In this document: in pieces, positions 1-51,417 of the stretch | Numbering within the stretch: position 1 is the first letter of the stretch | How the letters are laid out: every line of letters begins with the position of its first letter | Assembly: GCA_036475875.1 (NCBI GenBank) | Contig: JAZGAR010000073.1 | Span: forward strand, 1 to 51,417 | Source of the DNA: Thermoplasmata archaeon | Lineage (GTDB): Archaea > Thermoplasmatota > Thermoplasmata > GCA-020350865 | Length of the DNA stretch: 51,417 nt | Direction: 5' to 3' | The notes under the pieces: generated by a model | What the model was told of the DNA's origin: nothing | The model's database searches: none | Seen by the model: only the letters and a program-made list of their open reading frames with translations | Position numbers and translations under genes: made by a program

Positions 1-255
1 TATTACCTGATAGAACAATTGATTTTTATCAAGAAAAACCGTGCCACCCCCAATTTCCCTTCTGAATATACCAATTTTATGTTTTTCACAAAAATCGAGA
101 TCAAGCTCCTGAGAAATATCCAGATGAAAACCCACGCATGCATATTCTTCTTTTGGGGTACAAATTATTATAGACTCTTCCCCACATCGTGCTAGTGCGT
201 GGTAAATTAACTGGGTCTGCTTCCAGGGTAAAGCTCCTAGATCATACAATATCAT
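1..255 (-). CDS. lipoate-protein ligase-like protein, N-terminal 85 codons only (gene runs off the left edge)
   Basis: Not in the ORF track because it is truncated. My minus-strand translation from ATG 255 gives MILYDLGALPWKQTQLIYHALARCGEESIIICTPKEEYACVGFHLDISQELDLDFCEKHKIGIFRREIGGGTVFLDKNQLFYQVI. It is colinear with, and about 60% identical by eye to, the N-terminus of the 318-aa ligase-like ORF at 40021..40977 (shared RRExGGGTVxLD...NQLFYQVI). Confidence 0.75.
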   Translation of the reverse strand, partial: MILYDLGALPWKQTQLIYHALARCGEESIIICTPKEEYACVGFHLDISQELDLDFCEKHKIGIFRREIGGGTVFLDKNQLFYQVI

Positions 256-534
256 ATGGCATTGGAATATGGTCTTTCGTATTAAAATTTCCCATATTCA
301 TTTTTTATTACTTTACAAGATATCGACTCTTATTAGATTAAACCGTTCTACATTTGTTATTGACCAATTGCACCTATAAATTATTGGTCTTTTAATTATA
401 AAAACAACCCTTAATATATATTGTTTTAACGTTTTTCGTTTATTTATCGCTGAATATCATTGGTTAATAGCTAAACCATTACATTTAAGTGCTGAGAAAT
501 TAATACTGTAATGACGATATGTTGATAACTAATG

Positions 535-550
535 CCGAAATATATAAAAA
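535..550 (+). promoter_or_regulatory. archaeal BRE/TATA-like promoter for the glcD-like gene
   Basis: CCGAAA followed by TATATAAAAA, ending about 40 nt upstream of ATG 592, in an AT-rich divergent intergenic region. Confidence 0.4.
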
Positions 551-591
551 TATTGATATTAAATGTAATAATTCGATGAGTTGATGGCGAT

Positions 592-2094
592 ATGTATAAA
601 GAAACCGAGGAGATTTATAATAAGGTAATACATATAACTGGAAAAGATAGGGTAAAAATCGATCCTTTTGAAAGACGAATGTACAGCCACGATTTGGCTT
701 CACTGCCTAAGATTATGGAATTGGGCTTTAAAATGATGCCTGATCTTGTTGTGAAACCGAAAAGTGCAAAAGAAATTGCGGAAATAGTAAAGATCGCAGC
801 ACAGGAGGGTATTCCTATAGTCCCAAGGGGTGGGGCTAGCTGGGGTTTAGGTGGGGCAATGCCTGTGGCTGGTGGAATAGTTCTTGATTTGACCAGGATG
901 AATAGAATACGGGATTATGATTACGATAACCATATAGTGACCGTGGAAACCGGTATAACGTGGAAGACGCTCTACGACACATTACTTCGAAAGGGCTATA
1001 TCATAGGCTCATATCCAAGCAGCGCAATGGCAGCCACCGTGGGAGGTTGGATCAACACAGGTGGTGTGGGAGTAGGAACATACAAATACGGATCTGCTAT
1101 GGACCATGTAAAATCCTTGGAGGTAGTTCTTCCCACGGGAAAAATTCTTGAAACAGGAAATTTCAGAACCTCCATTTTCGGGGGAATGGATCTTAATAAA
1201 TTGTTTTTCGGATCCGAAGGCACACTGGGAATAATAACAAGGGCCAGCATGAGGATATATCCTGCACCGGAAGAGCTGCGCCCCATCTCCCATGGTTTCT
1301 CAAATTTTCGAGAACTTTCGCAGGTTGTGAGGCAAATAACATTTTCCGATGTGACTCCTCTTCACATTTCATTTTTAGATAGATTCCACTTTGATTTTCT
1401 TCGGGATTTAGGGATACACACTCCCGATCCCAAGATCCAGGGTATGTTAAATATTGCACTGGAAGGAGATTCTGCGGTATTGGATTTAGAGGAGAAGGTC
1501 CTTGATAAAATCGCAGCCAAACAAAAAGGGCAAAAACAGGATGCTCAAATTGCAAAACATGAATGGGATGAAAGATTTTATGAACTTCGAACCAAAAGAG
1601 CGGGTCCCACAGCAACCCTTGGCGAGGTCTTTGTCCCAATATCCGAGATGTCGAATATGGTGGATTCAACCTATAGACTCATAAAAAGAATGAAACTGAG
1701 AGCCGCCATAACCGGCATGGTGAGTGATAGAAACACCGTTGTCTTCATGCCCTATTATCTTTCGGATGAGCGTAAATTGATAAGGAACATGGTCTCACTT
1801 TCATTTGTTAAGAAATTGGGCGATTTGGCCTTCGAGCAGGGCGGTCGACCTGCAGGTTTGGGACTCTTCGTCTCCGGTAATCTCAAGAAGATGTACGGTC
1901 ATGGTTGGGATACGATGCGGGAACTCAAAGCGGTCCTCGATCCATACGATATAATGAACCCTGGTAAAACCACTGAGGGACTGACCAGATTCGGAATACC
2001 CTTACCGCCTTTTACTCTGAACATGGGTATGAACTTCATGGCTTGGATCAAACATCTGATGACCAAGGACAAAAAGGTGATTAGATGGGGATAA
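592..2094 (+). CDS. FAD-linked oxidase, GlcD / D-lactate dehydrogenase family
   Basis: 500 aa. PCMH-type FAD-binding segment (VVKPKSAKEIAEIVKIAAQEGIPIVPRGGASWGLGG...GGIVLDL) and a C-terminal FAD-oxidase-like end (...LDPYDIMNPGK). Overlaps the downstream Fe-S partner by 10 nt. Confidence 0.85.
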   Translation: MYKETEEIYNKVIHITGKDRVKIDPFERRMYSHDLASLPKIMELGFKMMPDLVVKPKSAKEIAEIVKIAAQEGIPIVPRGGASWGLGGAMPVAGGIVLDLTRMNRIRDYDYDNHIVTVETGITWKTLYDTLLRKGYIIGSYPSSAMAATVGGWINTGGVGVGTYKYGSAMDHVKSLEVVLPTGKILETGNFRTSIFGGMDLNKLFFGSEGTLGIITRASMRIYPAPEELRPISHGFSNFRELSQVVRQITFSDVTPLHISFLDRFHFDFLRDLGIHTPDPKIQGMLNIALEGDSAVLDLEEKVLDKIAAKQKGQKQDAQIAKHEWDERFYELRTKRAGPTATLGEVFVPISEMSNMVDSTYRLIKRMKLRAAITGMVSDRNTVVFMPYYLSDERKLIRNMVSLSFVKKLGDLAFEQGGRPAGLGLFVSGNLKKMYGHGWDTMRELKAVLDPYDIMNPGKTTEGLTRFGIPLPPFTLNMGMNFMAWIKHLMTKDKKVIRWG

Positions 2095-3239
2095 AGATAG
2101 AGGGAATCGCAGAAGATCTGTACTCATGCCTTCAGTGCGGTTATTGCACATCCATATGTCCCATGTATGAACAGCTCGGATGGGAGTCGGCATCCCCCAG
2201 AGGGAAAATCTTCTATATCAAGCAGTTGACCCAAAAAAATCTGTTGGACAAGATACTCCGCAGGGAAATAGTGGTTACCGAGGAATTTATAACTAGAATG
2301 TACCAATGCACAGGCTGCGGTGCCTGTGAAGAGGTATGTCATGTAAATATCAAACTGCATGATTTCTGGAAAAAGGTCAAGGAATGGCTCTTTGAGGAAG
2401 GACTCATCAGCATTGAAGCCCACAAAAGGGTCCATGATAGGATCCACCAGTTCAAAAATCCCTTTGCGGAACCCCCTGAAAACAGGGGTAATTGGCTTCC
2501 TGACGACATTAAACTCTCAAAAAATCCCGAGGTTATATTTTTCACGGGGTGTACGGAGGCCTACAGAAAACAGGAGATGGCAATTACCACTGCAAGGTTG
2601 CTACAGAAAGTGGATGTTCCCTTCACTATTCTCGGCTCTGAAGAATGGTGCTGCGGTTCAATTTGCATCAACACAGGACAGATTGATTATATCAAACAGT
2701 TCGCAACTCATAACGTCGAAGCCATCAAAAAAACAGGTGCTAAAACATTGGTTATTGCCTGTGCTGGATGTTATAATACGATCAAAAACGAATATCCAAA
2801 AATCGTAGGGGATTTGCCCTTTAAATTATTCCACGTTTCCGAATATCTAGAGAAATTGATCAAAGAAGACAGATTGCAATTCACAAAATCCATAGAAAAA
2901 ACCGTTACCTTCCATGATTCTTGTCACCTCGGAAGAGGGGCAGGTGTGTTCGATGCACCACGAAATGTTATAAAGAGCATTCCAGGTATAAAATTGGTGG
3001 AGATGTTGAGGAGCAGGGAGCTTTCAAGATGTTGTGGTGCCGGATGCGGATGTGTGGCAGCATTCAGAAACATCGCCGTGGCTTTGGCGTTGGAGAGAGT
3101 TCATGAGGCACAAGATACAGGTGCGGAAATGATAGTCACCACATGCCCATTCTGCAATCTAAACCTGAACAATGTGGCAGCAGATAACGGTTTGATCAAA
3201 ACCGTGGATGTGGTTCAATTGGCTTATCAGGCCGTTTAA
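2085..3239 (+). CDS. Fe-S oxidoreductase, GlcF/HdrD-like (2x[4Fe-4S] plus two CCG domains)
   Basis: CLQCGYCTSICP and CTGCGACEEVC ferredoxin motifs, then two Cys-rich CCG segments (FFTGC...EEWCCGS and FHDSCH...SRCCGAG). Confidence 0.85.
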   Translation: MGIKIEGIAEDLYSCLQCGYCTSICPMYEQLGWESASPRGKIFYIKQLTQKNLLDKILRREIVVTEEFITRMYQCTGCGACEEVCHVNIKLHDFWKKVKEWLFEEGLISIEAHKRVHDRIHQFKNPFAEPPENRGNWLPDDIKLSKNPEVIFFTGCTEAYRKQEMAITTARLLQKVDVPFTILGSEEWCCGSICINTGQIDYIKQFATHNVEAIKKTGAKTLVIACAGCYNTIKNEYPKIVGDLPFKLFHVSEYLEKLIKEDRLQFTKSIEKTVTFHDSCHLGRGAGVFDAPRNVIKSIPGIKLVEMLRSRELSRCCGAGCGCVAAFRNIAVALALERVHEAQDTGAEMIVTTCPFCNLNLNNVAADNGLIKTVDVVQLAYQAV

Positions 3240-3266
3240 ATCTGCTCCTACTCCCTTGGATCCTCA

Positions 3267-3273
3267 TTTTTTT
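3267..3273 (+). terminator. oligo-T tract after the glcDF-like pair
   Basis: TTTTTTT lies 28 nt after the stop at 3239, in the 46-nt convergent gap. Confidence 0.3.
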
Positions 3274-3285
3274 CGATTACGTAAA

Positions 3286-6282
3286 TTACAATGCTCTATC
3301 CACCATGGCCATTAACTGCCCTGGCTCGAATTGTCTCAAAAAAGGTACATTGGAAGGGCAGATGCACGAGCATGCACCGCAACCCATACAAAGAGCCTCG
3401 TTAACCTCGGCTATCCCGGTTTCGTCGTTGACGTTTATCGCATTGTAGGCACAATTTGTTTCACAGAGTCCACAGCCAGAACACCTTTCCTCGTCCACAA
3501 CCGCAGAAATGCCTTCAGTGAAGAGCTGTTTTTTGGAAAGTATGGTCATTGCTCTTGCCGCTGCACCGCTCGCTTGGGAAATGGTCTCGTCAATGAATTT
3601 CGGAGAATGACATGTACCGCACAAGAATATTCCTGCTGCGGCGAAATCAACAGGTCTGATTTTCATATGTGCCTCCAAGAAAAATCCATGCTCAGTTAGG
3701 GGGACCTTTAGAATCTTGGCCAACTCTTCGTTCTCTTCATGGGGAACTGTCGCAGTGCTCAGTACCAGCATATCGGGTTTAAAGACCAGTTTTTTCTTCA
3801 ATATATGATCGTTTACAGAGACCTTTAATTTTTCACCATCGTTAACAACCTTAGGCCTATCATCATCGCCATAAGATATGAAGAATACACCTTTCTCCCT
3901 TGCTTTTCGATAGAACTCCTCCCTGAACCCGTAGGTCCTTAAATCCCGGTATAAGATATAGATGTTCGAGTCAGGATTTTGTCTCTTGAGTTTTAGGGCA
4001 TTTTTCACGGCTTCAGAACAACAAACCCGGCTGCAATATTCCCGACCTTCTTCTCTTGAACCAACACATTGGATCATCACTACGCTTTTTCCTGAAAAAC
4101 CTTCGTCATGAAGCTTCTTGTCGAATTCCAATTGTGTCATCACTCTAGGATCTTCACCGTAAAGGTATTGGCCCTTCGGTTTTAGCTCCTTTGCACCTGT
4201 TGCAACCACAATAACTCCTGCCTCGACCTCGATGGCCATATCTTTTTGCGATATATTTGCAGTGAAATTACCAATATAACCGTTAACATTGCTGAGAGCA
4301 GCATCCGTAAAAACCTCGATTTTTTCGTTACTGCTCACCATACCAATGATTTCTTTTAATACCTTCTTCGGATCTTCACCAGTCAATGTATGATGTATAT
4401 TAAGAAGATTACCTCCCAGTTCTTTCTCCTTCTCGACGAGATAAACCTTGCTGCCCTGACCCGCTAGATCCAGTGCGCTGGTCATACCTGCTACCCCCCC
4501 GCCTATAACCAAAGCAGCATTTTTGCATTCCACGGGTGTTTTATGCACCGACTTGTTCCTTCTAACCTTTTCAACAGCCATGGCGACCAAATGTTTTGCT
4601 TTTTCTGTCGCTTTCTCAGGCTCGTTTTTATGCACCCAGGAACTGTGCTCTCTAGTGCTCGTTAACTCGAATAGATAAGGATTCAATCCCGCCTCTTTAA
4701 CGGTGTTTTGAAACAAAGGTTCATGCGTTCTAGGCGTGCAGGATGCAACTATTACTCTATTCAAATTATGCTCTTCGATCTTTTCCCTGATCTTCCCTTG
4801 CGTATCCTGAGAGCATGTATAGAGATTATGCTCCGCATGAATGACATTAGGCAGGGTCATAGCATACTCCGTTACCATAGGGACATCCACAACACCGCCA
4901 ATATTAATGCCACAATGACAGCAGAACACCCCTATCCTCGGCTCCTCACCTTTAATCTCCTTTTCAGGCGGATATTCTTTGAAGGTCACGAGGCTGTTCC
5001 TCTCCGAGGATATCGGGCTAGAGGCCTTTATAGCGGCACCGCTGGCTTGAGAAACTGTATCAGGAATATCTTTTGGTGAGGAGAAGACACCGCTGACGTA
5101 AATACCTGGTCTTGAGGTTCCCATAGGGGAAAAGAGTTGGGTTGAACAAAAACCATATTCATTGAGGTCTATCCCGAATATCCTTCCCAATTCCTTGATG
5201 TCCTCGGAAGGTTCCAACCCCACCGAAAGCACCACGAGATTGAACTCTTCCTCTTTTAATTCTCCATCCTCGGTTCGGTATACGATTCTGAGGTCGCTTG
5301 TTCCTGGAATTTCCTCGATATGTGCGATCCTACAGCGCGTGTAGTTCACACCATACTCTTTTTTTGCCCGCTCGTAGTACTCATCAAATCCTTTGCCGTA
5401 GGTTCGCATATCCATGTAAAATATGTGGCATTCCGTACCTTTAGTATGATCTTTTACAATGATCGCCTCTTTTGTAGCATAGGTACAGCATACGGCAGAA
5501 CAGTACTGCCTCTCTACCCTCACATCCCTTGAGCCAATACATTGAATCCATGCGATCTTCATGGGATGTTTTCCATCTGAAGGGCGAAGTACGGTACCTG
5601 CAAAAGGCCCGGATGCATTGAGGATTCTCTCGAATTGCATGCTTGTAATGACATTGTCATAAACTCCATAGCCGTACTCGCTTTTTATCGAAGGATCGAA
5701 CGTTTCAAAACCAGGTGATAACACTATAGAACCGACTCTGAGTTCCATTTTCTCCTCTTTTTGGTCGTAATCGACGGCATTTGCCTTGCAGTACTGCTCA
5801 CATAATCCACAGCCCATACAATGATCCCTATCGATACGATATCTCAGAGGAACAGCTTGAGGAAACGGGATGAAAGTCGCACTTCTAAGGCCTATACCTC
5901 TATCAAATTCGCTTATCGCCTCCCTGGGACAATATTGGGCGCATAATCCGCATCCAGTGCATTTTTCCTCGTCAATATACCTGGGATGCTTGATCAATCG
6001 GACAGTGAAATTTCCGATCTCACCCTCCACCTCATTGATATCAGAGCATGTTATGACCTCTATGTTATGATGTCTTCCTGTTCCCACAAGTGTTGGGGCG
6101 ATGGTGCACATGGCGCAATCGTTGGTGGGAAAGGTCTTATCCAAAGCAGCCATGACTCCTCCAATACTGCTGGTCTTTTCCACCAGATAAACCTTGAATC
6201 CAGATTCGGCCAAGTCCAAGGAAGTCTGCATCCCGCTGATACCGCCACCAACAACCAGAACGGCACCAACCACATCCCCCAT
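3286..6282 (-). CDS. hdrA: tandem HdrA-like flavo-iron-sulfur protein (two HdrA units in one chain)
   Basis: The ORF track gives 3286..6333. I place the start at ATG 6282 (MGDVVGAVLVVGGGISG), preceded by GGAGGGG and one nt after the upstream stop. Unit 1 has GGGISG, DKTFPTNDCAMC, an inserted ferredoxin (CTGCGLCAQYCP, CMGCGLCEQYC) and CIGSRD...CSAVCC. An HdrA N-domain follows (IGVFCCHCGINIGG...ASCTPRTHE). Unit 2 has GGGVAG, CVGSRE...CSRVCC and a C-terminal CSGCGLCETNC/CMGCGACSCICP. Confidence 0.9.
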   Translation of the reverse strand: MGDVVGAVLVVGGGISGMQTSLDLAESGFKVYLVEKTSSIGGVMAALDKTFPTNDCAMCTIAPTLVGTGRHHNIEVITCSDINEVEGEIGNFTVRLIKHPRYIDEEKCTGCGLCAQYCPREAISEFDRGIGLRSATFIPFPQAVPLRYRIDRDHCMGCGLCEQYCKANAVDYDQKEEKMELRVGSIVLSPGFETFDPSIKSEYGYGVYDNVITSMQFERILNASGPFAGTVLRPSDGKHPMKIAWIQCIGSRDVRVERQYCSAVCCTYATKEAIIVKDHTKGTECHIFYMDMRTYGKGFDEYYERAKKEYGVNYTRCRIAHIEEIPGTSDLRIVYRTEDGELKEEEFNLVVLSVGLEPSEDIKELGRIFGIDLNEYGFCSTQLFSPMGTSRPGIYVSGVFSSPKDIPDTVSQASGAAIKASSPISSERNSLVTFKEYPPEKEIKGEEPRIGVFCCHCGINIGGVVDVPMVTEYAMTLPNVIHAEHNLYTCSQDTQGKIREKIEEHNLNRVIVASCTPRTHEPLFQNTVKEAGLNPYLFELTSTREHSSWVHKNEPEKATEKAKHLVAMAVEKVRRNKSVHKTPVECKNAALVIGGGVAGMTSALDLAGQGSKVYLVEKEKELGGNLLNIHHTLTGEDPKKVLKEIIGMVSSNEKIEVFTDAALSNVNGYIGNFTANISQKDMAIEVEAGVIVVATGAKELKPKGQYLYGEDPRVMTQLEFDKKLHDEGFSGKSVVMIQCVGSREEGREYCSRVCCSEAVKNALKLKRQNPDSNIYILYRDLRTYGFREEFYRKAREKGVFFISYGDDDRPKVVNDGEKLKVSVNDHILKKKLVFKPDMLVLSTATVPHEENEELAKILKVPLTEHGFFLEAHMKIRPVDFAAAGIFLCGTCHSPKFIDETISQASGAAARAMTILSKKQLFTEGISAVVDEERCSGCGLCETNCAYNAINVNDETGIAEVNEALCMGCGACSCICPSNVPFLRQFEPGQLMAMVDRAL

Positions 6283-6283
6283 T

Positions 6284-7174
6284 CTACAACCCCTCCGCAA
6301 TCGAATAGGTCGGTGATGCATCCACATGGCCAAAAGGTAGGATCATCTGCTTTTTCCACAATCTTCCCACATGAAGGAATACGATTTTTGTTGGGATTCC
6401 TAGATCCTCTGAGAGCTGCTCCACTGTTTTGGGTTCCGATCTTACAGCATCCAATATCCTACTGCGAATGTACTCATCGCTCACAAATTCATCCATCCAT
6501 TCATCGAATTTTTGCTGGGGAATTTTTTCGCCGTAAACGTTGCTTTCCTCCGTAAGTTTCCTTTCCCTACCCACAACCGCCCGGAGTTTGAATCTCTCAG
6601 AAGCATGTTTAGCACCGAGTAGTCCCTTCATTTTCTCATGGTCCACTTCCGTCCCCTTGAATAGAGGATTCGGACCAAGGGATGTTATGCGCTTTGTGAA
6701 CTCCTTCACAACCTCAGCGAATTTTGGTCCCTCTGCGGCTGAGACCCATTCCAAATGCATTCTTTCAGGCATGATTTCGGTCTTGGCAAGAAGCATCTTT
6801 ATCATCTTCACCTTTTTCTCGGCATTATAATTTCCAGTGAGATAATGACAGTCTCCTGGATGACACCCCATAACAAGCACACCATCTAAACCCTGTTCGA
6901 AAGCCTCGAAGACCATACTGGGATCGATGCTGCCTGTGCACATGACCCTGATAATCCTCACCGTGGGAGGCAACTGAATCCTGCTTATTCCTGCCAGGTC
7001 TGAAGCAGCGTAACTGCACCAGTTGCAAAGTAGTCCTAAGATATTGGGTTCGAAATTTGTATCCCCTCCACTACGATCAGTATCGCCATGATCTTTTGGG
7101 TTGCCTTCCATTTCAGAGCCGGCCATATCTATACCACCTCCATTATCGGCTGAAGGTTCTTTTTCATCATCCAT
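6284..7174 (-). CDS. mvhD: MvhD-like [2Fe-2S] subunit with a ~125-aa C-terminal extension
   Basis: LLCNWCSYAASDLAG...RVMCTG...MGCHPGDCHY. The ATG overlaps the upstream stop (TAATG), with AGGAGG 7 nt upstream. The tail from about residue 170 is homologous to the tail of 10185..14258. Confidence 0.85.
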   Translation of the reverse strand: MDDEKEPSADNGGGIDMAGSEMEGNPKDHGDTDRSGGDTNFEPNILGLLCNWCSYAASDLAGISRIQLPPTVRIIRVMCTGSIDPSMVFEAFEQGLDGVLVMGCHPGDCHYLTGNYNAEKKVKMIKMLLAKTEIMPERMHLEWVSAAEGPKFAEVVKEFTKRITSLGPNPLFKGTEVDHEKMKGLLGAKHASERFKLRAVVGRERKLTEESNVYGEKIPQQKFDEWMDEFVSDEYIRSRILDAVRSEPKTVEQLSEDLGIPTKIVFLHVGRLWKKQMILPFGHVDASPTYSIAEGL

Positions 7175-10100
7175 TACACAGCCTCCTTCTGAGCCATGGC
7201 CTTAATCTCGGCAACGATCTGATTCAAAGTGAAATGCGGCGCCGTAATCGCCCTCTCAGGACAGCTTGCTCTGCAGGAACCGCATCCTTTACACAGAACT
7301 TCAGTCACATTCGCCTTGCCTTCTTCATCCTTGACAATCGCGCCATATGGACAGACGATTTCGCAGGTGCCACATCCGCTGCATTTCTCCCTGTCCACAA
7401 CTGAAGGTAGCCCCTCCGCTTCAATTGTCTCCTTGGACAATATGGTTGTTGCTCTGGATGCTGCGCCCATGGCCTGGGAGATGCTCTCATCCACGAATTT
7501 TGGTGAGTGTGCCAAACCGCATAAGAACACACCCTCAGTTGCGAAGTCCACGGGGCGCAGTTTCATATGTGCCTCCAAGAAAAATCCGTCCTTGTTCAAA
7601 GGCACCTTCAACATCTTCGCCAGTTCTTCATTCTCTGGATATGGATAGATACCTGCACTCAACACCAAAATGTCTGGTCTGAATATCAATTTCTTTTTTA
7701 GTATTGGATCTACAACAGATACCTTAATCGATTTTCCTTCCTTAACAACCTCTGGTTTTTCCTCATCTTCATACCTGATAAAAAATACACCTTTTCTCCT
7801 GGCCTCCCTATACCAATTCTCTGCAAAACCGTATGTCCTGATGTCCCTATACAAAACGTATACCTTTACAGATGGATCGATTTTTTTGATTTTTAGGGCG
7901 TTTTTAACCGCGTGGGTACAGCACAGTCTGCTGCAATGACTGTGTTCATGATCTCTTGATCCAACACATTGTATCATAACCACTGTATTTCCAGAAAATT
8001 CTCCTTCAACAATTTTTTTCTCCAATTCAAGCTGTGTTAGGACCCTCTTATCCTCACCATAAAGATATTCTTTGGGGGAATGTTCATATCCGCCTGTAGC
8101 TACAATAATAATTCCATGCTCCAAGAGCTCCTCTTTTCCGTCTTTCATTATGGTGGTTTTATAACCTCCTACATAACCATCGATGTTTTCTATTTCTGAG
8201 CCAAGATACAGATTGATATTCTCGTGCGCCTCAACTTCACCTATAAGATCGTTCAACCTTTTTCGTGGGTCTTCTCCTTCTAAAAGATAATGAAGCCTGT
8301 TCAGATTGCCTCCAAGTTTTTTCTCCCTTTCTATGAGATGAACCTTAAAGCCCTGGTTCGCCAATTCCAAGGCAGCGGTCATACCTGATAATCCTCCTCC
8401 TATCACCAAACCAGCATGATCCACGTTCAAAGGTTCTTTATGCAAGGGCTGGAGTAAACTTGTCTTTGCCACGGCCATCCTGATGAGATCCTTAGCTTTT
8501 TTTGTGGCCTTTTTCTTTTCATGCATATGTATCCAAGAGCACTGGTCTCTGATGTTTGCCATTTCAAATAGGTATTGGTTCAGCCCCGCTTCTCTAACGG
8601 TTCTTCTGAAAAGGGGTTCATGTGTCCTTGGAGTGCATGAGGCCACAATAACCCTGTTTAAATTATGCTCTTTTATTTTTTCCTTGATGCGCTCTTGAGT
8701 ATCCTGTGAGCATGTGTAGAGGTTGTGTTCCGCATAAACCACGTTAGGCAATGTCTTCGCATAATCCGCAGCCTCTGGAACACTCACCACCCCTCCGATA
8801 TTTATTCCGCAATGACAAACAAAAACCCCGATCCTCGGCTCTTCAGAAATAACATCCCTCTCTACCGGAAATTCCTCAACTGCAGTCAACCTGTTCCTCT
8901 CGGAGGATAGGATTGCAGAAGCCCTTACAGCTGCACCGCTCGCTTGAGCAACGCTATCAGGTATATCTTTGGGGGCGGAGAAAGCTCCGCAAACATAGAT
9001 TCCTTTCCTCGTTGTATCCAATGGGAAAAACCTCTTCGTGGCGCAGAATCCGTCTTCGTTCAATTGAAATCCAAAAGTCCCTGCCAATTCCTCAGCATCA
9101 GAAGGTGAGCGCAGTCCTGCAGCCAAAACCACCATGTCAAATTCCTCTTGTTTTAATTCTCCGTTCTCCTCCCTATAGGTGATCAAAAGGTTATTCGTGC
9201 CTATTTTTTCCTCTACATCCGCTATCCTACACCGCGTATATTTCACGCCATATTCATCCCTAGCACGATGAAAGTAATCGTCAAATTCCTTTCCAAAAGC
9301 ACGCATGTCCATATAGAAAACATGCGCTTCAAGTCCAGGGGCATGCTCCTTTGCTACAAACGCCTCTTTTGTTGAGAACATGCAGCAAACAGATGAACAA
9401 TAACCCATTCCGCCATGAGGATCCCTAGAACCAACACATGAGATGAAGGCTATTCTCTTTGGCACCTCCCCATCCGAAGGCCGAATCACGGTCCCACCAA
9501 AGGGACCAGAGGCGCTCAATATGCGTTCGAATTCCAAGCTCGTAATTACGTTTGGATATATGCCATAGCCGTATTCCGATTTTAATTCTGCCTGAAACTC
9601 CTCAAAGCCTGGAGCCAATATAACAGAGCCAACCTCGATATTGATTTCCCTACTTTGCTGGTCATAATCGATTGCCTTGGCCTTGCAGATTTTTTCACAA
9701 AGCCCGCACCCAATACATCTTTCGATATCAATTATGAAAACCAAAGGAATGGCCTGGGGATATTTAACGAATACCACATTTCGAATACCAAGACCTCTAT
9801 CATATTCATTAACCGCCTCTAAAGGACAGAACGTCGCACATAATCCGCAACCAGTACATTTTTCTTCGTCGATGTATCTTGGTTGTACCGTTATAGTAAC
9901 GTCGAACCTTCCGGGATCTCCTTCAATATTCTTTACTCTAGCATTGGAGATAAGCGTGATGTTTCTATGCCTACCAGTATCTACCAATTTCGGTGCCATG
10001 GTACACATGGCGCAATCATTCGTGGGAAACGTTTTATCCAATTGGGACATCACACCCCCAATACTGGATGACTTTTCCAAGAGGTAGACCTTAAATCCAG

Positions 10101-10185
10101 ATTCGGCTAGATCAAGGGAGGCCTGCATGCTCGCTATCCCACCCCCTACTACGAGCACAGCCCCGACTTTGTCCTCTTCACCCAC
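7174..10185 (-). CDS. hdrA: tandem HdrA-like flavo-iron-sulfur protein (two HdrA units)
   Basis: Same architecture as 3286..6282: GGGIAS, DKTFPTNDCAMC, CTGCGLCATFCP/CIGCGLCEKIC, CVGSRD...CSSVCC; N-domain IGVFVCHCGINIGG...ASCTPRTHE; GGGLSG, CVGSRD...CSRLCC; CSGCGTCEIVCP/CKGCGSCRASCP. A GTG start overlaps the upstream TAG (TAGTG), with AGGAGGAG 5 nt upstream. Confidence 0.9.
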   Translation of the reverse strand: MGEEDKVGAVLVVGGGIASMQASLDLAESGFKVYLLEKSSSIGGVMSQLDKTFPTNDCAMCTMAPKLVDTGRHRNITLISNARVKNIEGDPGRFDVTITVQPRYIDEEKCTGCGLCATFCPLEAVNEYDRGLGIRNVVFVKYPQAIPLVFIIDIERCIGCGLCEKICKAKAIDYDQQSREINIEVGSVILAPGFEEFQAELKSEYGYGIYPNVITSLEFERILSASGPFGGTVIRPSDGEVPKRIAFISCVGSRDPHGGMGYCSSVCCMFSTKEAFVAKEHAPGLEAHVFYMDMRAFGKEFDDYFHRARDEYGVKYTRCRIADVEEKIGTNNLLITYREENGELKQEEFDMVVLAAGLRSPSDAEELAGTFGFQLNEDGFCATKRFFPLDTTRKGIYVCGAFSAPKDIPDSVAQASGAAVRASAILSSERNRLTAVEEFPVERDVISEEPRIGVFVCHCGINIGGVVSVPEAADYAKTLPNVVYAEHNLYTCSQDTQERIKEKIKEHNLNRVIVASCTPRTHEPLFRRTVREAGLNQYLFEMANIRDQCSWIHMHEKKKATKKAKDLIRMAVAKTSLLQPLHKEPLNVDHAGLVIGGGLSGMTAALELANQGFKVHLIEREKKLGGNLNRLHYLLEGEDPRKRLNDLIGEVEAHENINLYLGSEIENIDGYVGGYKTTIMKDGKEELLEHGIIIVATGGYEHSPKEYLYGEDKRVLTQLELEKKIVEGEFSGNTVVMIQCVGSRDHEHSHCSRLCCTHAVKNALKIKKIDPSVKVYVLYRDIRTYGFAENWYREARRKGVFFIRYEDEEKPEVVKEGKSIKVSVVDPILKKKLIFRPDILVLSAGIYPYPENEELAKMLKVPLNKDGFFLEAHMKLRPVDFATEGVFLCGLAHSPKFVDESISQAMGAASRATTILSKETIEAEGLPSVVDREKCSGCGTCEIVCPYGAIVKDEEGKANVTEVLCKGCGSCRASCPERAITAPHFTLNQIVAEIKAMAQKEAV

Positions 10186-13100
10186 TACGACTCCTCCTGG
10201 CTTATTGCCCTATATTTAGGAGATGTATCCTCTATCTCCGTCAGCTCAACCAATCCTCTACGCCTCAAAGCTATTATTTGTCTCAATATGTCTTTAGGCC
10301 TTTCATCCAGCTTTCTCGCCATCTGCTTAACCGATAAAGCCTGTCCTTTTGTCATGCTCAAAATCCTATTACGGATGAACTCAGAGGACAGAGCCTCATT
10401 TATGATCTCGTCGAAATTCTCCTGATTAAGTCTTTTTCCATAGACGTTCCCTTCCTCAACCAATTTTCTTTCTTTCCCAACTAACCATCTCATTCTAACA
10501 TCGCTTGCCTCGTTTTGTGCGGCACTTAGTTTTTCCATAAGATCTTTATCCTCTCTGGCATTGCAAGGTCCCAATTTTGAGATCTGTTCTGTAAATTCCG
10601 CTATCAATTTCGCGAACCTTCCGCCCTCTGAAGCTGAGACCCATTCGATCCTCAACCTTTCAGGCTCGATACCAACCTTCTCGAGCAATCTTTTTGTGAT
10701 CTTTATCTTCCTCTCGGCCTGATAGTTGCCCTTTTGATAGTGACAATCTCCAAGATGACATCCGCCTATGAACACTCCGTCAGCTCCACTTTTGAAAGCC
10801 TCAAAAACTATTGTTGGATCCACCCTGCCAGAACACATCACTCTAACGATACGAAGATTGGGAGGATATTGATTTCTATTTATACCCGCTAGATCTGCTC
10901 CTGCGTAGCAACACCAATTGCATAAAATCCCAAGGATGTTCGGCTCCATAAGAGTCATTTCGCCCTCGATGGGAACTGAAGTGACCTGGGCAAAGAGCTG
11001 GTCATCTGTAAAATGCCGCATTGTAATAGCTCTTTTAGGACAACTGGCCCCGCAGGTTCCACATCCCTTGCAAAGAACTTTTATTACCTCTAGTTTCCCC
11101 TCCTCATCCTTCTCGATGGCCTGATATGGACAAAGCTCCATACAAAGTTCACAACCAATGCATTTCTCCTTGTCAATGGAAGATGTGATAGGCTCAGTAA
11201 GTACAGTGTCTCTAGCCATAACAATTGAGGCCTTCACGGCCGCACCTGAAGCCTGGGCGATGCTATCTGCGATATTTTTTGGATATTGTGCACAACCAGC
11301 TAAGAATATCCCGTCGGTATTGGTCTCAACAGGCGCAAGCTTCGGATGCTTTTCCAAGAAAAAACCGTTTGCACTCAGAGGGATTTTGAGCATTCCTTGA
11401 AGTGCCGATACTTCTCTCTCTCTGGGACACATACCGACGGAGAGCACCACCGCATCAACTTCTAACTTTAGCGTTCTCCCGAACAGCTTATCATGAATTT
11501 TCACCAACGTTACTTCGCCTTCTCTCTTCACCTCAGGTTTCTCGCCTTGAGAATATCTAAAGAATATGACACCCTTTGACCTTGCCTTTTGATACATATC
11601 CTCTGTTCCTTTACTAAAAGCCCTGATGTCCCTGTAGAACGACAGCACTTCCACACCCATTTCACGCAGTTGGATAGCCTGTTTCAGTGCCACTTGACAA
11701 CAATAGCGTGAGCAGCCAGTAAAGCCTTCTGATTCCCTGGAGCCAACGCAGTGGACTAAAGCCACGGTTTGCGGCTTTTTGCCTGCGATCAAAATATCGG
11801 TTCCTTCTTCCTTCAACGCTAGAAGTCGCTCAAGTTCCACATTGGTAAGGACATTTGGCAGCTCACCATAACCGTAGTGGCCTTTCGGGTCAAAAACATC
11901 GCAGCCTATCGCCAGTATTATAGTGCCAATATCCAGATCGATAATTTCTTCTTTTGTTTCGAGCGTTATTGCATTTTTCTCGCATGCCTCCAAGCAGCTA
12001 CCACATTTATCGCAGATATTGAAGTCGACAGCATGTGTATTTGGCCAGGAGCTTGGATTTTTATATATTGCCTTTCTCTTGGTTAAGCCGGCATTGAACT
12101 CATCACCCACCTCAATTGGGCATACATCTACACATTTTCCGCATGCGTCACATTTTTGAAAGTCAACCCCTCTTGGGCTCCGCAGTATTGTGGCCTTGAA
12201 GTTACCTATGAAGCCATCTATTTTTGAGAGCTCTGAGTTGGTGAGAATATCTATGTGCCCTTGCTCCAAAATTCTGTAATTTTCTTCGAGAAGTTCTGAG
12301 GCTGGCACCTCCTCCGGACTGAGTAGACCGCGTTGCGCAACCCATCCTCCCAAGAATGGAGTTTTTTCCACCAAATAAGTTTGAAATCCTTGTTTTGAGA
12401 TGTCTATGGCGCTTTGAATACCAGAGATTCCGCCACCTATGATGAGAGCCGATTTTGTCACATGCACCTTTTCCGGTCTTAAAGGTTGTAGCAATCTAGA
12501 TCTATCAATAGCCCTTCTCAAAAGATCCTTAGCTTTTTCTGTGGCCTTTTCTGGCTCATTTTTATGTACCCATGAGCATTGGTCCCTAATATTGGCCATC
12601 TCAAACAAGAATGGGTTCAGACCTGCTTTTGCGCATGTCTCCCTAAATATAGCTTCATGAGTTCTTGGGGTGCAGGCTGCCACCACTACCCTCGTAAGAT
12701 CATGTTCCTTTACAGCCTCCTGGATTTTTTTCTGAGTATCGTCAGAACACGTATAAAGATTATGGGTAGAATACACGACATCAGGCAGATCTTTCACATA
12801 ATCACTCACACAATCCACGTCAACAACGCCCGCTATATTAACGCCGCAGTGGCAAATAAAAACTCCGATTCTAGCCGCTTTAGAAACTTCCTTCTCCTCC
12901 ATCTCCTCTTCCTCGTCATACTTTCTATAATCCCGAACAGAAACTGCCGCTTTTGCAGCCGCAGCCGAAGCTTGAGCCACAGTGTCAGAAATATCTTTAG
13001 GGCCTTGAGCGCAGCCGCAAAGATAGACACCGCTTCTAGTGGATTCGATAGGACCGACATTACTTTGTCTCTCTTTGAAAAAGCCGTTTTCGTCCGTTTG

Positions 13101-14258
13101 AATATCAAGAATTTCTGCCAGTTCCTTCGTCCCGCCTGAGGGAATGATAGCATTTGATAGAACCAGTAAATTTGTCCTGATCTTTATCTCTTTCCCGGTT
13201 TCAGTATCTTCGATACGGATTATGAGATCCCTTTTATTCGGATCCTCTTTGATCTTTGCCGGACGCCCTCTAAGAAATTTAATACCCTCTTTCTTCGCTC
13301 TTTCGTAGTACTCCTCAAAATCCTTGCCGTAGGCACGAATATCAATATAGCAAATCGTGATGTTCTCAATTTCAGGCTCATGTTCTTTGGCTATCATCGC
13401 ATCCTTGATCGCGTACATACAGCATACCCTGGAGCAGTACCCACAGCCTCGATGTTGGTCTCTGGAGCCATAACATTGAATGAATACGAGGTTCTTTGGT
13501 ATGTTTCGGTCTGAAGGTCTAACAACATGCCCACCTGAAGGTCCAGAAGCGTTGAGGAGGCGTTCGAGTTGCAAACATGTTATGACGTTATCGTATCTTC
13601 CATAACCATATTCGGTTCGTATTGTGGGATCGATCAGTTCGTACCCTGTTGCAACGATTATGGCACCTACATCGAGTTCGATCTCCTCTTCCTTCTGTTC
13701 ATGGTCAATGGCCTTTGCATCGCATACCTTTACGCACAGCATGCATCTGCCTGCTTTATCCAATATCGGTCTTCCCTTCAACCCAAAGTAGAGGCATTTG
13801 GTTGAATCGATGGTGTAGCACATGGGCACAGCTTGAGGAAAAGGGATATGGATGGCCTTTCTCATGGATAAATCGAGATCAAATTCGTTTGGAACCTTTA
13901 CTGGACATCTTTCTGTGCATTGACCACAACCAACACATTTTTCCTCACTCACATATCTGGGGTGTTTTTTTACCATGACTTGGAAATCTCCAATATCCCC
14001 GAAAACACTAGCAACCTCAGATAAAGTAAAAACTTTGATGTTTGGATGTCTGGCAACTTCCACGAGCTTTGGCGATAGTATACAGAGTGAACAATCATTG
14101 GTGGGAAAGGTTTTGTCCAATTGTGCCATCTTTCCTCCAAGGGAAGGCGAGCGCTCCACAATATAAACTGTGGCACCATAATTTGCGAGATCCAGTGCTG
14201 CTTGAATTCCTGCAATTCCTCCTCCTATAACCAACACTCCTTTCTCTTTCATTAGCAT
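10185..14258 (-). CDS. hdrA: tandem HdrA fused to MvhD and a C-terminal extension (1357 aa)
   Basis: Unit 1: GGGIAG, DKTFPTNDCSLC, CVGCGQCTERCP, CYGSRD...CSRVCC. N-domain: IGVFICHCGVNIAG...AACTPRTHE. Unit 2: GGGISG with inserted CDACGKCVDVCP/CDKCGSCLEACE and CVGSRE...CSRYCC. C-terminal ferredoxin: CIGCELCMELCP/CKGCGTCGASCP. Then MvhD (ILCNWCCYAGADLAG...VMCSG...GGCHLGDCHY) and a ~126-aa tail. The second ATG at 14252 has better spacing to GAGGTG, so the start may be 14252. Confidence 0.9.
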   Translation of the reverse strand: MLMKEKGVLVIGGGIAGIQAALDLANYGATVYIVERSPSLGGKMAQLDKTFPTNDCSLCILSPKLVEVARHPNIKVFTLSEVASVFGDIGDFQVMVKKHPRYVSEEKCVGCGQCTERCPVKVPNEFDLDLSMRKAIHIPFPQAVPMCYTIDSTKCLYFGLKGRPILDKAGRCMLCVKVCDAKAIDHEQKEEEIELDVGAIIVATGYELIDPTIRTEYGYGRYDNVITCLQLERLLNASGPSGGHVVRPSDRNIPKNLVFIQCYGSRDQHRGCGYCSRVCCMYAIKDAMIAKEHEPEIENITICYIDIRAYGKDFEEYYERAKKEGIKFLRGRPAKIKEDPNKRDLIIRIEDTETGKEIKIRTNLLVLSNAIIPSGGTKELAEILDIQTDENGFFKERQSNVGPIESTRSGVYLCGCAQGPKDISDTVAQASAAAAKAAVSVRDYRKYDEEEEMEEKEVSKAARIGVFICHCGVNIAGVVDVDCVSDYVKDLPDVVYSTHNLYTCSDDTQKKIQEAVKEHDLTRVVVAACTPRTHEAIFRETCAKAGLNPFLFEMANIRDQCSWVHKNEPEKATEKAKDLLRRAIDRSRLLQPLRPEKVHVTKSALIIGGGISGIQSAIDISKQGFQTYLVEKTPFLGGWVAQRGLLSPEEVPASELLEENYRILEQGHIDILTNSELSKIDGFIGNFKATILRSPRGVDFQKCDACGKCVDVCPIEVGDEFNAGLTKRKAIYKNPSSWPNTHAVDFNICDKCGSCLEACEKNAITLETKEEIIDLDIGTIILAIGCDVFDPKGHYGYGELPNVLTNVELERLLALKEEGTDILIAGKKPQTVALVHCVGSRESEGFTGCSRYCCQVALKQAIQLREMGVEVLSFYRDIRAFSKGTEDMYQKARSKGVIFFRYSQGEKPEVKREGEVTLVKIHDKLFGRTLKLEVDAVVLSVGMCPREREVSALQGMLKIPLSANGFFLEKHPKLAPVETNTDGIFLAGCAQYPKNIADSIAQASGAAVKASIVMARDTVLTEPITSSIDKEKCIGCELCMELCPYQAIEKDEEGKLEVIKVLCKGCGTCGASCPKRAITMRHFTDDQLFAQVTSVPIEGEMTLMEPNILGILCNWCCYAGADLAGINRNQYPPNLRIVRVMCSGRVDPTIVFEAFKSGADGVFIGGCHLGDCHYQKGNYQAERKIKITKRLLEKVGIEPERLRIEWVSASEGGRFAKLIAEFTEQISKLGPCNAREDKDLMEKLSAAQNEASDVRMRWLVGKERKLVEEGNVYGKRLNQENFDEIINEALSSEFIRNRILSMTKGQALSVKQMARKLDERPKDILRQIIALRRRGLVELTEIEDTSPKYRAISQEES

Positions 14259-14285
14259 GGCACCTCTAGGTTCATATGTAAGTTT

Positions 14286-15176
14286 TCATTTTGAAACGAT
14301 CTTCTCCACCAACTTCTTCGTTTTGACGGTATTTTTCTTCAAACCCAACTCGTTTTTTGGATCGAGTCCCATTGCCAAACCCAATAATTGTGGGTAATAT
14401 AGGACCGGTATTTGGGGCGTTTCTTCTTCCTCACCTTTCGCCCTCAATATCGTCGATTGGTATTCATCGTACATGATGCTGCAAAAAGGGCATTGCAAAA
14501 CCATGGCATCCGCCCCGGCTTTGCGGATATGCTCGAGTTTGTCTGCTGCCATCTTCATGGAGGTTGCCTCCTCGATGGCCAGAATTCCGCCACCGCAGCA
14601 TTGTTTTTTGTTCTCGTAATTCACCGCCTCTGCTCCCGTGACAGTGATCAATTCATCTAGCGTTTTGGGTCTAATTGGGTTATCAAATCCAGTATAAATC
14701 TCTGAGGGTTTCAAATAATGACAACCGTAATGTGGTGCGATCTTCAGTTTGCTTAAGGGCTCAACGATTTTTTCTTTAATTTTTTCTATACCAACATCCT
14801 CGTACAATATCCTAGAGAAATGTTTTACATTTACAGTTCCTTTAAATTCGCGTCCCGTTGATCCTATAATTTTATTGATATTTTTCCGTTCCTTATCGTT
14901 CTCTTTTAGGGTCTTATTGACCTTAGTCAAAGTGGCCGTGCAAGCATTGCACACGGTAATTATGTCCAATCCTTTCTCCTCTGCAACACATATGTTTCTT
15001 GCCCCCAGGGAAAGGAATGTTTCATGGTCCACTGAATGAATAGGATAACCGCAACAAACAAAATCGTTCGAGTCCCAAAATTCTATCCCTAATAACTTTG
15101 CCACACTTCTCGTTGCTACATCATAATTGATACCCCTTGTGGGGACTGTACATCCCAAAAACAACGCGTACTGCAT
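14286..15176 (-). CDS. hdrB: heterodisulfide reductase subunit B-like (two CCG domains)
   Basis: MQYALFLGC...DFVCCGYP and ...KQCCGGG CCG motifs. 296 aa. The start abuts the hdrC stop (TAAATG). Confidence 0.9.
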   Translation of the reverse strand: MQYALFLGCTVPTRGINYDVATRSVAKLLGIEFWDSNDFVCCGYPIHSVDHETFLSLGARNICVAEEKGLDIITVCNACTATLTKVNKTLKENDKERKNINKIIGSTGREFKGTVNVKHFSRILYEDVGIEKIKEKIVEPLSKLKIAPHYGCHYLKPSEIYTGFDNPIRPKTLDELITVTGAEAVNYENKKQCCGGGILAIEEATSMKMAADKLEHIRKAGADAMVLQCPFCSIMYDEYQSTILRAKGEEEETPQIPVLYYPQLLGLAMGLDPKNELGLKKNTVKTKKLVEKIVSK

Positions 15177-15716
15177 TTATCTCCCCCCAACAAGCTTTTT
15201 TATCTTTGTCTTATCGAGGATGTTCCTAGTTTCCTTCACCTTTTCCTCTATCTCAGGCAAGTTGAATTTAGACCGCATTTTATTGTCGAATTCATCTATT
15301 TCCACCATTCTCCCATGTTCATCAAGAAGATCCAAACCCGCCTTCGCTGATGGGTGAATGTACCCCTCCTTTATTGCAATGGTTTGTATAGCCTCTATAA
15401 GACTGGTTATTCTTACATCCTGGGGGCACCTTTCATGGCAACTGTAACATGCTGAACATAGCCATAGAAAATCACTTGATAGAACCTCTTGGCGCATACC
15501 GAGTAATGCCATCCTTATTATTTTCCTGGGATCGTATCTATCGTCTTTTGCCCCCACGGGGCAGACTGCTGAGCATGTCCCGCATTGAAAACAATACAGT
15601 ATATTCTCTCCCCCAGGGATACTTGCAATTTCATATTTAAAATTCGGATCTATAGCATCCATATCCATTTCTGGATACTCGTTCTCTGCATCTCTACTTT
15701 TACCATTTTTTGTCAT
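15177..15716 (-). CDS. hdrC: heterodisulfide reductase subunit C-like (2x[4Fe-4S])
   Basis: CFQCGTCSAVCP and CSACYSCHERCP motifs. 179 aa. GAGGTG lies 5 nt upstream of the ATG. Confidence 0.9.
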   Translation of the reverse strand: MTKNGKSRDAENEYPEMDMDAIDPNFKYEIASIPGGENILYCFQCGTCSAVCPVGAKDDRYDPRKIIRMALLGMRQEVLSSDFLWLCSACYSCHERCPQDVRITSLIEAIQTIAIKEGYIHPSAKAGLDLLDEHGRMVEIDEFDNKMRSKFNLPEIEEKVKETRNILDKTKIKKLVGGR

Positions 15717-15844
15717 CCGAACACCTCACAAGGATGGTTTCATGAAACGATCCTGAATATTCGACTTTTAATGATACTGGGGTCGGAATTTTTATCCGCA
15801 CCAGACCACTATGCTTTAGTCAAAACAACCTTATAATAAAAGGG

Positions 15845-15860
15845 AAATATTAATATTTCG
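15845..15860 (-). promoter_or_regulatory. BRE/TATA-like element facing hdrC (operon 1)
   Basis: The minus strand reads CGAAATATTAATATTT. This would give a leader of roughly 100 nt before hdrC ATG 15716. Confidence 0.35.
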
Positions 15861-15942
15861 ACGTAAACATCACTATTTTTTCTATATTCATGCCGAAATA
15901 TTATCCTATTTCGATATAAAACCCGATATTATTTTCGAATAT

Positions 15943-15956
15943 CGAAATATTTATAT
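15943..15956 (+). promoter_or_regulatory. BRE/TATA promoter of GcvH-like gene 1
   Basis: CGAAA followed by TATTTATAT, close to the textbook archaeal BRE/TATA arrangement. It is embedded in the palindrome TTTCGAATATCGAAA (15933..15947) and conserved upstream of the paralog at 17920..17933. Confidence 0.55.
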
Positions 15957-16059
15957 CGATATATTCCATTCACACCCTTCAATAAAAACCTAAACAACCT
16001 AATTGAAAATGACATAAACATAACTTTATAAAGCCTTTAAAACCTTGGAAGTGGTTTGT

Positions 16060-16476
16060 ATGAAAATCGACGAATACGAGATGCCAGATGAGCTGTATTA
16101 TCATAAGGAACATGCGTGGGCCAGAAAAGAAGGTGATTCCATTGTTGTGGGTTTTGACGACTTTGCACAAAAGATGGCGGGAACCATAAAGCGCGTGGTT
16201 TTACTTGATGAAGGTGACGAAGTCCAACAAGGGAAGCCTTGCGGGACGATAAGCAGTGGGAAATGGACCGGGAAATTTTACTCACCCATAACCGGAGAAA
16301 TCACCGAGATAAACGAAGATGTCTTGGATGAACCAAAAATGATAAACGATGATCCATATGGGGGGGGCTGGCTTTTTAAAGTGCAGCTAAGCAATCCCGA
16401 TGAATTGACGAATCTGTTCCAGGGCGAAAAAATGGCCAGTTGGCTAAAAGAGGAGATTGTAAAGCACAAAAAGTGA
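16060..16476 (+). CDS. GcvH-like lipoyl-carrier protein 1 (non-canonical Lys context)
   Basis: The ORF track starts at TTG 16045. ATG 16060 gives MKIDEYEMPDEL, matching the paralog. H-protein fold signature: YYHKEHAWARKEG..VVGFDDFAQ...GTISSGKWTGKFYSPITGEI.EINE...P..INDDPYGGGW. The Lys lies 6 residues before the conserved Tyr, as in ESVKAxxDxY. Confidence 0.85.
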   Translation: MKIDEYEMPDELYYHKEHAWARKEGDSIVVGFDDFAQKMAGTIKRVVLLDEGDEVQQGKPCGTISSGKWTGKFYSPITGEITEINEDVLDEPKMINDDPYGGGWLFKVQLSNPDELTNLFQGEKMASWLKEEIVKHKK

Positions 16477-16543
16477 CCCATTATCCTTGATAGTAGATAT
16501 ATAATCAGCAATGATGGGAATATCATTTTCCCGTTCCTTTGGT

Positions 16544-17785
16544 TCAACTCTCTTTTTGCTCAACAAGCTCATCGTTGTCCAGCAAAATCGTCGTGTAGTA
16601 AGAGACCCACACCACCGTCTCAAAACCGTCTTTGAGTCGTTCCCTGCCCCCTGCCATGGCCTCCATCGTGGCCAGATCGTCGACCTTGTTATGATAGCCC
16701 GGATATACGATCAAACCTGCGTAATAAATGGTGGAAACCCCAATGGGCCAGAAACTTACCTGATCTGAACTGCCCTCACCCGTCTCCTTCACATCAAAGC
16801 CGCTTGAAGGATATTGAAGAATATCGTTTATTACTCTCAGGCTGATATTCAAAAGCTCGGGATTCTCAATCTCATCCTCATCATCAGGACCTGCCAGAAC
16901 GTTCAATTGATAAACCTGCGGCCAGTTCAATCCAACCATGTCATAATTCAAATATGTCTTGACGGTGACGTTTTCAGGGATATTCGCAACGAAGAACTCG
17001 GAACCCCACAGGCCCTGCTCCTCCCCAGACCACAGGGAAAAGACGATGGTTCGATCGGTTCTCATCTGGGAAATGGCCCTTGCTATTTCCAGTACAGCCA
17101 CCGTCCCGGCGGTATTATCATATGCACCTTCTATGGTCTTCTCTTTTATATCGTAATGACCGCCCAATACGATCCATTCTTGCGGTCTCTTTATCCCCCA
17201 ATGATATCCTATTACATTCAGCACTTCTCTGTTCTCACGCTCGAATCTCTGAATCTCGGTCTCCAGTCCAAAACCTTGGAGCTGGCTTTCTAGATAATTT
17301 GCCGCCTGGGCCATATGGGGATAGCCCGTACTGCGCTTTGCATACCTTGTGGTCAGGGTTCTCATTTGATCGAAGTACTCATCTCCGGACACCAATGAAC
17401 CGGTATCCTCATTTACCGTGACCTGGAAACTGGCTTCGAATGACCCTTTATTGATATGTATCGAAAAGCTGCTGTCCACCGTGGGGGGAAGAAGGAGGGA
17501 TAACTTATCTGATGGTGAATCGAATATCAGGGTGTTATTCGAGGAGGTAACATCTTCTTTCACAATGAGGATATTGTCTGGAACGGTGATAGTAAAAGAC
17601 CTCAAATTGGTTTCAAGTTCGAAAGATGATATGGAACCTGCCGTTGCCGAGAGGGGGGCCAGACGTGCATATGGCTCCTTTTCTTCATTACCGATGTCCA
17701 AACCTCCGCCCAAGAAATTCAATGCGATAGCAATAAGAACCACTGTTACCACAACGGTCCCTATTTTCTGAACTTTTGACATCAC
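16544..17785 (-). CDS. M28-family metallopeptidase with N-terminal membrane anchor
   Basis: Hydrophobic N-terminus (IGTVVVTVVLIAIALNF). Aminopeptidase motifs GGHYD...GAYDNTAGTVAVLEIAR...SGEEQGLWGS...NYDMVG. Confidence 0.8.
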   Translation of the reverse strand: MMSKVQKIGTVVVTVVLIAIALNFLGGGLDIGNEEKEPYARLAPLSATAGSISSFELETNLRSFTITVPDNILIVKEDVTSSNNTLIFDSPSDKLSLLLPPTVDSSFSIHINKGSFEASFQVTVNEDTGSLVSGDEYFDQMRTLTTRYAKRSTGYPHMAQAANYLESQLQGFGLETEIQRFERENREVLNVIGYHWGIKRPQEWIVLGGHYDIKEKTIEGAYDNTAGTVAVLEIARAISQMRTDRTIVFSLWSGEEQGLWGSEFFVANIPENVTVKTYLNYDMVGLNWPQVYQLNVLAGPDDEDEIENPELLNISLRVINDILQYPSSGFDVKETGEGSSDQVSFWPIGVSTIYYAGLIVYPGYHNKVDDLATMEAMAGGRERLKDGFETVVWVSYYTTILLDNDELVEQKES

Positions 17786-17919
17786 TCACCACATTGGCCT
17801 TAAAGGTTATTAATTTTGTTTATGTTTTCATATTTCGCCGTAATCATCACATTTTATTCATTATTTATATCAATTAATATTTATATATATCCATAAATCG
17901 ATATATTTTTTTCGAATAT

Positions 17920-17933
17920 CGCAATATTTATAT
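17920..17933 (+). promoter_or_regulatory. BRE/TATA promoter of GcvH-like gene 2
   Basis: CGCAA followed by TATTTATAT, at the position homologous to 15943..15956 inside a conserved upstream block. Confidence 0.5.
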
Positions 17934-18040
17934 TGTTGTATTCTGTTCACTCTTGTAAATTGGGAAATCAAATATAGGCTCTAATTAAAAAGACATAATC
18001 CCAAGGGAAAGACCCCTATTGGAGAAAGGAGATGAGCGAA

Positions 18041-18460
18041 ATGAAAATCGACGAATATGACATGCCTGATGAACTTTACTACCATGCTGAGCACACTTGG
18101 GTGAAAAGAGAGGGAGACATAGCTACCATTGGCTTAAATGATTTTGCGCAAAATATGGCAGGAATCATAAAACGGGTTGCGACCCTTGAGGAAGGAGATG
18201 AAATCCAGAAGGACAAACCTTGTGGCACGATCAGCAGTGGAAAGTGGACTGGTAAATTGTATGCGCCGGTGAGCGGAGAGATCGTGGAGGTCAACGAAGA
18301 CATTGAAGATGAACCCAAATTGATAAACGACTCCCCGTATGAGGAAGGCTGGATTTTCAAGGTGAAACTTTCCGACCCGAGCGAGTTGGACTCCTTGATC
18401 CATAAGGCCGCAGTAGAAGAATGGCTGAAAGGCGAAATAGCCAAGCATAAAAAGGACTAA
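18041..18460 (+). CDS. GcvH-like lipoyl-carrier protein 2 (paralog of 16060..16476)
   Basis: The ORF track starts at 18032. ATG 18041 lies 9 nt after AAGGAG and gives MKIDEYDMPDEL. About two-thirds identical by eye to paralog 1, with the same CGTISSGKWTGK(L/F)Y(A/S)P segment. Confidence 0.85.
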   Translation: MKIDEYDMPDELYYHAEHTWVKREGDIATIGLNDFAQNMAGIIKRVATLEEGDEIQKDKPCGTISSGKWTGKLYAPVSGEIVEVNEDIEDEPKLINDSPYEEGWIFKVKLSDPSELDSLIHKAAVEEWLKGEIAKHKKD

Positions 18461-18629
18461 AGGAATCTTATAAAGCCAGGTTCCTTTGAGTTCGATATTA
18501 TTCATGGATAGTGTGCAGTATGGGCAGTTGAAAACTCGCAGGGTAATTTATATATGATATATCCTTTCAAAAATTTTATTAACCAACAACTCTTTACTAT
18601 TCTCAATATTAAATATAGGGGGAACGAGT

Positions 18630-18986
18630 ATGGAAAAGCATTCCTTATGTCATTTCGAATGGTCGTCAACAGATCTAGGGAAAACGAAAGCTTTCTTATC
18701 AGGTCTATTTGGCTGGGAGTTCAAGCCCTGGGGTGATGAATATCTGCTCTTTTCTACACCTGAAGGGCCGAACGGAGGCATCATGAAGGTGGATAAGGTC
18801 GTCCCTGGAAAATCGCCGTATGTGTACATAGAGGTGGACGAGATCGAACCCTACCTTGCGAAGGCAAAAGAACTGGGCGGTGGGGTAGATGTCCCCAAGA
18901 AGGAGATTCCCAAAGTGGGCTGGTATGCTCACCTCATAGATCATGACGGCAACATCATTGGAATCTTCGAAGACCTAAAAAAATAG
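18630..18986 (+). CDS. VOC/glyoxalase-family protein
   Basis: 118 aa with the single-domain glyoxalase pattern (HFEWSSTDLGKTKAFLSGLFGWEF...GGIM...VDEIEPYLAKAKELGG...GWYAHLIDHDGNIIGIFE). Confidence 0.7.
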   Translation: MEKHSLCHFEWSSTDLGKTKAFLSGLFGWEFKPWGDEYLLFSTPEGPNGGIMKVDKVVPGKSPYVYIEVDEIEPYLAKAKELGGGVDVPKKEIPKVGWYAHLIDHDGNIIGIFEDLKK

Positions 18987-19042
18987 GTCAAGGTAGAGAA
19001 AGCATATTAATCAATAATTCATACCAATATCCGTGAGCATGG

Positions 19043-19615
19043 ATGCAATCTAAAGAATCTGAGATAGCAAACGAGAATGTGTCAATAGAGTTTAGACGAA
19101 GAGGTCTCGAACTTGCTGGCTGGACTGCAGGATTTGTATTCCTCTTTTTCATAATACCTGGAATTGTGATCATTGCTTTGCCACCCACCCAAAGACCAGA
19201 AGGTCTTGCAGTACTGGCAGCTGTGCCTTTAATCGAATATTTGGCAATAAGTGTCGGTATAGGCCTCGGCATCAATCCTATACTCTCCTTTCTGTTAACC
19301 ATGCTACCTTGCACCGGTCTTTGTATGCTTGTTCTCGGGCTTTTTGGGTTCATGAGTGACTCTTCCCAAAGAGCGAAGAGGTTTTTAGAAAAAATTCAAA
19401 AAAAGATAGAAAAATACCCGAGATTGAAGAAATACGGTGTAGCTAGCAATTTCTTGTTCATCATAATTCTAGGCGTCTATATCGCACCAGGAATTTCGAT
19501 CCTCCTTGGATGGTCGAGGGTTCGGTCAGTGGTTTTCATGGCTGGAGGTATAAGTTTCATAACCTTTCTAATCGGATTGGGGACCATAGGGATCATAGAT
19601 CTGTTCTTTGTTTGA
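19043..19615 (+). CDS. integral membrane protein, function unknown (possibly the small multidrug-export-like family)
   Basis: 190 aa with four or more hydrophobic segments and a central basic loop (QRAKRFLEKIQKKIEKYPRLKKYG). The family assignment comes only from general resemblance. Confidence 0.5.
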   Translation: MQSKESEIANENVSIEFRRRGLELAGWTAGFVFLFFIIPGIVIIALPPTQRPEGLAVLAAVPLIEYLAISVGIGLGINPILSFLLTMLPCTGLCMLVLGLFGFMSDSSQRAKRFLEKIQKKIEKYPRLKKYGVASNFLFIIILGVYIAPGISILLGWSRVRSVVFMAGGISFITFLIGLGTIGIIDLFFV

Positions 19616-19698
19616 AACACACACCCCTATCAGAAATTTGGTGATCTTTATTTTCCGGTAGAAATTCTTCCTTTTTTGAGATGGCTAATATGATCAAT

Positions 19699-20436
19699 TC
19701 AAAACAGACTTGCCTGCTGAAATTTCAGTTCATCGTATTCGAATTTCTCCATTACCTCAGGAACATTCGTATTTCCTTTCCTATATGAGATCAATTTCGA
19801 TACGGTGTAAGCCTCCAATAATGAATCGTCAATGGGTTTAAGCATTGAACTGATTTTCTCCCTGCCAAGGTCTTTTGAGAGCCAACTCATTTCATCATCT
19901 CGTCTCAATATCGCGGGCATCCTTTTTTTCTTATTGTGGATCTTCGAAAGCAGAGGATTTGCCTTTGTTGTAATCACGGAAAAGGTATTGTATTTTTCAT
20001 CTGTTTTTTTGTTGTGCCATATATCCCAAATTCCAGCCAATGCAAAGGCACTCTCATCGGCCATCCTTATGTAATAGGGATAGTTCTTACCTTTCACTTC
20101 TCTCCACTCAAAAAAGCCATCTGCGATTACAAGACATCTCTTATTTTTTATTGATTGTCTGAACGAGGGCTTTTCGAATAAAGTTTCCACCCTCGCGTTG
20201 AAGGTCTTCATCCTGATTTTCTTGGCGGTTTCATCGTCCTTGACCCAGAAGGGTATTAATCCCCATTTTAAAAATTGGATTGTGTTGATCTTTTCATTTG
20301 TAATCACAGGAACATCTGGAATAGAAAACGCGGATACATGGTACGCTAGTTGATATAACTCTGGTTCCTCGAATTTGGCGTCAAATCGTTCTTCGATTCG
20401 GTCACTTTTTTGTGCATAGGAAATGTCAAAGCACAT
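19699..20436 (-). CDS. SRAP (SOS-response-associated peptidase / abasic-site processing) domain protein
   Basis: Starts MC..., the N-terminal catalytic Cys2 position of SRAP proteins. Contains FNARVETL, ADGFFEW, PYYIRM...FALAGIWD and RMPAIL. Confidence 0.8.
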   Translation of the reverse strand: MCFDISYAQKSDRIEERFDAKFEEPELYQLAYHVSAFSIPDVPVITNEKINTIQFLKWGLIPFWVKDDETAKKIRMKTFNARVETLFEKPSFRQSIKNKRCLVIADGFFEWREVKGKNYPYYIRMADESAFALAGIWDIWHNKKTDEKYNTFSVITTKANPLLSKIHNKKKRMPAILRRDDEMSWLSKDLGREKISSMLKPIDDSLLEAYTVSKLISYRKGNTNVPEVMEKFEYDELKFQQASLF

Positions 20437-20439
20437 CTC

Positions 20440-20805
20440 TCATTCCCCCTTTTTCTTCTTCTTTTCTTTTGGCGGCAATGAGGATACATAGGCAATCGAT
20501 TTATTCAACCATATTGAAAATGTTTTTTTCTTACCGTAAAGCGATTTTGGAAGAACAACATATTCCTTCATTGCTCTACCTGGCATTGGCTCAAATTGTT
20601 CAACTTCTTCATGATCGTTTTTTATACCCTCTCTTTCCTCTTCGGATAATCTGATAAATAACTTTTCTTCGAAGGTACCAGTGAACATATTTTTGTTGAT
20701 AAAATAGGCCGGAAATCCGAACATCGTTCTCTTCTGACATTCCACATCCTTTAAACTCTGTTTTAAAAAGTTGGTCAATCCTTCCGGTGATTTTTCCCAG
20801 GCCAC
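20440..20805 (-). CDS. TfoX N-terminal-domain-like protein
   Basis: 121 aa with RTMFGFPAYFINKNMFTG...LFIRLSEEE...MKEYVVLP and a Lys-rich tail. GTG start with AAGGGAG 8 nt upstream. Confidence 0.5.
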   Translation of the reverse strand: MAWEKSPEGLTNFLKQSLKDVECQKRTMFGFPAYFINKNMFTGTFEEKLFIRLSEEEREGIKNDHEEVEQFEPMPGRAMKEYVVLPKSLYGKKKTFSIWLNKSIAYVSSLPPKEKKKKKGE

Positions 20806-20987
20806 AATTTCATCTCCCTTTGAATCAATACAGGCGCACAGCTTTATCTTATTTTCGCTTTTTAGCCCGGAAAATGAAATGAACCCTGTAGTTCGAGGGT
20901 AGAGGTATAATCGTAGTTTAAAGAAATGATAGATAAGGGCAGGAAAGGAATTTTTACTGGGGGGTGAGGATTACACAGACCTGTCCT

Positions 20988-22121
20988 TCACACAGCCTCC
21001 AGTTCCTCCTCCTTGAAAGTCGCAAGCGGCAGCTCCTCATCCAGACTTCTACCTGCCACATAGTCGAACAATTCTTGGACGTCCGCTCCAAGGGCATGGT
21101 AGATGGCCAAAAGAGGCAATTTACTGGGACAGGCGCTCTCACACTGGCCACAGCTCACACAGGATGTGATCATGTGGTTCATTCTCCCAATGTGATACAA
21201 GACAGTATCTAAAGGCATCCTGACAACGCCCCTCTTTTTGCTCTTGTCCATGTACTGTTTCGGTGAGGGTGAGAGCATCTCGGATTCGAAAAAGCATTCC
21301 TTACAGTAGCAGATCGGACAAACATTCATACAGTTGTGACATTTTATACAGCCAGCTAAAACTTTCATGTAACTGGTTATGTCCTTTACTTCATCCTTGA
21401 TCTCTTTGACCAGTTTTTCCCTATTCTCCTTTCTGGCCTTCGCGAGTTCCTCGAGGGCTCCCTCGCGGCCTTTATGTTCTTCCCTTTCAGCCAATTCAAG
21501 GCTCAGAGCACCCAGAAGTTCCTCGCCCTTGGGTGTGTTGGCCCTAAGCAGGATTTCTTTACCTAAATCCAGGCCGATGGTGCAAATCGAGATGTCTGCG
21601 GTATCGATCACTGGAAATTCGCAGATCATGCAGGCGGAACGTAAGTTCACACCCGAAAGCGCTGTCTTACCTTGGCCTCCCGCCTCTTCAAGAAGTTTCG
21701 ACGTTAAACCCTTTCCGGATTTTTTGGCAAGCTCAGTATATTCAGGAACAGGCAAGGTACCGAGACAATCCATTGATACCAAGGTGACATTATCCAAATT
21801 TATCTGGTGGAGTTTTGCAAGCTCGAACACAGCACGCAGTTCACACGGTCTGAACACCGCAACGATCCTATCCTCGGATGCATTGTCCGTAGTTTTTACA
21901 AGTATATCCGCAGAATTGGAGGGTAAAATAAAGGCAAATGGGTTGGCACTAATAACACTCTCCGGGTCCTTTACGAGAGTTTGGACTGTACTCACCCCAG
22001 AAGGTAAATCCTGAGGTACCACCAACGCGTCTGCTGCATTCTTTGCCAGAATACTCTTGAAGAAATCATTCAGGGTAAGCAACACATCTTTTTCCACGTT
22101 CAGTTTGGCAATCTTGGACAT
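20988..22121 (-). CDS. Fe-S oxidoreductase subunit, AsrA / sulfhydrogenase-beta / FrhB-like N-part plus 2x[4Fe-4S]
   Basis: The ORF track gives 20988..22145. ATG 22121 (MSKIAKLN) lies 7 nt after GGAGG. Has an RPCELRAVFELAK segment and a C-terminal CIKCHNCMNVCPICYC ... CVSCGQCESACP. Last gene of hdr operon 2. Confidence 0.6.
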   Translation of the reverse strand: MSKIAKLNVEKDVLLTLNDFFKSILAKNAADALVVPQDLPSGVSTVQTLVKDPESVISANPFAFILPSNSADILVKTTDNASEDRIVAVFRPCELRAVFELAKLHQINLDNVTLVSMDCLGTLPVPEYTELAKKSGKGLTSKLLEEAGGQGKTALSGVNLRSACMICEFPVIDTADISICTIGLDLGKEILLRANTPKGEELLGALSLELAEREEHKGREGALEELAKARKENREKLVKEIKDEVKDITSYMKVLAGCIKCHNCMNVCPICYCKECFFESEMLSPSPKQYMDKSKKRGVVRMPLDTVLYHIGRMNHMITSCVSCGQCESACPSKLPLLAIYHALGADVQELFDYVAGRSLDEELPLATFKEEELEAV

Positions 22122-22132
22122 ATTTTCGCCTC

Positions 22133-22600
22133 CTATATATCCCACTCCTTCTTGAACGGATTAGGTCCCATTGCTTTGGTCTCCTTGACCATCTCATTCA
22201 CGGTGTCTGCAAACTTCTGACCTTCACTGGCACTGATCCATTCCAAGCGCACCCGCCTCTCCTCGAACCCTAAATCTTCGAGCAATTTTTTCATGATAGA
22301 GACTCTTCTTCTCGCCTTGTAATTACCTGAAAGATAATGACAATCCCCAGGATGACAGCCAGCTACCAAAACCGAATCCGCACCTTCCAGCAGGGCTTTT
22401 ATCACGTAGACAGGATCAACCGCACCGGTGCACATGACTCTAATGGGTATGAAGTTCGGGGGATACTGCAGCCTGGAAACTCCAGCAAGATCGGCACCTG
22501 TGTAAGAACACCAGTTGCACAGAAAGCCTATTATCTTCGGCTCGAAATCCCCTTCTTGCCCGGTTGTTTTCGTTTGTTCAGCCTGACTTTCACCTTCCAT
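22133..22600 (-). CDS. mvhD: MvhD-like [2Fe-2S] subunit (stand-alone, no tail)
   Basis: The ORF track starts at GTG 22609. ATG 22600 (MEGESQ) lies 6 nt after GAGGTG. Motifs FLCNWCSYTGADLAG...RVMCTG...AGCHPGDCHY. Confidence 0.9.
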   Translation of the reverse strand: MEGESQAEQTKTTGQEGDFEPKIIGFLCNWCSYTGADLAGVSRLQYPPNFIPIRVMCTGAVDPVYVIKALLEGADSVLVAGCHPGDCHYLSGNYKARRRVSIMKKLLEDLGFEERRVRLEWISASEGQKFADTVNEMVKETKAMGPNPFKKEWDI

Positions 22601-22612
22601 ATTTCTCACCTC

Positions 22613-24328
22613 TTAACACACCTCATCTATTTGGGCCAGAATCTCCTTATTGGAAAAACCAACCAACTCAGGAACACCACCAGGACAGGCCATGGCACAA
22701 GCGCCGCAGCCCTGGCATGTTGCTAAATCCACATTGCTCACCAATTTGACCTCCTCGGTGATGTGGTTTTTAACGATTTTCATTGAAATAGCTTCATAGG
22801 GACATAGTCCCTCACATAGACTGCAACCCATACATCGTGATTCATCTATTACTGAATGCACGCTCCGCACTTTAAAGCCATTCTTAAGGATGTGGGCCAC
22901 CTCGAAGGCGGATTTTTTAGCATCCGAGATTGACTTCTTAATGCTTCTTGGCCCCTGGACGCAACCGGCAAGGGAAACTCCTCTTCTATCGATGATATCA
23001 TACCTGTCATTATAGTATCCCATGAAGCCATCCACATCCAATGGGAGGTGAACCATCTTGGCGAGTTTTATTGTACCTTTTGCCGCCTCTTGTCCAACAG
23101 CCAGGACAACCAAATCGGATTTAAACGCCATTATTTCGCCGAGTTCAATATGCTCTGTCCTCAAAATCAAGCTCCCTTCGTCCCTCAGAACCTCAGCTAC
23201 CCTGCCTCTAATGAAGTAAACGCCCTTTTTCTGGGCATCCAGATAGTCCTCCTCGAACCCATTATCCGGGCCGCGCAGGTCCATGTAATGGATATACACT
23301 TGTGTTTCTGGACTGAGGGATTTGATCCTTTTCGCCTGTCTGATCGCATAGGTACAGCAAACAAGAGAGCAATGGTGGTTGCCCTTGTTGTCGTCCCTTG
23401 AGCCCACACATTGGATGAAGTTAACGCGCTTGGGAACCTTACCGGTGGACGGAACCTTTATCGCTTTCTTTGCTAGCATCTTCTCCAATTGATAGAAATC
23501 GATGACATCATCGTATTCATATCTGTATTCCGGGATTTTGCTCGCATCGAAAAGGTCAGAGCCGGTGGCGATGATTATTACCCCGACGACCAGCTCTTTA
23601 AGCCCCTCCTTAGTGTTGATACTGACATGATAATCTCCTAAGGTACCAGTAATTTCTTCTACCTCCGATTCCAGCATGATATCCGCATTTATGCTCCCAG
23701 TCAGTTCATCCATATTGGGCAGGGAGAGGTCCTCCTCTTTTAACGCCTCAGGGTCCAGCTCATAGGCCCTTCCACCCAATTTGCTTTCCCTTTCCACCAA
23801 ATGAACATTAAGGCCCTTCTTGACCAGATCCAAGGCCGAAGTTATACCTGCCAAACCACCGCCGATGATCAAAACATCGTTACCGTTGGGCAAGAGAACG
23901 CTTTTATCCTCCACGGAGAATGCAGAAATAACCCTTGCAACACCACCTAGGACCAGGGCTTCGGCCTTATCGGTAGCGGCCCCTTCTTCCCGATGTATCC
24001 AATCACATTGCTCACGGATATTAACATTTTCAATGAGGTACTCGTTGATTCCAGCCTCTATGGCACCTTTTTTAAGGATGTCACCGTACGTCCTTGGAGT
24101 GCATCCCACAATAACCACTCTTTCCACACCGGCTGAGGAGATCTCATCCTTCAGGAACTGCTGTCCCTCTTTTGTGCAGAGTTTATCGTGTCTCTTGACA
24201 AATATCCAATCCGGGCGGTCTTTGAGTCTCTTCTCCAATTCATTCATATCGATGTTTTTTCCAATTGTGTTATCGCAGGTGCAGAGGACGACGCCCAGTT
24301 TCGGTTCCTTTGATTTAACACCCCTCAT
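22613..24328 (-). CDS. hdrA: HdrA-like protein (N-domain + FAD unit + C-terminal ferredoxin)
   Basis: LGVVLCTCDNTIGKNI...VGCTPRTY N-domain, GGGLAG, CVGSRD...CSLVCC, and C-terminal CMGCSLCEGLCP/CQGCGACAMACP. Lacks the DKTFPTNDC motif and the inserted ferredoxin. ATGA overlap with the upstream gene. Confidence 0.9.
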   Translation of the reverse strand: MRGVKSKEPKLGVVLCTCDNTIGKNIDMNELEKRLKDRPDWIFVKRHDKLCTKEGQQFLKDEISSAGVERVVIVGCTPRTYGDILKKGAIEAGINEYLIENVNIREQCDWIHREEGAATDKAEALVLGGVARVISAFSVEDKSVLLPNGNDVLIIGGGLAGITSALDLVKKGLNVHLVERESKLGGRAYELDPEALKEEDLSLPNMDELTGSINADIMLESEVEEITGTLGDYHVSINTKEGLKELVVGVIIIATGSDLFDASKIPEYRYEYDDVIDFYQLEKMLAKKAIKVPSTGKVPKRVNFIQCVGSRDDNKGNHHCSLVCCTYAIRQAKRIKSLSPETQVYIHYMDLRGPDNGFEEDYLDAQKKGVYFIRGRVAEVLRDEGSLILRTEHIELGEIMAFKSDLVVLAVGQEAAKGTIKLAKMVHLPLDVDGFMGYYNDRYDIIDRRGVSLAGCVQGPRSIKKSISDAKKSAFEVAHILKNGFKVRSVHSVIDESRCMGCSLCEGLCPYEAISMKIVKNHITEEVKLVSNVDLATCQGCGACAMACPGGVPELVGFSNKEILAQIDEVC

Positions 24329-25392
24329 TGAGCATCACACCCGTCGAGAAAGTCCATGACCTCTATTGCCGCTCTTTTGGCATCCTCCACAGAATATCTA
24401 ATCCCTTTTGGACCTAAGGCACAGCCTGCCACCGCGATACCTTTAGAACCGTTGTCAGCGATAAAACCATTGGACTGCAGCTCCAATCCCAGCATTTTAG
24501 CGATGTCCTTACAGCCTTTATGCGGCTTTTGTCCCACAACCAATACAACGAGATCACTTTGGATCTCCATCAGTTCATCCGAGTCGAGATTTTCCAATTT
24601 TAAAAGTAATTCACCGTTTGTTTTTTGAACTTCAGCTACCCTGCCTCTTAGAAATCTAACACCTTTCTCCTGGGCATCCTTGTAGAACTCCTCGAAACCC
24701 CGATAGGCAGCCCGAAGATCCATATAGTGAACGTAAACCTCAATATCAGGATATTTCGTTTTCAGCTCCTTTGCCTGTCCTATCGCATATGTGCAGCACA
24801 CCATGGAGCAGTGCTGATTGCCCTTGTTGGAATCCCTGCTCCCGACACATAATATGAAATTCACAACCTTCGGAATATTACCATCTGAAGGTCGCTTCAA
24901 TATGTTGCCCTGGGTTCGCAGCAAAACGATCATCTTTTCCAGTTCAAGGAATGTCATGACATCCTCATATTTGTCGTGACCGTATTCCAGAATTTTATCT
25001 GCATTGAAGGTGGTGGAGCCAGTTGTCACTATTATCGCATCCACGTCGAGACTCATTTTTCCTCCATTCGAGCTTAAATCAACATGAAAATTACCAGGTT
25101 TGCCGGAGATATTCTCCACCTGGGTTTCAAGCATAATCTCAAGATTCTCGTTTAAGAACAGTTCCCCGAACTTGGGCGTGAAGATACACTCTCTGCAGTA
25201 ATCCATGCAGCAGCCGTCAGCCTTGCATTCGTGAGTCATATACGTCCTGCTGAGCTTGTAGGCCCTTCCCCCAAGCTCGGATTCTCTTTCAATAAGATAT
25301 GTATGGACTCCGTTATTAGCAAGGTCTAATGAGGCCTGCATTCCTGCAACGCCGCCTCCAATCACGATCGCTTTGTTTTTACCTTCCATCAT
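24325..25392 (-). CDS. hdrA: minimal HdrA-like flavoprotein (355 aa, no ferredoxin domains)
   Basis: GGGVAG and CVGSRD...CSMVCC. The DKTFPTNDCxMC position is replaced by YMTHECKADGCCMDYCRECIF. ATGA overlaps at both ends. Confidence 0.8.
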   Translation of the reverse strand: MMEGKNKAIVIGGGVAGMQASLDLANNGVHTYLIERESELGGRAYKLSRTYMTHECKADGCCMDYCRECIFTPKFGELFLNENLEIMLETQVENISGKPGNFHVDLSSNGGKMSLDVDAIIVTTGSTTFNADKILEYGHDKYEDVMTFLELEKMIVLLRTQGNILKRPSDGNIPKVVNFILCVGSRDSNKGNQHCSMVCCTYAIGQAKELKTKYPDIEVYVHYMDLRAAYRGFEEFYKDAQEKGVRFLRGRVAEVQKTNGELLLKLENLDSDELMEIQSDLVVLVVGQKPHKGCKDIAKMLGLELQSNGFIADNGSKGIAVAGCALGPKGIRYSVEDAKRAAIEVMDFLDGCDAQ

Positions 25393-28300
25393 GCAGCCTC
25401 CAAGGCTTTATCGACCATGGCCATCAGCTGACTCGGTTCGAATTGTCGTAAATATGGTACGTTGGATGGGCATATGCTCGAGCATGCACCACAGCCCATG
25501 CACAGAACTTCGTTCACCTCTGCAACACCGGTTTCCTCATTGACCTTTATCGCCTCATATGGACAATTTACTTGACACAATCCACAACCTGTACATCTCT
25601 CTTCATCCACAACTGCGGCCACACCTTCTGTCAATAACTGCTCTTTGGAGAGTATGGTCAAGGCTCTCGCTGCTGTTCCGCTTGCCTGGGATATGGCCTC
25701 ATCCATGAACTTTGGAGAGTGGCACCCACCGCACAAGAATACACCGGCTACGGCAAATTCCACCGGTTTGATCTTCAAGTGAGATTCCATGAAGAAATTG
25801 TCCTTTGTCAGGGGCACCTTGAGCACCTTGGCAAGTTGCTCGTTCTCTGGAGAGGGAAGATATGAAGAGCTTAAAACCACATAATCAGGTCGAATAACGA
25901 TATGTTTCTTGATATTGGGATTGTAAACCGTAACCTTTAGGTTCTCATTCTCTTTTTCCACCACAGGCTTTCGTTCCTTCTCATACCTGATGAACACCAC
26001 CCCTTTCGATCTTGCCTCTCTGTAAAACTTCTCTTTAAGACCGTAGGTTCGTACATCCCTGTATAGTACATATACATTAGCATTCGGTTTCAATTCCTTT
26101 ATCTTAAGAGCGTTCTTTACTGCCATTGAGCAGCATATCCTGCTACAATATTCCCTTCCTTCCTCTCTCGATCCTGTACATTGAATCATTACAACGTTGT
26201 TCTCGGAGTGGCCCTTCTCGTGAAGTTTTTTCTCGAACTCTAATTGGGTCATCACTCTGGGGTCCTCACCGTACATATATAAGCCCTTCGGCTTGAGCTC
26301 AGTTGCACCTGTGGCAACGATGATCGTGCCAACATTCAAATCCTTCTTTTCACCACCATGAGATATTGTAGCTGTGAAGTTTCCAATGTAACCCCCCACA
26401 TTCTGCACAGACGAGCTGGGGAACACCTCTATGTTGGGATTGCTATCTATCCGCTCCAAAAATGCCTTCAATTCTATTTGCGGGTCGTCATCTGTTAATA
26501 GGTAATAGACATTATTCAAATTACCTCCAAGCTTCTTTTCTTTTTCGACGATATAGGCCTTGAAACCTTTGTCTGCCAGGTCCAAAGCCGCTGTCATACC
26601 TGCAATCCCTCCGCCGATGATCAGGGCTGAATTTGTACAATCCACAGGGGACTTGTGAACCACCTTATTTCTCATCACCTTCTCAACCGCCATTGCCACC
26701 AGGTGTTTGGCTTTTTCAGTGGCCTTTTCAGGATCGTTTTTGTGCACCCAGGAGCAATGTTCCCTCGTACTTGTCAAATCGAAGAGATACTCGTTCAAAC
26801 CCATCTCCTTAATGGTTTTTTGGAATAAAGGTTCGTGGGTGCGAGGAGTGCAAGAGGCCACAACAACCCTGTTCAGATTATGCTCTTTGATGGCGTCTTT
26901 TATCTTGTCTTGGGAGGCCTGTGAGCAGATATAGAGGTCCTCATCGGCATGAACCACATTCGGTAATGTTTTGGAGAATTCCACGAGCCCAGGCACGTCC
27001 ACAACCGAGCCGATGTTTACACCACAGTGACAGGAGAAAACCCCTATTCTGGGCTCCTCCCCTATCTCTATTTCCTGGGCCCCTTCCTCCTTTCGACCTT
27101 CATACATTGGAACAAAATCCATGGCTTTCGATGCGGCTCCCGAAGCTTGAGCAACTGAGTCCGGTATGTCCTTCGGGGATTCGACGCTCCCACCAACATA
27201 GATTCCAGACCTGGAAGTCTCTTGGGGTGTGAAATATCCTGTATCGCAAAATCCATATTCGTCCAAATCCACACCCAACATTTCGGCAAGTTCTTTCCAA
27301 TCCTTGTGTGGCTCCATTGCCATGGCTAAAATCACGAGGTCAAAGATCTCCTCCTTTAACTCCCAGTTCTCATCTCTATAGATGATCTTCAGGTTCTTGG
27401 TTTCTGGGATTTCTTCTATGTGGGGAATCCTGCATCTCACATAATTCACACCGTATTCGTCCTTGGCCTTGTTATAATACTCCTCCCCACCCTTGCCGAA
27501 GGTTCGTAGGTCCATATAGAAAATTGTGGTATCGATGTCAGGTTCATGGTCCTTGGCGATGATCGCCTCCTTTGTAGCGTATCTGCAACACACGGCAGAA
27601 CAGTACGGTTTGCCTTTCTGCTCATCCCTTGAGCCGACACATTGTATCCAAGCGATTCTCTTAGGGGTCGTGCGGTCTTTTGGACGAAGAACCTTACCAG
27701 CGAAAGGGCCGGAAGCGCTGAGAACGCGCTCGAATTCAAGTGAAGTTAGAACATTATCGTACCTGCCGTAACCGTATTCCGACTTGATCTTTGGGTCTAC
27801 CGGGGTAAAACCAGATGAAACGATTATAGCACCCACGTCGATCTCTTTAATCTCGTCCTCTTGGTCGTATTCGATCGCTTTAGCCTCACAGAACTCGCTG
27901 CATGTCTTACAATTTCCAGTTTGATAATATATACATTTATCCTTATCAATTACCGGTATCAGCGGTATTGCCTGGGGGTATGGAATATAAACTGGCTTTC
28001 TCTGTGTCAATTCTCTATCGAATTCCGAAAGTATGGGAATGGGTTTATTACCACTGATACGCTCCACCTTTTTCTGTGTGAATCTCGATGTAGGGCATAT
28101 GAAGGCACAGGCTCCACAGGTCATACAAACATCGGATAACTCCAGGTATGGTGTACCAAGCTCCCGATCTATCCCGCGACCCTGAAAATTGATTGCCTCC
28201 CTTCCCATTCGTTCACACATTCTTACACAGAGGCCGCAGAGAATGCAGTTGTCATCCTTTTTCTTGAACCGCAGTTCGCCCACGCCGTATTCTTTGGCTA

Positions 28301-28613
28301 GATCGATTAATACCTCTTCTTCTGGGCTCCTGGCCAGTAATAGTTCAATGGTCATCTTCCGGCTCTTTTGCACATCCTCGGAATCGGTCAGTACTCTCAT
28401 TCCATCCTTCACTGGTAATGTACAAGCAGTAACCAGTAAAGACCACCCGTCCTTCAATATTTCAACTATGCATAGACGACAGGCCCCGTAGTTGGGAAGG
28501 GCTTTTTGATGGCATAAGGTGGGTATTTTGATTTTATTATCATTTGCAACCTCTAAAACCGTCTTTCCCTTTTCGGTCTCGAAGATTGTACCATTGATTT
28601 CTATTTTAACCAT
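25389..28613 (-). CDS. NuoG/HydA-N-terminal-like [2Fe-2S]/[4Fe-4S] module fused to an N-terminally truncated HdrA unit plus a complete HdrA unit (1074 aa)
   Basis: N-terminus: MVKIEINGT...CHQKALPNYGACRLCIVEI, CILCGLCVRMC, CMTCGACAFICP. It then enters HdrA at PVYIPYPQAIPLIPVID with no preceding GGGxxG, followed by CVGSRD...CSAVCC. Next come the N-domain IGVFSCHCGVNIGS...ASCTPRTHE, GGGIAG, CTGSRE...CSRICC, and CTGCGLCQVNCP/CMGCGACSSICP. Confidence 0.88.
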   Translation of the reverse strand: MVKIEINGTIFETEKGKTVLEVANDNKIKIPTLCHQKALPNYGACRLCIVEILKDGWSLLVTACTLPVKDGMRVLTDSEDVQKSRKMTIELLLARSPEEEVLIDLAKEYGVGELRFKKKDDNCILCGLCVRMCERMGREAINFQGRGIDRELGTPYLELSDVCMTCGACAFICPTSRFTQKKVERISGNKPIPILSEFDRELTQRKPVYIPYPQAIPLIPVIDKDKCIYYQTGNCKTCSEFCEAKAIEYDQEDEIKEIDVGAIIVSSGFTPVDPKIKSEYGYGRYDNVLTSLEFERVLSASGPFAGKVLRPKDRTTPKRIAWIQCVGSRDEQKGKPYCSAVCCRYATKEAIIAKDHEPDIDTTIFYMDLRTFGKGGEEYYNKAKDEYGVNYVRCRIPHIEEIPETKNLKIIYRDENWELKEEIFDLVILAMAMEPHKDWKELAEMLGVDLDEYGFCDTGYFTPQETSRSGIYVGGSVESPKDIPDSVAQASGAASKAMDFVPMYEGRKEEGAQEIEIGEEPRIGVFSCHCGVNIGSVVDVPGLVEFSKTLPNVVHADEDLYICSQASQDKIKDAIKEHNLNRVVVASCTPRTHEPLFQKTIKEMGLNEYLFDLTSTREHCSWVHKNDPEKATEKAKHLVAMAVEKVMRNKVVHKSPVDCTNSALIIGGGIAGMTAALDLADKGFKAYIVEKEKKLGGNLNNVYYLLTDDDPQIELKAFLERIDSNPNIEVFPSSSVQNVGGYIGNFTATISHGGEKKDLNVGTIIVATGATELKPKGLYMYGEDPRVMTQLEFEKKLHEKGHSENNVVMIQCTGSREEGREYCSRICCSMAVKNALKIKELKPNANVYVLYRDVRTYGLKEKFYREARSKGVVFIRYEKERKPVVEKENENLKVTVYNPNIKKHIVIRPDYVVLSSSYLPSPENEQLAKVLKVPLTKDNFFMESHLKIKPVEFAVAGVFLCGGCHSPKFMDEAISQASGTAARALTILSKEQLLTEGVAAVVDEERCTGCGLCQVNCPYEAIKVNEETGVAEVNEVLCMGCGACSSICPSNVPYLRQFEPSQLMAMVDKALEAA

Positions 28614-28615
28614 TT

Positions 28616-30484
28616 TCAGCCCCCTCCTGTTTTAACATCGACGGCATTGAACTTGCATACCTCAATGCATATTCCGCAGGTGGTGCATATATCATAATCT
28701 ATGATGTGTGGCTGCTTCTTTTCCCCTGATATGGCTTCAACCGGACACTTTTTGAAACAAAGATGGCATCCATTACATTTTTCAGGATCTATCTCATAGG
28801 ATATGAGGGCCTTACAAACCTTGGCTGGACACGCCTTTTCCAGCACATGAGCCTTGTACTCGTCTTCAAAATATTTCATAGTCGTTATGACCGGGTTGGG
28901 GGCAGTTTTTCCAAGACCGCAAAGCGATGTGCTCATTATATATTCACTCAGTTCTTCAAGCAGTGCAAGAGAGTTCTCATCGCCCTTGCCCTCAACGATG
29001 TCATCCAATATTTCCAGCATTCGAGCGGTGCCCTCTCTGCATGAAGTGCATTTACCACAGGATTCGTCGAGATTGAAAGCAGTGAAATATCTGGCAACAT
29101 CCACCATGCATGTATCCTCGTCCATCACGATCATCCCGCCCGAACCCATCATGGACCCTACCCGCTTCAATTCGTCAAAATCAATGGGGATGTCGAGTAG
29201 GGGTTCCGGAATGCAACCACCGGAAGGACCCCCTGTTTGTACAGCTTTAAAGCGCCTATCATTGGGAATACCGCCACCGATATCAAATACAATTTCTCTG
29301 ATGGCCATACCCATGGGTATCTCAACCAGACCAGTATTTCTTACTTTTCCAACGAGAGAGAATATTTTGGTGCCTTTGCTTTTTTCTGTCCCGATATTGG
29401 CAAACCACTCAGCTCCTTTGTTGAAGATCAATGGAACATTTGCCCATGTTTCAACATTGTTTATCACTGTTGGGTACCCCCATAGGCCGCTTTCAGTGGC
29501 ATGTATGTGCTTTGCCTTCGGCTCACCTACCTTCCCTTCGATGGACTGGATCAGGGCGGATGATTCTCCGCATACGAATGCTCCTCCACCCTTGTAAACC
29601 AAGATGTCAAAATCAAAACCAGATCCCAGTATATTCTTCCCCAAAAGACCAAGTTCTCTTGCCTGATTTAAAGCGGTTGAAAACACATCGACAGCTATGG
29701 GATATTCGGATCGTACATATATGTAACCATAATTGGCACCCACTGCATAGGCACCGATGATCATACCTTCTATAACACTGTGGGGGTTGCCTTCCAACAA
29801 ATTCCTATCCATATAGGCCCCAGGATCGCCTTCATCGGCATTGCATATGATGTATCTTTTCTCTGCTGCGACGTTTTTAGTGGATTCCCATTTTCGTCCG
29901 GTGGGAAACCCTCCACCTCCCCTACCTCTTAGACCAGATCGCTTTACCACATCGACGATCTCGTCGGGATTCATGGAAAACAGCGACTTTCCCAATGCGC
30001 TGTAGCCACCTATCCGGATATAATCCTGGATTTCCTTCTGATCTATCTCAATATTGTCTATGAGCAAATTCCTCAATTGCTTTTCATAAAACGGTAATTC
30101 GTTTTCATATGTGACCTTATTTCCTGATACAGGATCAACATAAAGAAGCCGTTTTACAGGCTTTCCTGATTCCAAGGTTTCAGACATAATCTCCTCAACA
30201 TCATCTGGTACCACGTTTTTGTAAAGTATGCCAGGAAATCCTTTAAGTCGAATTACGACGATGGGCTCAATTTCGCAAAGACCCAGGCAGCCTGATACCC
30301 TCACTTTGGACTTATCAGTCATTCCCCTCTTTGCAAGGCTATCCGAAAAAGCATCTATTACACCCTGACTACCCTGTGCCTCCCCGCAGGTTCCCGATGC
30401 GATAATAACTAACGGTTTTTCCGGTTCCGCATTTAACTTCTCCCTCAAATCGTCCAGGGACTGTGTATTTGTCAACCTCTCCAT
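28616..30484 (-). CDS. NuoF/HydB-like NAD(H)- and FMN-binding subunit with N-terminal thioredoxin-like domain and C-terminal 2x[4Fe-4S]
   Basis: GLRGRGGGGFPTGRKW (FMN/NADH site), CNADEGDPGAY, ESCGKCTSCREG (N3-type cluster), and C-terminal CNGCHLCFKKCP/CTTCGICIEVC. Confidence 0.9.
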   Translation of the reverse strand: MERLTNTQSLDDLREKLNAEPEKPLVIIASGTCGEAQGSQGVIDAFSDSLAKRGMTDKSKVRVSGCLGLCEIEPIVVIRLKGFPGILYKNVVPDDVEEIMSETLESGKPVKRLLYVDPVSGNKVTYENELPFYEKQLRNLLIDNIEIDQKEIQDYIRIGGYSALGKSLFSMNPDEIVDVVKRSGLRGRGGGGFPTGRKWESTKNVAAEKRYIICNADEGDPGAYMDRNLLEGNPHSVIEGMIIGAYAVGANYGYIYVRSEYPIAVDVFSTALNQARELGLLGKNILGSGFDFDILVYKGGGAFVCGESSALIQSIEGKVGEPKAKHIHATESGLWGYPTVINNVETWANVPLIFNKGAEWFANIGTEKSKGTKIFSLVGKVRNTGLVEIPMGMAIREIVFDIGGGIPNDRRFKAVQTGGPSGGCIPEPLLDIPIDFDELKRVGSMMGSGGMIVMDEDTCMVDVARYFTAFNLDESCGKCTSCREGTARMLEILDDIVEGKGDENSLALLEELSEYIMSTSLCGLGKTAPNPVITTMKYFEDEYKAHVLEKACPAKVCKALISYEIDPEKCNGCHLCFKKCPVEAISGEKKQPHIIDYDICTTCGICIEVCKFNAVDVKTGGG

Positions 30485-31393
30485 TTACGCATCCCCCAAT
30501 GAAGAGAGGATCTTATCCACCTCGTCAAAGTTCAAATTCCCGTGAAACTCCTCATTTATCATCATAACTGGACCGATGGCGCAGGTACCAAGACAGTTCA
30601 CGGTTTCAAGCGAAAGCAGCCCTTCCTCCGCCTCGGATACCCTTTCCCGAATTCTATCGACGACCCTCCTTGCGCCTCTGACATGGCAGGCAGTGCCCAG
30701 GCAGACCTTTATGTGGAACTTCCCTCTCAACTCGAGACTGAATGCTTTATAGAAAGTGGCCAATCTGTAAATGTAACTCAGAGGGATATCGAGCTTAAAT
30801 GTTAGATATCCCAATACATCCTTTGGAAGATACCTATAATGATCATTCACATCCAACATAATTTGAATCAAGGGACCATCAAGATGGGAATATCTTTCAA
30901 CTAGAGAATCGAGGTATTCCCTGTCTCGAACCTTTGGAGCCTCCTTGGGCTTCTCAGGTATCTGCGGTTGTAGGTTTATTGGACAATTCTCTATGCAAAC
31001 TCCGCATCCTGTACATTTGGATTCATCTATTGATCGGGCTCTCTTTTTCAAGGTGACCTTAAAATTGCCTGCCTCCCCCTCAACAGCCACCAGTTCAGAA
31101 TGTGTAAGGAGTTCTATGTTTGAATGTCCACCAACACCCACGAGTTTAGGTGATAGGGTACACATGGCGCAATCATTCGTTGGAAAGGTTTTGTCAAGCT
31201 GAGACATTCTCCCCCCCAACGACGGAGTTTTTTCGAGTAGATACACCTTCCTTCCCGAATCCGCCATATCCAATGAAGCTTGAATACCGCTTATCCCCCC
31301 GCCTATAACGAGAACACCTTTCTGATTCACATCCCCCGAAGATTCTTCATGATCGTGTTCATGAGTTTCGGTTGTTGTATCCACATCATCCAT
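30485..31393 (-). CDS. HdrA N-terminal FAD-binding fragment fused to a NuoE-like [2Fe-2S] domain (302 aa)
   Basis: GVLVIGGGISGIQASLD...DKTFPTNDCAMCTLSPKLV...GNFKVTL...CTGCGVCIENCP, then a NuoE-type segment (YRLATFYKAFSL...KVCLGTACHVRGA...VNCLGTCAIGPVMMI). Confidence 0.88.
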   Translation of the reverse strand: MDDVDTTTETHEHDHEESSGDVNQKGVLVIGGGISGIQASLDMADSGRKVYLLEKTPSLGGRMSQLDKTFPTNDCAMCTLSPKLVGVGGHSNIELLTHSELVAVEGEAGNFKVTLKKRARSIDESKCTGCGVCIENCPINLQPQIPEKPKEAPKVRDREYLDSLVERYSHLDGPLIQIMLDVNDHYRYLPKDVLGYLTFKLDIPLSYIYRLATFYKAFSLELRGKFHIKVCLGTACHVRGARRVVDRIRERVSEAEEGLLSLETVNCLGTCAIGPVMMINEEFHGNLNFDEVDKILSSLGDA

Positions 31394-31411
31394 GTAACCA
31401 GTCCTTTTGTC

Positions 31412-32284
31412 CTATTTGCCCCCATTTGATTCTAAAAACAACTTTCCGATCTTCTTTCTCATCCCCAATTCCTTGGGGCCGTAACCCATAGCAAGCCCCA
31501 GAATTTGTGGTGTGAATACCACTGGCATTTTGAAATCGATATTGATGTTAGGATCCTTTTGATACTCGCTGTACATGACCATACAAAACGGACAGTGCAC
31601 GGTCATAGCATCAGCCTTGGCCTCATGTACATGTATCAGTTTGTCCCTGACCATTTTTACCGATGTTTCCTCGTTGACAGCGAGTATAGCACCTCCGCAG
31701 CACTGTTTCATGTTCTCGTATTTTATTGAGATTGCGCCGGTAAGATCCACGAGGTCGTCGACAGTATGCGGAATTATGGGATCCTCGAAATCATCGAAGA
31801 TCTCAGGAGGTTTGAGATAATGGCAGCCGTAATGGGGGGCAATTCGTAATGGATTCAACTTGGTGGTGAAGGTCTCTTTTATTTTATCTAGGCCAACCTC
31901 CTCATATATGAATCGAAGGAAATGCCTAACTTCCAATTTCCCTTGAAATTCCTTACCAATGGCATTTTTTAAGATCTTGTTGATATGTTTACGCTCTTTT
32001 TCATCTTCTTTCAGTAATTTATTCACTTTGGTCAATGTGCCAGTGCATGAGTTGCAAACGCTTATAACATAATCCACGCCCATCTCCTCCGCAGCAACGA
32101 GGTTCTGGGCCGCAAGAGCGAGAAAGGTGGTGTGATCCTTTGGCCCTGCAGGATAACCGCAGCACACGAAATCATCCGAGTCGAGAAGCTCTATGCCCAA
32201 CTTTTCAGCCACCCGTCTTACTGCTGCATCGTACTCAAAGACCCTAAGTGCAACATTGCATCCAAGAAAATATGCAGCTTTCAT
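31412..32284 (-). CDS. hdrB: heterodisulfide reductase subunit B-like, copy 2
   Basis: MKAAYFLGC...DFVCCGYP and KQCCGGA CCG motifs. 290 aa. TAATG overlap with hdrC copy 2. Confidence 0.9.
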   Translation of the reverse strand: MKAAYFLGCNVALRVFEYDAAVRRVAEKLGIELLDSDDFVCCGYPAGPKDHTTFLALAAQNLVAAEEMGVDYVISVCNSCTGTLTKVNKLLKEDEKERKHINKILKNAIGKEFQGKLEVRHFLRFIYEEVGLDKIKETFTTKLNPLRIAPHYGCHYLKPPEIFDDFEDPIIPHTVDDLVDLTGAISIKYENMKQCCGGAILAVNEETSVKMVRDKLIHVHEAKADAMTVHCPFCMVMYSEYQKDPNINIDFKMPVVFTPQILGLAMGYGPKELGMRKKIGKLFLESNGGK

Positions 32285-32829
32285 TACTTATCTTCACTCC
32301 CCTCTTCCAATATCCCAGTTTCTTTTATGATCTTCCTTATCCGTTCCGGGTTTTCCTTTATCGGAGGACATTTCAATTTCTCCCTTTGCTGGTTCTCGAA
32401 TTCCGACAATTCGGTGGTTCTTCCGGTCTTATTCATTGCCTCGACGCCCATTTGATAGGAAAAATGCAGGTGGCCCTCTCTGGCCGCGATGTTCTGGATC
32501 GCAGCTATGACCTTCGTGGTCTGTACATTCTGCGGACATCTCACATAACAGCTATAACACGTGGAGCAGAGCCAAATCGCATCCGAGGACAGTACCTCCG
32601 ATCTTAGGCCCAATAGTGACATCCAGATTATTCTTCGTGGATCATATTCAGGGTTCTTTGCAGCAACAGGACACACCGATACACATGTCCCGCATTGAAA
32701 ACAGTAGAGAATGTTCTCTCCACCCGGCTCCTTTGCTATCTCGAACTTGAAGTTCGGGTCGAGCTCGGCCAATTCGATATTTTCAACTTTCTTGTTTGTT
32801 TTCTCATTTGTCGTTTCTGTATCGGCCAT
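32284..32829 (-). CDS. hdrC: heterodisulfide reductase subunit C-like, copy 2
   Basis: CFQCGTCVSVCP and CSTCYSCYVRCP. 181 aa. Confidence 0.9.
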   Translation of the reverse strand: MADTETTNEKTNKKVENIELAELDPNFKFEIAKEPGGENILYCFQCGTCVSVCPVAAKNPEYDPRRIIWMSLLGLRSEVLSSDAIWLCSTCYSCYVRCPQNVQTTKVIAAIQNIAAREGHLHFSYQMGVEAMNKTGRTTELSEFENQQREKLKCPPIKENPERIRKIIKETGILEEGSEDK

Positions 32830-32907
32830 TAATGGTCAACTCCGAGCCTTGTTTGGATACATACCAGCAGTAGATTATCCCCACGGCGCACGGGAATGTT
32901 TTTTTGA

Positions 32908-32985
32908 CTATTAAACATTTCGGATTTATAGCGATATTGTTTATCTTGATGACGATTGTCGGATACTGCTTATATACATTTCGTT
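32908..32985 (-). promoter_or_regulatory. two tandem BRE/TATA-like elements upstream of hdr operon 2
   Basis: The minus strand reads ACGAAATGTATATAAG (32985..32970) and CCGAAATGTTTAATAG (32923..32908). They lie about 140 and 80 nt upstream of hdrC ATG 32829. Confidence 0.4.
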
Positions 32986-33072
32986 GTCACTGAGGGAGGT
33001 AAATAAGGCTTGATAAAAACGAAAATGCACCCTAGAGGGAATCAATATACCCTTATCCTGGGGATTACATTT

Positions 33073-33093
33073 CCAAAAAACCCATAAAATAAA
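33073..33093 (-). terminator. oligo-T terminator after the ligase gene
   Basis: The minus strand directly after stop 33094 reads TTTATTTTATGGGTTTTTTGG. Confidence 0.4.
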
Positions 33094-34635
33094 CTAAAAG
33101 CACACCTTCCTCATCACCTTCTCGATCAGATCAGTCCTAAGCTCGGTCTTGTTCTCGAACTCACCTACCAAAGCTTTCTTTTCCTTTCCAAGTTCATAGC
33201 AGGTTTGATCGTCAATATCCACCAACACACCTGGAAGGCCTATTCGCTCGAAATCCTCAAGATGCTTGACATAGAAAGCCTCGCAGCAACTGCCCACAAA
33301 TGCCTTCGCTCCATTATCCTTATATTTCAAAAGGGTCTCCAATAGGTCATCAAAATCCAGTATGGTCACCACCTCTATTCCGTTCTTTTCTGCGAATTCA
33401 TAGCAGTCACCAACGTTACAATCCTCGCATTTTATGCACTCCTTTTTATGCCGGTATTCGCACCCAGGTAATTTGGCGCAGTAAGGAAGAAGGAGAACCG
33501 AACATTTTGGCATGTCCTTCAAGGAACTGTTTACAGTGAATATGCGATTCGCTTCATGCGATTGTATTCCAAGTTCGTGGTAATCCATTTTCTCAAGGGC
33601 TTTGAACAGCACCTTTACGAAATCCTTTGGCTCGACACCTGGTATCTGGGGTTTTTTCTCGGCAAAAAAATCAAGGATTAGGTTTTCAATTTGGAGATTA
33701 TCCGCTGGTGTATCCTTCATTTTCGCCTCCAAATCTAGAATGGTCCTCTTTGGGTAGGCAAAAAAATCACCTGTGATCAGAACACTGTGTATGCGGTTCG
33801 ATTTTGCATCCGCAACCAGAGATGCCCTGATGAGCCCCCCAGGAGCTTTGTGCACTGCCCTCAATTCCTGCCTGTTCTTCAAGGGCCTGCGAAGACCAAA
33901 AACCCAACCCTTCGATTTAAAGTAAGGAAGTCTTTTTTTAAGAAGTTCATTCTCTAATTTGGTAAGTTTCCCCTCCTCAAATGTTACCTCAAATACTTCT
34001 TCGAATCCTTCTTTCAGCGCATTTTTCATCTCAACAAGTTCCGGGACATACCCGAGTTCCCATGATAGGCAAGTTACCCTTTCCTTGACCGATTCGATCT
34101 CCTTGTCCTTAAGCTTCTCTATTGGAATACGGAGAGCCCTGAGCATGGTGTCAACATCGAAGTCCGTGAGCAATGTACCTTGAAAAAGAAATGTCCCGCC
34201 CTCTAACGCACCTCCAGTCCCAGAGATCTTCCGCCCCTCAACCTCAATATCGTTCTTAGGCCTGAAAGCCGCATTCACTCCCAACTTTTTCAACCCAATG
34301 ATCGCACCCTCGCATAACTTTTCATAGAGCTCCTCCACCCTATTCGGGATCTTCGGATGTTCCTTGGAGGCGAAAATCTCCCACCCCAACTGCGGTTTGT
34401 CGAAGTAGAGGGCTCCACCGCCAGTGATACGCCTGTTGATGTCTATTCCTCTTTCTTTGCAAAACCGCACCCTTATTTCCTGCTCAACGCTTTGATGGTA
34501 TCCCACAAGAACGCTGTTTGGAGAAAATTGAAGAAAGCGAAGTGTGTTCGGTATATTGCCCTCACTTTTCGCCTTGAGTATGCACTCGTCTAGAGCCATG
34601 TTCTCTGCCGCAGAGCGAACACCTGTGTCCACCAA
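33094..34635 (-). CDS. lplA: lipoate-protein ligase (LplA N- and C-domains) fused to a Cys-rich DUF116-like C-terminal domain
   Basis: NMALDECIL, RRITGGGALYFD, GRKISGTGG (adenylate-binding Lys) and LITGDFF (LplA C-domain). The last ~150 aa reads CSVLLLPYCAKLPGCEY...CIKCEDCNVGDC...AFVGSCCEAF...DDQTC. The track start is TTG 34635; see the finding on a possible upstream ATC start at 34653. Confidence 0.85.
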   Translation of the reverse strand: MVDTGVRSAAENMALDECILKAKSEGNIPNTLRFLQFSPNSVLVGYHQSVEQEIRVRFCKERGIDINRRITGGGALYFDKPQLGWEIFASKEHPKIPNRVEELYEKLCEGAIIGLKKLGVNAAFRPKNDIEVEGRKISGTGGALEGGTFLFQGTLLTDFDVDTMLRALRIPIEKLKDKEIESVKERVTCLSWELGYVPELVEMKNALKEGFEEVFEVTFEEGKLTKLENELLKKRLPYFKSKGWVFGLRRPLKNRQELRAVHKAPGGLIRASLVADAKSNRIHSVLITGDFFAYPKRTILDLEAKMKDTPADNLQIENLILDFFAEKKPQIPGVEPKDFVKVLFKALEKMDYHELGIQSHEANRIFTVNSSLKDMPKCSVLLLPYCAKLPGCEYRHKKECIKCEDCNVGDCYEFAEKNGIEVVTILDFDDLLETLLKYKDNGAKAFVGSCCEAFYVKHLEDFERIGLPGVLVDIDDQTCYELGKEKKALVGEFENKTELRTDLIEKVMRKVCF

Positions 34636-34750
34636 TCTCCATTTTTCTATGATTTCACCGTCCTTTTTATGACAACGCAGGGGTAGAATCCCCCTCAGTT
34701 ACGACGAAAGTGAAGGAAGAACACGAAAAGGTGAAAATCATCTCCCCAAA

Positions 34751-35788
34751 TCATGATGAGTAATCCAAGAGCTGCTCCTTTATCATCTCGATATCGTTCT
34801 CCTCGGGCAAAAATGGAAAGTTCCTTATGGGACGGGAGGGCCTCTCGTTGCCGTAAGGGCGGTTGCATGCCACCTTTTTGTCTCTACCTGGGCAACCAGA
34901 AGTCATGAATGCCTCCCCCATCTCTATAATTTCTTTAACATCCATACCAAAATCTATTATCTGGCCTTTTTTGTTAAGTCTCATGTTTCTGTTGGAGCCC
35001 AGGCCCTCATTGATGATGTATCTTGCCAGTTGTATTCTTCTGTATGAACCATAAGTGGGTTGCTTATTCCCTTGTATTTTGCTCCCTTGCTCCGGGTAGA
35101 AGGAAAACAGATGGGTTTTTGCACCCATATCCTCAGCCCTCTGAATCGTCTTTATAAATTCCTTCTCGGTCTCACCAAGACCCACGATGAGATGTACTCC
35201 CACATTGCCTGGCTCAAATATTTCTGTGGACCATTTCACAACATCCCAGTAATGATCCCATTTGTGCGGACCGTTGACACCTTTGCCCCTGTGTTCGTCA
35301 AATAACTCGGATGTGACGGCATCGATTGCGATGCCCACCATGTCTGCACCTGAGTCCTTGATTTTTTCGATGGTCTCTTTGTTCCTTATCATAGTCGGTG
35401 AGATCAAACCGGAAATGAGCAGATCTGTTTCATCCTTGAACTTGGTCATGACGGTGCACATGTCTTCCAATGCTCTCGGATGCGTTATCATGGATACACA
35501 TACCCTCTGAAGATGCTTTCCGTTTTCATTTGTCCTTTTAATAACCTCATCCAGGGGATAAGAAGGCCAGTCTACCCTGATAAAGGTCCTATCCTCCGGT
35601 TCCACAACCCTTGCCTTTGACAAACCGCAATAGCTGCATCTCGCCTTACAACCATCCTCATAGGTCAAGAGCAGGTTCAAGGCATTCAATCTTGCACCCC
35701 TGTAAAATCTCCCGGGCAGGATTTTCATGGTCATAGCGGCAGCGGTACTGGTTTGAACGTACTCAGGACTGTTCTTTGTCATATTCAT
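34751..35788 (-). CDS. radical SAM enzyme, BioB/LipS-like (candidate lipoyl synthase component)
   Basis: CKARCSYCGL (CX3CX2C) near the N-terminus of a 345-aa TIM-barrel-sized protein. Its start overlaps the end of the GcvH-like gene by 26 nt, and it sits between that carrier gene and the ligase gene. Confidence 0.75.
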   Translation of the reverse strand: MNMTKNSPEYVQTSTAAAMTMKILPGRFYRGARLNALNLLLTYEDGCKARCSYCGLSKARVVEPEDRTFIRVDWPSYPLDEVIKRTNENGKHLQRVCVSMITHPRALEDMCTVMTKFKDETDLLISGLISPTMIRNKETIEKIKDSGADMVGIAIDAVTSELFDEHRGKGVNGPHKWDHYWDVVKWSTEIFEPGNVGVHLIVGLGETEKEFIKTIQRAEDMGAKTHLFSFYPEQGSKIQGNKQPTYGSYRRIQLARYIINEGLGSNRNMRLNKKGQIIDFGMDVKEIIEMGEAFMTSGCPGRDKKVACNRPYGNERPSRPIRNFPFLPEENDIEMIKEQLLDYSS

Positions 35789-36245
35789 CCAACCTTTTTA
35801 GCTCCTCCTCAATCCATTTTCTAATGCTCTCTTCCCCATCGAGAATATCATCCGATTGAAGATCCTTTTCGATATCAGTGGGTTTGATTTCCACAATCCA
35901 GGCATTGTAAGGGTCTTTGTTGATTCTGATGGGGTCATTCACCACTTCCTCGTTTATATTGAGAACCTCCCCATCTAAAGGGGAATAGAACTTGCTCACG
36001 AACTTCGCTGATTCGAAGCTCCCGATGGCTTCGCCTTGCCTGAATTCTTTGTTGTCTATTGTGAGATAGCTTAAGTAACCTGCGTTCTCGGTTAGAAATG
36101 AGTCCATTCCGATCTTGACTTTGCCACCATCCTCTTTCAGCCAGATATGGTTTCCGCTCTTCTTGTAGTATCTTCTGTCCAAGGGGAATTTCAGGTTTTC
36201 TATCTCTATCACTGCAATCCCTCCAACATCATTCAAGGCGATCAT
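35763..36245 (-). CDS. GcvH-like lipoyl-carrier protein 3 (canonical ES-A-K motif)
   Basis: NHIWLKEDGGKVKIGMDSF...GSFESAKFVSKFYSPLDGEVLNINEEV..DP..INKDPYNAW. 160 aa. Confidence 0.85.
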   Translation of the reverse strand: MIALNDVGGIAVIEIENLKFPLDRRYYKKSGNHIWLKEDGGKVKIGMDSFLTENAGYLSYLTIDNKEFRQGEAIGSFESAKFVSKFYSPLDGEVLNINEEVVNDPIRINKDPYNAWIVEIKPTDIEKDLQSDDILDGEESIRKWIEEELKRLDEYDKEQS

Positions 36246-36442
36246 GATTTTGGCATATTTTTAAGTGTTGGCCTGCGTTTTTTATTTCGGGTTTCACACA
36301 ACTCATTGATAGTATTTAAATCTTCTTTTTAATGGATGGCAATGCCTACCATAACACCGTTTTTTTACCCTCCACTATCGTTAGGTTCGATCCTTCACAA
36401 CCTCAGCATCTGTTAACACCAAAAATATCTCTTTATATCTTT

Positions 36443-37303
36443 TCATTTCTGGCGGTATATTGCTTTCCAATCCCTTTCATGACAAACACAATTTTCACCA
36501 TGATCATGGGTTCTTTTGGGTTTACTCCTTCTCTTTTCAGAAATAGTTATTTTTCCTGGCCCCTCACCTTTTATGCAATTCAAACAGCTTTGAACGTCCG
36601 GTTTATTCAACCACAATTTCATCTTTGGGGGTTTCATCATGTCAAGGTAATGTGAATCGGATGAAGAGATTATGTTCAGATCTCTGTCCTTTAAGAATTC
36701 TACCCGCATATTATCAATTTTTTTAATATCACCGACCTCCACCGCATCGATCTTTAATTCGGGGGGCAGATAACCCAGCTGAGATATCAAACTGAATCCT
36801 CTATCAATGTGGGCGGCCACCGCAATTCCTTTGAAGTCATGTATTCTATCAACCAGTTCATTCACTGATAATGTCAATGGCATCGAGAGCATGTCCTCCT
36901 CTTCTCCAATAACATCACCTGACCTATGAATCTTGATCTGATTGCCAAATATTGACGGATCGTTTTTCTTCCCTGGCCTCAATCCAGATTTTACTATGGT
37001 CGAACAAAATGTATTCAATGCCTGGATGTCGGGAAAATAACCTAGAAGATGTACCTCTTCCAAGCTCTGCAGCTCGATTGCGGGTATGAACAAGATGTCC
37101 CTCTCCAAAGAAGCTACCTCAAACGCACTGCAATTGAAACCCGAATTATGGTCTGTGATTGAAAATACATCTATACCCAAACTGATGATCTTTTTCAAGA
37201 CCTCCTTCGGAGTCATTCTATTTTCGGCACAAGGCGAGAGCGCAGAGTGGACATGTAAGTCTCCTGAAAAAGGAAGCAACCTATCAGAAGTTTTGGGGTT
37301 CAT
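36443..37303 (-). CDS. PHP-domain phosphoesterase
   Basis: DLHVHSALSPCA...SITDHNS...AAHIDR...SSSDSH metal-binding His/Asp pattern. ATGA overlap with the upstream DRTGG gene. Confidence 0.8.
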   Translation of the reverse strand: MNPKTSDRLLPFSGDLHVHSALSPCAENRMTPKEVLKKIISLGIDVFSITDHNSGFNCSAFEVASLERDILFIPAIELQSLEEVHLLGYFPDIQALNTFCSTIVKSGLRPGKKNDPSIFGNQIKIHRSGDVIGEEEDMLSMPLTLSVNELVDRIHDFKGIAVAAHIDRGFSLISQLGYLPPELKIDAVEVGDIKKIDNMRVEFLKDRDLNIISSSDSHYLDMMKPPKMKLWLNKPDVQSCLNCIKGEGPGKITISEKRRSKPKRTHDHGENCVCHERDWKAIYRQK

Positions 37304-37653
37304 CTAATTCCACGTTCATATAGTCTACCAGATAGTTGAAATGAATTGTCCTGACTTTTGAATAAGGCAATCCTTTCCTCATCAGCCTTATCAATCACTT
37401 CATCTTGGACAGCATGCCCTTCACAGATTACAACCACAGGAATACCCGCCATTACCGCGACACCGATTATATTCAAATGGCTTTGAATGGTCATCCATAT
37501 TGAATCGCTTTTTACACTTGCCAATACCTGACTCAAAAGATCGCCCACATATCCATGCGTGATCGTCATATCATTGTTTAACGGTTTCTTGTTTATATTT
37601 TCCAAACCCAACTCGGTGATAATTTCGGATAATTTCGTGAAATTCACCTCCAT
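37300..37653 (-). CDS. DRTGG-domain protein
   Basis: 117 aa: HGYVGDLLSQVLA...IWMTIQSHLNIIGVAVMAGIPVVVICEGH...ADEERIALF. Confidence 0.7.
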   Translation of the reverse strand: MEVNFTKLSEIITELGLENINKKPLNNDMTITHGYVGDLLSQVLASVKSDSIWMTIQSHLNIIGVAVMAGIPVVVICEGHAVQDEVIDKADEERIALFKSQDNSFQLSGRLYERGIR

Positions 37654-37960
37654 GTTTTGCCATTACAAATGTTCGGGGTTGGATAGGGTTTAGGGGTTAT
37701 AATTTTTATTGTTGATTCAATGAACTTTGAAGTTGAGTCCTTTGGATGATGTATCGAACAGGAAGTGAGATCGCCCCCACTTCTTCATTCGTCCAGTACA
37801 CCTTTTGGCGGGTAAGAATCGAAAAAAGATATATTTATTATCTATTATCTCGTTAAGGGTTAAAGTTGCGATAGGGCTCAACTTTATAAAAAAACTCCTA
37901 CCAAAAGGTATGTAACTTCGACAAATATCGAATGAAATTGAAAAACTCGACAACGGTGAT

Positions 37961-38347
37961 ATGATGAAGATAAAAGAAATCGTAGAACTATTGAGCGCCA
38001 CCATCCACTATGAGCCCCAAGAATACGATGTGGATATTGTCTATGCTGGTGCATCAGACCTGATGAGCGATGTGCTGGCATATATGAACGGAATGCCGAC
38101 GCATGTTTCAAAGGGAATGATCTTGATAACTGGACTGGTTAATCTACAGGTAATACGAACTGTAACCCTTATGGATATTTCCATGGTCATTTTTACACGT
38201 GGAAAAATTCTCACTGAAAAAATCATCGAAGAAGCAAAAAATATCAATATCCCTATTCTTAGCACTACTCTGACATCATATACTGCATGCGGACTTCTAT
38301 ATTCTGCAGGTATTCTGGGTGTTGAGAGGGAGAAATCCCGAGAGTGA
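37961..38347 (+). CDS. DRTGG-domain protein (second copy, divergent)
   Basis: 128 aa: YAGASDLMSDVLA...MILITGLVNLQVIRTVTLMDISMVIFTRGK...AKNINIPILST. Confidence 0.7.
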   Translation: MMKIKEIVELLSATIHYEPQEYDVDIVYAGASDLMSDVLAYMNGMPTHVSKGMILITGLVNLQVIRTVTLMDISMVIFTRGKILTEKIIEEAKNINIPILSTTLTSYTACGLLYSAGILGVEREKSRE

Positions 38348-38351
38348 AGCC

Positions 38352-39314
38352 ATGTTTCCAGATCGGAGGAGATCCGTCAAATACCTTCATCTCGATTCGA
38401 TACTCGTGCAAGGCCGCGTTACAGATTTCATGTCTACGCCACCTATAACACTCACTAAAGATAAGACCATGACCGATGCTAAGGCAATGATGCATGATCA
38501 CAGAATTTCTGGGATACCTATCGTGGATGAAGAAGGTGTTTTAATAGGTATCGTGACCATTGAGAACATCATTCTCGCCCTTGAAAACAACTATATAAAC
38601 GAAAGCATTGAAAAACACATGGTAACGGATGTGACCTACCTAATGAACAACATGGACGTCGCTTCCGTGATGGAATTTTTAATGACCTACAGTTACGGCA
38701 GATATCCCGTTGTCGACCTAAATAGAAAGGTGATCGGAGTGGTTACTCCAGGGGACCTTATGTTACATCTCTATGGGCAATTGGGAAATATATATTTTCA
38801 TAACAAAAGACGCGATGAGATATTGATGCCTATCGAATATCCCCTCAGTTCAGACCTCATTATGGACAACAACCTCTTCTCATATAACCTGGAAACCACA
38901 GATCTTGATCAAGCCGGGGTTGGATCTATACTGTTCAAAAAATTCCTACAAGAGCGAGGATTCCCAGTTGAATCCACCCGCAGGGCGACTATCTCATTAT
39001 ATGAGGCTGAGGTCAACGTTTTGCTCCATGCAGGCGGTATTGGATATATAAAGGCATATTTAAAGGATAAACTATTGTTTATTGTTGTGGTTGACCACGG
39101 TCCTGGCATAGAAGATATTGACCTGGCCATGGAACCAGGATATACCACTGCCCCGGATGAGGTGCGGGAACGAGGGTTTGGAGCCGGAATGGGACTTGAT
39201 AATATAAAAAGATATAGTGATAAATTGATCATACTCTCCAGTCCTGCCGGTTTAAAGGTGGAGATGGTTATAATTCCGAAGGACGAAAACAAAACCGATG
39301 ATAAAAGAGATTAA
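38352..39314 (+). CDS. CBS-pair protein fused to an anti-sigma-type (RsbW/SpoIIAB-like) HATPase serine-kinase domain
   Basis: The ORF track starts at 38319. ATG 38352 follows the upstream stop by 4 nt. CBS repeats: VTDFMSTPPITL...HRISGIPIVDEEG and YGRYPVVDLNRKVIGVVTPGDL. Kinase part: LYEAEVNVLLHAGG...VVVDHGPGIEDI...GFGAGMGLDNI. Confidence 0.75.
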   Translation: MFPDRRRSVKYLHLDSILVQGRVTDFMSTPPITLTKDKTMTDAKAMMHDHRISGIPIVDEEGVLIGIVTIENIILALENNYINESIEKHMVTDVTYLMNNMDVASVMEFLMTYSYGRYPVVDLNRKVIGVVTPGDLMLHLYGQLGNIYFHNKRRDEILMPIEYPLSSDLIMDNNLFSYNLETTDLDQAGVGSILFKKFLQERGFPVESTRRATISLYEAEVNVLLHAGGIGYIKAYLKDKLLFIVVVDHGPGIEDIDLAMEPGYTTAPDEVRERGFGAGMGLDNIKRYSDKLIILSSPAGLKVEMVIIPKDENKTDDKRD

Positions 39315-39333
39315 TATTTAAAGGGGTGGGAAA

Positions 39334-39888
39334 ATGAGAACTCTATCCCAGCATATTTTTGATCTGGTGCAAAATTCGATTGTCGCAGGTGCAAAAAACA
39401 TAATGGTGATTGTAGAAGAGGACATACTTGATAATTTAATAAAAGTCACTATCGAGGATGATGGGTACGGGATCAAACCTGAATATATTTCAAAAGTCAA
39501 AAACACCTTTTTTACCACCCGCCCAAAAACCAATCGTCATGTCGGATTAGGGCTTTCGCTTTTGGATGCCGCCTGCAAACGTTCGGGCGGTAAATTAACA
39601 ATCGATTCAAAATATCGTCATGGTACCAAGATGATCTTCACTATGGAATATAAAAACATCGACCGACCTCCGCTCGGGGATCTTCCAGACCTTTTCACCT
39701 CTTTGCTGTTATCGACGGTGGAAAACAACATCATATGGACACTGGGTCATGTCTTCAATGGGAGGAAATATCGATTGAAGAATCGCTCTGTCAAAGACGA
39801 ACTGAATATATTTTCATACAACGAACCTGGTGTAAGAGAAAGATTATATCGGTTGATCGTTGAAAAAGAGCAGGTCCTTCACCCATGA
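39334..39888 (+). CDS. stand-alone histidine-kinase-like ATPase (HATPase_c only)
   Basis: N box DLVQNSIVAGA, G1 IEDDGYGI and G2 HVGLGLSLL. 184 aa, with no sensor, DHp or receiver domain. Confidence 0.75.
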   Translation: MRTLSQHIFDLVQNSIVAGAKNIMVIVEEDILDNLIKVTIEDDGYGIKPEYISKVKNTFFTTRPKTNRHVGLGLSLLDAACKRSGGKLTIDSKYRHGTKMIFTMEYKNIDRPPLGDLPDLFTSLLLSTVENNIIWTLGHVFNGRKYRLKNRSVKDELNIFSYNEPGVRERLYRLIVEKEQVLHP

Positions 39889-40020
39889 CGAATTCTTTTG
39901 TTATTGCAACCATGATTCTTTGTTGTGGGAAATCGAATGAAGAAAATATGGTGCTATTTACAGCTTTTTTCATCCAATCCCTTTATCCCGTATTCGATCC
40001 ATTGGCCTGTTGTATTGGTT

Positions 40021-40977
40021 CTATGTTTTACACAACTCATCGATGGCATCTAGAACTTCTTTTTCCTCGAAATCCATGCCTATTAGGGCAGCGTTCATGG
40101 CATTTTTTTGAACGTTGAAATTCAAGGCCCTCACAACCTCCAGATCCTTAATCTTTCCGTCCTTTAGCTCTAAGTTCATCTCGACCTCCCAGTCATTGGA
40201 GCTAAAGTTTCTATTAAGAATCATGACTCCTTCCCGAATCTTGACCTCCCTTCCCTCCTTTCTCGGAACCCTTTGAAAGAGCCATTCTTCGGTTGAGAAT
40301 TTCCTGTCAAGTTCCTCCATCAATGCTTTCACTTCTTTTTCCAGTTCTGCGTGTTCCAGAGGACCCACGAGCTTTTCGTATTCGAGGACAAGGGTTTCCC
40401 GGATTTCTTGGACCTGGGGGATATATCCCAACTGGGCCTTTATTGTGGTTAGATTATTTTGCATGCTGCGATAAATCCTCTCCCTGAACTTCTTGTTCGG
40501 GACATTTAAAATGGAGGTCATTCCTTTGTGATCAAAGTCCAATAAAAGATTCCCGATGAGCACCTTGCAGTCTCCGATCTCCCCGCCTCCGTTTCCTGAG
40601 ATTTTCCTATCATCAACTATTATATCGTTTATAGGCACGAACCTGCCCTTCATACGGAACCTTTTGAGTGTTCTGACTACGGGTTTCAAGAACCTGTGAA
40701 AGAAGGGTTCGGTGAACTTGGGGGTTAGAGGGTTGTTCCTTTTGATGATCACTTGATAGAAGAGCTGATTTTCGTCGAGATAAACGGTTCCTCCCCCGGT
40801 CTCCCTCCTGAAATAACCTATCCCGTTCTCCTTACAGTAATCCAGGTCAAGTTCCTTTTTCATGTCCTGGGCAAAACCGATGCATGCATAGGGCTCCCTG
40901 GTACCTGTGAGGACTAGGCATTCCTCGTTCTTTCTTGCCAGGGCGTGATAAATCAACTGGGTGTCTTTCCAGTTCAT
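40021..40977 (-). CDS. lipoate-protein ligase-like paralog (divergent subtype)
   Basis: RRETGGGTVYLD and DRKISGNGGGE. The C-terminal domain lacks GDFF. Its closest relative is the truncated gene at 1..255. The start may lie 8 codons upstream at ATC 41001 (see finding). Confidence 0.8.
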   Translation of the reverse strand: MNWKDTQLIYHALARKNEECLVLTGTREPYACIGFAQDMKKELDLDYCKENGIGYFRRETGGGTVYLDENQLFYQVIIKRNNPLTPKFTEPFFHRFLKPVVRTLKRFRMKGRFVPINDIIVDDRKISGNGGGEIGDCKVLIGNLLLDFDHKGMTSILNVPNKKFRERIYRSMQNNLTTIKAQLGYIPQVQEIRETLVLEYEKLVGPLEHAELEKEVKALMEELDRKFSTEEWLFQRVPRKEGREVKIREGVMILNRNFSSNDWEVEMNLELKDGKIKDLEVVRALNFNVQKNAMNAALIGMDFEEKEVLDAIDELCKT

Positions 40978-41161
40978 TGGGGGAAGTTCGTACAGCTTGA
41001 TGGTGTTACCTCCATTTGAGTGCTATTTTATACCTTGTTAGGGATATGATTTATTGAAATATATATATCATGGTATAACAATACTATACCTTTGCGAATT
41101 TTTATTGCTGATCAATTTTCTATATCCTGCGTAAAACTGTTTGTTACCCTCGAAGCGTTTA

Positions 41162-44100
41162 TTATTCGATATATCTCAAAGCCTCCGCTGGCGGTACCTT
41201 CGCTGCGTTGATTGAGGGATAGAACGTGAAAATAAGGGTGGCTATATATGCGAATATTGAAATGGCCAGTATGTTTCCCCAGGGAATCACAAAACTCACC
41301 CCTTGATCGGAATATCCGCTGTCGCGGTAGATATTCCAGCCGATGCCAATTCCAAGGATTATGCCGATCAGTATGGCAAGAATGGTTATGAATGATGTTT
41401 CGATTAAAAACGTTTTCGCGATCATACCCTTTCTAAAACCTATGGCACGAAGCACTCCGATTTGCTGACGGCGTTCGATTACATTCCTGTACGAAATGAT
41501 ACCGATTCCTGCTATACCTATCAGAAGCCCGATACCTAGAAAGCCTTCCATAAGATACATCATATTGTTCATGAGGCTAAGGATGATATTGATAATGCCC
41601 TTCATATCGTAAGTCTGAAGGCCGTGGGCAAGATATGCTTTCTCGAACTCCTTGGCCACAAAATCCGCATTCTCATCGGGTCCAAGCTTGATTACGATCA
41701 TCTTGTCTACACCGCCGTAATCGTTTTTGACGATCTCCTTTTTAACGATGATTCCACTGAAGAACATGGACTGGTCCATTATCCCAATCACCTTCAATGT
41801 CTGGGTTTTGTTTTGACCCAATTCAGTGATGGTTATGGTTCCCCCCACATAGACACCGCCTTGTTCCACTGGTGGGCCTATTTGTATCCCTCCACCCTCC
41901 AATCTGTTTCCATCAACGATGCAATACGAACTATTTTCGTCAAGGGCCAGCCAGGCATCTCTATCAGAGGTGAAATTCGCATCACGTGAATCCAAACTAA
42001 ACCCGTTATTTGCCATGAACTCATGGGATACTCCCAATAAATCGTACCTGGTAATATCTTCGTTTGAGGTTGGAGGCCCGTATTCGGTTCCCTGCACTTG
42101 TTGTCGATCATAGTCTATCACATTAACAACAGCCGAAGAAATGGTTTCCAATTCCCTGATATCGATTACTGAAAGCTCAGGAGGTAAATTATCCTGCGTT
42201 AAATTTTGAAATGGTGTTCTTGGATTGGTCATACCTATGATATCATATCCACCACTTTGCTCCTTGAGCATGTTGTCTCCGATTGATGCCTGCATGGCAG
42301 CGATCATGGCAATCACTGTAACAGTGAAGATGATGAGTGCGAACATCCCCAGGGTCATTCCGGTCTTGAACTTGTTATCCATGGGATAGGAAATTGCAGT
42401 TTTGAGAACGGCTCTTGTGGACTTTCCCCTTCCTACCGTCTTCTGCAGGAAAATCAGGAGAACATGCGAATTGAACATCACGATAAGTACACCAGCCAGA
42501 ACCAGAAAAACACCGCTGAGAACGAAGGCCTCCATACCCGAAAAATTCATTTCCGATATAACTGGAAGAGGATATGGTTGGAGGAACATTATAATAATTG
42601 CAAAACCGGCGGCGGTCATGGAAGATCTGATGCTTACCCATTTATTTGCAATAAGAGCCAGGCTTAAAACAAACAATGGATATCCTATCATCCAAGCGCT
42701 ACCTGACAAGGTTGAGAATGCTAGATAGATGAAAAGGATGCTCAGAAAGACCATAAGTCCTCCCATTACAAGCATTCTTTTTTCGGCTCTGGGTTTTTTC
42801 GGCTCAGGGATTCGTCTTATCGCTCGGATTATATTGAGCTTTGAAATACGTTTACTTATGAAGAAAATCGTGATAAAAGTGATTATAAGACCCATGCACA
42901 TTGCCAGAATGACACTGTCCCATTCAAAATAGAATGGAATATCCACAGATCCTCCCCCGACCTCCTCCATTGCTGAAAATATGAAATCAAAGGCATAGAT
43001 AAGAGCTCGTCCCAGTCCTAAACCCAAAAGTCCCCCCACAAAGGCGGCCAAGAAGGCGTAGATACTCCCTTCGAAGAGGTACATCCTCACAAGATGCTTG
43101 GACTGCATTCCTACAGCCCTTGCCATCCCCATCTCGCTTTTTCTTTCCTCGCCGAGCATAACAAAGATGTTGATGATTAAAACGATTCCCGCGATTATGG
43201 AAAAGGATCCGAATATCATGAACATTATTCCGATGGTTTCTCCACCTATTCGCGCCGACTCCAGATTGTCGGCTTTAACATCGTGTACTTCGAGGTTTAG
43301 ATTTGCACCGCTTAAATCGTTGTCCAGACTTACCGCTTTATCCAATTCTGCAACAATTGTTTGATTTACCTGGCTTGTATAATATTCCCCCCCTTTATAA
43401 TCGCCATCATTTGAAATCCAGATATGATTGATTTCGCCTGATCTGTTAAGCATCAACTGAAGGTCATCCATCTCGAGAAAAACAGTTTTTCTCTGATTGT
43501 AATTGGCCTTACCCCAAAGTTCCTTTTCTTCAATGATTTTCGTTACCGTAAAATTCGTCATTCGAAGTTCGGGTTCCAGGGGATTTTGCGGATTCTTTGC
43601 CCCGTACGATAATACGATCATATCCCCCTCTGAAGCATCTATTTCATTAGCCAGCCTTGAATTGATTGCAGCCTGGCCCTGACCTAGAGAATCCGGATAG
43701 AATCCATGACCGTCAAGATCACCGAAACTGGTATTTTTCAAAACATCGGAATCAAGACCCAGTATGGCAACTGAAGGATCGCCTAAAAGCGTATTGAAAT
43801 CAAATACAGCACCCAGATCAGCAATCACAGGTGCAACAGCCTCTATTCCATCCACCGAGGATAGATTTTCCGAAAGTGTTTCATAGATTGATTCATTGAA
43901 ATACTCCACAGTTCCGAAAGAATTCAATCCCCAGATATCCTCATCCACCTCTCCTAAAGAACGATAAACGTCAACCTCGAACATGTACACCATGGTATCC
44001 TGCACAACAAGTGAACTTGATATGATTGCGGTTCCGATCATAAGGCCGCTGATTACGATTACGCTTTGAATTTTCCGGCGGGCAAAATTACGCACCGCCA

Positions 44101-44200
44101 TCTTGAAGATTATGCGGTTAGTTACCGCCAAAACAGCGATGATCAAGGCGATGACTATGACAATAAGGAGCATCACACTTAGGATTCCGTCCATTTTCAT
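41162..44200 (-). CDS. ABC transporter permease, MacB/FtsX-type with two FtsX domains (1012 aa)
   Basis: Two 4-TM FtsX-like blocks are separated by large extracytoplasmic regions. C-terminal VLRAIGFRKGMI...AAKVPPAEALRYIE. Confidence 0.85.
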   Translation of the reverse strand: MKMDGILSVMLLIVIVIALIIAVLAVTNRIIFKMAVRNFARRKIQSVIVISGLMIGTAIISSSLVVQDTMVYMFEVDVYRSLGEVDEDIWGLNSFGTVEYFNESIYETLSENLSSVDGIEAVAPVIADLGAVFDFNTLLGDPSVAILGLDSDVLKNTSFGDLDGHGFYPDSLGQGQAAINSRLANEIDASEGDMIVLSYGAKNPQNPLEPELRMTNFTVTKIIEEKELWGKANYNQRKTVFLEMDDLQLMLNRSGEINHIWISNDGDYKGGEYYTSQVNQTIVAELDKAVSLDNDLSGANLNLEVHDVKADNLESARIGGETIGIMFMIFGSFSIIAGIVLIINIFVMLGEERKSEMGMARAVGMQSKHLVRMYLFEGSIYAFLAAFVGGLLGLGLGRALIYAFDFIFSAMEEVGGGSVDIPFYFEWDSVILAMCMGLIITFITIFFISKRISKLNIIRAIRRIPEPKKPRAEKRMLVMGGLMVFLSILFIYLAFSTLSGSAWMIGYPLFVLSLALIANKWVSIRSSMTAAGFAIIIMFLQPYPLPVISEMNFSGMEAFVLSGVFLVLAGVLIVMFNSHVLLIFLQKTVGRGKSTRAVLKTAISYPMDNKFKTGMTLGMFALIIFTVTVIAMIAAMQASIGDNMLKEQSGGYDIIGMTNPRTPFQNLTQDNLPPELSVIDIRELETISSAVVNVIDYDRQQVQGTEYGPPTSNEDITRYDLLGVSHEFMANNGFSLDSRDANFTSDRDAWLALDENSSYCIVDGNRLEGGGIQIGPPVEQGGVYVGGTITITELGQNKTQTLKVIGIMDQSMFFSGIIVKKEIVKNDYGGVDKMIVIKLGPDENADFVAKEFEKAYLAHGLQTYDMKGIINIILSLMNNMMYLMEGFLGIGLLIGIAGIGIISYRNVIERRQQIGVLRAIGFRKGMIAKTFLIETSFITILAILIGIILGIGIGWNIYRDSGYSDQGVSFVIPWGNILAISIFAYIATLIFTFYPSINAAKVPPAEALRYIE

Positions 44201-44210
44201 CTCACCCTTG

Positions 44211-44897
44211 CTATCGTGTATTTTTATTGACTATGACCCCGCTTCGCATCTCAATTATGCGCTGGCACCTTTTTCCAATGGAAGGATCATGTGTAATTAA
44301 TACAAAGGTCTGCTTGTTCTCCTTGTTCAATCTGATTAAAAGATCCATTACATCATTGGAATTCTCTGTATCCAGATTTCCAGTTGGTTCGTCGCCCCAA
44401 ACAATTTTTGGTTGATTTACCAAACTTCGGGCAATGGTGACACGTTGCCTCTGACCCCCGGAAAGCTCAGATGGTTTATGGTCTTTCCATTCAACAAGGT
44501 CAACAAGATCAAGTGCCGATTCAGCTTTTTGACTGGCCTCTTTCAAACGGGCACCGCTTACCAGTAACGGCAGTTCCACGTTTTCAACTGCTGTTAGAAC
44601 AGGGAGAAGATTGAATGTCTGAAAAATAAATCCCATCTTTTTGGCACGATAATTCGTTCGATCCTTGTCCTTCATTGCATGAATATCCTGGCCTTCTACT
44701 AACACCTGGCCCTCTGTGAGATCGTCTAATCCGGATAGGCAGTTGAGCAAGGTGGTCTTTCCGCATCCGGAAGGGCCCATAACCGCCACCATCTCCCCCT
44801 CTTCGACCTCGATATCCACACCTCTTAGGGCTTTCACCTGGATTTTACCGGTATCATATGTTTTATGCACATTCTTAGCAGAAATGATACTTGTCAT
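44211..44897 (-). CDS. ABC transporter ATP-binding protein (MacB/LolD-like)
   Basis: Walker [10 protein letters not shown], signature LSGGQRQRV, Walker [13 protein letters not shown]. Confidence 0.92.
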
Positions 44898-45056
44898 AAC
44901 CTTACCTCCGATGCTTACTTATAATAGATCCGAAAAGGGGCTATATTCAATTATTTCACTTAGAAACCGTTCTATCATAATCCCCCTCTAAATGTTTCTC
45001 CAAAATTGTGATTAACGTATATGTCTTTTTTGGGTCTGATTTATAACCAAGCATCT

Positions 45057-45764
45057 TTAAAGCCCAAATAAAATAGCGGCCCCACAGAGGGCAATGGTCG
45101 CACCAGCTATTGAATGCGTGTGCGGTTCGATTTTTGAAAGCGGAAGGAAAGTCAATCCTTTCAATGTTCCAAGTACCATGGTAAGCATTACCAATATTGT
45201 TGCTGCAGAGAATGCAAATATCACCAAAAACAATCCTAATAGATCATTTGTTAATGCAGGATACATCATGAGGACAATAAGAGGCTCACAAGGGCCCAAA
45301 ACGAAGATAGTAAAGAGGACCCAGGGAGTTAATTTCTTCTTTGAATCTGCTTTATGGATATGTCCATGTTCATGAAAGTGTTTATGCTCATGGGTGTGTT
45401 CACTTCCATCTAAATGTATATGTTCATGAGTGTGTGTTCTATTTTTTAGTTCTTTTCGTAAACTCCATACAAGATATGTCATACCAAAAAAGATCAGGGC
45501 CCAGGCCGCAAGCTCACCGCGAAAGGAATCTATACCCAACACAGTTAATATTGATGCTCCGAAGAGAATGGCAACTGCACCAAGCAAAATCGAACTACCC
45601 ACATGACCTAAACCGCAAAGCAGTGTTATCCTCAGAGTTTTTGGATTTGACCACTTTCTGGCCTTTGCCATCACTATGAACGGAAGATAATGATCGGGGC
45701 CGATTATCGTGTGAATCAAACCGATAATCACCGCGGTTAATATTAGAGGATATATCAAGGACAT
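45057..45764 (-). CDS. RcnA/NicO-like metal transporter with His-rich loop
   Basis: Six hydrophobic segments. TM1 has HTIIGPDH. The central loop is NRTHTHEHIHLDGSEHTHEHKHFHEHGHIH, followed by VLGPCEP. This layout resembles Ni/Co efflux RcnA. Confidence 0.6.
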   Translation of the reverse strand: MSLIYPLILTAVIIGLIHTIIGPDHYLPFIVMAKARKWSNPKTLRITLLCGLGHVGSSILLGAVAILFGASILTVLGIDSFRGELAAWALIFFGMTYLVWSLRKELKNRTHTHEHIHLDGSEHTHEHKHFHEHGHIHKADSKKKLTPWVLFTIFVLGPCEPLIVLMMYPALTNDLLGLFLVIFAFSAATILVMLTMVLGTLKGLTFLPLSKIEPHTHSIAGATIALCGAAILFGL

Positions 45765-45819
45765 AGCAAATCCCTTTTTTCAAATCATGTAAAGTAGATA
45801 TTTGAATTTAAATCTTATT

Positions 45820-45862
45820 ATACAATATCATAAAAATAATAAAAGGAGGTGAATTAGCCTCC
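45820..45862 (-). terminator. hairpin plus T-rich tract after arsM
   Basis: A GGAGG/CCTCC stem (45845..49 and 45858..62) spans the stop codon, followed on the minus strand by TTTTATTATTTTTATG. Confidence 0.3.
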
Positions 45863-46699
45863 CTCACCTTTCTTTTCAGGTTTTACCGCGGAGAATTTTA
45901 GGCTTACTATCGATTTTCCTAATTCTTTGCCTTCTTCAATTGAAATCCCAATGGTTTTGATAATCGATTCAGCCAATGGATCGTTTAACCAGACATTTTT
46001 ACTTGAGACCTCATTTATAATTTCAATGTCAGTAAATCCTGCTTCCTTGACAACCTTCAGATATTCGTCCTTTAGCATGGCACCTGATACGCAACCCACA
46101 TAAGCTTCTGCGGATTTCAGTACGGCTTTGGGAAGTTCCTTTAGCAGGACAATATCAGAGATCATGAGCTTTCCACCAGGTTTAAGAACCCTATTGGCCT
46201 CCATGAACACCGCTTTCTTATCTGGGGAGAGGTTTATTACGCAATTTGACGTGATCACATCCACTGAATTATCGGCAACAGGTAGATGTTCTATTTCTCC
46301 TAGGCGAAACTCAACATTTTCATAGTTGGTTTTCTTGGCATTCTCTCGTGCTTGTTCGATCATCTCAGTTGTCATATCCACTCCTATGACCTTTCCGGTC
46401 TTGCCCACCTTCGGAGCGGCAAGGAAACAATCGATTCCTGCCCCAGATCCAAGGTCAAGATATGTATCCCCTTCCTTTAAGGAGGCCAAAGCCACCGGGT
46501 TCCCACAACCGAGGCCGAGATTGGCACCCGCAGGGAGTTTCTGAAGTTCTTCATCACTGTATCCCATCTTCTTGCTCATTGCAGGTTTCGGGGCTCTTTT
46601 GTCTCCACAGGTACTAGAAGGACCACAGCAGGAACTATTTTGAGTCACAATGCTCGCGTACTCTTTTCTTACAACCTTCTTTATATCCTCTTCTTTCAT
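45854..46699 (-). CDS. arsM: arsenite S-adenosylmethionine methyltransferase
   Basis: VRKEYASIV...SCCGPSSTCG...GYSDEELQKLPAGANLGLGCGNP...LDLGSGAGIDCFLAA...VIGVDMT...ITSNCVINLSPDK...LKPGGKLMISDIV...YVGCVSGA. Confidence 0.85.
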   Translation of the reverse strand: MKEEDIKKVVRKEYASIVTQNSSCCGPSSTCGDKRAPKPAMSKKMGYSDEELQKLPAGANLGLGCGNPVALASLKEGDTYLDLGSGAGIDCFLAAPKVGKTGKVIGVDMTTEMIEQARENAKKTNYENVEFRLGEIEHLPVADNSVDVITSNCVINLSPDKKAVFMEANRVLKPGGKLMISDIVLLKELPKAVLKSAEAYVGCVSGAMLKDEYLKVVKEAGFTDIEIINEVSSKNVWLNDPLAESIIKTIGISIEEGKELGKSIVSLKFSAVKPEKKGEGG

Positions 46700-46729
46700 T
46701 TATTTCACCCCCATGTTTATCGATTTATA

Positions 46730-47011
46730 TTATTTCGTGAACATCTCTTTCATCATCGGGCCGAGGAAATTCTTTACCATTTCTTCGAATTCCCCAACTT
46801 TGATCAGAGAAATGCAGCATACCTCTCCCCCTTTTTCCATGCTTATCACGGCTAATTTATCACCTGCATGGATGTTTGCCCGCTCTCTTATCTCCTTTGG
46901 AAGGACCATCTGGCCCCTGTCATCTACGCTCACCACTGATTCGACTTTACAACAGCTCATATCCCCATCCACAGGGCCACAACAGGCTTCATCTTTCTTT
47001 TTTTTAGCCAT
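46730..47011 (-). CDS. AbrB/SpoVT-type DNA-binding protein with three vicinal Cys pairs
   Basis: 93 aa. SpoVT/AbrB swapped-hairpin signature DDRGQMVLPKEIRERANIHAGDKLAV. CC pairs at ACCGP, SCCK and VCCIS. Lies 30 nt upstream of arsM. Confidence 0.6.
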   Translation of the reverse strand: MAKKKKDEACCGPVDGDMSCCKVESVVSVDDRGQMVLPKEIRERANIHAGDKLAVISMEKGGEVCCISLIKVGEFEEMVKNFLGPMMKEMFTK

Positions 47012-47179
47012 TTTTTACCGCCTCAGTAAAGTAATAGATTTCAGAGTATTTAAACTTTTCTGAAAAATCAGAAAATACTGATAATTAGGTATATTCATGA
47101 TTTGTTGTAGATTGATAAGTGAATCAATAATAAAATAACTTCGTAGAATATCACCGGAACTTCATAAGTCTGATATCCA

Positions 47180-48112
47180 TTAAGGTAGATTAACACCAGG
47201 CAATACAATCCCAGCTATCCTCAAAACAACGTCGATTATCACCGAAAAGCTGAAGAACCAGAACCAACCCGCTGATTTTATGAAGGTTGAGGCGGCTGTT
47301 TTTGGGTGAGGGTTTTTTATCAGATTGATAGCGAGACCTATCAGCAGAACCGCGGCGAAACTCGAACCAATAAGAAATATGAGGCCGAGGTTAGTGAACA
47401 GGAACAGCACCACCGACATCACCAGCACCAAAATCCAGCACATGAGGATGAACTTTGCAACGCCTTTTATACCGTATTTTACTGATAGTGTGGGAACGCC
47501 TCTTTTCTTATCGTGTTCGGTATCCCTGCACACACCGCTCCAGGTGAAACCAGGTTCGAAGAAGAAATAGGTGATGAAAAGCAATAACGCCTCGATAGTG
47601 AACTGGTCCGTATATACAAAGAACACGCCCATGGGCATCAGCGCCGTGGGAAGAACAACGAACATGTTGGAATATGCAACCTTGCCCTTCATCGACTTTG
47701 AATAGACAAGAATGCACAGCATCTGGATGATCCCGACAATCCCGGTGTAGATGCTGAGATAAAGCAGTATCACAAGTGATGGTATTCCGAGAATGGCAGC
47801 ATAAGAAAGAAGGGCTTTTTTTGGTATGCCGTGTTTTACTGCCTTATCGATGGGCGAAGCTGTATCAAGTTCCGCGTCAAAATAGTCGTTTACAGCATAC
47901 CCTGATGTGACACCCAGGTAAGATCCAAGCATGATTAGCAAGAAAGTGATATAAAAATTCGAATCTGAATGTATCGGTGATGAAAAATCACCGTATAACA
48001 CGGATGCAAAAAGTGCCATGGCCGCAACCCATGGAAAGGTCACGATCCCTATTTTTGGCCTCATTGTTATTATGAGTCCTTTTAATTTTTTACCTGCCAT
48101 TCTTACCACCAT
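47180..48112 (-). CDS. UbiA-family prenyltransferase
   Basis: The ORF track starts at TTG 48139; the first ATGs are at 48112 and 48100. Polytopic membrane protein with AVNDYFDAELD (NDxxDxxxD). Confidence 0.8.
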   Translation of the reverse strand: MVVRMAGKKLKGLIITMRPKIGIVTFPWVAAMALFASVLYGDFSSPIHSDSNFYITFLLIMLGSYLGVTSGYAVNDYFDAELDTASPIDKAVKHGIPKKALLSYAAILGIPSLVILLYLSIYTGIVGIIQMLCILVYSKSMKGKVAYSNMFVVLPTALMPMGVFFVYTDQFTIEALLLFITYFFFEPGFTWSGVCRDTEHDKKRGVPTLSVKYGIKGVAKFILMCWILVLVMSVVLFLFTNLGLIFLIGSSFAAVLLIGLAINLIKNPHPKTAASTFIKSAGWFWFFSFSVIIDVVLRIAGIVLPGVNLP

Positions 48113-48164
48113 TTTTTGACGGGTTATGGGTATTATCAAAACCTATTTAATTTTACCTGTTTCA

Positions 48165-49535
48165 TCAGAGGATTGGAGCTTCTTCGTTCTGCTCCACAAC
48201 ATCCGCAAGCTCCTTTCCCCTGGTCTCGACACCTAAAACAAGGACACTTATTCCTGCAATACCAAAACAGACCGCAAAAATGGTGAGAGTGAGGTAAATA
48301 GAAATCGGCATCAAAAGCGCACCGAGCATGGGTCCAATGAAAGCGCCCATCCGTCCTATACCGCTTGCCCACCCGATACCTGTTGCCCTTGCCTCGGTTG
48401 GATATAACTCGGGGGTATATGCATACATACCGCTCCAGCATGCCGCCAAAGAGAAATTCAAAAGAGCGGCAGAGAGAATTAAATAGGTGGTATCCTCTGA
48501 TATTGCAAAGAAATATGCGAATAAGGCGGACAATAAAATGAAAATTCCCGTAACCTTTTTTCTACCTATTCTGTCTATCAAAACGACGGCAAGTAGATAT
48601 CCCGGGATCTGGCCCAAGGCCGATAGGATAATAAAGGAGTATATCCGGTCGATTGAGAATTGCAGTGTCCTGTAAAAATATGTGGGAAGCCATATCAGCA
48701 CACCGTAATTTGCCATTGTCAAGAAGAACCATGTTATCCAGAGCATGATGGTAATGCGAACAAATTTACGATGCCAGAGTTTTGAAAGGGAAACCCGTGA
48801 TGTTTTCCTAACAGGTGTTATGTAATCGAAATCAAGCTCTACTTTGTTCTCATCCGCTATTTTGCATATTATCTCCTTTGCCTTGTCTTCTTTTTTTGCC
48901 AAGATCAAATATCTCGGAGATTCGGGAACGAATTTGTAGATAAACAGTATCATGAATATTGGAGCGCCGGCAATCATAAAAAGAAAGCGCCATCCAAGAT
49001 CCGGTTTGGGAATGATGTACCAGGCCAAGCCCGCTGCAATCAATGTACCTAAAATCCAGAAACTTTCAAGAAAAACCAGATACTTTCCTCTGGATTTTGT
49101 GGGTATGAACTCAGATAAAAGGGCACTGGCCACAGGAAGCATCCCGCCGACACCGAATCCTGCAGCACATCTTATTGCCGCCAGCCAAATGTAATTGTCC
49201 GGAATAAAAGCACCGAGAAAACCGAAGACAGAGAATATGGCCACTGTTGCTGCGAACGTCTTTTTCCTTCCGATATAGTCTGAGGTCATTCCCCAGAACC
49301 AGGCACCAAGAAGCATGCCAATAAAAATCGAACCCGAGATCCATCCCTCTTCATGGGGTTCCAGTCGCCACTGGAATTTGAGTGCAGGTAGAATAAAAGC
49401 GATGATCATAATCTCCATTGCATTGAAGGCCCAGGTAAGGCCGCATATTAAAAGCAACTTTCGCTGGAATCTGCCTGTCCCTGTTTTGTTGATGAGGTCT
49501 CCTATACTCTCAGTTTTCCCCTCGTTTTCCGCCAT
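48165..49535 (-). CDS. MFS transporter
   Basis: The ORF track starts at TTG 49568; the first ATG, 49535 (MAENEGK), follows the OsmC-like stop. Twelve hydrophobic segments. Motif A-like SDYIGRKKT and DRIGRKKV. Confidence 0.85.
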   Translation of the reverse strand: MAENEGKTESIGDLINKTGTGRFQRKLLLICGLTWAFNAMEIMIIAFILPALKFQWRLEPHEEGWISGSIFIGMLLGAWFWGMTSDYIGRKKTFAATVAIFSVFGFLGAFIPDNYIWLAAIRCAAGFGVGGMLPVASALLSEFIPTKSRGKYLVFLESFWILGTLIAAGLAWYIIPKPDLGWRFLFMIAGAPIFMILFIYKFVPESPRYLILAKKEDKAKEIICKIADENKVELDFDYITPVRKTSRVSLSKLWHRKFVRITIMLWITWFFLTMANYGVLIWLPTYFYRTLQFSIDRIYSFIILSALGQIPGYLLAVVLIDRIGRKKVTGIFILLSALFAYFFAISEDTTYLILSAALLNFSLAACWSGMYAYTPELYPTEARATGIGWASGIGRMGAFIGPMLGALLMPISIYLTLTIFAVCFGIAGISVLVLGVETRGKELADVVEQNEEAPIL

Positions 49536-49551
49536 GTCAACGCCCTTTGGT

Positions 49552-50049
49552 CTACTTTTGATTTTCAACCTTAATTTTCGCCTCGATTACAACTTGCGAT
49601 TTCAGTGAGTTCGAGACGCAGCACGAATCATCCAGTTTTTTCACGGCTTTCTCAACCTTTGGAATATCCTCTTCTCTTTTAACAATGATGGTTGGTCTGA
49701 TCGTTACCTTCGTGAACCTGAAGAGACCATCGCGGTCTATATGTGAAACACCTTCTGCCTCGCTTTCATAGGATATGACTTCTACATCCTTGTCCTTCAA
49801 TAACCAGAAAAACGTGAGCATCGCGCAGGCTTCGGCTGACGAGACGAACAGCTCATCGGGAGACCAACTTCCTCCAGGACCGCCGAGATTCTCCGGCAGC
49901 GCTATTTGGATGGGAGGATTACCTTCAGTGGAGGTCTCGCCTTCATCATTTTGAGTCCATTTAATCCTGGTCTTATAGTGATATTTTCTTGGCTGGAATG
50001 ACATCATAGATATCAACTCCGTGCTCCTAATTGATGATTTTTCTTCCAT
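49552..50049 (-). CDS. OsmC/Ohr-family protein
   Basis: WSPDELFVSSAEACAMLTF ... CCVSNSL two-Cys pattern. An internal ATG at 50007 is an alternative start. Confidence 0.7.
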   Translation of the reverse strand: MEEKSSIRSTELISMMSFQPRKYHYKTRIKWTQNDEGETSTEGNPPIQIALPENLGGPGGSWSPDELFVSSAEACAMLTFFWLLKDKDVEVISYESEAEGVSHIDRDGLFRFTKVTIRPTIIVKREEDIPKVEKAVKKLDDSCCVSNSLKSQVVIEAKIKVENQK

Positions 50050-50132
50050 TATTGCATCTTAAGTTATATTCTTTTTCATTTACCTTAAAAAAGAGAACAA
50101 CCAATAAGAATATTAAGCGCCTTCTGGGACCG

Positions 50133-51128
50133 ATGATCCCCGTTGCCAAAGCCCAAGGTATCACGATCCACTCCCCTCCTCAGGCTATAGTGGCCTTTCA
50201 CTCGAGTCCCTATCCCGTGCATGTGCAGGGCGGGGCAATCGATATCTTCGGTAGTAGAGAATTTGGAACTCCTGTATTGAGCCCAATTTCAGGGGAGGTG
50301 ACCCTCATCGACAAAAGCAAGGTCGGCAGGGCCAGGTATTTTAAGACCGAGCCCCATGACTACATATTCGTGATTAAAAATGATGAGGCATGCGTTCGCA
50401 TGCTACACATGGAACCGGAAATCGAAATCGGGGAAAATGTAAAGGTCGGAGATAAAATCGGCAGATATATTCGCACCCCGCTGCTTCCTTTTTGGTCCTA
50501 TCCCCATGTTCATGTGGAGGTAAAAGATTGCAGCGACACCCAAAGCCCTCTGAACGCATTCCCATTGGAAAGGGTCGGTGGAGGGAATTTTCATGGCACA
50601 CCAGACAGAGATTATGTGAATATTGAAGCGAAAGTGCAATTGGCCACCAAGAATTATGTCATCGTCTCACCTCTAATTGACATCTTTGGGGGCATCGGTA
50701 ACTTTTGGGGAGTGGCCGTCGAAGTGGGGGATGAGTTCTGTCTCCTTGATGCTCAAACTCCTTGGAACTGTTACGGTGGCATAGCATTGTCTGAAAATTC
50801 GAGAGTTGATTTAGATCAGGAAGTGAAATTCGGAGGTGTATCATTGGGCAAGGTGGTAAGGGTCCATGGGAATATGGCAACCTACGCTTTGGGAGGAAAG
50901 TTGGGTGATGGTATAGATAGGTATTCAAAAGGACTTTTGTACAGGGACGTGAATAGGTTTAATGTTCCTTACAAACGAATCAAGGTGAACGGAGAGGTAT
51001 TCCTGGGGATATCCACGGGATTATCCCTTTTCGAAAACAGGGAGGTGAGGCTCATTCCGCTAAAACCTTTGGAGCGGGAATATGAGGTGGGGGAGGAATT
51101 GGAGATCATGTTGGATGTGGAGGGATGA
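50133..51128 (+). CDS. M23/LytM-like domain protein
   Basis: The ORF track starts at TTG 50031, overlapping the divergent gene, so I use ATG 50133. VHVQGGAIDIFG...GTPVLSPISGEV...LHMEPEIEIGENVKVGDKIG...PHVHVEV resembles the HxxxD/HxH peptidase M23 core. Confidence 0.5.
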   Translation: MIPVAKAQGITIHSPPQAIVAFHSSPYPVHVQGGAIDIFGSREFGTPVLSPISGEVTLIDKSKVGRARYFKTEPHDYIFVIKNDEACVRMLHMEPEIEIGENVKVGDKIGRYIRTPLLPFWSYPHVHVEVKDCSDTQSPLNAFPLERVGGGNFHGTPDRDYVNIEAKVQLATKNYVIVSPLIDIFGGIGNFWGVAVEVGDEFCLLDAQTPWNCYGGIALSENSRVDLDQEVKFGGVSLGKVVRVHGNMATYALGGKLGDGIDRYSKGLLYRDVNRFNVPYKRIKVNGEVFLGISTGLSLFENREVRLIPLKPLEREYEVGEELEIMLDVEG

Positions 51129-51145
51129 ATGAACTGATGATACAC

Positions 51146-51417
51146 CTATGAGTAAAGAGAATACTTCACTGCCCAGAGTGCTTTAGGGCATTGTTTTACA
51201 AGTTCCGGAAATTCTCTGCGAAGGATGCATGAGGATTTTCCCTTGACATTGTTCATTATCTTTGAAATGGAGAGTCTGGGAGGATATACAAATTGGAGGT
51301 GGACCCTATTGAGATATACCCTGATTTGAACGACTCCGCAATCGAGATCATCTAAAACATCATGGATTATGTCCTTGGTCCTTTTCTGAATAGAACCCTT
51401 TAGCAATGGTCTATTGT
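51146..51417 (-). pseudogene. tnpA: IS200/IS605-family tnpA (Y1 HUH transposase), degenerate and truncated; runs off the right edge
   Basis: ...RPLLKGSIQKRTKDIIHDVLDDLDCGVVQIRVYLNRVHLQFVYPPRLSISKIMNNVKGKSSCILRREFPELVKQCPKALWAVKYSLYS*. The HUH position reads NRVHL instead of DHVHL. The frame stops right after the LWxxxY segment, before the usual C-terminal helix carrying the catalytic Tyr. Confidence 0.6.

What the first reader, a model, noticed from the sequence alone, without database searches (positions are those of the whole stretch)
3286..14258. Three consecutive ~1000-1357-aa tandem-HdrA proteins (six flavin units, two MvhD) with no recognisable electron-input module
Seen in sequence: each of 3286..6282, 7174..10185 and 10185..14258 is built as type-I unit + HdrA N-domain + type-II unit + C-terminal ferredoxin. 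The type-I unit has GGGxxG, DKTFPTNDCxMC, an inserted ferredoxin and CxGSRD..CSxxCC. The type-II unit has GGGxxG without the FPTNDC motif, plus CxGSRE/D..CSxxCC. The genes are coupled by stop/start overlaps (TAATG, TAGTG). Together with operon 2 the window holds about ten HdrA-like flavin units in 30 kb. Operon 1 contains only hdrC, hdrB, these proteins and MvhD modules, with no MvhAG, FdhAB, FrhB or NuoEF. Established knowledge: canonical HdrA acts as a homodimer at the core of the Mvh-Hdr complex. Inference: the fusions may be covalent pseudo-dimers whose two flavin sites have diverged. The electron donor is unknown.
Basis: partly seen in the sequence, partly recalled or inferred. Interest (0 to 1): 0.62.

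Follow-up and report, generated by a model that had tools for sequence, protein, structure and literature searches.

The report
Three fused double-HdrA genes, known type
One operon of an uncultured Thermoplasmata archaeon encodes three diverged "double HdrA" flavoproteins, each a built-in asymmetric dimer of the electron-splitting enzyme HdrA; this is a published, widespread type, and the only odd feature is that the operon carries no electron-donor module of its own.

Summary
On the minus strand, hdrC-hdrB is followed by a 1357-aa, a 1003-aa and a 998-aa protein, with a 296-aa MvhD gene between the last two. Each large protein has two HdrA flavin units in the order [flavin unit + inserted ferredoxin] - [HdrA N-domain] - [second flavin unit] - [C-terminal ferredoxin].

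The genes are old paralogues (46-60% aa identity). Independent metagenome contigs and relatives show the same junctions, so this is not an assembly artefact.

The architecture is already described:
- It is "type II HdrA" (HdrA3/4 of ANME archaea and methanogens).
- BamE of class II benzoyl-CoA reductase has been described by cryo-EM as a fused HdrA dimer with the same cofactor count.
- The long MvhD proteins resemble BamF, an adaptor with a winged-helix tail.

What remains specific:
- The operon has no donor module, whereas most other double-HdrA loci in this genome and elsewhere carry FrhB, NuoEF, GltD, MetVF or MvhAG.
- The genome (80% complete) shows no [NiFe] hydrogenase, McrA or F420 ligase.
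- A same-genus genome places a GltD insert and an FrhB-like gene in the matching array. This points to NAD(P)H-linked input supplied in trans.
- Long MvhD genes consistently sit between successive HdrA pairs.

The parts
15177..15716 (-). hdrC (179 aa, two [4Fe-4S] motifs), first gene of operon 1
   Evidence: Pfam Fer4_8/Fer4_17; directly abuts hdrB
14286..15176 (-). hdrB (296 aa), two CCG domains with all ten cysteines
   Evidence: Pfam CCG x2; end-to-end alignment with methanogen HdrB 5odc_B, E 8e-73
10185..14258 (-). A1, 1357 aa: unit I with inserted ferredoxin (12924-14258), HdrA N-domain (12465-12896), unit II with its own inserted ferredoxin (11193-12464), C-terminal ferredoxin (10968-11192), MvhD domain (10569-10937), helical + winged-helix tail (10188-10568)
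   Evidence: same subfamily as own-genome C254, C231 and C142 proteins
7174..10185 (-). A2, 1003 aa type II (BamE-type) HdrA: unit I + inserted ferredoxin (8866-10185), N-domain (8416-8856), unit II without inserted ferredoxin (7411-8415), C-terminal ferredoxin (7177-7410)
   Evidence: AF2 pLDDT 85.9, pTM 0.86; Foldseek hits to HdrA chains
6284..7174 (-). mvhD2, 296 aa long MvhD adaptor: low-complexity N-terminus, MvhD [2Fe-2S] domain (6674-7042), helical linker + winged helix (6287-6673)
   Evidence: Pfam FlpD E 7e-53; AF2 pLDDT 87.6; Foldseek MvhD TM 0.88-0.94, tail resembles ArsR/SmtB and Zalpha winged helices; tail conserved in 27 archaeal and bacterial homologues
3286..6282 (-). A3, 998 aa type II HdrA with the same layout as A2; last gene of operon 1, with no MvhD or FrhB gene after it
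   Evidence: closest paralogue is the own-genome C80 1001-aa protein, in both unit trees
16045..16476 (+). GcvH-like lipoyl-carrier gene, divergent from hdrC (context)
   Evidence: Pfam GCV_H E 1e-37
592..3239 (+). glcD-like FAD oxidase (592-2094) and HdrD/GlcF-like Fe-S/CCG protein (2085-3239), convergent with the end of A3 (context; possible partner)
   Evidence: same position in relatives; a second copy lies about 2 kb from the A1-like gene on contig C254
20988..25392 (-). End of operon 2: 355-aa small HdrA-like, 571-aa N-domain HdrA, short MvhD (22133-22609) and FrhB-like protein (20988-22145). These are candidate trans-acting input parts.
   Evidence: In same-genus genome G004 close homologues of three of these genes (359 aa, 75% to the 355-aa protein; 570 aa; 481-aa FrhB-like, 72%) follow directly after an A1-like/long-MvhD/A2-like array; no separate MvhD gene was called there

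Best explanation
Shown from sequence:
- A1, A2 and A3 are type II (BamE-type) HdrA proteins. In each, one polypeptide replaces the HdrA homodimer.
- Unit I is a thioredoxin-reductase-like FAD domain with the Cys-x2-Cys loop, its own [4Fe-4S] cluster and an inserted 2x[4Fe-4S] ferredoxin.
- Unit II brings the N-domain [4Fe-4S], a second FAD domain with its own cluster, and the C-terminal 2x[4Fe-4S] ferredoxin.
- The predicted cofactor count is 7 [4Fe-4S] + 2 FAD for A2 and A3. A1 has 9 [4Fe-4S] + 1 [2Fe-2S] + 2 FAD.

Inferred wiring, by analogy with the BamE cryo-EM description:
- The unit I flavin is the electron-bifurcating one.
- Electrons enter through the C-terminal ferredoxin and the MvhD [2Fe-2S] adaptor.
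- The high-potential electron leaves through the unit I cluster to HdrC and HdrB, where a disulfide is reduced.
- The low-potential electron leaves through the Cys pair, the N-domain cluster and the inserted ferredoxin to ferredoxin. The reaction may also run in reverse.
- The 296-aa MvhD and the MvhD end of A1 are BamF-like long adaptors whose winged-helix tail docks a partner.

Inferred function of the operon: it is a core-only array of three old paralogous bifurcating cores, two long adaptors and one genuine HdrBC. The mid-potential donor module is supplied in trans. The most likely donor is NAD(P)H-linked. Candidates are the NuoEF/Bfu-type module and the short MvhD + FrhB-like pair of the co-directional operon 2, about 5 kb upstream.

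My odds: identity and pseudo-dimer wiring about 0.9; donor in trans and NAD(P)H-linked about 0.35.
For: Domain order and motifs.

Conservation in 42 type II HdrAs from archaea and bacteria. All of the following are invariant:
- the Cys pair (C58, C61);
- 8 cysteines of the inserted ferredoxin;
- C250, C263, C267 and C268;
- K273;
- four N-domain cysteines;
- C740, C751, C755 and C756;
- K761;
- 8 cysteines of the C-terminal ferredoxin.

Structure: the AF2 model of A2 is confident as a single compact chain (pLDDT 85.9, pTM 0.86). Its parts superpose on solved HdrA with TM 0.96 and rmsd 1.4 A for the core.

Phylogeny: first units cluster with canonical and short HdrAs, and second units with N-domain standalone HdrAs. 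Both splits have 100% SH-aLRT support. This matches PMC12054007.

BamE description: a fused HdrA dimer with clusters E1-E7 and two FADs. The bifurcating FAD sits in the N-terminal TrxR1 beside Lys280 and Cys59-Cys62. BamF is a long MvhD with a winged helix that contacts BamI. Residue numbers nearly coincide with A2 (C58/C61, K273, K761).

Long MvhD: the model shows MvhD + linker + winged helix.

HdrB is intact and methanogen-like.

Donor in trans:
- The genome has no [NiFe] hydrogenase large subunit, no McrA and no F420 ligase.
- Four other double-HdrA loci of this genome carry a clear partner: FrhB (C80), NfnAB-like + MetVF (C200), a GltD insert (C142) and NuoEF (operon 2). A fifth has only a nearby glcD/hdrD pair (C254).
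- In same-genus G004 the A1-like protein has a GltD insert. There the array is followed directly by close homologues of the 355-aa, 571-aa and FrhB-like genes that end operon 2 here.
- The order operon 2, then gcvH and an M28 peptidase, then operon 1 is conserved in relatives.
Against: - No BamE or BamF sequence or coordinates could be compared directly, because the BCRII entries are not in the PDB copy. The homology rests on the paper's text and on matching residue numbers.
- BamE has Gln768 at the second flavin. Here, and in 104 of 105 type II HdrAs examined, that position is Lys. The second flavin may therefore be catalytic, and the BamE wiring may not transfer fully.
- There is one HdrBC for three cores, A3 has no MvhD of its own, and there are no expression data (no RNA runs).
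- The donor assignment rests on synteny alone.
- The disulfide substrate is unknown in an organism without Mcr.
- The genome is only 80% complete, so absences are provisional.
Confidence: 0.7

Rival explanations
1. Both flavins of each chain are bifurcation sites. Each protein would then carry two electron-splitting centres, and the operon would hold six.
For: The Lys (K409 equivalent) is present in both units in 104 of 105 type II HdrAs. The Glu (E356 equivalent) is invariant in unit I and at least 90% conserved in unit II. The [4Fe-4S] cysteines of the second unit are invariant. PMC12054007 proposes two bifurcation reactions per type II HdrA.
Against: Only one N-domain cluster, one Cys-x2-Cys loop and one C-terminal ferredoxin exist per chain, so only one flavin can have the full three-way wiring. 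[quoted passage not shown]
Confidence: 0.2
2. The three cores form one daisy-chained supercomplex. Each long MvhD would sit on the C-terminal ferredoxin of one pseudo-dimer and, through its winged helix, dock the next pseudo-dimer. Bifurcation modules would then be coupled in series rather than working as separate isoenzymes.
For: Gene grammar in 80 loci: the long MvhD is preceded by an HdrA bearing a C-terminal ferredoxin in 39 of 40 cases and followed by a double HdrA in 40 of 40. The short MvhD is followed by a double HdrA in only 1 of 82 cases. In A1 the long MvhD is fused after the C-terminal ferredoxin. BamF's winged helix is a docking element, and BCRII shows that two bifurcation modules can be coupled.
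Against: The loci were collected with A2 as query and many are related Asgard genomes, so the counts are not independent. Own-genome contig C231 has a long MvhD followed by hdrB. A series of bifurcations needs a high-potential sink at each step, and only one HdrBC is encoded. There is no structural or biochemical evidence.
Confidence: 0.15
3. The second flavin is left uncovered because there is no second N-domain. It is itself the entry point and oxidises a diffusible hydride donor such as NAD(P)H directly, so no separate input module is needed.
For: The double-TrxR HdrA of Sporomusa ovata, which has no GltD domain, shows weak NADH:benzyl viologen activity of 0.5 U/mg (PMC9430772). PMC12054007 argues that the absence of a partner HdrA could free space at the FAD for F420 in HdrA2. 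The Lys at the second flavin is conserved.
Against: The S. ovata activity is very low. The region of HdrA corresponding to the NADPH domain of thioredoxin reductase binds a [4Fe-4S] cluster instead. Most homologous loci do carry explicit donor modules. Sister species insert a GltD domain to bind NAD(P)H.
Confidence: 0.1
4. The tandem units are an assembly artefact, from collapsed or chimeric repeats.
For: HdrA paralogues are very numerous in this genome (38 matches). The assembly is fragmented into 354 contigs.
Against: The paralogues share at most 69% DNA identity. Independent metagenome contigs cross every junction. The same gene order occurs in several relatives. About 1005-aa homologues occur in hundreds of genomes, including cultured Desulforamulus.
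Confidence: 0.01

Closest known systems
BamE / BamF / BamD module of class II benzoyl-CoA reductase, Geobacter metallireducens (cryo-EM preprint, bioRxiv 10.64898/2026.04.10.717634)
   Same: BamE is a single-chain fused HdrA dimer with 7 [4Fe-4S] and 2 FAD, a Cys pair at about 59-62 and a Lys at about 280 beside the bifurcating flavin in the N-terminal half. The adaptor BamF is a long MvhD with a winged-helix tail. The acceptor BamD is HdrBC-like. The cofactor count and key residue numbers match A2 and A3.
   Different: Here the second flavin keeps Lys (BamE has Gln768). HdrB and HdrC are separate, and HdrB keeps all ten cluster cysteines (BamD's distal cluster is degenerate). There is no AOR-type BamBC output and no BamGHI in the operon. 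There are three cores in a row instead of one. A1 has a second inserted ferredoxin and a fused adaptor.
Type II HdrA (classes A3/A4; HdrA3/4 of ANME archaea and methanogens; PMC9012536, PMC12054007)
   Same: Two TrxR domains in one chain. Cys197 and the N-domain are lost in complementary fashion. The N-half is related to class A6 and the C-half to class A12. K409 and E356 are kept in both halves. No member of this class has been studied biochemically (PMC12054007).
   Different: The described conserved cluster pairs type II HdrA with FdhB and a non-catalytic molybdopterin protein. Operon 1 has neither. The host is a Thermoplasmata archaeon with no Mcr detected. Chadwick 2022 describes the N-domain-bearing half as the first half, whereas here the Cys-bearing half comes first.
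HdrA of the MetFV-HdrABC-MvhD methylene-THF reductase (Moorella thermoacetica, Sporomusa ovata; PMC9430772)
   Same: The gene order is hdrC-hdrB-hdrA(double)-mvhD. The HdrA has two TrxR domains. The inserted ferredoxin is missing from the C-terminal half.
   Different: No MetVF follows operon 1; this genome's only MetF follows a different double HdrA on contig C200. The Moorella HdrA carries a GltD insert, like the C142 paralogue here and unlike A1-A3.
Canonical (MvhAGD-HdrABC)2 of methanogens (PDB 5ODC, 8RVU)
   Same: The domains have the same folds (TM up to 0.96). HdrB and HdrC are the same kind. MvhD serves as adaptor.
   Different: The canonical enzyme is a homodimer of single-TrxR HdrA with two symmetric arms and a [NiFe] hydrogenase donor. 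Here the dimer is covalent and asymmetric, and no hydrogenase is detected in the genome.
FlxABCD-HdrABC of Desulfovibrio (NADH-dependent; cited in PMC9430772)
   Same: It offers a functional analogy for the proposed overall reaction: NAD(P)H oxidation coupled to reduction of ferredoxin and a disulfide through an MvhD-type adaptor.
   Different: Flx uses a canonical HdrA and dedicated FlxABC subunits, and none of these are present here. The analogy comes from my own knowledge of that system and was not tested.

Membership tests
Type II HdrA (PMC12054007) | Two thioredoxin-reductase-like FAD domains in one polypeptide | tested here: met
   Two Pyr_redox_2/FAD_oxidored stretches per protein. Unit I and unit II share 31-34% identity. 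PDB alignment in three permuted stretches.
Type II HdrA (PMC12054007) | N-half and C-half belong to different HdrA lineages (A6-like and A12-like), not a recent internal duplication | tested here: met
   Tree of 71 units: first units with short and canonical HdrAs, second units with N-domain standalone HdrAs, each split at 100% SH-aLRT.
Type II HdrA (PMC12054007) | K409 and E356 equivalents retained in both TrxR domains | tested here: met
   K273 and K761 invariant, E220 invariant, E722 at least 90% conserved. CSxxCCxxxxK occurs twice in A1, A2 and A3. A3 unit II has Asp for the Glu.
BamE-type fused HdrA dimer (BCRII) | Seven [4Fe-4S] sites (2 C-terminal ferredoxin, 1 N-domain, 1 + 1 TrxR, 2 inserted ferredoxin), two FAD, and a Cys-x2-Cys pair beside the N-terminal flavin | tested here: met
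   Cysteine sets counted in A2 and A3. A1 has two extra clusters and an MvhD [2Fe-2S].
BamE-type fused HdrA dimer (BCRII) | Second flavin non-bifurcating, with Gln in place of the Lys | tested here: not met
   Lys in unit II of A1, A2 and A3 and in 104 of 105 homologues.
Class II benzoyl-CoA reductase (BamBCDEFGHI) as a system | AOR-type BamB/BamC output and BamGHI input encoded with BamDEF; BamD with a degenerate distal cluster | tested here: not met
   No AOR gene in the window. Genome AOR genes lie on contigs C308, C148, C272 and C225, away from the Hdr clusters. HdrB keeps all ten cysteines and aligns fully with 5odc_B. NuoEF-like genes occur only in operon 2.
BamE (direct homology) | Sequence or structure alignment to G. 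metallireducens BamE and BamF | not testable with these tools
   PDB entries 29QY, 29RC and 29RN are not in the held PDB copy. No fused HdrA appears among the PDB hits.
Canonical HdrABC-MvhAGD | Single-TrxR HdrA homodimer and MvhA/MvhG hydrogenase | tested here: not met
   Double HdrA. PF00374 gives 0 matches in the genome, which is 80% complete.
HdrL / type III HdrA (GltD- or NfnB-like NAD(P)H domain inserted) | GltD domain (PF14691 + Pyr_redox_2) inside the HdrA | tested here: not met
   No PF14691 in A1-A3. It is present in the paralogue on C142 and in the A1-like protein of same-genus G004 and G001.
MetFV-HdrABC-MvhD | metV/metF adjacent to hdrCBA-mvhD | tested here: not met
   The only MTHFR gene is at C200:14503-15378, after another double HdrA.

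The most novel reading that the evidence does not exclude
The conserved gene grammar is (HdrA pair) - long winged-helix MvhD - (double HdrA), repeated, then short MvhD and a donor. This may encode a single supercomplex in which successive bifurcating cores are wired in series through BamF-like adaptors. Such a multi-stage electron-bifurcation cascade would share one HdrBC sink, and operon 1 would be a three-stage version whose terminal donor docks in trans. It would extend the 'coupled bifurcation modules' principle just shown for benzoyl-CoA reductase to a widespread family of arrays in Asgard, Thermoplasmata and Bathyarchaeia archaea.
Probability: 0.12. Interest if true: 0.8.

Novelty: new member of a known kind. 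Interest (0 to 1): 0.36.

Why it matters
Double HdrA proteins are among the most abundant redox proteins in the genomes of uncultured anaerobic archaea (Asgard, Bathyarchaeia, Thermoplasmata) and many bacteria. Only one relative, BamE, has been characterised.

This genome is an extreme case. It holds about nine double HdrAs, 13-15 MvhD modules and about 16 CCG-domain proteins in 2.3 Mb, and no hydrogenase, Mcr or F420 ligase was detected. Its energy metabolism therefore probably runs on such modules.

Operon 1 adds no new protein type. It is a clean example of a core-only array. Together with the partner-bearing paralogues in the same genome, it shows the double HdrA being used as a plug-in bifurcation core. 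It also gives a concrete set of genes for testing what the long MvhD adaptors connect to.

Tried and rejected
- Transcript evidence: no RNA run holds the stretch, so co-expression of operons 1 and 2 could not be tested.
- Direct comparison with BamE and BamF: the entries are not in the PDB copy. I relied on the preprint text.
Only pLDDT, pTM and Foldseek hits were usable.
- An earlier scan note says a 'long HdrA of Methanomassiliicoccales' has been solved. I found no paper supporting this and do not use it.
- HdrL-type (GltD-containing) identity was rejected for A1-A3.
- A hydrogenase, formate dehydrogenase or F420 donor encoded nearby was rejected. There is none in the window. Two molybdopterin genes lie on other contigs. 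No F420 ligase was found.
- Recent tandem duplication of A2 and A3 was rejected. A3's nearest paralogue is on contig C80, and A2's nearest sequence in the tree is an Asgard (Freyarchaeota) protein.
- The bacterial promoter/terminator scan was not run, because the host is archaeal.
- The glcD/hdrD pair as donor: the adjacency recurs on contig C254 and in relatives, but always on the opposite strand. It is a lead only.


Full report
**What is there**

On the minus strand the window carries a tightly packed six-gene operon:

| Gene | Coordinates | Size |
|---|---|---|
| hdrC | 15716-15177 | 179 aa |
| hdrB | 15176-14286 | 296 aa |
| A1 | 14258-10185 | 1357 aa |
| A2 | 10185-7174 | 1003 aa |
| mvhD2 | 7174-6284 | 296 aa |
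| A3 | 6282-3286 | 998 aa |

Shine-Dalgarno-like GGAGG boxes precede A2, mvhD2 and A3.

**Domain layout**

Pfam finds two FAD/Rossmann stretches and several 4Fe-4S ferredoxin stretches in each large protein. It also finds an MvhD (FlpD) domain at the end of A1 and in the 296-aa protein.

Against solved structures, A2 matches canonical HdrA (8RVU, 5ODC; E about 1e-216) in three stretches whose order is permuted:
- A2 10-380 matches HdrA 154-524, the flavin domain plus the inserted ferredoxin.
- A2 444-614 matches HdrA 6-176, the N-terminal cluster domain.
- A2 865-999 matches the C-terminal ferredoxin.

Three details need correcting:
- An MvhD gene separates A2 from A3.
- The second unit of A1 also has an inserted ferredoxin.
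- The first nucleotide-binding motif of A2 reads GGGIAS.

**Not an artefact**

- A2 and A3 share 60% aa identity. A1 shares 46-47% with either. DNA identity never exceeds 69%, and unit I and unit II share 31-34%.
- Contigs from an independent marine-sediment run, a strain variant about 97% identical, cross the A3/mvhD2/A2 junctions, the A1/A2 junction and the unit-to-unit junctions inside A1 and A2.
- Relatives at 75-85% identity have the same order: hdrC, hdrB, 1355, 1003/1004, MvhD-277, 999. They also share the convergent hdrD/glcD pair and the upstream operon 2.
- The closest named record is an uncultured Thermoplasmata archaeon.

**What kind of protein it is**

The architecture is published.

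- Chadwick et al. [quoted passage not shown]
- PMC11237513 reports HdrA-HdrA(-MvhD) fusions in Asgard and TACK archaea, with up to six per assembly.
- PMC12054007 names them type II HdrA. It treats them as a fusion of class A6 and class A12, with K409 and E356 kept in both halves and no biochemistry so far.
- The cryo-EM preprint on class II benzoyl-CoA reductase describes BamE as 'a fused HdrA dimer' with clusters E1-E7 and two FADs. The bifurcating FAD sits in the N-terminal TrxR1 beside Lys280 and the Cys59-Cys62 pair. The second FAD is non-bifurcating, with Gln768. BamF is a long MvhD adaptor whose winged helix docks BamI.

A2 has C58/C61, K273 and K761, and exactly seven cysteine sets for [4Fe-4S] clusters. 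These are invariant in 42 homologues from both domains.

My unit tree separates first units (with canonical and short HdrAs) from second units (with N-domain standalone HdrAs), each split at 100% SH-aLRT. It shows A1, A2 and A3 as old paralogues. A1 groups with the own-genome C254, C231 and C142 proteins. A2 groups with a Freyarchaeota protein. A3 groups with the own-genome C80 protein.

The AF2 model of A2 is confident as one compact chain (pLDDT 85.9, pTM 0.86). The flavin core superposes on solved HdrA at TM 0.96.

Full-length homologues at 51-63% identity occur in many lineages:
- Asgard archaea
- Bathyarchaeia
- Methanomassiliicoccales
- Methanoperedens
- many bacteria, including cultured Desulforamulus putei

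**The adaptors**

mvhD2 and the C-terminus of A1 share a tail of about 125 residues that is conserved from archaea to bacteria. AF2 gives three parts: an MvhD domain, a helical linker and a winged helix (pLDDT 87.6). The first part superposes on solved MvhD at TM 0.88-0.94. The last resembles ArsR/SmtB and Zalpha winged helices. This matches the published description of BamF.

**Both flavin sites look intact**

The Lys after CSxxCC is present in both units of A1-A3 and in 104 of 105 type II HdrAs in my loci. The Glu is invariant in unit I and at least 90% conserved in unit II.

These proteins also differ from BamE at that residue.

The accessory domains exist only once per chain, so only one flavin can have the full three-way wiring. 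By the BamE precedent this is the unit I flavin. This step is inference.

**The missing donor**

Operon 1 has none in cis. In the 80%-complete genome I found:
- no [NiFe] hydrogenase large subunit
- no McrA
- no F420 ligase
- 13-15 MvhD modules
- about 16 CCG-domain proteins
- four FrhB-like genes

Other double-HdrA loci of the same genome and their neighbours:

| Locus | Neighbouring module |
|---|---|
| C80 | a genuine FrhB-family protein |
| C200 | NfnA-like + NfnB/GltD-like upstream; MetV + MetF downstream |
| C142 | a GltD domain inserted in unit I |
| Operon 2 | NuoE/NuoF/NuoG-like parts |
| C254 | a second glcD/hdrD pair about 2 kb away, on the opposite strand (a lead only) |

Across 80 loci from other genomes the partners are:
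- FrhB-like proteins plus an NfnA-like NAD-binding protein (Asgard)
- MvhG-MvhA-HycI (Nitrospirota, Elusimicrobia)
- NuoEF
- HdrD

In the closed same-genus genome G004 the gene order is hdrC, hdrB, A1-like (1565 aa, with a GltD insert), long MvhD, A2-like. Close homologues of three genes that end operon 2 in the window follow directly: a 359-aa, a 570-aa and a 481-aa FrhB-like protein. Next come gcvH, a 413-aa ORF at the position of the window's M28 peptidase, and hdrD/glcD.

I therefore read operon 1 as a core-only array whose mid-potential input is supplied in trans. The input is most likely NAD(P)H-linked and comes from operon 2 parts. I hold this with low confidence (about 0.35).

HdrB is a complete, methanogen-like HdrB, so a real disulfide is probably reduced. 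Its identity is unknown. An earlier follow-up of this scan proposed the neighbouring lipoylated GcvH-like proteins. I did not test that.

**A pattern worth noting**

In the collected loci the long MvhD is preceded by an HdrA bearing a C-terminal ferredoxin in 39 of 40 cases. It is followed by a double HdrA in 40 of 40. The short MvhD follows a double HdrA and precedes FrhB or the operon end.

Operon 1 obeys this grammar: A1 with its fused long MvhD, then A2, then the long MvhD, then A3. It lacks the usual terminal short MvhD and donor.

The counts are biased by how the loci were gathered and by related genomes. Own-genome contig C231 is an exception. The pattern allows, but does not show, that the long adaptors link successive cores into one supercomplex.

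**Verdict**

The protein type, its fusion to MvhD and its occurrence in multi-copy clusters are already known. I score it as a new member of a known kind, of moderate-to-low interest. The open questions are the donor, the disulfide, the role of the second flavin and the function of the long adaptors.

Noticed in passing
own genome contig C200:7988-15402 (outside the window): An NfnA-like (277 aa) and an NfnB/GltD-like (483 aa) gene precede a 1004-aa double HdrA, a short MvhD, MetV (PF12225) and the genome's only MetF. This is a Moorella-type Hdr-linked methylene-tetrahydrofolate reductase cluster in a Thermoplasmata archaeon.
   Followed up: partly
own genome contig C142:227-4705: A 1492-aa double HdrA whose unit I ferredoxin is interrupted by a GltD-type NAD(P)H/FAD domain of about 450 aa (PF14691 + Pyr_redox_2). 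It resembles the 1487-aa HdrA of Moorella thermoacetica. An MvhD, an HdrD-like protein and an HdrA-MvhD fusion follow it.
   Followed up: partly
L107 (same-genus genome G004:C1:4558000-4577900): The matching array reads hdrC, hdrB, A1-like with GltD insert (1565 aa), long MvhD, A2-like. Homologues of the window's operon 2 tail follow directly: a 359-aa, a 570-aa and a 481-aa FrhB-like protein. The window's two operons look like a reshuffled version of one ancestral system.
   Followed up: partly
window 13722-13797 (A1 residues 155-179): The second cluster motif of A1's first inserted ferredoxin is C-x16-C-x2-C-x3-C instead of C-x2-C-x2-C-x3-C. The insertion reads LYFGLKGRPILDKAGR. A2 and A3 have the canonical spacing.
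   Followed up: no
own genome contig C161:1913-3580 and several relatives (rows with TGA): HdrA-like reading frames interrupted by in-frame TGA codons. This could be selenocysteine, since HdrA U197 and BamF Sec19 are known Sec sites, or a pseudogene.
   Followed up: no
own genome contig C254:439-7464: A second glcD/hdrD pair (73-76% identical to window 592-3239) lies about 2 kb from an A1-like 1098-aa double HdrA. A UbiA-like membrane protein and an OsmC-like gene lie between them. The recurrence hints at a link between the 2-hydroxyacid dehydrogenase pair and A1-type HdrAs.
   Followed up: no
L032:15573-16412 and neighbours (Asgard loci L014-L083): A very conserved Asgard operon: hdrC, hdrB, (FrhB-like), short HdrA, N-domain HdrA, long MvhD, double HdrA, short MvhD, two FrhB-like proteins, an NfnA/PyrK-like NAD-binding protein (279 aa) and another FrhB-like protein.
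   Followed up: partly
window 6284-7174, residues 1-44 of mvhD2: The separate long MvhD has a 44-residue acidic, Gly-rich N-terminal extension predicted disordered (pLDDT < 50). Most homologues lack it.
   Followed up: no

Follow-up and report, generated by a model that had tools for sequence, protein, structure and literature searches.

The window (the whole stretch of 51,417 nucleotides analyzed here) derives from an uncultured anaerobic archaeon of the Thermoplasmata and carries an array of 12 minus-strand open reading frames between 20988 and 36245. All 12 were recovered by an ORF check and Pfam/NCBIfam profile searches, at the coordinates and with the domains that an earlier note had read from the sequence (Table 1). 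Read downward from 36245, an H-type lipoyl carrier, a LipS2-like radical SAM protein and a lipoate-protein ligase fused to DUF116 are followed by a promoter-like gap, hdrC and hdrB, then by a Bfu-type NuoE/NuoF/NuoG-like NADH-ferredoxin module fused to HdrA pieces, and lastly by two further HdrA units, MvhD and an FrhB-like Fe-S protein. The entire architecture is repeated gene for gene in another metagenome (locus L082), with an HdrB that is 90% identical, and an assembly accident is thereby ruled out. Profile matches also confirmed two more GcvH-like genes and two more ligase paralogues, so that three H-type and three ligase paralogues lie inside 40 kb. The gap is probably the hdr operon's own promoter, judging from its TATA-like boxes, and in three relatives (L001, L006, L007) two unannotated genes fill its position; to describe the hdr operon as "headed by" the lipoyl genes, as was done previously, therefore overstates its unity. 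A literature search found no paper describing this arrangement.

Table 1. Lipoyl-assembly and Hdr features of the window; double colons denote fusions.
Feature	Position	Strand	Evidence
Third LplA paralogue, N-terminus, cut by window edge	1..255	-	LplA-B_cat; 64% identical to LplA_318
GlcD-like FAD dehydrogenase + HdrD/TfrB-like Fer4_8+CCG subunit	592..3239	+	Domain profiles
Second hdr operon: hdrC2, hdrB2, HdrA::MvhD (1357 aa), HdrA (1003 aa), MvhD, HdrA (1015 aa)	3286..15716	-	Domain profiles
GcvH paralogue, GKW subfamily	16045..16476	+	GCV_H 129 bits; hairpin GTISSGKWTGKFYSP; divergent from hdrC2; 37% identical to E. coli GcvH
Second GcvH paralogue, GKW subfamily	18032..18460	+	GCV_H 143 bits; 42.5% identical to E. 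coli GcvH
FrhB-like Fe-S protein	20988..22145	-	FrhB_FdhB_C + 2x[4Fe-4S]
MvhD/FlpD [2Fe-2S] electron-transfer subunit	22133..22609	-	FlpD 184 bits
HdrA-type Fe-S flavoprotein, C-terminal 2x[4Fe-4S] domain	22613..24328	-	Domain profiles
Minimal HdrA, thioredoxin-reductase-like flavoprotein core without ferredoxin domains	24325..25392	-	219 bits to methanogen HdrA core
NuoG/BfuA-like N-terminus::complete HdrA	25389..28613	-	Fer2_4 + HdrA domains; 131 bits 9MQX_A, 556 bits 5ODC_A
NuoF/BfuB-like NAD(H)-/FMN-binding subunit	28616..30484	-	Complex1_51K + NADH_4Fe-4S; N-terminal [2Fe-2S], C-terminal 2x[4Fe-4S]
HdrA N-terminal fragment::NuoE/BfuC-like [2Fe-2S] subunit	30485..31393	-	HdrA residues ~133-258 (FAD Rossmann start + one Fer4)
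HdrB, two complete CCG motifs (two non-cubane cluster sites)	31412..32284	-	Two CCG domains
HdrC-like 2x[4Fe-4S] subunit	32284..32829	-	Fer4_8; TIGR03290 112 bits, under cutoff 160
Intergenic gap, TATA-like boxes	32830..33093	-	tgtatataagc + cgctataaatcc, read directly from sequence
Lipoate-protein ligase LplA::DUF116	33094..34635	-	LplA-B_cat + Lip_prot_lig_C + DUF116 (Pfam, NCBIfam)
LipS2-like radical SAM enzyme	34751..35788	-	Radical_SAM; CKARCSYC motif; NCBIfam LipS2 229 bits, under cutoff 270
Divergent H-type lipoyl carrier (H-like)	35763..36245	-	GCV_H 85 bits; hairpin GSFESAKFVSKFYSP with lipoyl Lys
Second lipoate-protein ligase paralogue LplA_318	40021..40977	-	LplA-B_cat

The H-like protein shares 29% identity with E. 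coli GcvH, scores under both NCBIfam GcvH cutoffs and falls in a tight clade whose hairpin and lipoyl lysine are kept in 98 of 99 members. Cysteine is absent from the window protein (family median, 0) and occurs near the C-terminus in 34/94 H-like proteins. Its start codon is probably GTG 36212, not ATG 36245; the gene shares 26 nt with the LipS2-like gene and in related loci is constantly sandwiched between ligase and LipS2 genes; the LipS2-like gene adjoins it in every one of 20+ loci. The product of that neighbor, for which LipS2 is the top NCBIfam match yet below cutoff, is putatively the sulfur-inserting half of the archaeal two-protein lipoyl synthase. The fused ligase joins an LplA catalytic domain and an LplB-like domain to the Cys-rich DUF116 (eight invariant cysteines), an arrangement kept in 16 long loci. 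An AF2 model of DUF116 is confident (pLDDT 89) and has no analogue in the PDB; a comparison with CCG domains showed no relationship. LplA_318 is a fourth conserved member, which relatives carry immediately upstream of H-like in essentially all loci and which a 3.7-kb insert (36443-39888) has displaced in the window and in L082. Relatives also carry LipT and a LipS1 above the NCBIfam cutoff inside the corresponding cassette. On sequence grounds the cassette is thus of the LipS1/LipS2 lipoyl-assembly type, as the carrier, ligase and radical SAM logic had implied, and it is kept in MAGs of Thermoplasmatota, Asgard and Hydrothermarchaeota. An OsmC-like gene (49552-50049) lies 13 kb from the cassette; L001 and L006 retain it in the block that surrounds LplA_318, and another adjoins hdrCBA in L027.

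In the Hdr operon, HdrB retains the invariant motif cysteines of both sites (C9/C41C42/C77/C80 and C154/C195C196/C231/C234) and matches methanogen HdrB structures at 208 bits (TIGR03288, 246 bits, under the cutoff of 345). The NuoF-like subunit matches the B subunits of the bifurcating enzymes HydABC, NiFe-Bfu and NfnABC over its full length at 700 to 758 bits (758 bits to 7T2R_B), and the minimal HdrA (355 aa) matches sHdrA (6TJR) end to end at 150 bits, with an sHdrA-like architecture. The FrhB-like protein may serve as an entry module for F420 or flavin; the L082 operon closes with the same gene, and FrhB-type genes are scattered through related hdr arrays (L024, L025). By structure-sequence matches the Hdr is methanogen type, includes MvhD and has a NuoEF (Bfu) module for NAD(H); it is very different from sHdr, as had been claimed. 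In sHdr-LbpA systems, the partners of Hdr-like enzymes are lipoate-binding proteins whose maturation depends on dedicated ligases and LipS1/S2 (PMC6067878, PMC10332631); their clusters combine hdr with one to three lbpA genes, a ligase and LipS1/S2 (PMC6067878) and are stated always to be accompanied by the sulfur transferases TusA/DsrE/rhodanese (PMC11094781). Pfam scans of all sizeable ORFs in the window found no TusA, DsrE or rhodanese, in agreement with the earlier note. Since it also lacks the shdrC1B1AHC2B2 or shdrC1B1AHB3-etfAB-emo set, sHdrH and the LbpA cysteines, the locus is not an sHdr system.

The two plus-strand GcvH paralogues belong to a subfamily (GKW) whose hairpin, SSGKWTGK, stands where canonical GcvH has ESVKAASD, with the lipoyl lysine retained in all members. 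In the tree GKW forms a separate clade (100% bootstrap); in the profiles both GKW proteins exceed the NCBIfam GcvH subfamily cutoff and one exceeds the gcvH equivalog cutoff. They lie beside a second hdr operon, whose HdrB2 is 55% identical to HdrB1. The window also carries the GlcD-HdrD pair, which scores 202 against the GlcD cutoff of 568 and 85 against the GlcF cutoff of 333; the best family match of its HdrD-like subunit is TfrB of thiol:fumarate reductase. As the earlier note had stated, lipoyl-dependent enzymes are missing: Pfam scans of all sizeable ORFs and tblastn with E. coli GcvT, GcvP, AceF and Lpd found no GCV_T, GDC-P, E2 or Lpd in the window, and 77 related loci totaling 850 kb contain zero homologues of GcvT, GcvP, E2 or Lpd and no aminotransferase partner.

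Among loci of at least 12 kb carrying the cassette or H-type genes, a CCG gene lies within 10 kb in 20/35 and is absent from 15/35; the loci are phylogenetically related, and these counts are not independent. The CCG neighbors of the cassette and of GKW GcvH are either GlcD-HdrD or HdrCBA, with GlcD-HdrD the more widespread. The order GcvH(GKW)-GlcD-HdrD is present in 12/52 metagenome loci and many genome loci and takes the form GcvH(GKW)-GlcD-HdrD(-UbiA-UbiA-LplA-Hlike) in many Thermoplasmatota loci; in an Asgard locus GlcD-HdrD adjoins the cassette. Next after the cassette comes hdrCB(A) in L001, L002, L006, L007 (with two hdrCB pairs in tandem) and L082, and in L016 and L050 LplA-Hlike directly precedes hdrC-hdrB-hdrA without LipS2; direct cassette-to-Hdr order is limited to the closest relatives. 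In the window, L026, L031, L051 and L057, GKW GcvH either adjoins hdrC-hdrB or is no more than about 2 kb away from an hdrC-hdrB-hdrA cluster. H-type genes thus stand beside CCG enzymes in three configurations, and they do so in more than one phylum. In L003 and L084, by comparison, the cassette abuts cysteine desulfurase-TusA-ferredoxin, not Hdr, and the hdr arrays that contain HdrB1 homologues of 76%, 60% and 46% identity have no GCV_H gene. The idea of a dedicated Hdr-linked cassette is supported as a linkage that recurs in relatives, including H-type genes next to hdrCB, and is weaker than stated in that the cassette often lies with no Hdr at all.

We propose, with a probability of about 45% and on the basis of gene neighborhood, that the lipoylated H-proteins serve HdrB/HdrD as protein-bound dithiol/disulfide partners. 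The interpretation in the earlier note is partly supported. The region would then comprise two joined units, a lipoyl-assembly cassette and a soluble multi-flavin Hdr complex. LplA::DUF116 and/or LplA_318 would load octanoate or lipoate onto the lysine of the divergent H-type protein, and the LipS2-like enzyme, together with a LipS1 encoded elsewhere, would insert sulfur. HdrB/HdrC would form the disulfide-handling end of the complex, wired via three HdrA-type flavoproteins and MvhD to the Bfu-type module, which would exchange electrons with NAD(H) and ferredoxin, the FrhB-like subunit offering a further entry point. We speculate that the swinging-arm carriers (H-like and the two GKW GcvHs) dock on the noncubane [4Fe-4S] clusters of the CCG subunits, HdrB here and HdrD of the neighboring GlcD-HdrD, taking the role of CoM-S-S-CoB in methanogens or DsrC in sulfate reducers.

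Lipoyl groups have a textbook potential of about -290 mV, against about -320 mV for NAD and about -450 to -500 mV for ferredoxin. Confurcation would therefore be favored, with dihydrolipoyl-H and reduced ferredoxin reducing 2 NAD+, and lipoyl could not serve as the high-potential acceptor in a bifurcation with NADH as donor. The thermodynamic caveat raised earlier thus stands, and the inability of lipoyl to drive NADH-dependent ferredoxin reduction counts against the carrier-partner proposal. GlcD-HdrD could act as a 2-hydroxyacid:lipoyl-H oxidoreductase linked to confurcation, summing to lactate + reduced Fd + 2 NAD+ -> pyruvate + Fd + 2 NADH, the same net reaction as that of the LDH-EtfAB complex. 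In favor of lipoyl-H as the Hdr partner are the L082 repeat, the hdr and GlcD-HdrD synteny, the 20/35 loci with a CCG gene and the lack of GcvT, GcvP, E2 and Lpd. The intact HdrB motifs and conserved carrier lysines are consistent with it, and two precedents may apply by analogy: TfrB, a CCG subunit through which a flavoprotein dehydrogenase is coupled to a thiol/disulfide pair, and sHdr-LbpA itself. The Hdr substrate of nonmethanogenic archaea has been stated to be unidentified (PMC11291895); if the proposal is right, it suggests that H-type proteins supply the disulfide on which Hdr acts in these archaea.

The main rival, unlikely but of real weight, is housekeeping lipoylation beside unrelated hdr genes. 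H-like would be an assembly or relay scaffold, the role that GcvH has in Bacillus subtilis, for glycine-cleavage or 2-oxoacid enzymes encoded elsewhere, and the Hdr complexes would act on another disulfide. Adjacency would reflect extreme hdr amplification: one locus (L025) holds seven CCG genes in 21 kb, and so many hdr genes in the lineage raise the chance of meeting a cassette. The cassette is self-contained and stays together in different phyla whether Hdr is present or not, accompanied by LipS1 and LipT and, at some loci, by cysteine desulfurase/TusA/ferredoxin; H-like is bound into it by its sandwiched position and gene overlap; and the GCV_H-free HdrB contexts and the promoter-like gap likewise separate it from hdr. 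All of this favors housekeeping, and the GKW proteins could be ordinary H-proteins if gcvPT lies elsewhere in the genome. Housekeeping sits poorly, however, with three H-type and three ligase paralogues in 40 kb and no lipoyl-dependent enzyme in the window or the 850 kb, with the three CCG-linked configurations, with LplA-Hlike placed directly before hdrCBA without a synthase (L016, L050), and with noncanonical hairpins in both H-type families.

An improbable alternative is that GlcD and its CCG protein are a GlcDF-type glycolate (or D-lactate) oxidase and GKW are true glycine-cleavage H-proteins, neighbors because glycolate leads via glyoxylate to glycine and its cleavage, with Hdr a bystander. 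The pair does share the GlcD-like and Fer4_8+CCG architecture of E. coli GlcD/GlcF, with weak NCBIfam matches to both, GcvH-GlcD-HdrD is the commonest arrangement, and GKW resemble GcvH in identity and in passing GcvH cutoffs; but the GlcD and GlcF scores are far under their cutoffs, the CCG subunit matches TfrB better, the lipoyl lysine sits in a rebuilt hairpin, no locus has gcvT, gcvP, lpd or an aminotransferase partner, and L018 has a lactate racemase nearby, not glyoxylate enzymes. OsmC/Ohr enzymes are lipoyl-dependent peroxidases, and Hdr-Bfu might instead keep lipoyl-H reduced by NADH to feed them or thiol-dependent repair enzymes. This is distinctly improbable, and a special case of our proposal with another physiological purpose: the conserved OsmC-like genes suit it, as does an NADH-to-lipoyl step near equilibrium that needs no bifurcation, but a multi-flavin complex on a 12-subunit scale that includes MvhD and a Bfu module goes far beyond what peroxide defense needs, no peroxiredoxin or AhpD-type relay is present, and the OsmC gene of the window is remote from the cassette. 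Least probable is a true sulfur-oxidizing sHdr-LbpA system or its reversal, with the lipoyl arm carrying sulfane sulfur (persulfide) to HdrB for sulfite formation or sulfur reduction, given the missing sHdr genes and constant sulfur-transferase companions, the cysteine-free carrier and the methanogen-type HdrA units with MvhD and Bfu, even though the gene logic is shared, the 355-aa HdrA resembles sHdrA, L007 has tandem hdrCB pairs, some H-like proteins have a C-terminal cysteine and TusA lies nearby in L003 and L084.

We tentatively propose, with a probability of about 0.35, that lipoylated H-type proteins are the "unidentified heterodisulfide" of non-methanogenic archaea: protein-bound dithiol/disulfide carriers, built by their own LipS1/LipS2 cassette, that would shuttle electrons between a GlcD-HdrD pair and HdrABC-type complexes of the bifurcating or confurcating kind. 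This would apply to Thermoplasmatota and might extend to Asgard archaea. We consider this hypothesis, argued from comparative genomics alone, to be testable and well founded. It starts from a parts list, intact catalytic motifs, a conserved lipoyl-lysine, and synteny, all directly observed. Genes were assigned by Pfam and NCBIfam scans of all sizeable ORFs in the window, which has a GC content of ~44%, a high coding density, and no intergenic gap longer than 480 bp. The scans bore out, at the coordinates tabulated here, the gene list that an earlier note had read from the sequence, and confirmed as real the two further GCV_H genes and two further LplA paralogues that it had picked out. A lipoyl-assembly cassette, comprising the ligase LplA_318, the divergent GCV_H protein (H-like), a LipS2-like radical SAM protein, and a ligase fused to DUF116, is followed by an hdr operon ordered hdrC-hdrB-(HdrA fragment::NuoE)-NuoF-(NuoG::HdrA)-HdrA-HdrA-MvhD-FrhB. 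The other two GCV_H genes encode a second GcvH subfamily, here called GKW.

Features of the window, with the basis of each assignment
Feature	Position	Strand	Basis
LplA paralogue	1-255		domain scans
GlcD-like/HdrD-like pair	592-3239		domain scans
Second hdr operon	3286-15716		domain scans
MvhD/FlpD of second hdr operon	6284-7174	-	
GCV_H (GKW)	16045-16476		domain scans
M28 metallopeptidase	16544-17785	-	
GCV_H (GKW)	18032-18460		domain scans
FrhB-like Fe-S protein	20988-22145	-	Pfam/NCBIfam
MvhD	22133-22609	-	FlpD, 184 bits
Further HdrA	22613-24328	-	Pfam/NCBIfam
Minimal HdrA, 355 aa	24325-25392	-	Pfam/NCBIfam
NuoG-like N-terminus::full HdrA, 1074 aa	25389-28613	-	Pfam/NCBIfam
NuoF-like subunit	28616-30484	-	Pfam/NCBIfam
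HdrA fragment::NuoE fusion	30485-31393	-	Pfam/NCBIfam
HdrB, two intact CCG motifs	31412-32284	-	Pfam/NCBIfam
HdrC	32284-32829	-	Pfam/NCBIfam
Gap of 264 bp with TATA-like boxes	32830-33093	-	sequence
LplA catalytic + LplB-like + DUF116	33094-34635	-	Pfam/NCBIfam
DUF116 domain of the ligase	33097-33558	-	
Radical SAM, best family LipS2	34751-35788	-	229 bits (cutoff 270)
GCV_H (H-like)	35763-36245	-	Pfam
Insert: PHP, DRTGG, CBS+HATPase_c_2, and HATPase proteins	36443-39888		
LplA_318	40021-40977		domain scans
Small MazE/AbrB-like gene	46730-47011	-	
OsmC-like gene	49552-50049	-	
IS200-like Y1 transposase fragment	51146-51406	-	

The link between the cassette and hdr genes recurs in related genome and metagenome loci. 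In one of these, from another metagenome (L082; HdrB 90% identical), the whole architecture is repeated gene for gene, so the arrangement is real and is shared by lineages at roughly the genus level. The cassette is followed by hdrC-hdrB-hdrA in L001, L002, L006, L007, and L082. L016 and L050 lack LipS2 at this place, and LplA_318 and the H-like gene directly precede a co-directional hdrC-hdrB-hdrA set. Between LplA::DUF116 and hdrC, L001 (13278-14653), L006, and L007 (13293-14658) carry two conserved genes of ~230 and ~215 aa that match no Pfam family and are missing from the window and L082; two unannotated genes also come between the cassette and hdr in L002. A metagenome scan for the GKW subfamily returned 52 loci; the GKW gene stands directly before GlcD-HdrD (then UbiA-UbiA-LplA_318-H-like and onward) in 12 and directly before LplA_318 in 14, hdrC-hdrB adjoins it in L031 and L057, an hdr cluster lies ~2 kb from it in L051, and L083 and L026 each added one example to this neighborhood survey. 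In an Asgard locus (L005), the cassette is flanked by two HdrD-like genes and GlcD, with Rnf adjacent. Among the 35 loci of at least 12 kb, 20 have a gene with a CCG domain (the HdrB/HdrD-type cluster domain) within 10 kb; for a random 20-kb archaeal stretch we would expect such a gene in a few percent of cases, a rough personal estimate rather than a computed figure.

Surveyed from hdrB, the linkage suggested by the earlier note gave a mixed picture: a divergent GCV_H gene lies directly upstream of the HdrB1 homologue at 58% identity (L026; HdrB1 being the protein of the first operon), but GCV_H is absent from the hdr arrays of the other three of the four more distant homologues, at 76%, 60%, and 46% identity (L024, L025, and L027). 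From the forward counts and these GCV_H-free homologues it follows that the association of H-type and CCG genes is frequent, takes several forms, and crosses phyla, yet is not obligatory; the loci counted are phylogenetically non-independent. An alternative hypothesis is that a housekeeping lipoylation cassette sits beside unrelated, amplified hdr genes. The GCV_H-free arrays count in its favor, and the recurrence of H-type genes beside CCG enzymes in more than one phylum speaks against it; we consider it somewhat unlikely, and the strongest of the competing explanations.

The hdr genes are heavily amplified in this lineage, with seven CCG genes in the 21-kb array of L025, which also holds three FrhB-like genes, several giant HdrA genes, and FlpD genes; L024 is likewise amplified. 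The GKW GcvH/GlcD-HdrD block and hdr arrays repeatedly have multiheme c-type cytochromes (~490 aa, NapC/NirT-like) and UbiA prenyltransferases as neighbors (L018 1537-3006, L050 6108-7583, L053 6056-9757, L024 3819-9065, and L025 1-531), with giant cytochromes of 1748-1786 aa and, at one locus, a cytochrome b as well. These neighbors hint at a quinone/cytochrome-linked outlet.

Comparison of the window proteins by tblastn with 23 loci carrying H-like homologues gave the core order LplA_318 - H-like - LipS2-like - LplA::DUF116 across relatives, the two ligase genes flanking the synthase gene in nearly all loci. In the window, the H-like gene overlaps the LipS2 gene by 26 nt. The LipS2-like protein has NF053743 as its best match, below the cutoff for that family, and carries a CxxxCxxC motif; domain scans of the window's ORFs found neither LipS1 nor LipT locally. 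A second radical SAM gene lies inside the cassette of L013, L014, L022, and L023, and all three copies scanned (L013, L022, and L023; 233-248 bits) exceed the NCBIfam LipS1 cutoff of 230; tblastn detected a further LipS1 homologue in L061. A LipT gene (geranylgeranyl-reductase-like) follows the cassette in L005, L018, L044, and L062. By predicted function, the cassette matches the LipS1/LipS2 plus ligase (plus LipT) lipoyl-assembly pathway described by Tanabe et al. 2023 (PMC10332631). Two features go beyond that pathway as published: an H-type protein embedded in the cassette and the joining of DUF116 to the ligase. A "LipS2-only" route to an 8-mercapto-octanoyl, CoB-like arm is weakened by the genuine LipS1 in the orthologous cassettes of several relatives.

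The sensor- or regulator-like insert (3.7 kb) that parts LplA_318 from the H-like gene in the window is kept in L082 (2520-5925) and absent from L001, L006, and L007. In one Thermoplasmatota lineage, whose cassette has no DUF116 ligase, genes for a cysteine desulfurase, TusA, and a small ferredoxin adjoin the cassette on the opposite strand (L003 11477-13215, L084 11684-13499) and are plausible suppliers of sulfur and electrons for lipoyl synthase. An M28 metallopeptidase gene, found between the two GKW genes of the window, in L031, and just upstream of LplA_318 in the Asgard locus (L005 7519-8832), may encode a lipoyl-lysine amidase or salvage enzyme.

The DUF116 domain of the ligase has eight invariant cysteines (CX5CX7CX2CX2C...CC...C) and a confident AF2 model with an alpha/beta fold (pLDDT 89). 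Neither a PDB sequence search nor a fold comparison of the model with the PDB returned an analogue (best E 0.017, TM <0.47), and a cryptic CCG domain, considered on account of the CC motif, is ruled out by a profile-profile probability of 1%. A literature search found nothing on its function. Its place in the cassette marks DUF116 as a cysteine-rich domain tied to lipoylation, with a fold that lacks a solved analogue. As a standalone protein it occurs in Moorella, Desulfosarcinaceae, Chloroflexi, and Bathyarchaeia.

Thermoplasmata/Thermoplasmatota MAGs carry homologues of the H-like protein, with more distant ones in Promethearchaeota (Asgard) and Hydrothermarchaeota. The H-like protein itself falls in a tight clade of 99 sequences, 98 of which share the hairpin FESAKFVS(K/R). 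Identity to E. coli GcvH is 29% for H-like and 37-42% for the GKW proteins, and the three window proteins score 85, 129, and 143 bits against Pfam GCV_H. When aligned to PDB H-proteins, the lipoyl-lysine is correctly placed; it is kept in 98/99 H-like and in all GKW proteins. Around it, the canonical hairpin E-S-V-K-A-(A/S)-S-D is replaced by S-S-G-K-W-T-G-K in GKW and by E-S-A-K-F-V-S-K in H-like proteins. Against the TIGR00527 gcvH equivalog (115.85 bits), H-like (67.7) and the 16045 protein (108.4) both fall below the cutoff and the 18032 protein (123.5) lies above it; with the looser subfamily model NF002270, both GKW proteins pass and H-like does not. Although one GKW protein passes the equivalog, GKW forms its own clade at 100% bootstrap in a tree whose reference set was canonical GcvH only (E. 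coli, Thermus, pea, and 2EDG). On balance, these signatures suggest that there are two H-type families, neither of them canonical.

The protein that passes the gcvH equivalog would fit a link to C2/glycine metabolism, with a GlcDF-like oxidase accompanied by a true GcvH. As the earlier note had claimed, however, domain and homologue searches found no GcvT, GcvP, E2, or Lpd in the 51-kb window, and homologues of these proteins were found in 0 of 77 related loci (850 kb); we regard such a link as improbable. A lipoyl-protein partner of Hdr would define two new H-protein subfamilies, with hairpins FESAKFVSK and SSGKWTGK. Both are now auto-annotated "glycine cleavage system H," and glycine cleavage is therefore over-predicted in these MAGs.

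Both CX(31-39)CCX(35-36)CXXC motifs are invariant in HdrB1, in HdrB2 of the second operon, and in their orthologues, and both HdrB (246 versus 345) and HdrC (112 versus 160) fall below the CoB-CoM equivalog cutoffs. In a PDB search, the NuoF-like protein matched the B subunits of the bifurcating enzymes HydABC, NiFe-Bfu, and NfnABC over its full length at 700-758 bits, and it has the BfuB layout, in which an additional [2Fe-2S] domain opens the protein and a 2x[4Fe-4S] domain closes it. BfuC (NuoE-like; 2Fe-2S_thioredx, 123 bits) and a BfuA-like part (Fer2_4 and 131 bits to 9MQX_A) complete this NAD(H)/ferredoxin (Bfu) module. The 1074-aa protein begins like BfuA/NuoG and continues as HdrA (556 bits to 5ODC_A), an Fe-S flavoprotein with ferredoxin domains and a thioredoxin-reductase-like FAD domain. 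The minimal HdrA consists of the flavoprotein core and lacks ferredoxin domains, the architecture of sHdrA (6TJR). For the HdrD-like subunit, the best NCBIfam family is TfrB of thiol:fumarate reductase. In relatives, a single HdrA of 1490-1560 aa follows hdrB (L001 16312-20444, L006, L007, L016 12554-17026, and L027 5714-10405), and in L001 and L027 it carries a GltD-like Fer4_20 NAD(P)H module that replaces the NuoEF/Bfu module; a GltD-like Fer4_20 domain is likewise the NAD(P)H module assigned to L002, L006, and L007. The electron-input module is exchanged between close lineages.

We propose that the docking sites of lipoylated H-type proteins would be the non-cubane clusters of HdrB and, in GlcD-HdrD, those of HdrD, where the dithiolane of the arm would be reduced or its dithiol oxidized. 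Electrons could then pass via HdrC, the HdrA flavins, and MvhD to or from the Bfu-type module, with the FrhB-like subunit perhaps a further exchange point. By textbook potentials, the reduction of ferredoxin plus lipoyl by 2 NADH is endergonic and the reduction of 2 NAD+ by dihydrolipoyl plus reduced ferredoxin is exergonic. More speculatively, confurcation of the latter kind, combined with GlcD-HdrD acting as a 2-hydroxyacid:lipoyl-H oxidoreductase, would amount in sum to what the confurcating LDH-EtfAB complex catalyzes. L018 has a gene for lactate racemase close to the cluster.

In a variant of this idea, the enzymes would form an NADH-driven, lipoyl-dependent antioxidant system with the conserved OsmC-like gene. 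That gene is kept in the LplA_318 block of relatives (L001 3683-4132) and adjoins hdrCBA in L027 (10432-10857); since OsmC/Ohr enzymes are lipoyl-dependent peroxidases, its product could be a consumer of dihydrolipoyl-H. As an account of the whole cluster, we find this improbable.

The shuttle between GlcD-HdrD and HdrABC that we favor has partial counterparts among known systems. The sHdr-LbpA systems of the sulfur oxidizers Hyphomicrobium, Aquifex, and Sulfolobales (Cao 2018, PMC6067878; Tanabe 2023, PMC10332631; Tanabe 2024, PMC11094781) likewise cluster Hdr-like CCG enzymes with one to three GcvH-like lipoate-binding proteins (LbpA) and dedicated LplA-type ligases, LipS1/LipS2 radical SAM lipoyl synthases, LipT, and a small sHdrA-like flavoprotein. 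Their core sets are shdrC1B1AHC2B2 (type I) and shdrC1B1AHB3-etfAB-emo (type II), always with the sulfur transferases TusA, DsrE-type, and rhodanese (PMC11094781). In contrast, TusA, DsrE, and rhodanese are absent among all ORFs of the 51-kb window, whose ORF scans also gave no sHdrH, Etf, or EMO domain and no sHdr core set. LbpA is marked by a strictly conserved lipoyl-lysine, which the H-like and GKW families share, and by two conserved cysteines, one N-terminal and one C-terminal, from which some archaeal LbpAs are exempt (PMC6067878); the window H-like protein has zero cysteines, the family median is 0, and a C-terminal cysteine occurs in only 34/94 members of the H-like clade. The window further differs in its methanogen-type multi-cluster HdrA, accompanied by MvhD and by an NAD(H)-ferredoxin module of the NuoEFG/Bfu type, its ligase with a DUF116 fusion, and its host, an anaerobic sediment Thermoplasmata MAG. 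Despite the likenesses, a genuine sHdr-type sulfur system is very improbable here, membership in sHdr type I/II being ruled out by the gene set, the missing sulfur transferases, and the missing LbpA cysteines.

HdrABC with MvhD, as in MvhADG-HdrABC, is flavin-based bifurcation hardware. The window shares a two-motif HdrB, HdrC, HdrA, and MvhD with the MvhADG-HdrABC and Fdh-HdrABC complexes of methanogens (5ODC, 7BKB, and 8RVU). Unlike these, it has a Bfu-type NADH module and an FrhB-like subunit instead of a hydrogenase or formate dehydrogenase, its HdrA is both fragmented and duplicated, four pieces in all, its HdrB and HdrC score below the CoB-CoM equivalog cutoffs, and it has no mcr, CoM, or CoB biosynthesis genes. 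The sole described complex type that joins BfuABC (NuoEFG-like) with HdrA-like, MvhD-like, and CCG-type subunits is Bam-Bfu, the class II benzoyl-CoA reductase BamBCDEFGHI, which combines Bfu and HdrA (Schut 2022, PMC9304861). The window differs from it in its canonical HdrB/HdrC as CCG subunits, in a context of lipoyl carriers rather than aromatic degradation, and in lacking the BamB tungsten subunit, with no AOR-family domain in any window ORF. FlxABCD-HdrABC of sulfate reducers is also an NADH-linked soluble HdrABC, with the DsrC disulfide, protein-bound on two cysteines, as its proposed substrate in place of a small heterodisulfide; here, the NADH module is Bfu in place of Flx, and a lipoyl-lysine arm would replace the two cysteines of DsrC. 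In TfrAB thiol:fumarate reductase and in D-lactate dehydrogenases with HdrD-like subunits, the link between a thiol/disulfide pair and a flavoprotein dehydrogenase is made by a CCG/Fe-S subunit. The layout of GlcD-HdrD is the same, but its flavoprotein is of the GlcD (FAD_binding_4) type and its thiol partner would be a lipoyl protein. Finally, the Bacillus subtilis lipoyl relay (LipM-LipA-LipL) is centered on GcvH (PMC6067878) and resembles the cassette in its use of an H-protein as obligate scaffold for cofactor building and of several LplA-family enzymes with differing acceptor specificity. The window differs in its LipS1/S2-type synthase, its two distinct non-canonical H families with no E2 acceptor in sight, and ligases that, unlike LipL/LipM, both look like full two-domain enzymes.

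A partnership of Hdr with lipoate-binding proteins, dedicated ligases, and LipS1/S2 is established for sulfur oxidizers only (PMC6067878, PMC10332631, PMC11094781). LipS1/S2 genes are recorded in Asgard and Thermoplasmatota by the paper on their distribution, which does not report a link to Hdr there. Non-methanogenic archaea, among them basal Thermoplasmata (10.1101/2020.03.09.984617) and Asgard, have many HdrABC and HdrD genes and express HdrABC at high levels; papers on both groups leave the Hdr/HdrD disulfide substrate unidentified, and genome papers repeatedly call the disulfide substrate of non-methanogenic Hdr unknown (PMC11291895). In our full-text literature searches, no paper turned up that describes a link between GcvH-like proteins and HdrABC/HdrD in anaerobic archaea. 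If our proposal is true, the lipoyl protein would be a concrete candidate for the Hdr substrate that can be expressed and assayed, and a partnership known only from aerobic sulfur oxidizers would reach anaerobic bifurcating-type Hdr. Lipoate itself would then move beyond its role as the swinging arm of multienzyme complexes and serve anaerobic energy metabolism at large as a redox currency.

Several minor features of the window are also recorded here. The H-like gene probably starts at GTG 36212 and not at ATG 36245, with GGAGG 7 nt upstream and orthologues that open MIEIENL (36210-36245, minus strand), and a TTTAAATA box lies ~100 bp upstream. In the second hdr operon, MvhD/FlpD has a ~130-aa C-terminal extension with a weak ArsR-type HTH_5 match (E 6e-4). 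The small MazE/AbrB-like gene lies between methyltransferase and UbiA genes, and the IS200-like transposase fragment lies at the window edge.

Follow-up and report, generated by a model that had tools for sequence, protein, structure and literature searches.

We asked whether a single HdrA flavin-binding unit is divided between two polypeptides, each fused to a subunit of a second flavin-based module, as an initial annotation had proposed for a contig of a Thermoplasmata archaeon (JAZGAR010000073.1; "the window" denotes the whole stretch of 51,417 nt that was analysed). All three open reading frames concerned, of 302, 622 and 1074 aa, were present on the minus strand at the coordinates below. 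Their junctions are tight: the 622-aa gene begins with its ATG directly after the TAA stop of the 302-aa gene, and 2 nt separate the TGA stop of the 622-aa gene from the ATG of the 1074-aa gene. The operon comprises the following features, in the order of transcription.

32284..32829, minus: hdrC-like gene opening the operon, 181 aa with two [4Fe-4S] motifs (Pfam Fer4_8/Fer4_9/Fer4_17)
31412..32284, minus: hdrB-like gene, 290 aa, two CCG domains (Pfam CCG, 2 stretches, E 1.6e-26)
30485..31393, minus: 302-aa fusion gene, HdrA N-fragment plus BfuC/HydC/NuoE-like subunit
30968..31321, minus: HdrA N-fragment, residues 25-142 of the 302-aa protein (alignment to 5ODC_A 145-261)
30497..30922, minus: BfuC/HydC/NuoE-like domain, residues 158-299 of the 302-aa protein (Pfam 2Fe-2S_thioredx, 1.3e-35)
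28616..30484, minus: 622-aa BfuB/HydB-type subunit (end-to-end alignment to solved BfuB/HydB chains; Pfam)
25389..28613, minus: 1074-aa protein gene, BfuA/NuoG-N head plus HdrA C-half plus second HdrA unit
28044..28613, minus: BfuA/NuoG-N-like head, residues 1-190 of the 1074-aa protein (alignment to 9mqx_A)
27093..28043, minus: HdrA C-half of the split unit, residues 191-507 (alignment to HdrA 257-569)
25392..27059, minus: second HdrA unit, residues 519-1074 (5ODC_A 2-234 and 499-646)
24325..25392, minus: 355-aa HdrA-like TrxR-only protein (Pfam Pyr_redox_2; synteny in loci L085/L086)
22613..24328, minus: 571-aa HdrA-like protein with N-domain, TrxR and C-terminal ferredoxin domain (Pfam; synteny in L085/L086)
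22133..22609, minus: MvhD-like adaptor, 158 aa (Pfam FlpD, 9e-55)
20988..22145, minus: FrhB/FdhB-like iron-sulfur flavoprotein, 385 aa, closing the block (Pfam FrhB_FdhB_C + Fer4)

Both CCG motifs of the hdrB-like gene were seen in its translation, and its product is presumed to be the disulfide-reducing site. HdrC/HdrB homologs adjoin the split genes in many related loci, and an FrhB/FdhB-like gene also follows mvhD in several of them. The ORFs scanned in the window included no BamBC tungsten enzyme.

One HdrA unit is encoded in two complementary pieces

We confirmed that one HdrA flavin-binding unit is encoded in two pieces, across the 302-aa and 1074-aa genes. As had been claimed, the 302-aa protein starts as HdrA and continues as a NuoE-like domain: residues 25-142 align with residues 145-261 of Methanothermococcus thermolithotrophicus HdrA (5ODC_A; E 1e-45), and residues 158-299 make up a complete HydC/NuoE-like domain, aligning with HydC/NuoE subunits (7p5h_C, 9mqx_C). 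The N-fragment contains the GGGISG beta-alpha-beta and the segment DKTFPTNDC75AMC78, in which C75/C78 correspond to HdrA Cys194/Cys197. It also includes the inserted ferredoxin domain's first CxxCxxCxxxCP motif (C127/130/133/137). The BfuC-like domain carries a [2Fe-2S] site (C231, C236, C267, C271), has pLDDT values of 85-95 in the AlphaFold model, and has as its top structural matches HydC/BfuC chains of bifurcating enzymes (7p5h_C, 9mqx_C, 8a6t_C).

The 1074-aa protein likewise begins with the NuoG/HydA-N-like head described previously and then enters HdrA. Residues 4-176 match the BfuA subunit 9mqx_A 7-181 (E 2.5e-37), and Foldseek superposed the head on 9mqx_A with an rmsd of 1.4 Å over 180 columns. 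The head carries one [2Fe-2S] site (C34/45/48/64) and two [4Fe-4S] sites (C123/126/129/133 and C163/166/169/173), whose cysteines are invariant (113 sequences), and the His-ligated cluster is absent from it. Residues 191-507 then align with HdrA 257-569 and contribute the second ferredoxin motif (C227/235/238/242), the TrxR-domain cluster (C325/338/342/343), the flavin lysine K348 and the GD motif (G470...D482). The second HdrA unit has a GGGIAG (Pfam positions 663-703) and also retains the flavin lysine. The AlphaFold model of residues 1-521 (mean pLDDT 88.9) matched 9mqx_A and HdrA chains and nothing else. In agreement with the initial annotation, neither a GxGxxG nor a DKTFPTNDC motif was found upstream of residue 191, and only 14 residues separate the head from the re-entry into HdrA, so that a cryptic dinucleotide-binding beta-alpha-beta would not fit there.

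The HdrA ranges of the two pieces, 145-261 and 257-569, are complementary. Both pieces are also collinear with an intact paralog elsewhere in the window (3286-6333), at 66% identity for the N-piece and 63% for the C-half. Furthermore, conservation is complete or nearly complete for all 8 cysteines of the shared ferredoxin domain and for C75/C78, K348 and the GD motif: the key residues of the N-fragment in 102 homologs and 16 paired loci, and K348, the GD motif and the cluster cysteines of the C-half likewise in homolog alignments. Together with the co-occurrence of the two genes described below, the complementary ranges, the collinear paralog and these predicted FAD and cluster residues support the view that the pieces are complementary halves of one FAD domain. 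The exact geometry had been placed differently: the chain breaks not within the Rossmann beta-alpha-beta but inside the inserted ferredoxin domain, directly after the first CxxCxxCxxxCP motif, and the PFPQAVP segment of the intact paralog lies about 120-135 rather than about 150 residues past its GGGxxG.

Modelling of the 302-aa protein did not indicate a fragment that folds and binds FAD on its own. The N-fragment alone was the least confident part of the AlphaFold model and superposed poorly on HdrA (rmsd 7.8 Å over 116 columns); the other domains fitted at 1.4-3 Å, and the geometry of the isolated N-fragment was non-native.

The gene between the halves encodes a full-length BfuB/HydB

The 622-aa gene does lie between the two halves, but its product is not simply NuoF-like. 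Pfam identified an N-terminal Trx-like [2Fe-2S] domain, an FMN/NADH core, NADH_4Fe-4S and a C-terminal 2x[4Fe-4S] domain, and the protein aligned end to end with 7t2r_B (26-615, E 9e-227), 9mqx_B, 8a6t_B and 9n5u_B. Complex I NuoF, in contrast, matched no more than about positions 150-550, and an assignment as complex I NuoF was rejected on these grounds.

The split-fusion arrangement recurs across phyla

A database search for the same split/fusion pair recovered identical gene order and breakpoint in about 30 species genomes from many anaerobic bacterial and archaeal phyla, including Thermoplasmata, Altiarchaeales, Fibrobacterota, Spirochaetia, Desulfobacterota, Acidobacteriota, Latescibacterota, Ignavibacteriota-like lineages, Cloacimonadota and others, a recurrence far beyond chance. 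Every related locus of sufficient length has the order A-B | C | D-E-F, and both fusion genes co-occur in all those that could show the pair; two seeming exceptions to the order are contig ends. At least 120 database clusters have the architecture of the 302-aa protein. Four Desulfobacterota loci encode the N-fragment separately, as a predicted selenoprotein of about 130 aa; a TGA (Sec) codon occupies the C78 position in L009 and L029.

These observations bear on whether the split is real and whether the fragment still functions. The source's gene call for the 302-aa gene (P0072) is shortened to 169 aa and misses the HdrA part, as might be expected of a single hdrA gene broken by an assembly, frameshift or gene-calling artefact. 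However, the halves are separated by about 2.8 kb of intact Bfu coding sequence, and the identical architecture in independent assemblies from many phyla, along with full-length proteins (300 and 302 aa) 83-98% identical to the 302-aa protein in other samples, rules out such an artefact. It is also very unlikely that the N-fragment is an evolutionary remnant or works alone, with the first HdrA half of the 1074-aa protein lacking FAD and no domain being shared. AlphaFold does assign moderate confidence to the beta-alpha-beta of the isolated fragment. Nevertheless, the GxGxxG, the DKTFPTNDC..C and the four motif-1 cysteines are invariant or nearly so among the 102 homologs at ~50% identity, and the C-half retains the flavin lysine, GD motif and cluster cysteines. 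Two-dinucleotide-binding-domain flavoproteins also have FAD-binding elements in the fold's C-terminal portion, and the ~117-residue fragment contains none of these. Finally, the maintenance of the Sec codon and the persistence of the fragment as a separate ORF argue that it is kept for a function of its own and is not a remnant of fusion.

Comparison with known bifurcating complexes

The closest described relative is BCRII of Geobacter metallireducens, Bam[(BC)2DEFGHI]2, in which two bifurcation modules are joined via separate subunits and HydBC-type/HdrA-type functional coupling has been shown (2026 cryo-EM preprint, bioRxiv 10.64898/2026.04.10.717634); the Bfu + HdrA combination had been predicted earlier (PMC9304861). 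The locus resembles BCRII (Bam-Bfu) in having a Bfu-type module (BamGHI), a tandem fused HdrA dimer (BamE), MvhD (BamF) and an HdrBC-like part (BamD), but HdrB and HdrC take the place of BamD. Furthermore, BamG, BamI and BamE are separate intact polypeptides, whereas here the first HdrA unit is cut and its pieces are carried on BfuC and BfuA; and the inserted ferredoxin domain, which feeds BamC in BCRII, is here the attachment point of Bfu. Two bifurcation architectures in one complex is thus a reasonable proposal, but one with a precedent. We found no description of the split-fusion HdrA/Bfu form in the literature, and it is apparently an undescribed variant of the two-bifurcation-module design of BCRII.

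The HdrA fold, cofactor motifs, HdrB, HdrC and MvhD are shared with methanogen MvhAGD-HdrABC and Fdh-Hdr (5ODC, 7BKB, 8RVU). However, canonical methanogen HdrA is a single-chain homodimer delivering low-potential electrons to free ferredoxin, whereas the window encodes a tandem pseudo-dimer with one unit spread over two chains and a Bfu module at the ferredoxin site. In ANME-1 HdrA9-11 and 'type III' HdrA, an NfnB/GltD-like NAD(P)H-linked flavin module occupies the same inserted ferredoxin domain and has been proposed to repurpose the ferredoxin-reducing site (PMC9012536; PMC12054007). There, one domain of about 470-500 aa is inserted just before motif 2 and the polypeptide stays continuous; here, three Bfu subunits come right after motif 1 and physically interrupt the HdrA chain. 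A Dehalococcoidales locus (L046) has an NfnB/GltD-like insertion in HdrA adjoining bfuCBA.

Among Bfu enzymes, the module resembles type 2 (Wor-Bfu, 9MQX; F420-, Bam- and FdhH2-Bfu, BfuB clade 45; PMC9304861) in its full BfuB and BfuC and in its short BfuA, which has one [2Fe-2S] and two [4Fe-4S] clusters but lacks the His-ligated one. In contrast to the window, no described Bfu type has BfuA/BfuC fused to halves of another flavoprotein, and there is no 'Hdr-Bfu' type among those of PMC9304861. FlxABCD-HdrABC is likewise an NADH-linked Hdr of non-methanogens, but it lacks a NuoF/BfuB-type FMN subunit and possesses an intact HdrA. In two related loci (L001 and L003), Flx-like genes (MvhD, FrhB-like, Fer4_22, NAD_binding_1/DHODB) follow the split genes.

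Proposed complex and electron wiring

Alignment and motif content demonstrate that a tandem ('type II', BamE-like) HdrA is interrupted right after cluster motif 1 of the inserted ferredoxin domain. The N-terminus of BfuC carries the upstream piece (predicted ADP-binding beta-alpha-beta, CxxC relay C75/C78, motif 1), the C-terminus of the short BfuA carries the downstream piece (motif 2, putative TrxR [4Fe-4S], K348, GD and the whole second HdrA unit), and the predicted BfuB is encoded between the two. Because the breakpoint falls within the inserted ferredoxin domain, the 302-aa and 1074-aa chains would have to co-fold and share the FAD fold, a two-cluster ferredoxin domain with cysteine ligands from both chains, and probably a third cluster. 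The latter would be the N-domain cluster of the second unit, which needs the Cys197 equivalent (C78); in methanogen Hdr complexes, Cys197 of the partner subunit completes a cluster (PMC9012536).

We view the operon as encoding a hybrid complex in which an HdrABC-type heterodisulfide reductase is interlocked with a HydBC/Bfu-type NADH-ferredoxin module, because the Bfu genes sit within an hdrA gene, and in which BfuA is wired to the inserted-ferredoxin arm, a reading to which we give even chances. In BCRII, the bifurcating FAD, CxxC and inserted ferredoxin domain are found only on the N-terminal TrxR unit. The analogy to TrxR1 of BamE suggests that the split flavin may be the bifurcating FAD, since the CxxC motif and an inserted ferredoxin domain accompany no other flavin here; the second unit retains the flavin lysine, however, so this assignment is not certain. 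Both tethers would depart from the inserted ferredoxin domain, the ferredoxin-reducing, low-potential exit of HdrA, which leads us to propose that the BfuA cluster chain is wired there in place of free ferredoxin. The linkers are about 17-20 residues on each side, a length at which covalent position is no proof of electron-transfer proximity. A disulfide/dithiol couple at HdrBC would then be coupled to NAD(H) and ferredoxin at BfuBC, with two bifurcation sites in series. We could formulate no thermodynamically compelling net reaction for the hybrid complex in either direction.

The same interlocked complex could instead be wired as in BCRII, with the fusions serving as scaffold only, a realistic possibility that we consider on balance doubtful. 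BfuBC would confurcate NADH and reduced ferredoxin, electrons would leave BfuA for the second HdrA unit's C-terminal ferredoxin domain and reach the split bifurcating FAD by way of MvhD, and the low-potential exit to an external acceptor would still be the inserted ferredoxin domain. In BCRII, the only solved relative, Bfu indeed feeds HdrA via the C-terminal ferredoxin domain and MvhD, not via the inserted one, along the path I3 -> E1/E2 -> F1 -> B-FAD with output at E5/E6 (bioRxiv 10.64898/2026.04.10.717634). Consistent with such wiring, mvhD lies directly 3' of the 1074-like gene in most split loci, and the BfuB of unsplit BamDEFGHI-like clusters (L042), 55-58% identical to that of the window, nests among split-type BfuB in a rough NJ tree. 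However, both covalent tethers leave the inserted ferredoxin domain and not the C-terminal one. Moreover, with HdrBC as high-potential and ferredoxin as low-potential acceptor, ferredoxin would be both consumed and regenerated, which is pointless barring an acceptor of very low potential, and the FrhB-like/MvhD pair already resembles a separate input module. In the hybrid with BfuA wired to the inserted arm, MvhD and the FrhB-like protein may provide a further entry or exit for electrons.

An HdrA unit is divided between two fusion proteins

Both fusion proteins were compared with every PDB sequence. In the 302-aa protein, residues 25-142 aligned with residues 145-261 of M. thermolithotrophicus HdrA (5ODC_A; E 1e-45) and residues 158-299 with HydC/NuoE subunits. 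In the 1074-aa protein, residues 4-176 aligned with 9mqx_A, the short BfuA of a tungsten aldehyde oxidoreductase Bfu enzyme, and residues 191-507 with HdrA 257-569. The initial annotation had described one chain as an HdrA start followed by a NuoE-like domain and the other as a NuoG/HydA-N-like head followed by re-entry into HdrA, and both descriptions hold. From the aligned ranges, the two pieces therefore meet at HdrA residue ~257-261, immediately past the first CxxCxxCxxxCP motif in the inserted ferredoxin domain of HdrA's thioredoxin-reductase (TrxR) fold. Both pieces are also collinear with the intact tandem HdrA at 3286-6333, which shares 66% identity with residues 34-138 of the 302-aa protein and, in a single continuous alignment, 63% with residues 163-1071 of the 1074-aa protein. 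Thus, the split pair is a paralog of an unsplit tandem HdrA with BfuC, BfuB and BfuA placed inside, and the proposal that the pieces are complementary halves of one FAD domain is supported. The break itself had been placed in the Rossmann domain; it lies instead in the inserted ferredoxin domain, where the fold makes a natural excursion. The genes are arranged as follows:

32284-32829, minus strand: hdrC, first gene of the operon-like block
31412-32284, minus strand: hdrB, second in the block
30485-31393, minus strand: 302-aa gene, third in the block
28616-30484, minus strand: 622-aa gene, fourth in the block
25389-28613, minus strand: 1074-aa gene, fifth in the block
22613-25392, minus strand: 355-aa and 571-aa HdrA-like genes, after the 1074-aa gene
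22133-22609, minus strand: mvhD, after both HdrA-like genes
20988-22145, minus strand: FrhB-like gene, last in the listed block

The three central genes are nearly contiguous: the TAA stop of the 302-aa gene abuts the ATG of the 622-aa gene, 2 bases separate the latter from the 1074-aa gene, and a purine-rich stretch lies just upstream of each of the three starts. The stored gene call for 30485-31393 (P0072) comprises only 169 aa, beginning within ferredoxin motif 1 and omitting the entire HdrA fragment; homologs of 280-302 aa back the long reading frame.

The cofactor ligands of the unit are distributed over both chains. The 302-aa chain carries the GxGxxG beta-alpha-beta, the DKTFPTNDCxxC loop and ferredoxin motif 1, and the 1074-aa chain carries ferredoxin motif 2, the cysteines of the TrxR-domain cluster, a lysine aligned to HdrA residue 409 and the GD motif. 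Only the two chains combined hold the motifs of a thioredoxin-reductase-like FAD fold, with a conserved GGGISG on the 302-aa protein and an equally conserved GD motif (G470...D482) on the 1074-aa protein. Two alignments, of 102 and 113 homologs, and a set of 16 paired sequences were used to assess conservation; all eight shared-ferredoxin cysteines, C75/C78, the GD motif, K348 and the cysteines of BfuC, BfuA and the TrxR cluster were invariant or nearly so. The inserted 2x[4Fe-4S] ferredoxin domain is represented by eight invariant cysteines, four per chain (C127/130/133/137 of the 302-aa and C227/235/238/242 of the 1074-aa protein), which would together make one ferredoxin domain across both chains. 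The TrxR-domain [4Fe-4S] motif (CVGSRD...C...CC) and the flavin lysine are likewise present, C325, C338, C342, C343 and K348 being invariant or nearly so in 113 sequences. K348 aligns with residue 409 of 5ODC_A, which we take to be the conserved flavin lysine. A conserved lysine near N5 is described as a hallmark of bifurcating FAD in a preprint on class II benzoyl-CoA reductase (BCRII; bioRxiv 10.64898/2026.04.10.717634). Finally, an N-terminal cluster domain of the kind completed by a partner's Cys197 and a ferredoxin domain at the C-terminus were found; the N-domain is absent from the split unit, and the Cys197 equivalent is C78 of the 302-aa protein, which is nearly invariant or probably replaced by Sec.

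The initial annotation had named a cryptic beta-alpha-beta in the 1074-aa protein as an objection to complementarity. None is present: only 14 residues separate the BfuA head from the re-entry into HdrA, so that no hidden dinucleotide-binding motif is possible, and an AlphaFold model of residues 1-521 (pLDDT 88.9, pTM 0.75) matched only BfuA (rmsd 1.4 A) and HdrA-type chains. When the 302-aa protein was modelled alone, its NuoE domain was confident (pLDDT 85-95) and its HdrA fragment less so (53-84 in loops), the latter fitting HdrA only at 7.8 A. This lower confidence and poor fit of the lone fragment may hint at co-folding with the other chain.

We also considered whether HdrA motif 2 pairs with motif B of the BfuA head (C163-C173) instead of motif 1 of the 302-aa protein. 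BLAST and NCBIfam do align motif B to the place of HdrA motif 1. Such pairing is nonetheless less likely: the BfuA ferredoxin domain, with its 1.4 A match to 9mqx_A, requires motif B, and the invariant motif 1 of the 302-aa protein would otherwise be left without a partner.

The module between the halves is a complete Bfu module

The 622-aa protein aligned end to end with 7t2r_B (residues 26-615 versus 8-594, E 9e-227), and likewise with 9mqx_B, 8a6t_B, 7q4v_B and 9n5u_B. These alignments take in the N-terminal Trx-like [2Fe-2S] domain, the FMN/NAD(H) core and the C-terminal 2x[4Fe-4S] domain that together make up BfuB, whereas NuoF of complex I aligned only to the core (~150-550). The gene had been called NuoF-like and placed between the HdrA halves; its position is correct, but its product is a full-length BfuB/HydB. 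Residues 158-299 of the 302-aa protein correspond to BfuC (helical bundle plus Trx-like [2Fe-2S]), with HydC/BfuC of bifurcating enzymes as the best sequence and structural matches and four invariant cysteines. Residues 1-176 of the 1074-aa protein correspond to BfuA with its [2Fe-2S] and [4Fe-4S] clusters (E 2.5e-37 and rmsd 1.4 A against 9mqx_A), twelve cysteines being invariant or nearly so. As in the type 2 pattern (PMC9304861), this BfuA lacks the His-ligated cluster. Thus, the full BfuB together with HydC-like and BfuA-like parts identifies a Bfu (HydABC-type) module of the type 2 kind.

The split fusion is widespread and varies in form

Database searches returned at least 120 clusters of the 302-type fusion and at least 120 further clusters of the BfuA-HdrA(C) fusion. 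One scan of species-representative genomes recovered the fused N-fragment at ~30 loci, in Thermoplasmata, Altiarchaeales, Fibrobacterota, Spirochaetia, Desulfobacterota, Acidobacteriota, Latescibacterota, Melioribacter, Cloacimonadota and Stahlbacteria, the closest of these (67% identity) being from Thermoplasmata. A Victivallales example was found via the contig encoding a database protein, and the form also occurs in uncultured Aminicenantes and Planctomycetota. Every locus that was long enough showed the order HdrA(N)-BfuC, BfuB, BfuA-HdrA(C)-HdrA2 with an identical breakpoint. Furthermore, hdrCB and mvhD are conserved as neighbours. Among 1.84 billion representatives searched, for which E-value does not separate the fusions from ordinary HdrA, only about a dozen clusters at 50% identity clearly spanned both halves; the family is widespread, not huge. 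No NCBIfam model spans either fusion, all matches falling under the cut-off. The relationship of the two fusion proteins is obscured by their public names ('NAD(P)H-dependent oxidoreductase subunit E', '(2Fe-2S)-binding protein', 'FAD-dependent oxidoreductase').

Two loci without the last gene end within a DRTGG/CBS-ATPase/PHP gene block, which in other loci lies between bfuB and the bfuA-hdrA gene (L013:13288-15425, L026:3061-6220). The window has a PHP gene (36443-37303) and a CBS gene (38319-39314) near the operon, as do its relatives. The DRTGG, CBS-histidine-kinase-like ATPase and PHP-domain proteins might regulate the module.

At four Desulfobacterota loci (L009, L029, L017, L052), the N-fragment ORF is interrupted by an in-frame stop ~60 codons in. 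Translation of two of them (L009:9980-10960, L029:9980-10930) placed a TGA at the Cys197-equivalent position, where it probably encodes selenocysteine. At these two loci a further stop before nuoE leaves a free-standing N-fragment ORF of ~130 aa, a three-way split; read-through of the early stop at L009 and L017 also gives ~130 aa. The persistence of the fragment as a stand-alone ORF with TGA at the Cys197 position therefore indicates that it is conserved for its own function. A shorter form was present in Euryarchaeota/Thermoplasmata MAGs (L004, with proteins of 422, 622 and 607 aa; L005, with 417 and 590 aa for the outer two), in which the Bfu genes divide, at the same breakpoint, a single, non-tandem HdrA that has both its N-terminal domain and its C-terminal ferredoxin domain. 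At L004, a hybrid-cluster (prismane) protein gene follows the split genes.

Relation to BCRII and possible wiring of the proposed complex

Energy conservation in anaerobes centres on flavin-based electron bifurcation, and how bifurcation modules combine is an active question; BCRII was solved only in 2026. In its cryo-EM structure, BamGHI is a HydBC-type confurcating input and BamE a fused HdrA dimer with bifurcating FAD only in the first unit (bioRxiv 10.64898/2026.04.10.717634). The low-potential electron is relayed by a CxxC pair to cluster E3 and on to the inserted ferredoxin domain, and the Bfu module feeds BamE via BamI, the C-terminal ferredoxin domain and the MvhD-like BamF (same preprint). 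By analogy, the split unit would be the counterpart of the bifurcating TrxR1 of BamE, as it is the only one with the CxxC motif (C75/C78) and an inserted ferredoxin domain. Unsplit relatives from the genome scan are BamDEFGHI-like, as in Desulfosarcina (L042), with HdrD-like, tandem HdrA with Sec, MvhD, NuoE, NuoF and short NuoG. BCRII has separate BamG and BamI, an intact BamE and an HdrD-like BamD, whereas in the window HdrA pieces are joined to BfuC and to BfuA, and HdrB and HdrC each have their own gene. No BamBC enzyme, whose tungsten catalytic subunit BamB is of the aldehyde oxidoreductase (AOR) type, was found: Pfam gave no AOR-family match among 29 window ORFs, a set that covers every same-strand ORF of 150 aa or more save three. 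A neighbour-joining tree of BfuB with no support values or outgroup showed only that split and Bam-like forms are close relatives, not their order of origin. The claim that two bifurcation architectures are united in one complex is supported as an interpretation but is not unprecedented, as the merging of HdrA and Bfu was already solved in BCRII; what appears to be new is the split-fusion form. No account of an HdrA that is split and joined to NuoE/NuoG turned up in the open-access literature, and prior mention elsewhere is possible.

The complementary sequence halves, the complete Bfu module between them, the conserved cofactor ligands and the conserved hdrCB/mvhD neighbours form the observed basis for a working model. 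The 302-aa and 1074-aa chains would co-fold, sharing the FAD site and the two-cluster ferredoxin domain, and C78 of the 302-aa chain would also contribute to the N-domain cluster of the second HdrA unit. With a fold shared in this way, the Bfu module could not dissociate from HdrA. We see about an even chance that the BfuA cluster chain is wired directly to the inserted ferredoxin domain, HdrA's ferredoxin site. This wiring is favoured because both tethers leave that domain and because GltD/NfnB insertions provide a precedent: an NfnB/GltD-like domain is inserted in the same ferredoxin domain in ANME-1 and Bathyarchaeota HdrA (PMC9012536, PMC12054007). The same 'type III' architecture, here bacterial, was found in a Dehalococcoidales MAG (L046:9998-12724), where separate nuoE-nuoF-nuoG(N) genes (bfuCBA) are followed immediately downstream by the gene for a 908-aa HdrA unit whose inserted ferredoxin domain holds a GltD/NfnB-like insertion of ~470 aa. 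The main rival, which we consider somewhat less likely, is a BCRII-like wiring via the C-terminal ferredoxin domain and MvhD, in which the fusions serve as a scaffold. Under either wiring, a disulfide/dithiol couple at HdrBC would be linked with NAD(H) and ferredoxin via two bifurcation sites.

Extending the direct wiring, the Bfu module might sit on the low-potential, ferredoxin-reducing arm of HdrA through a [4Fe-4S] ferredoxin domain, each of whose two clusters takes cysteine ligands from both chains, giving a widespread two-stage cascade opposite to that of BCRII (HdrA-type FAD to Bfu-type FMN, or the reverse confurcation), and the HdrBC substrate in the Thermoplasmata-like lineage could be the lipoyl disulfide of the upstream GcvH-like protein; as a whole we consider this scheme less likely than not.

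The split fusion acts as a natural 'Rosetta stone': it implies an obligate complex of these Bfu and HdrA modules and points to the inserted ferredoxin domain of HdrA as the attachment point. At present the pieces bear unrelated labels ('NADH oxidoreductase subunit E', 'FAD-dependent oxidoreductase') or are miscalled, and metabolic reconstructions treating the genes as stand-alone NuoEF and ordinary HdrA would change once the form is recognised. The system also offers a compact means of testing the coupling of two bifurcation sites.

Lipoyl genes and other redox genes in the window

Directly upstream of hdrC (33094-36245, minus strand) lie genes for a GcvH-like lipoyl carrier (35763-36245; 160 aa; lipoyl-lysine motif ESAK), a radical-SAM protein (345 aa) and a lipoate-protein ligase-DUF116 fusion (LplA-DUF116; 513 aa). 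This block is syntenic in 83%-identical relatives (L085/L086), and a GcvH-like gene also lies just upstream of the split genes in a Desulfatiglandales genome (L009:9404-9784). The association resembles the lipoate-binding-protein link of sulfur-oxidising sHdr systems, and by this analogy a lipoyl disulfide could be the substrate of HdrBC. A second, stand-alone lipoate-protein ligase gene (318 aa; 40021-40977) lies a few kb from the LplA-DUF116 fusion.

The window contains ~10 HdrA-type flavin units, tandem units counted. Within 22613-25392, the 355-aa gene product is TrxR-only with a Cys-rich stretch, CKADGCCMDYCREC, and the 571-aa product comprises N-domain, TrxR and C-terminal ferredoxin; together they look like another tandem HdrA, cut at the boundary between its two units. 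A second Hdr cluster (3286-15716, minus strand) consists of hdrC and hdrB followed by HdrA/MvhD-type genes, which encode a 1357-aa tandem HdrA fused to MvhD, a 1003-aa tandem HdrA, a 296-aa MvhD-domain protein and a 1015-aa tandem HdrA. At 592-3239 (plus strand), a gene for a GlcD/D-lactate-dehydrogenase-like FAD oxidase (500 aa) is followed by one for an HdrD-like Fer4+CCG protein (384 aa).
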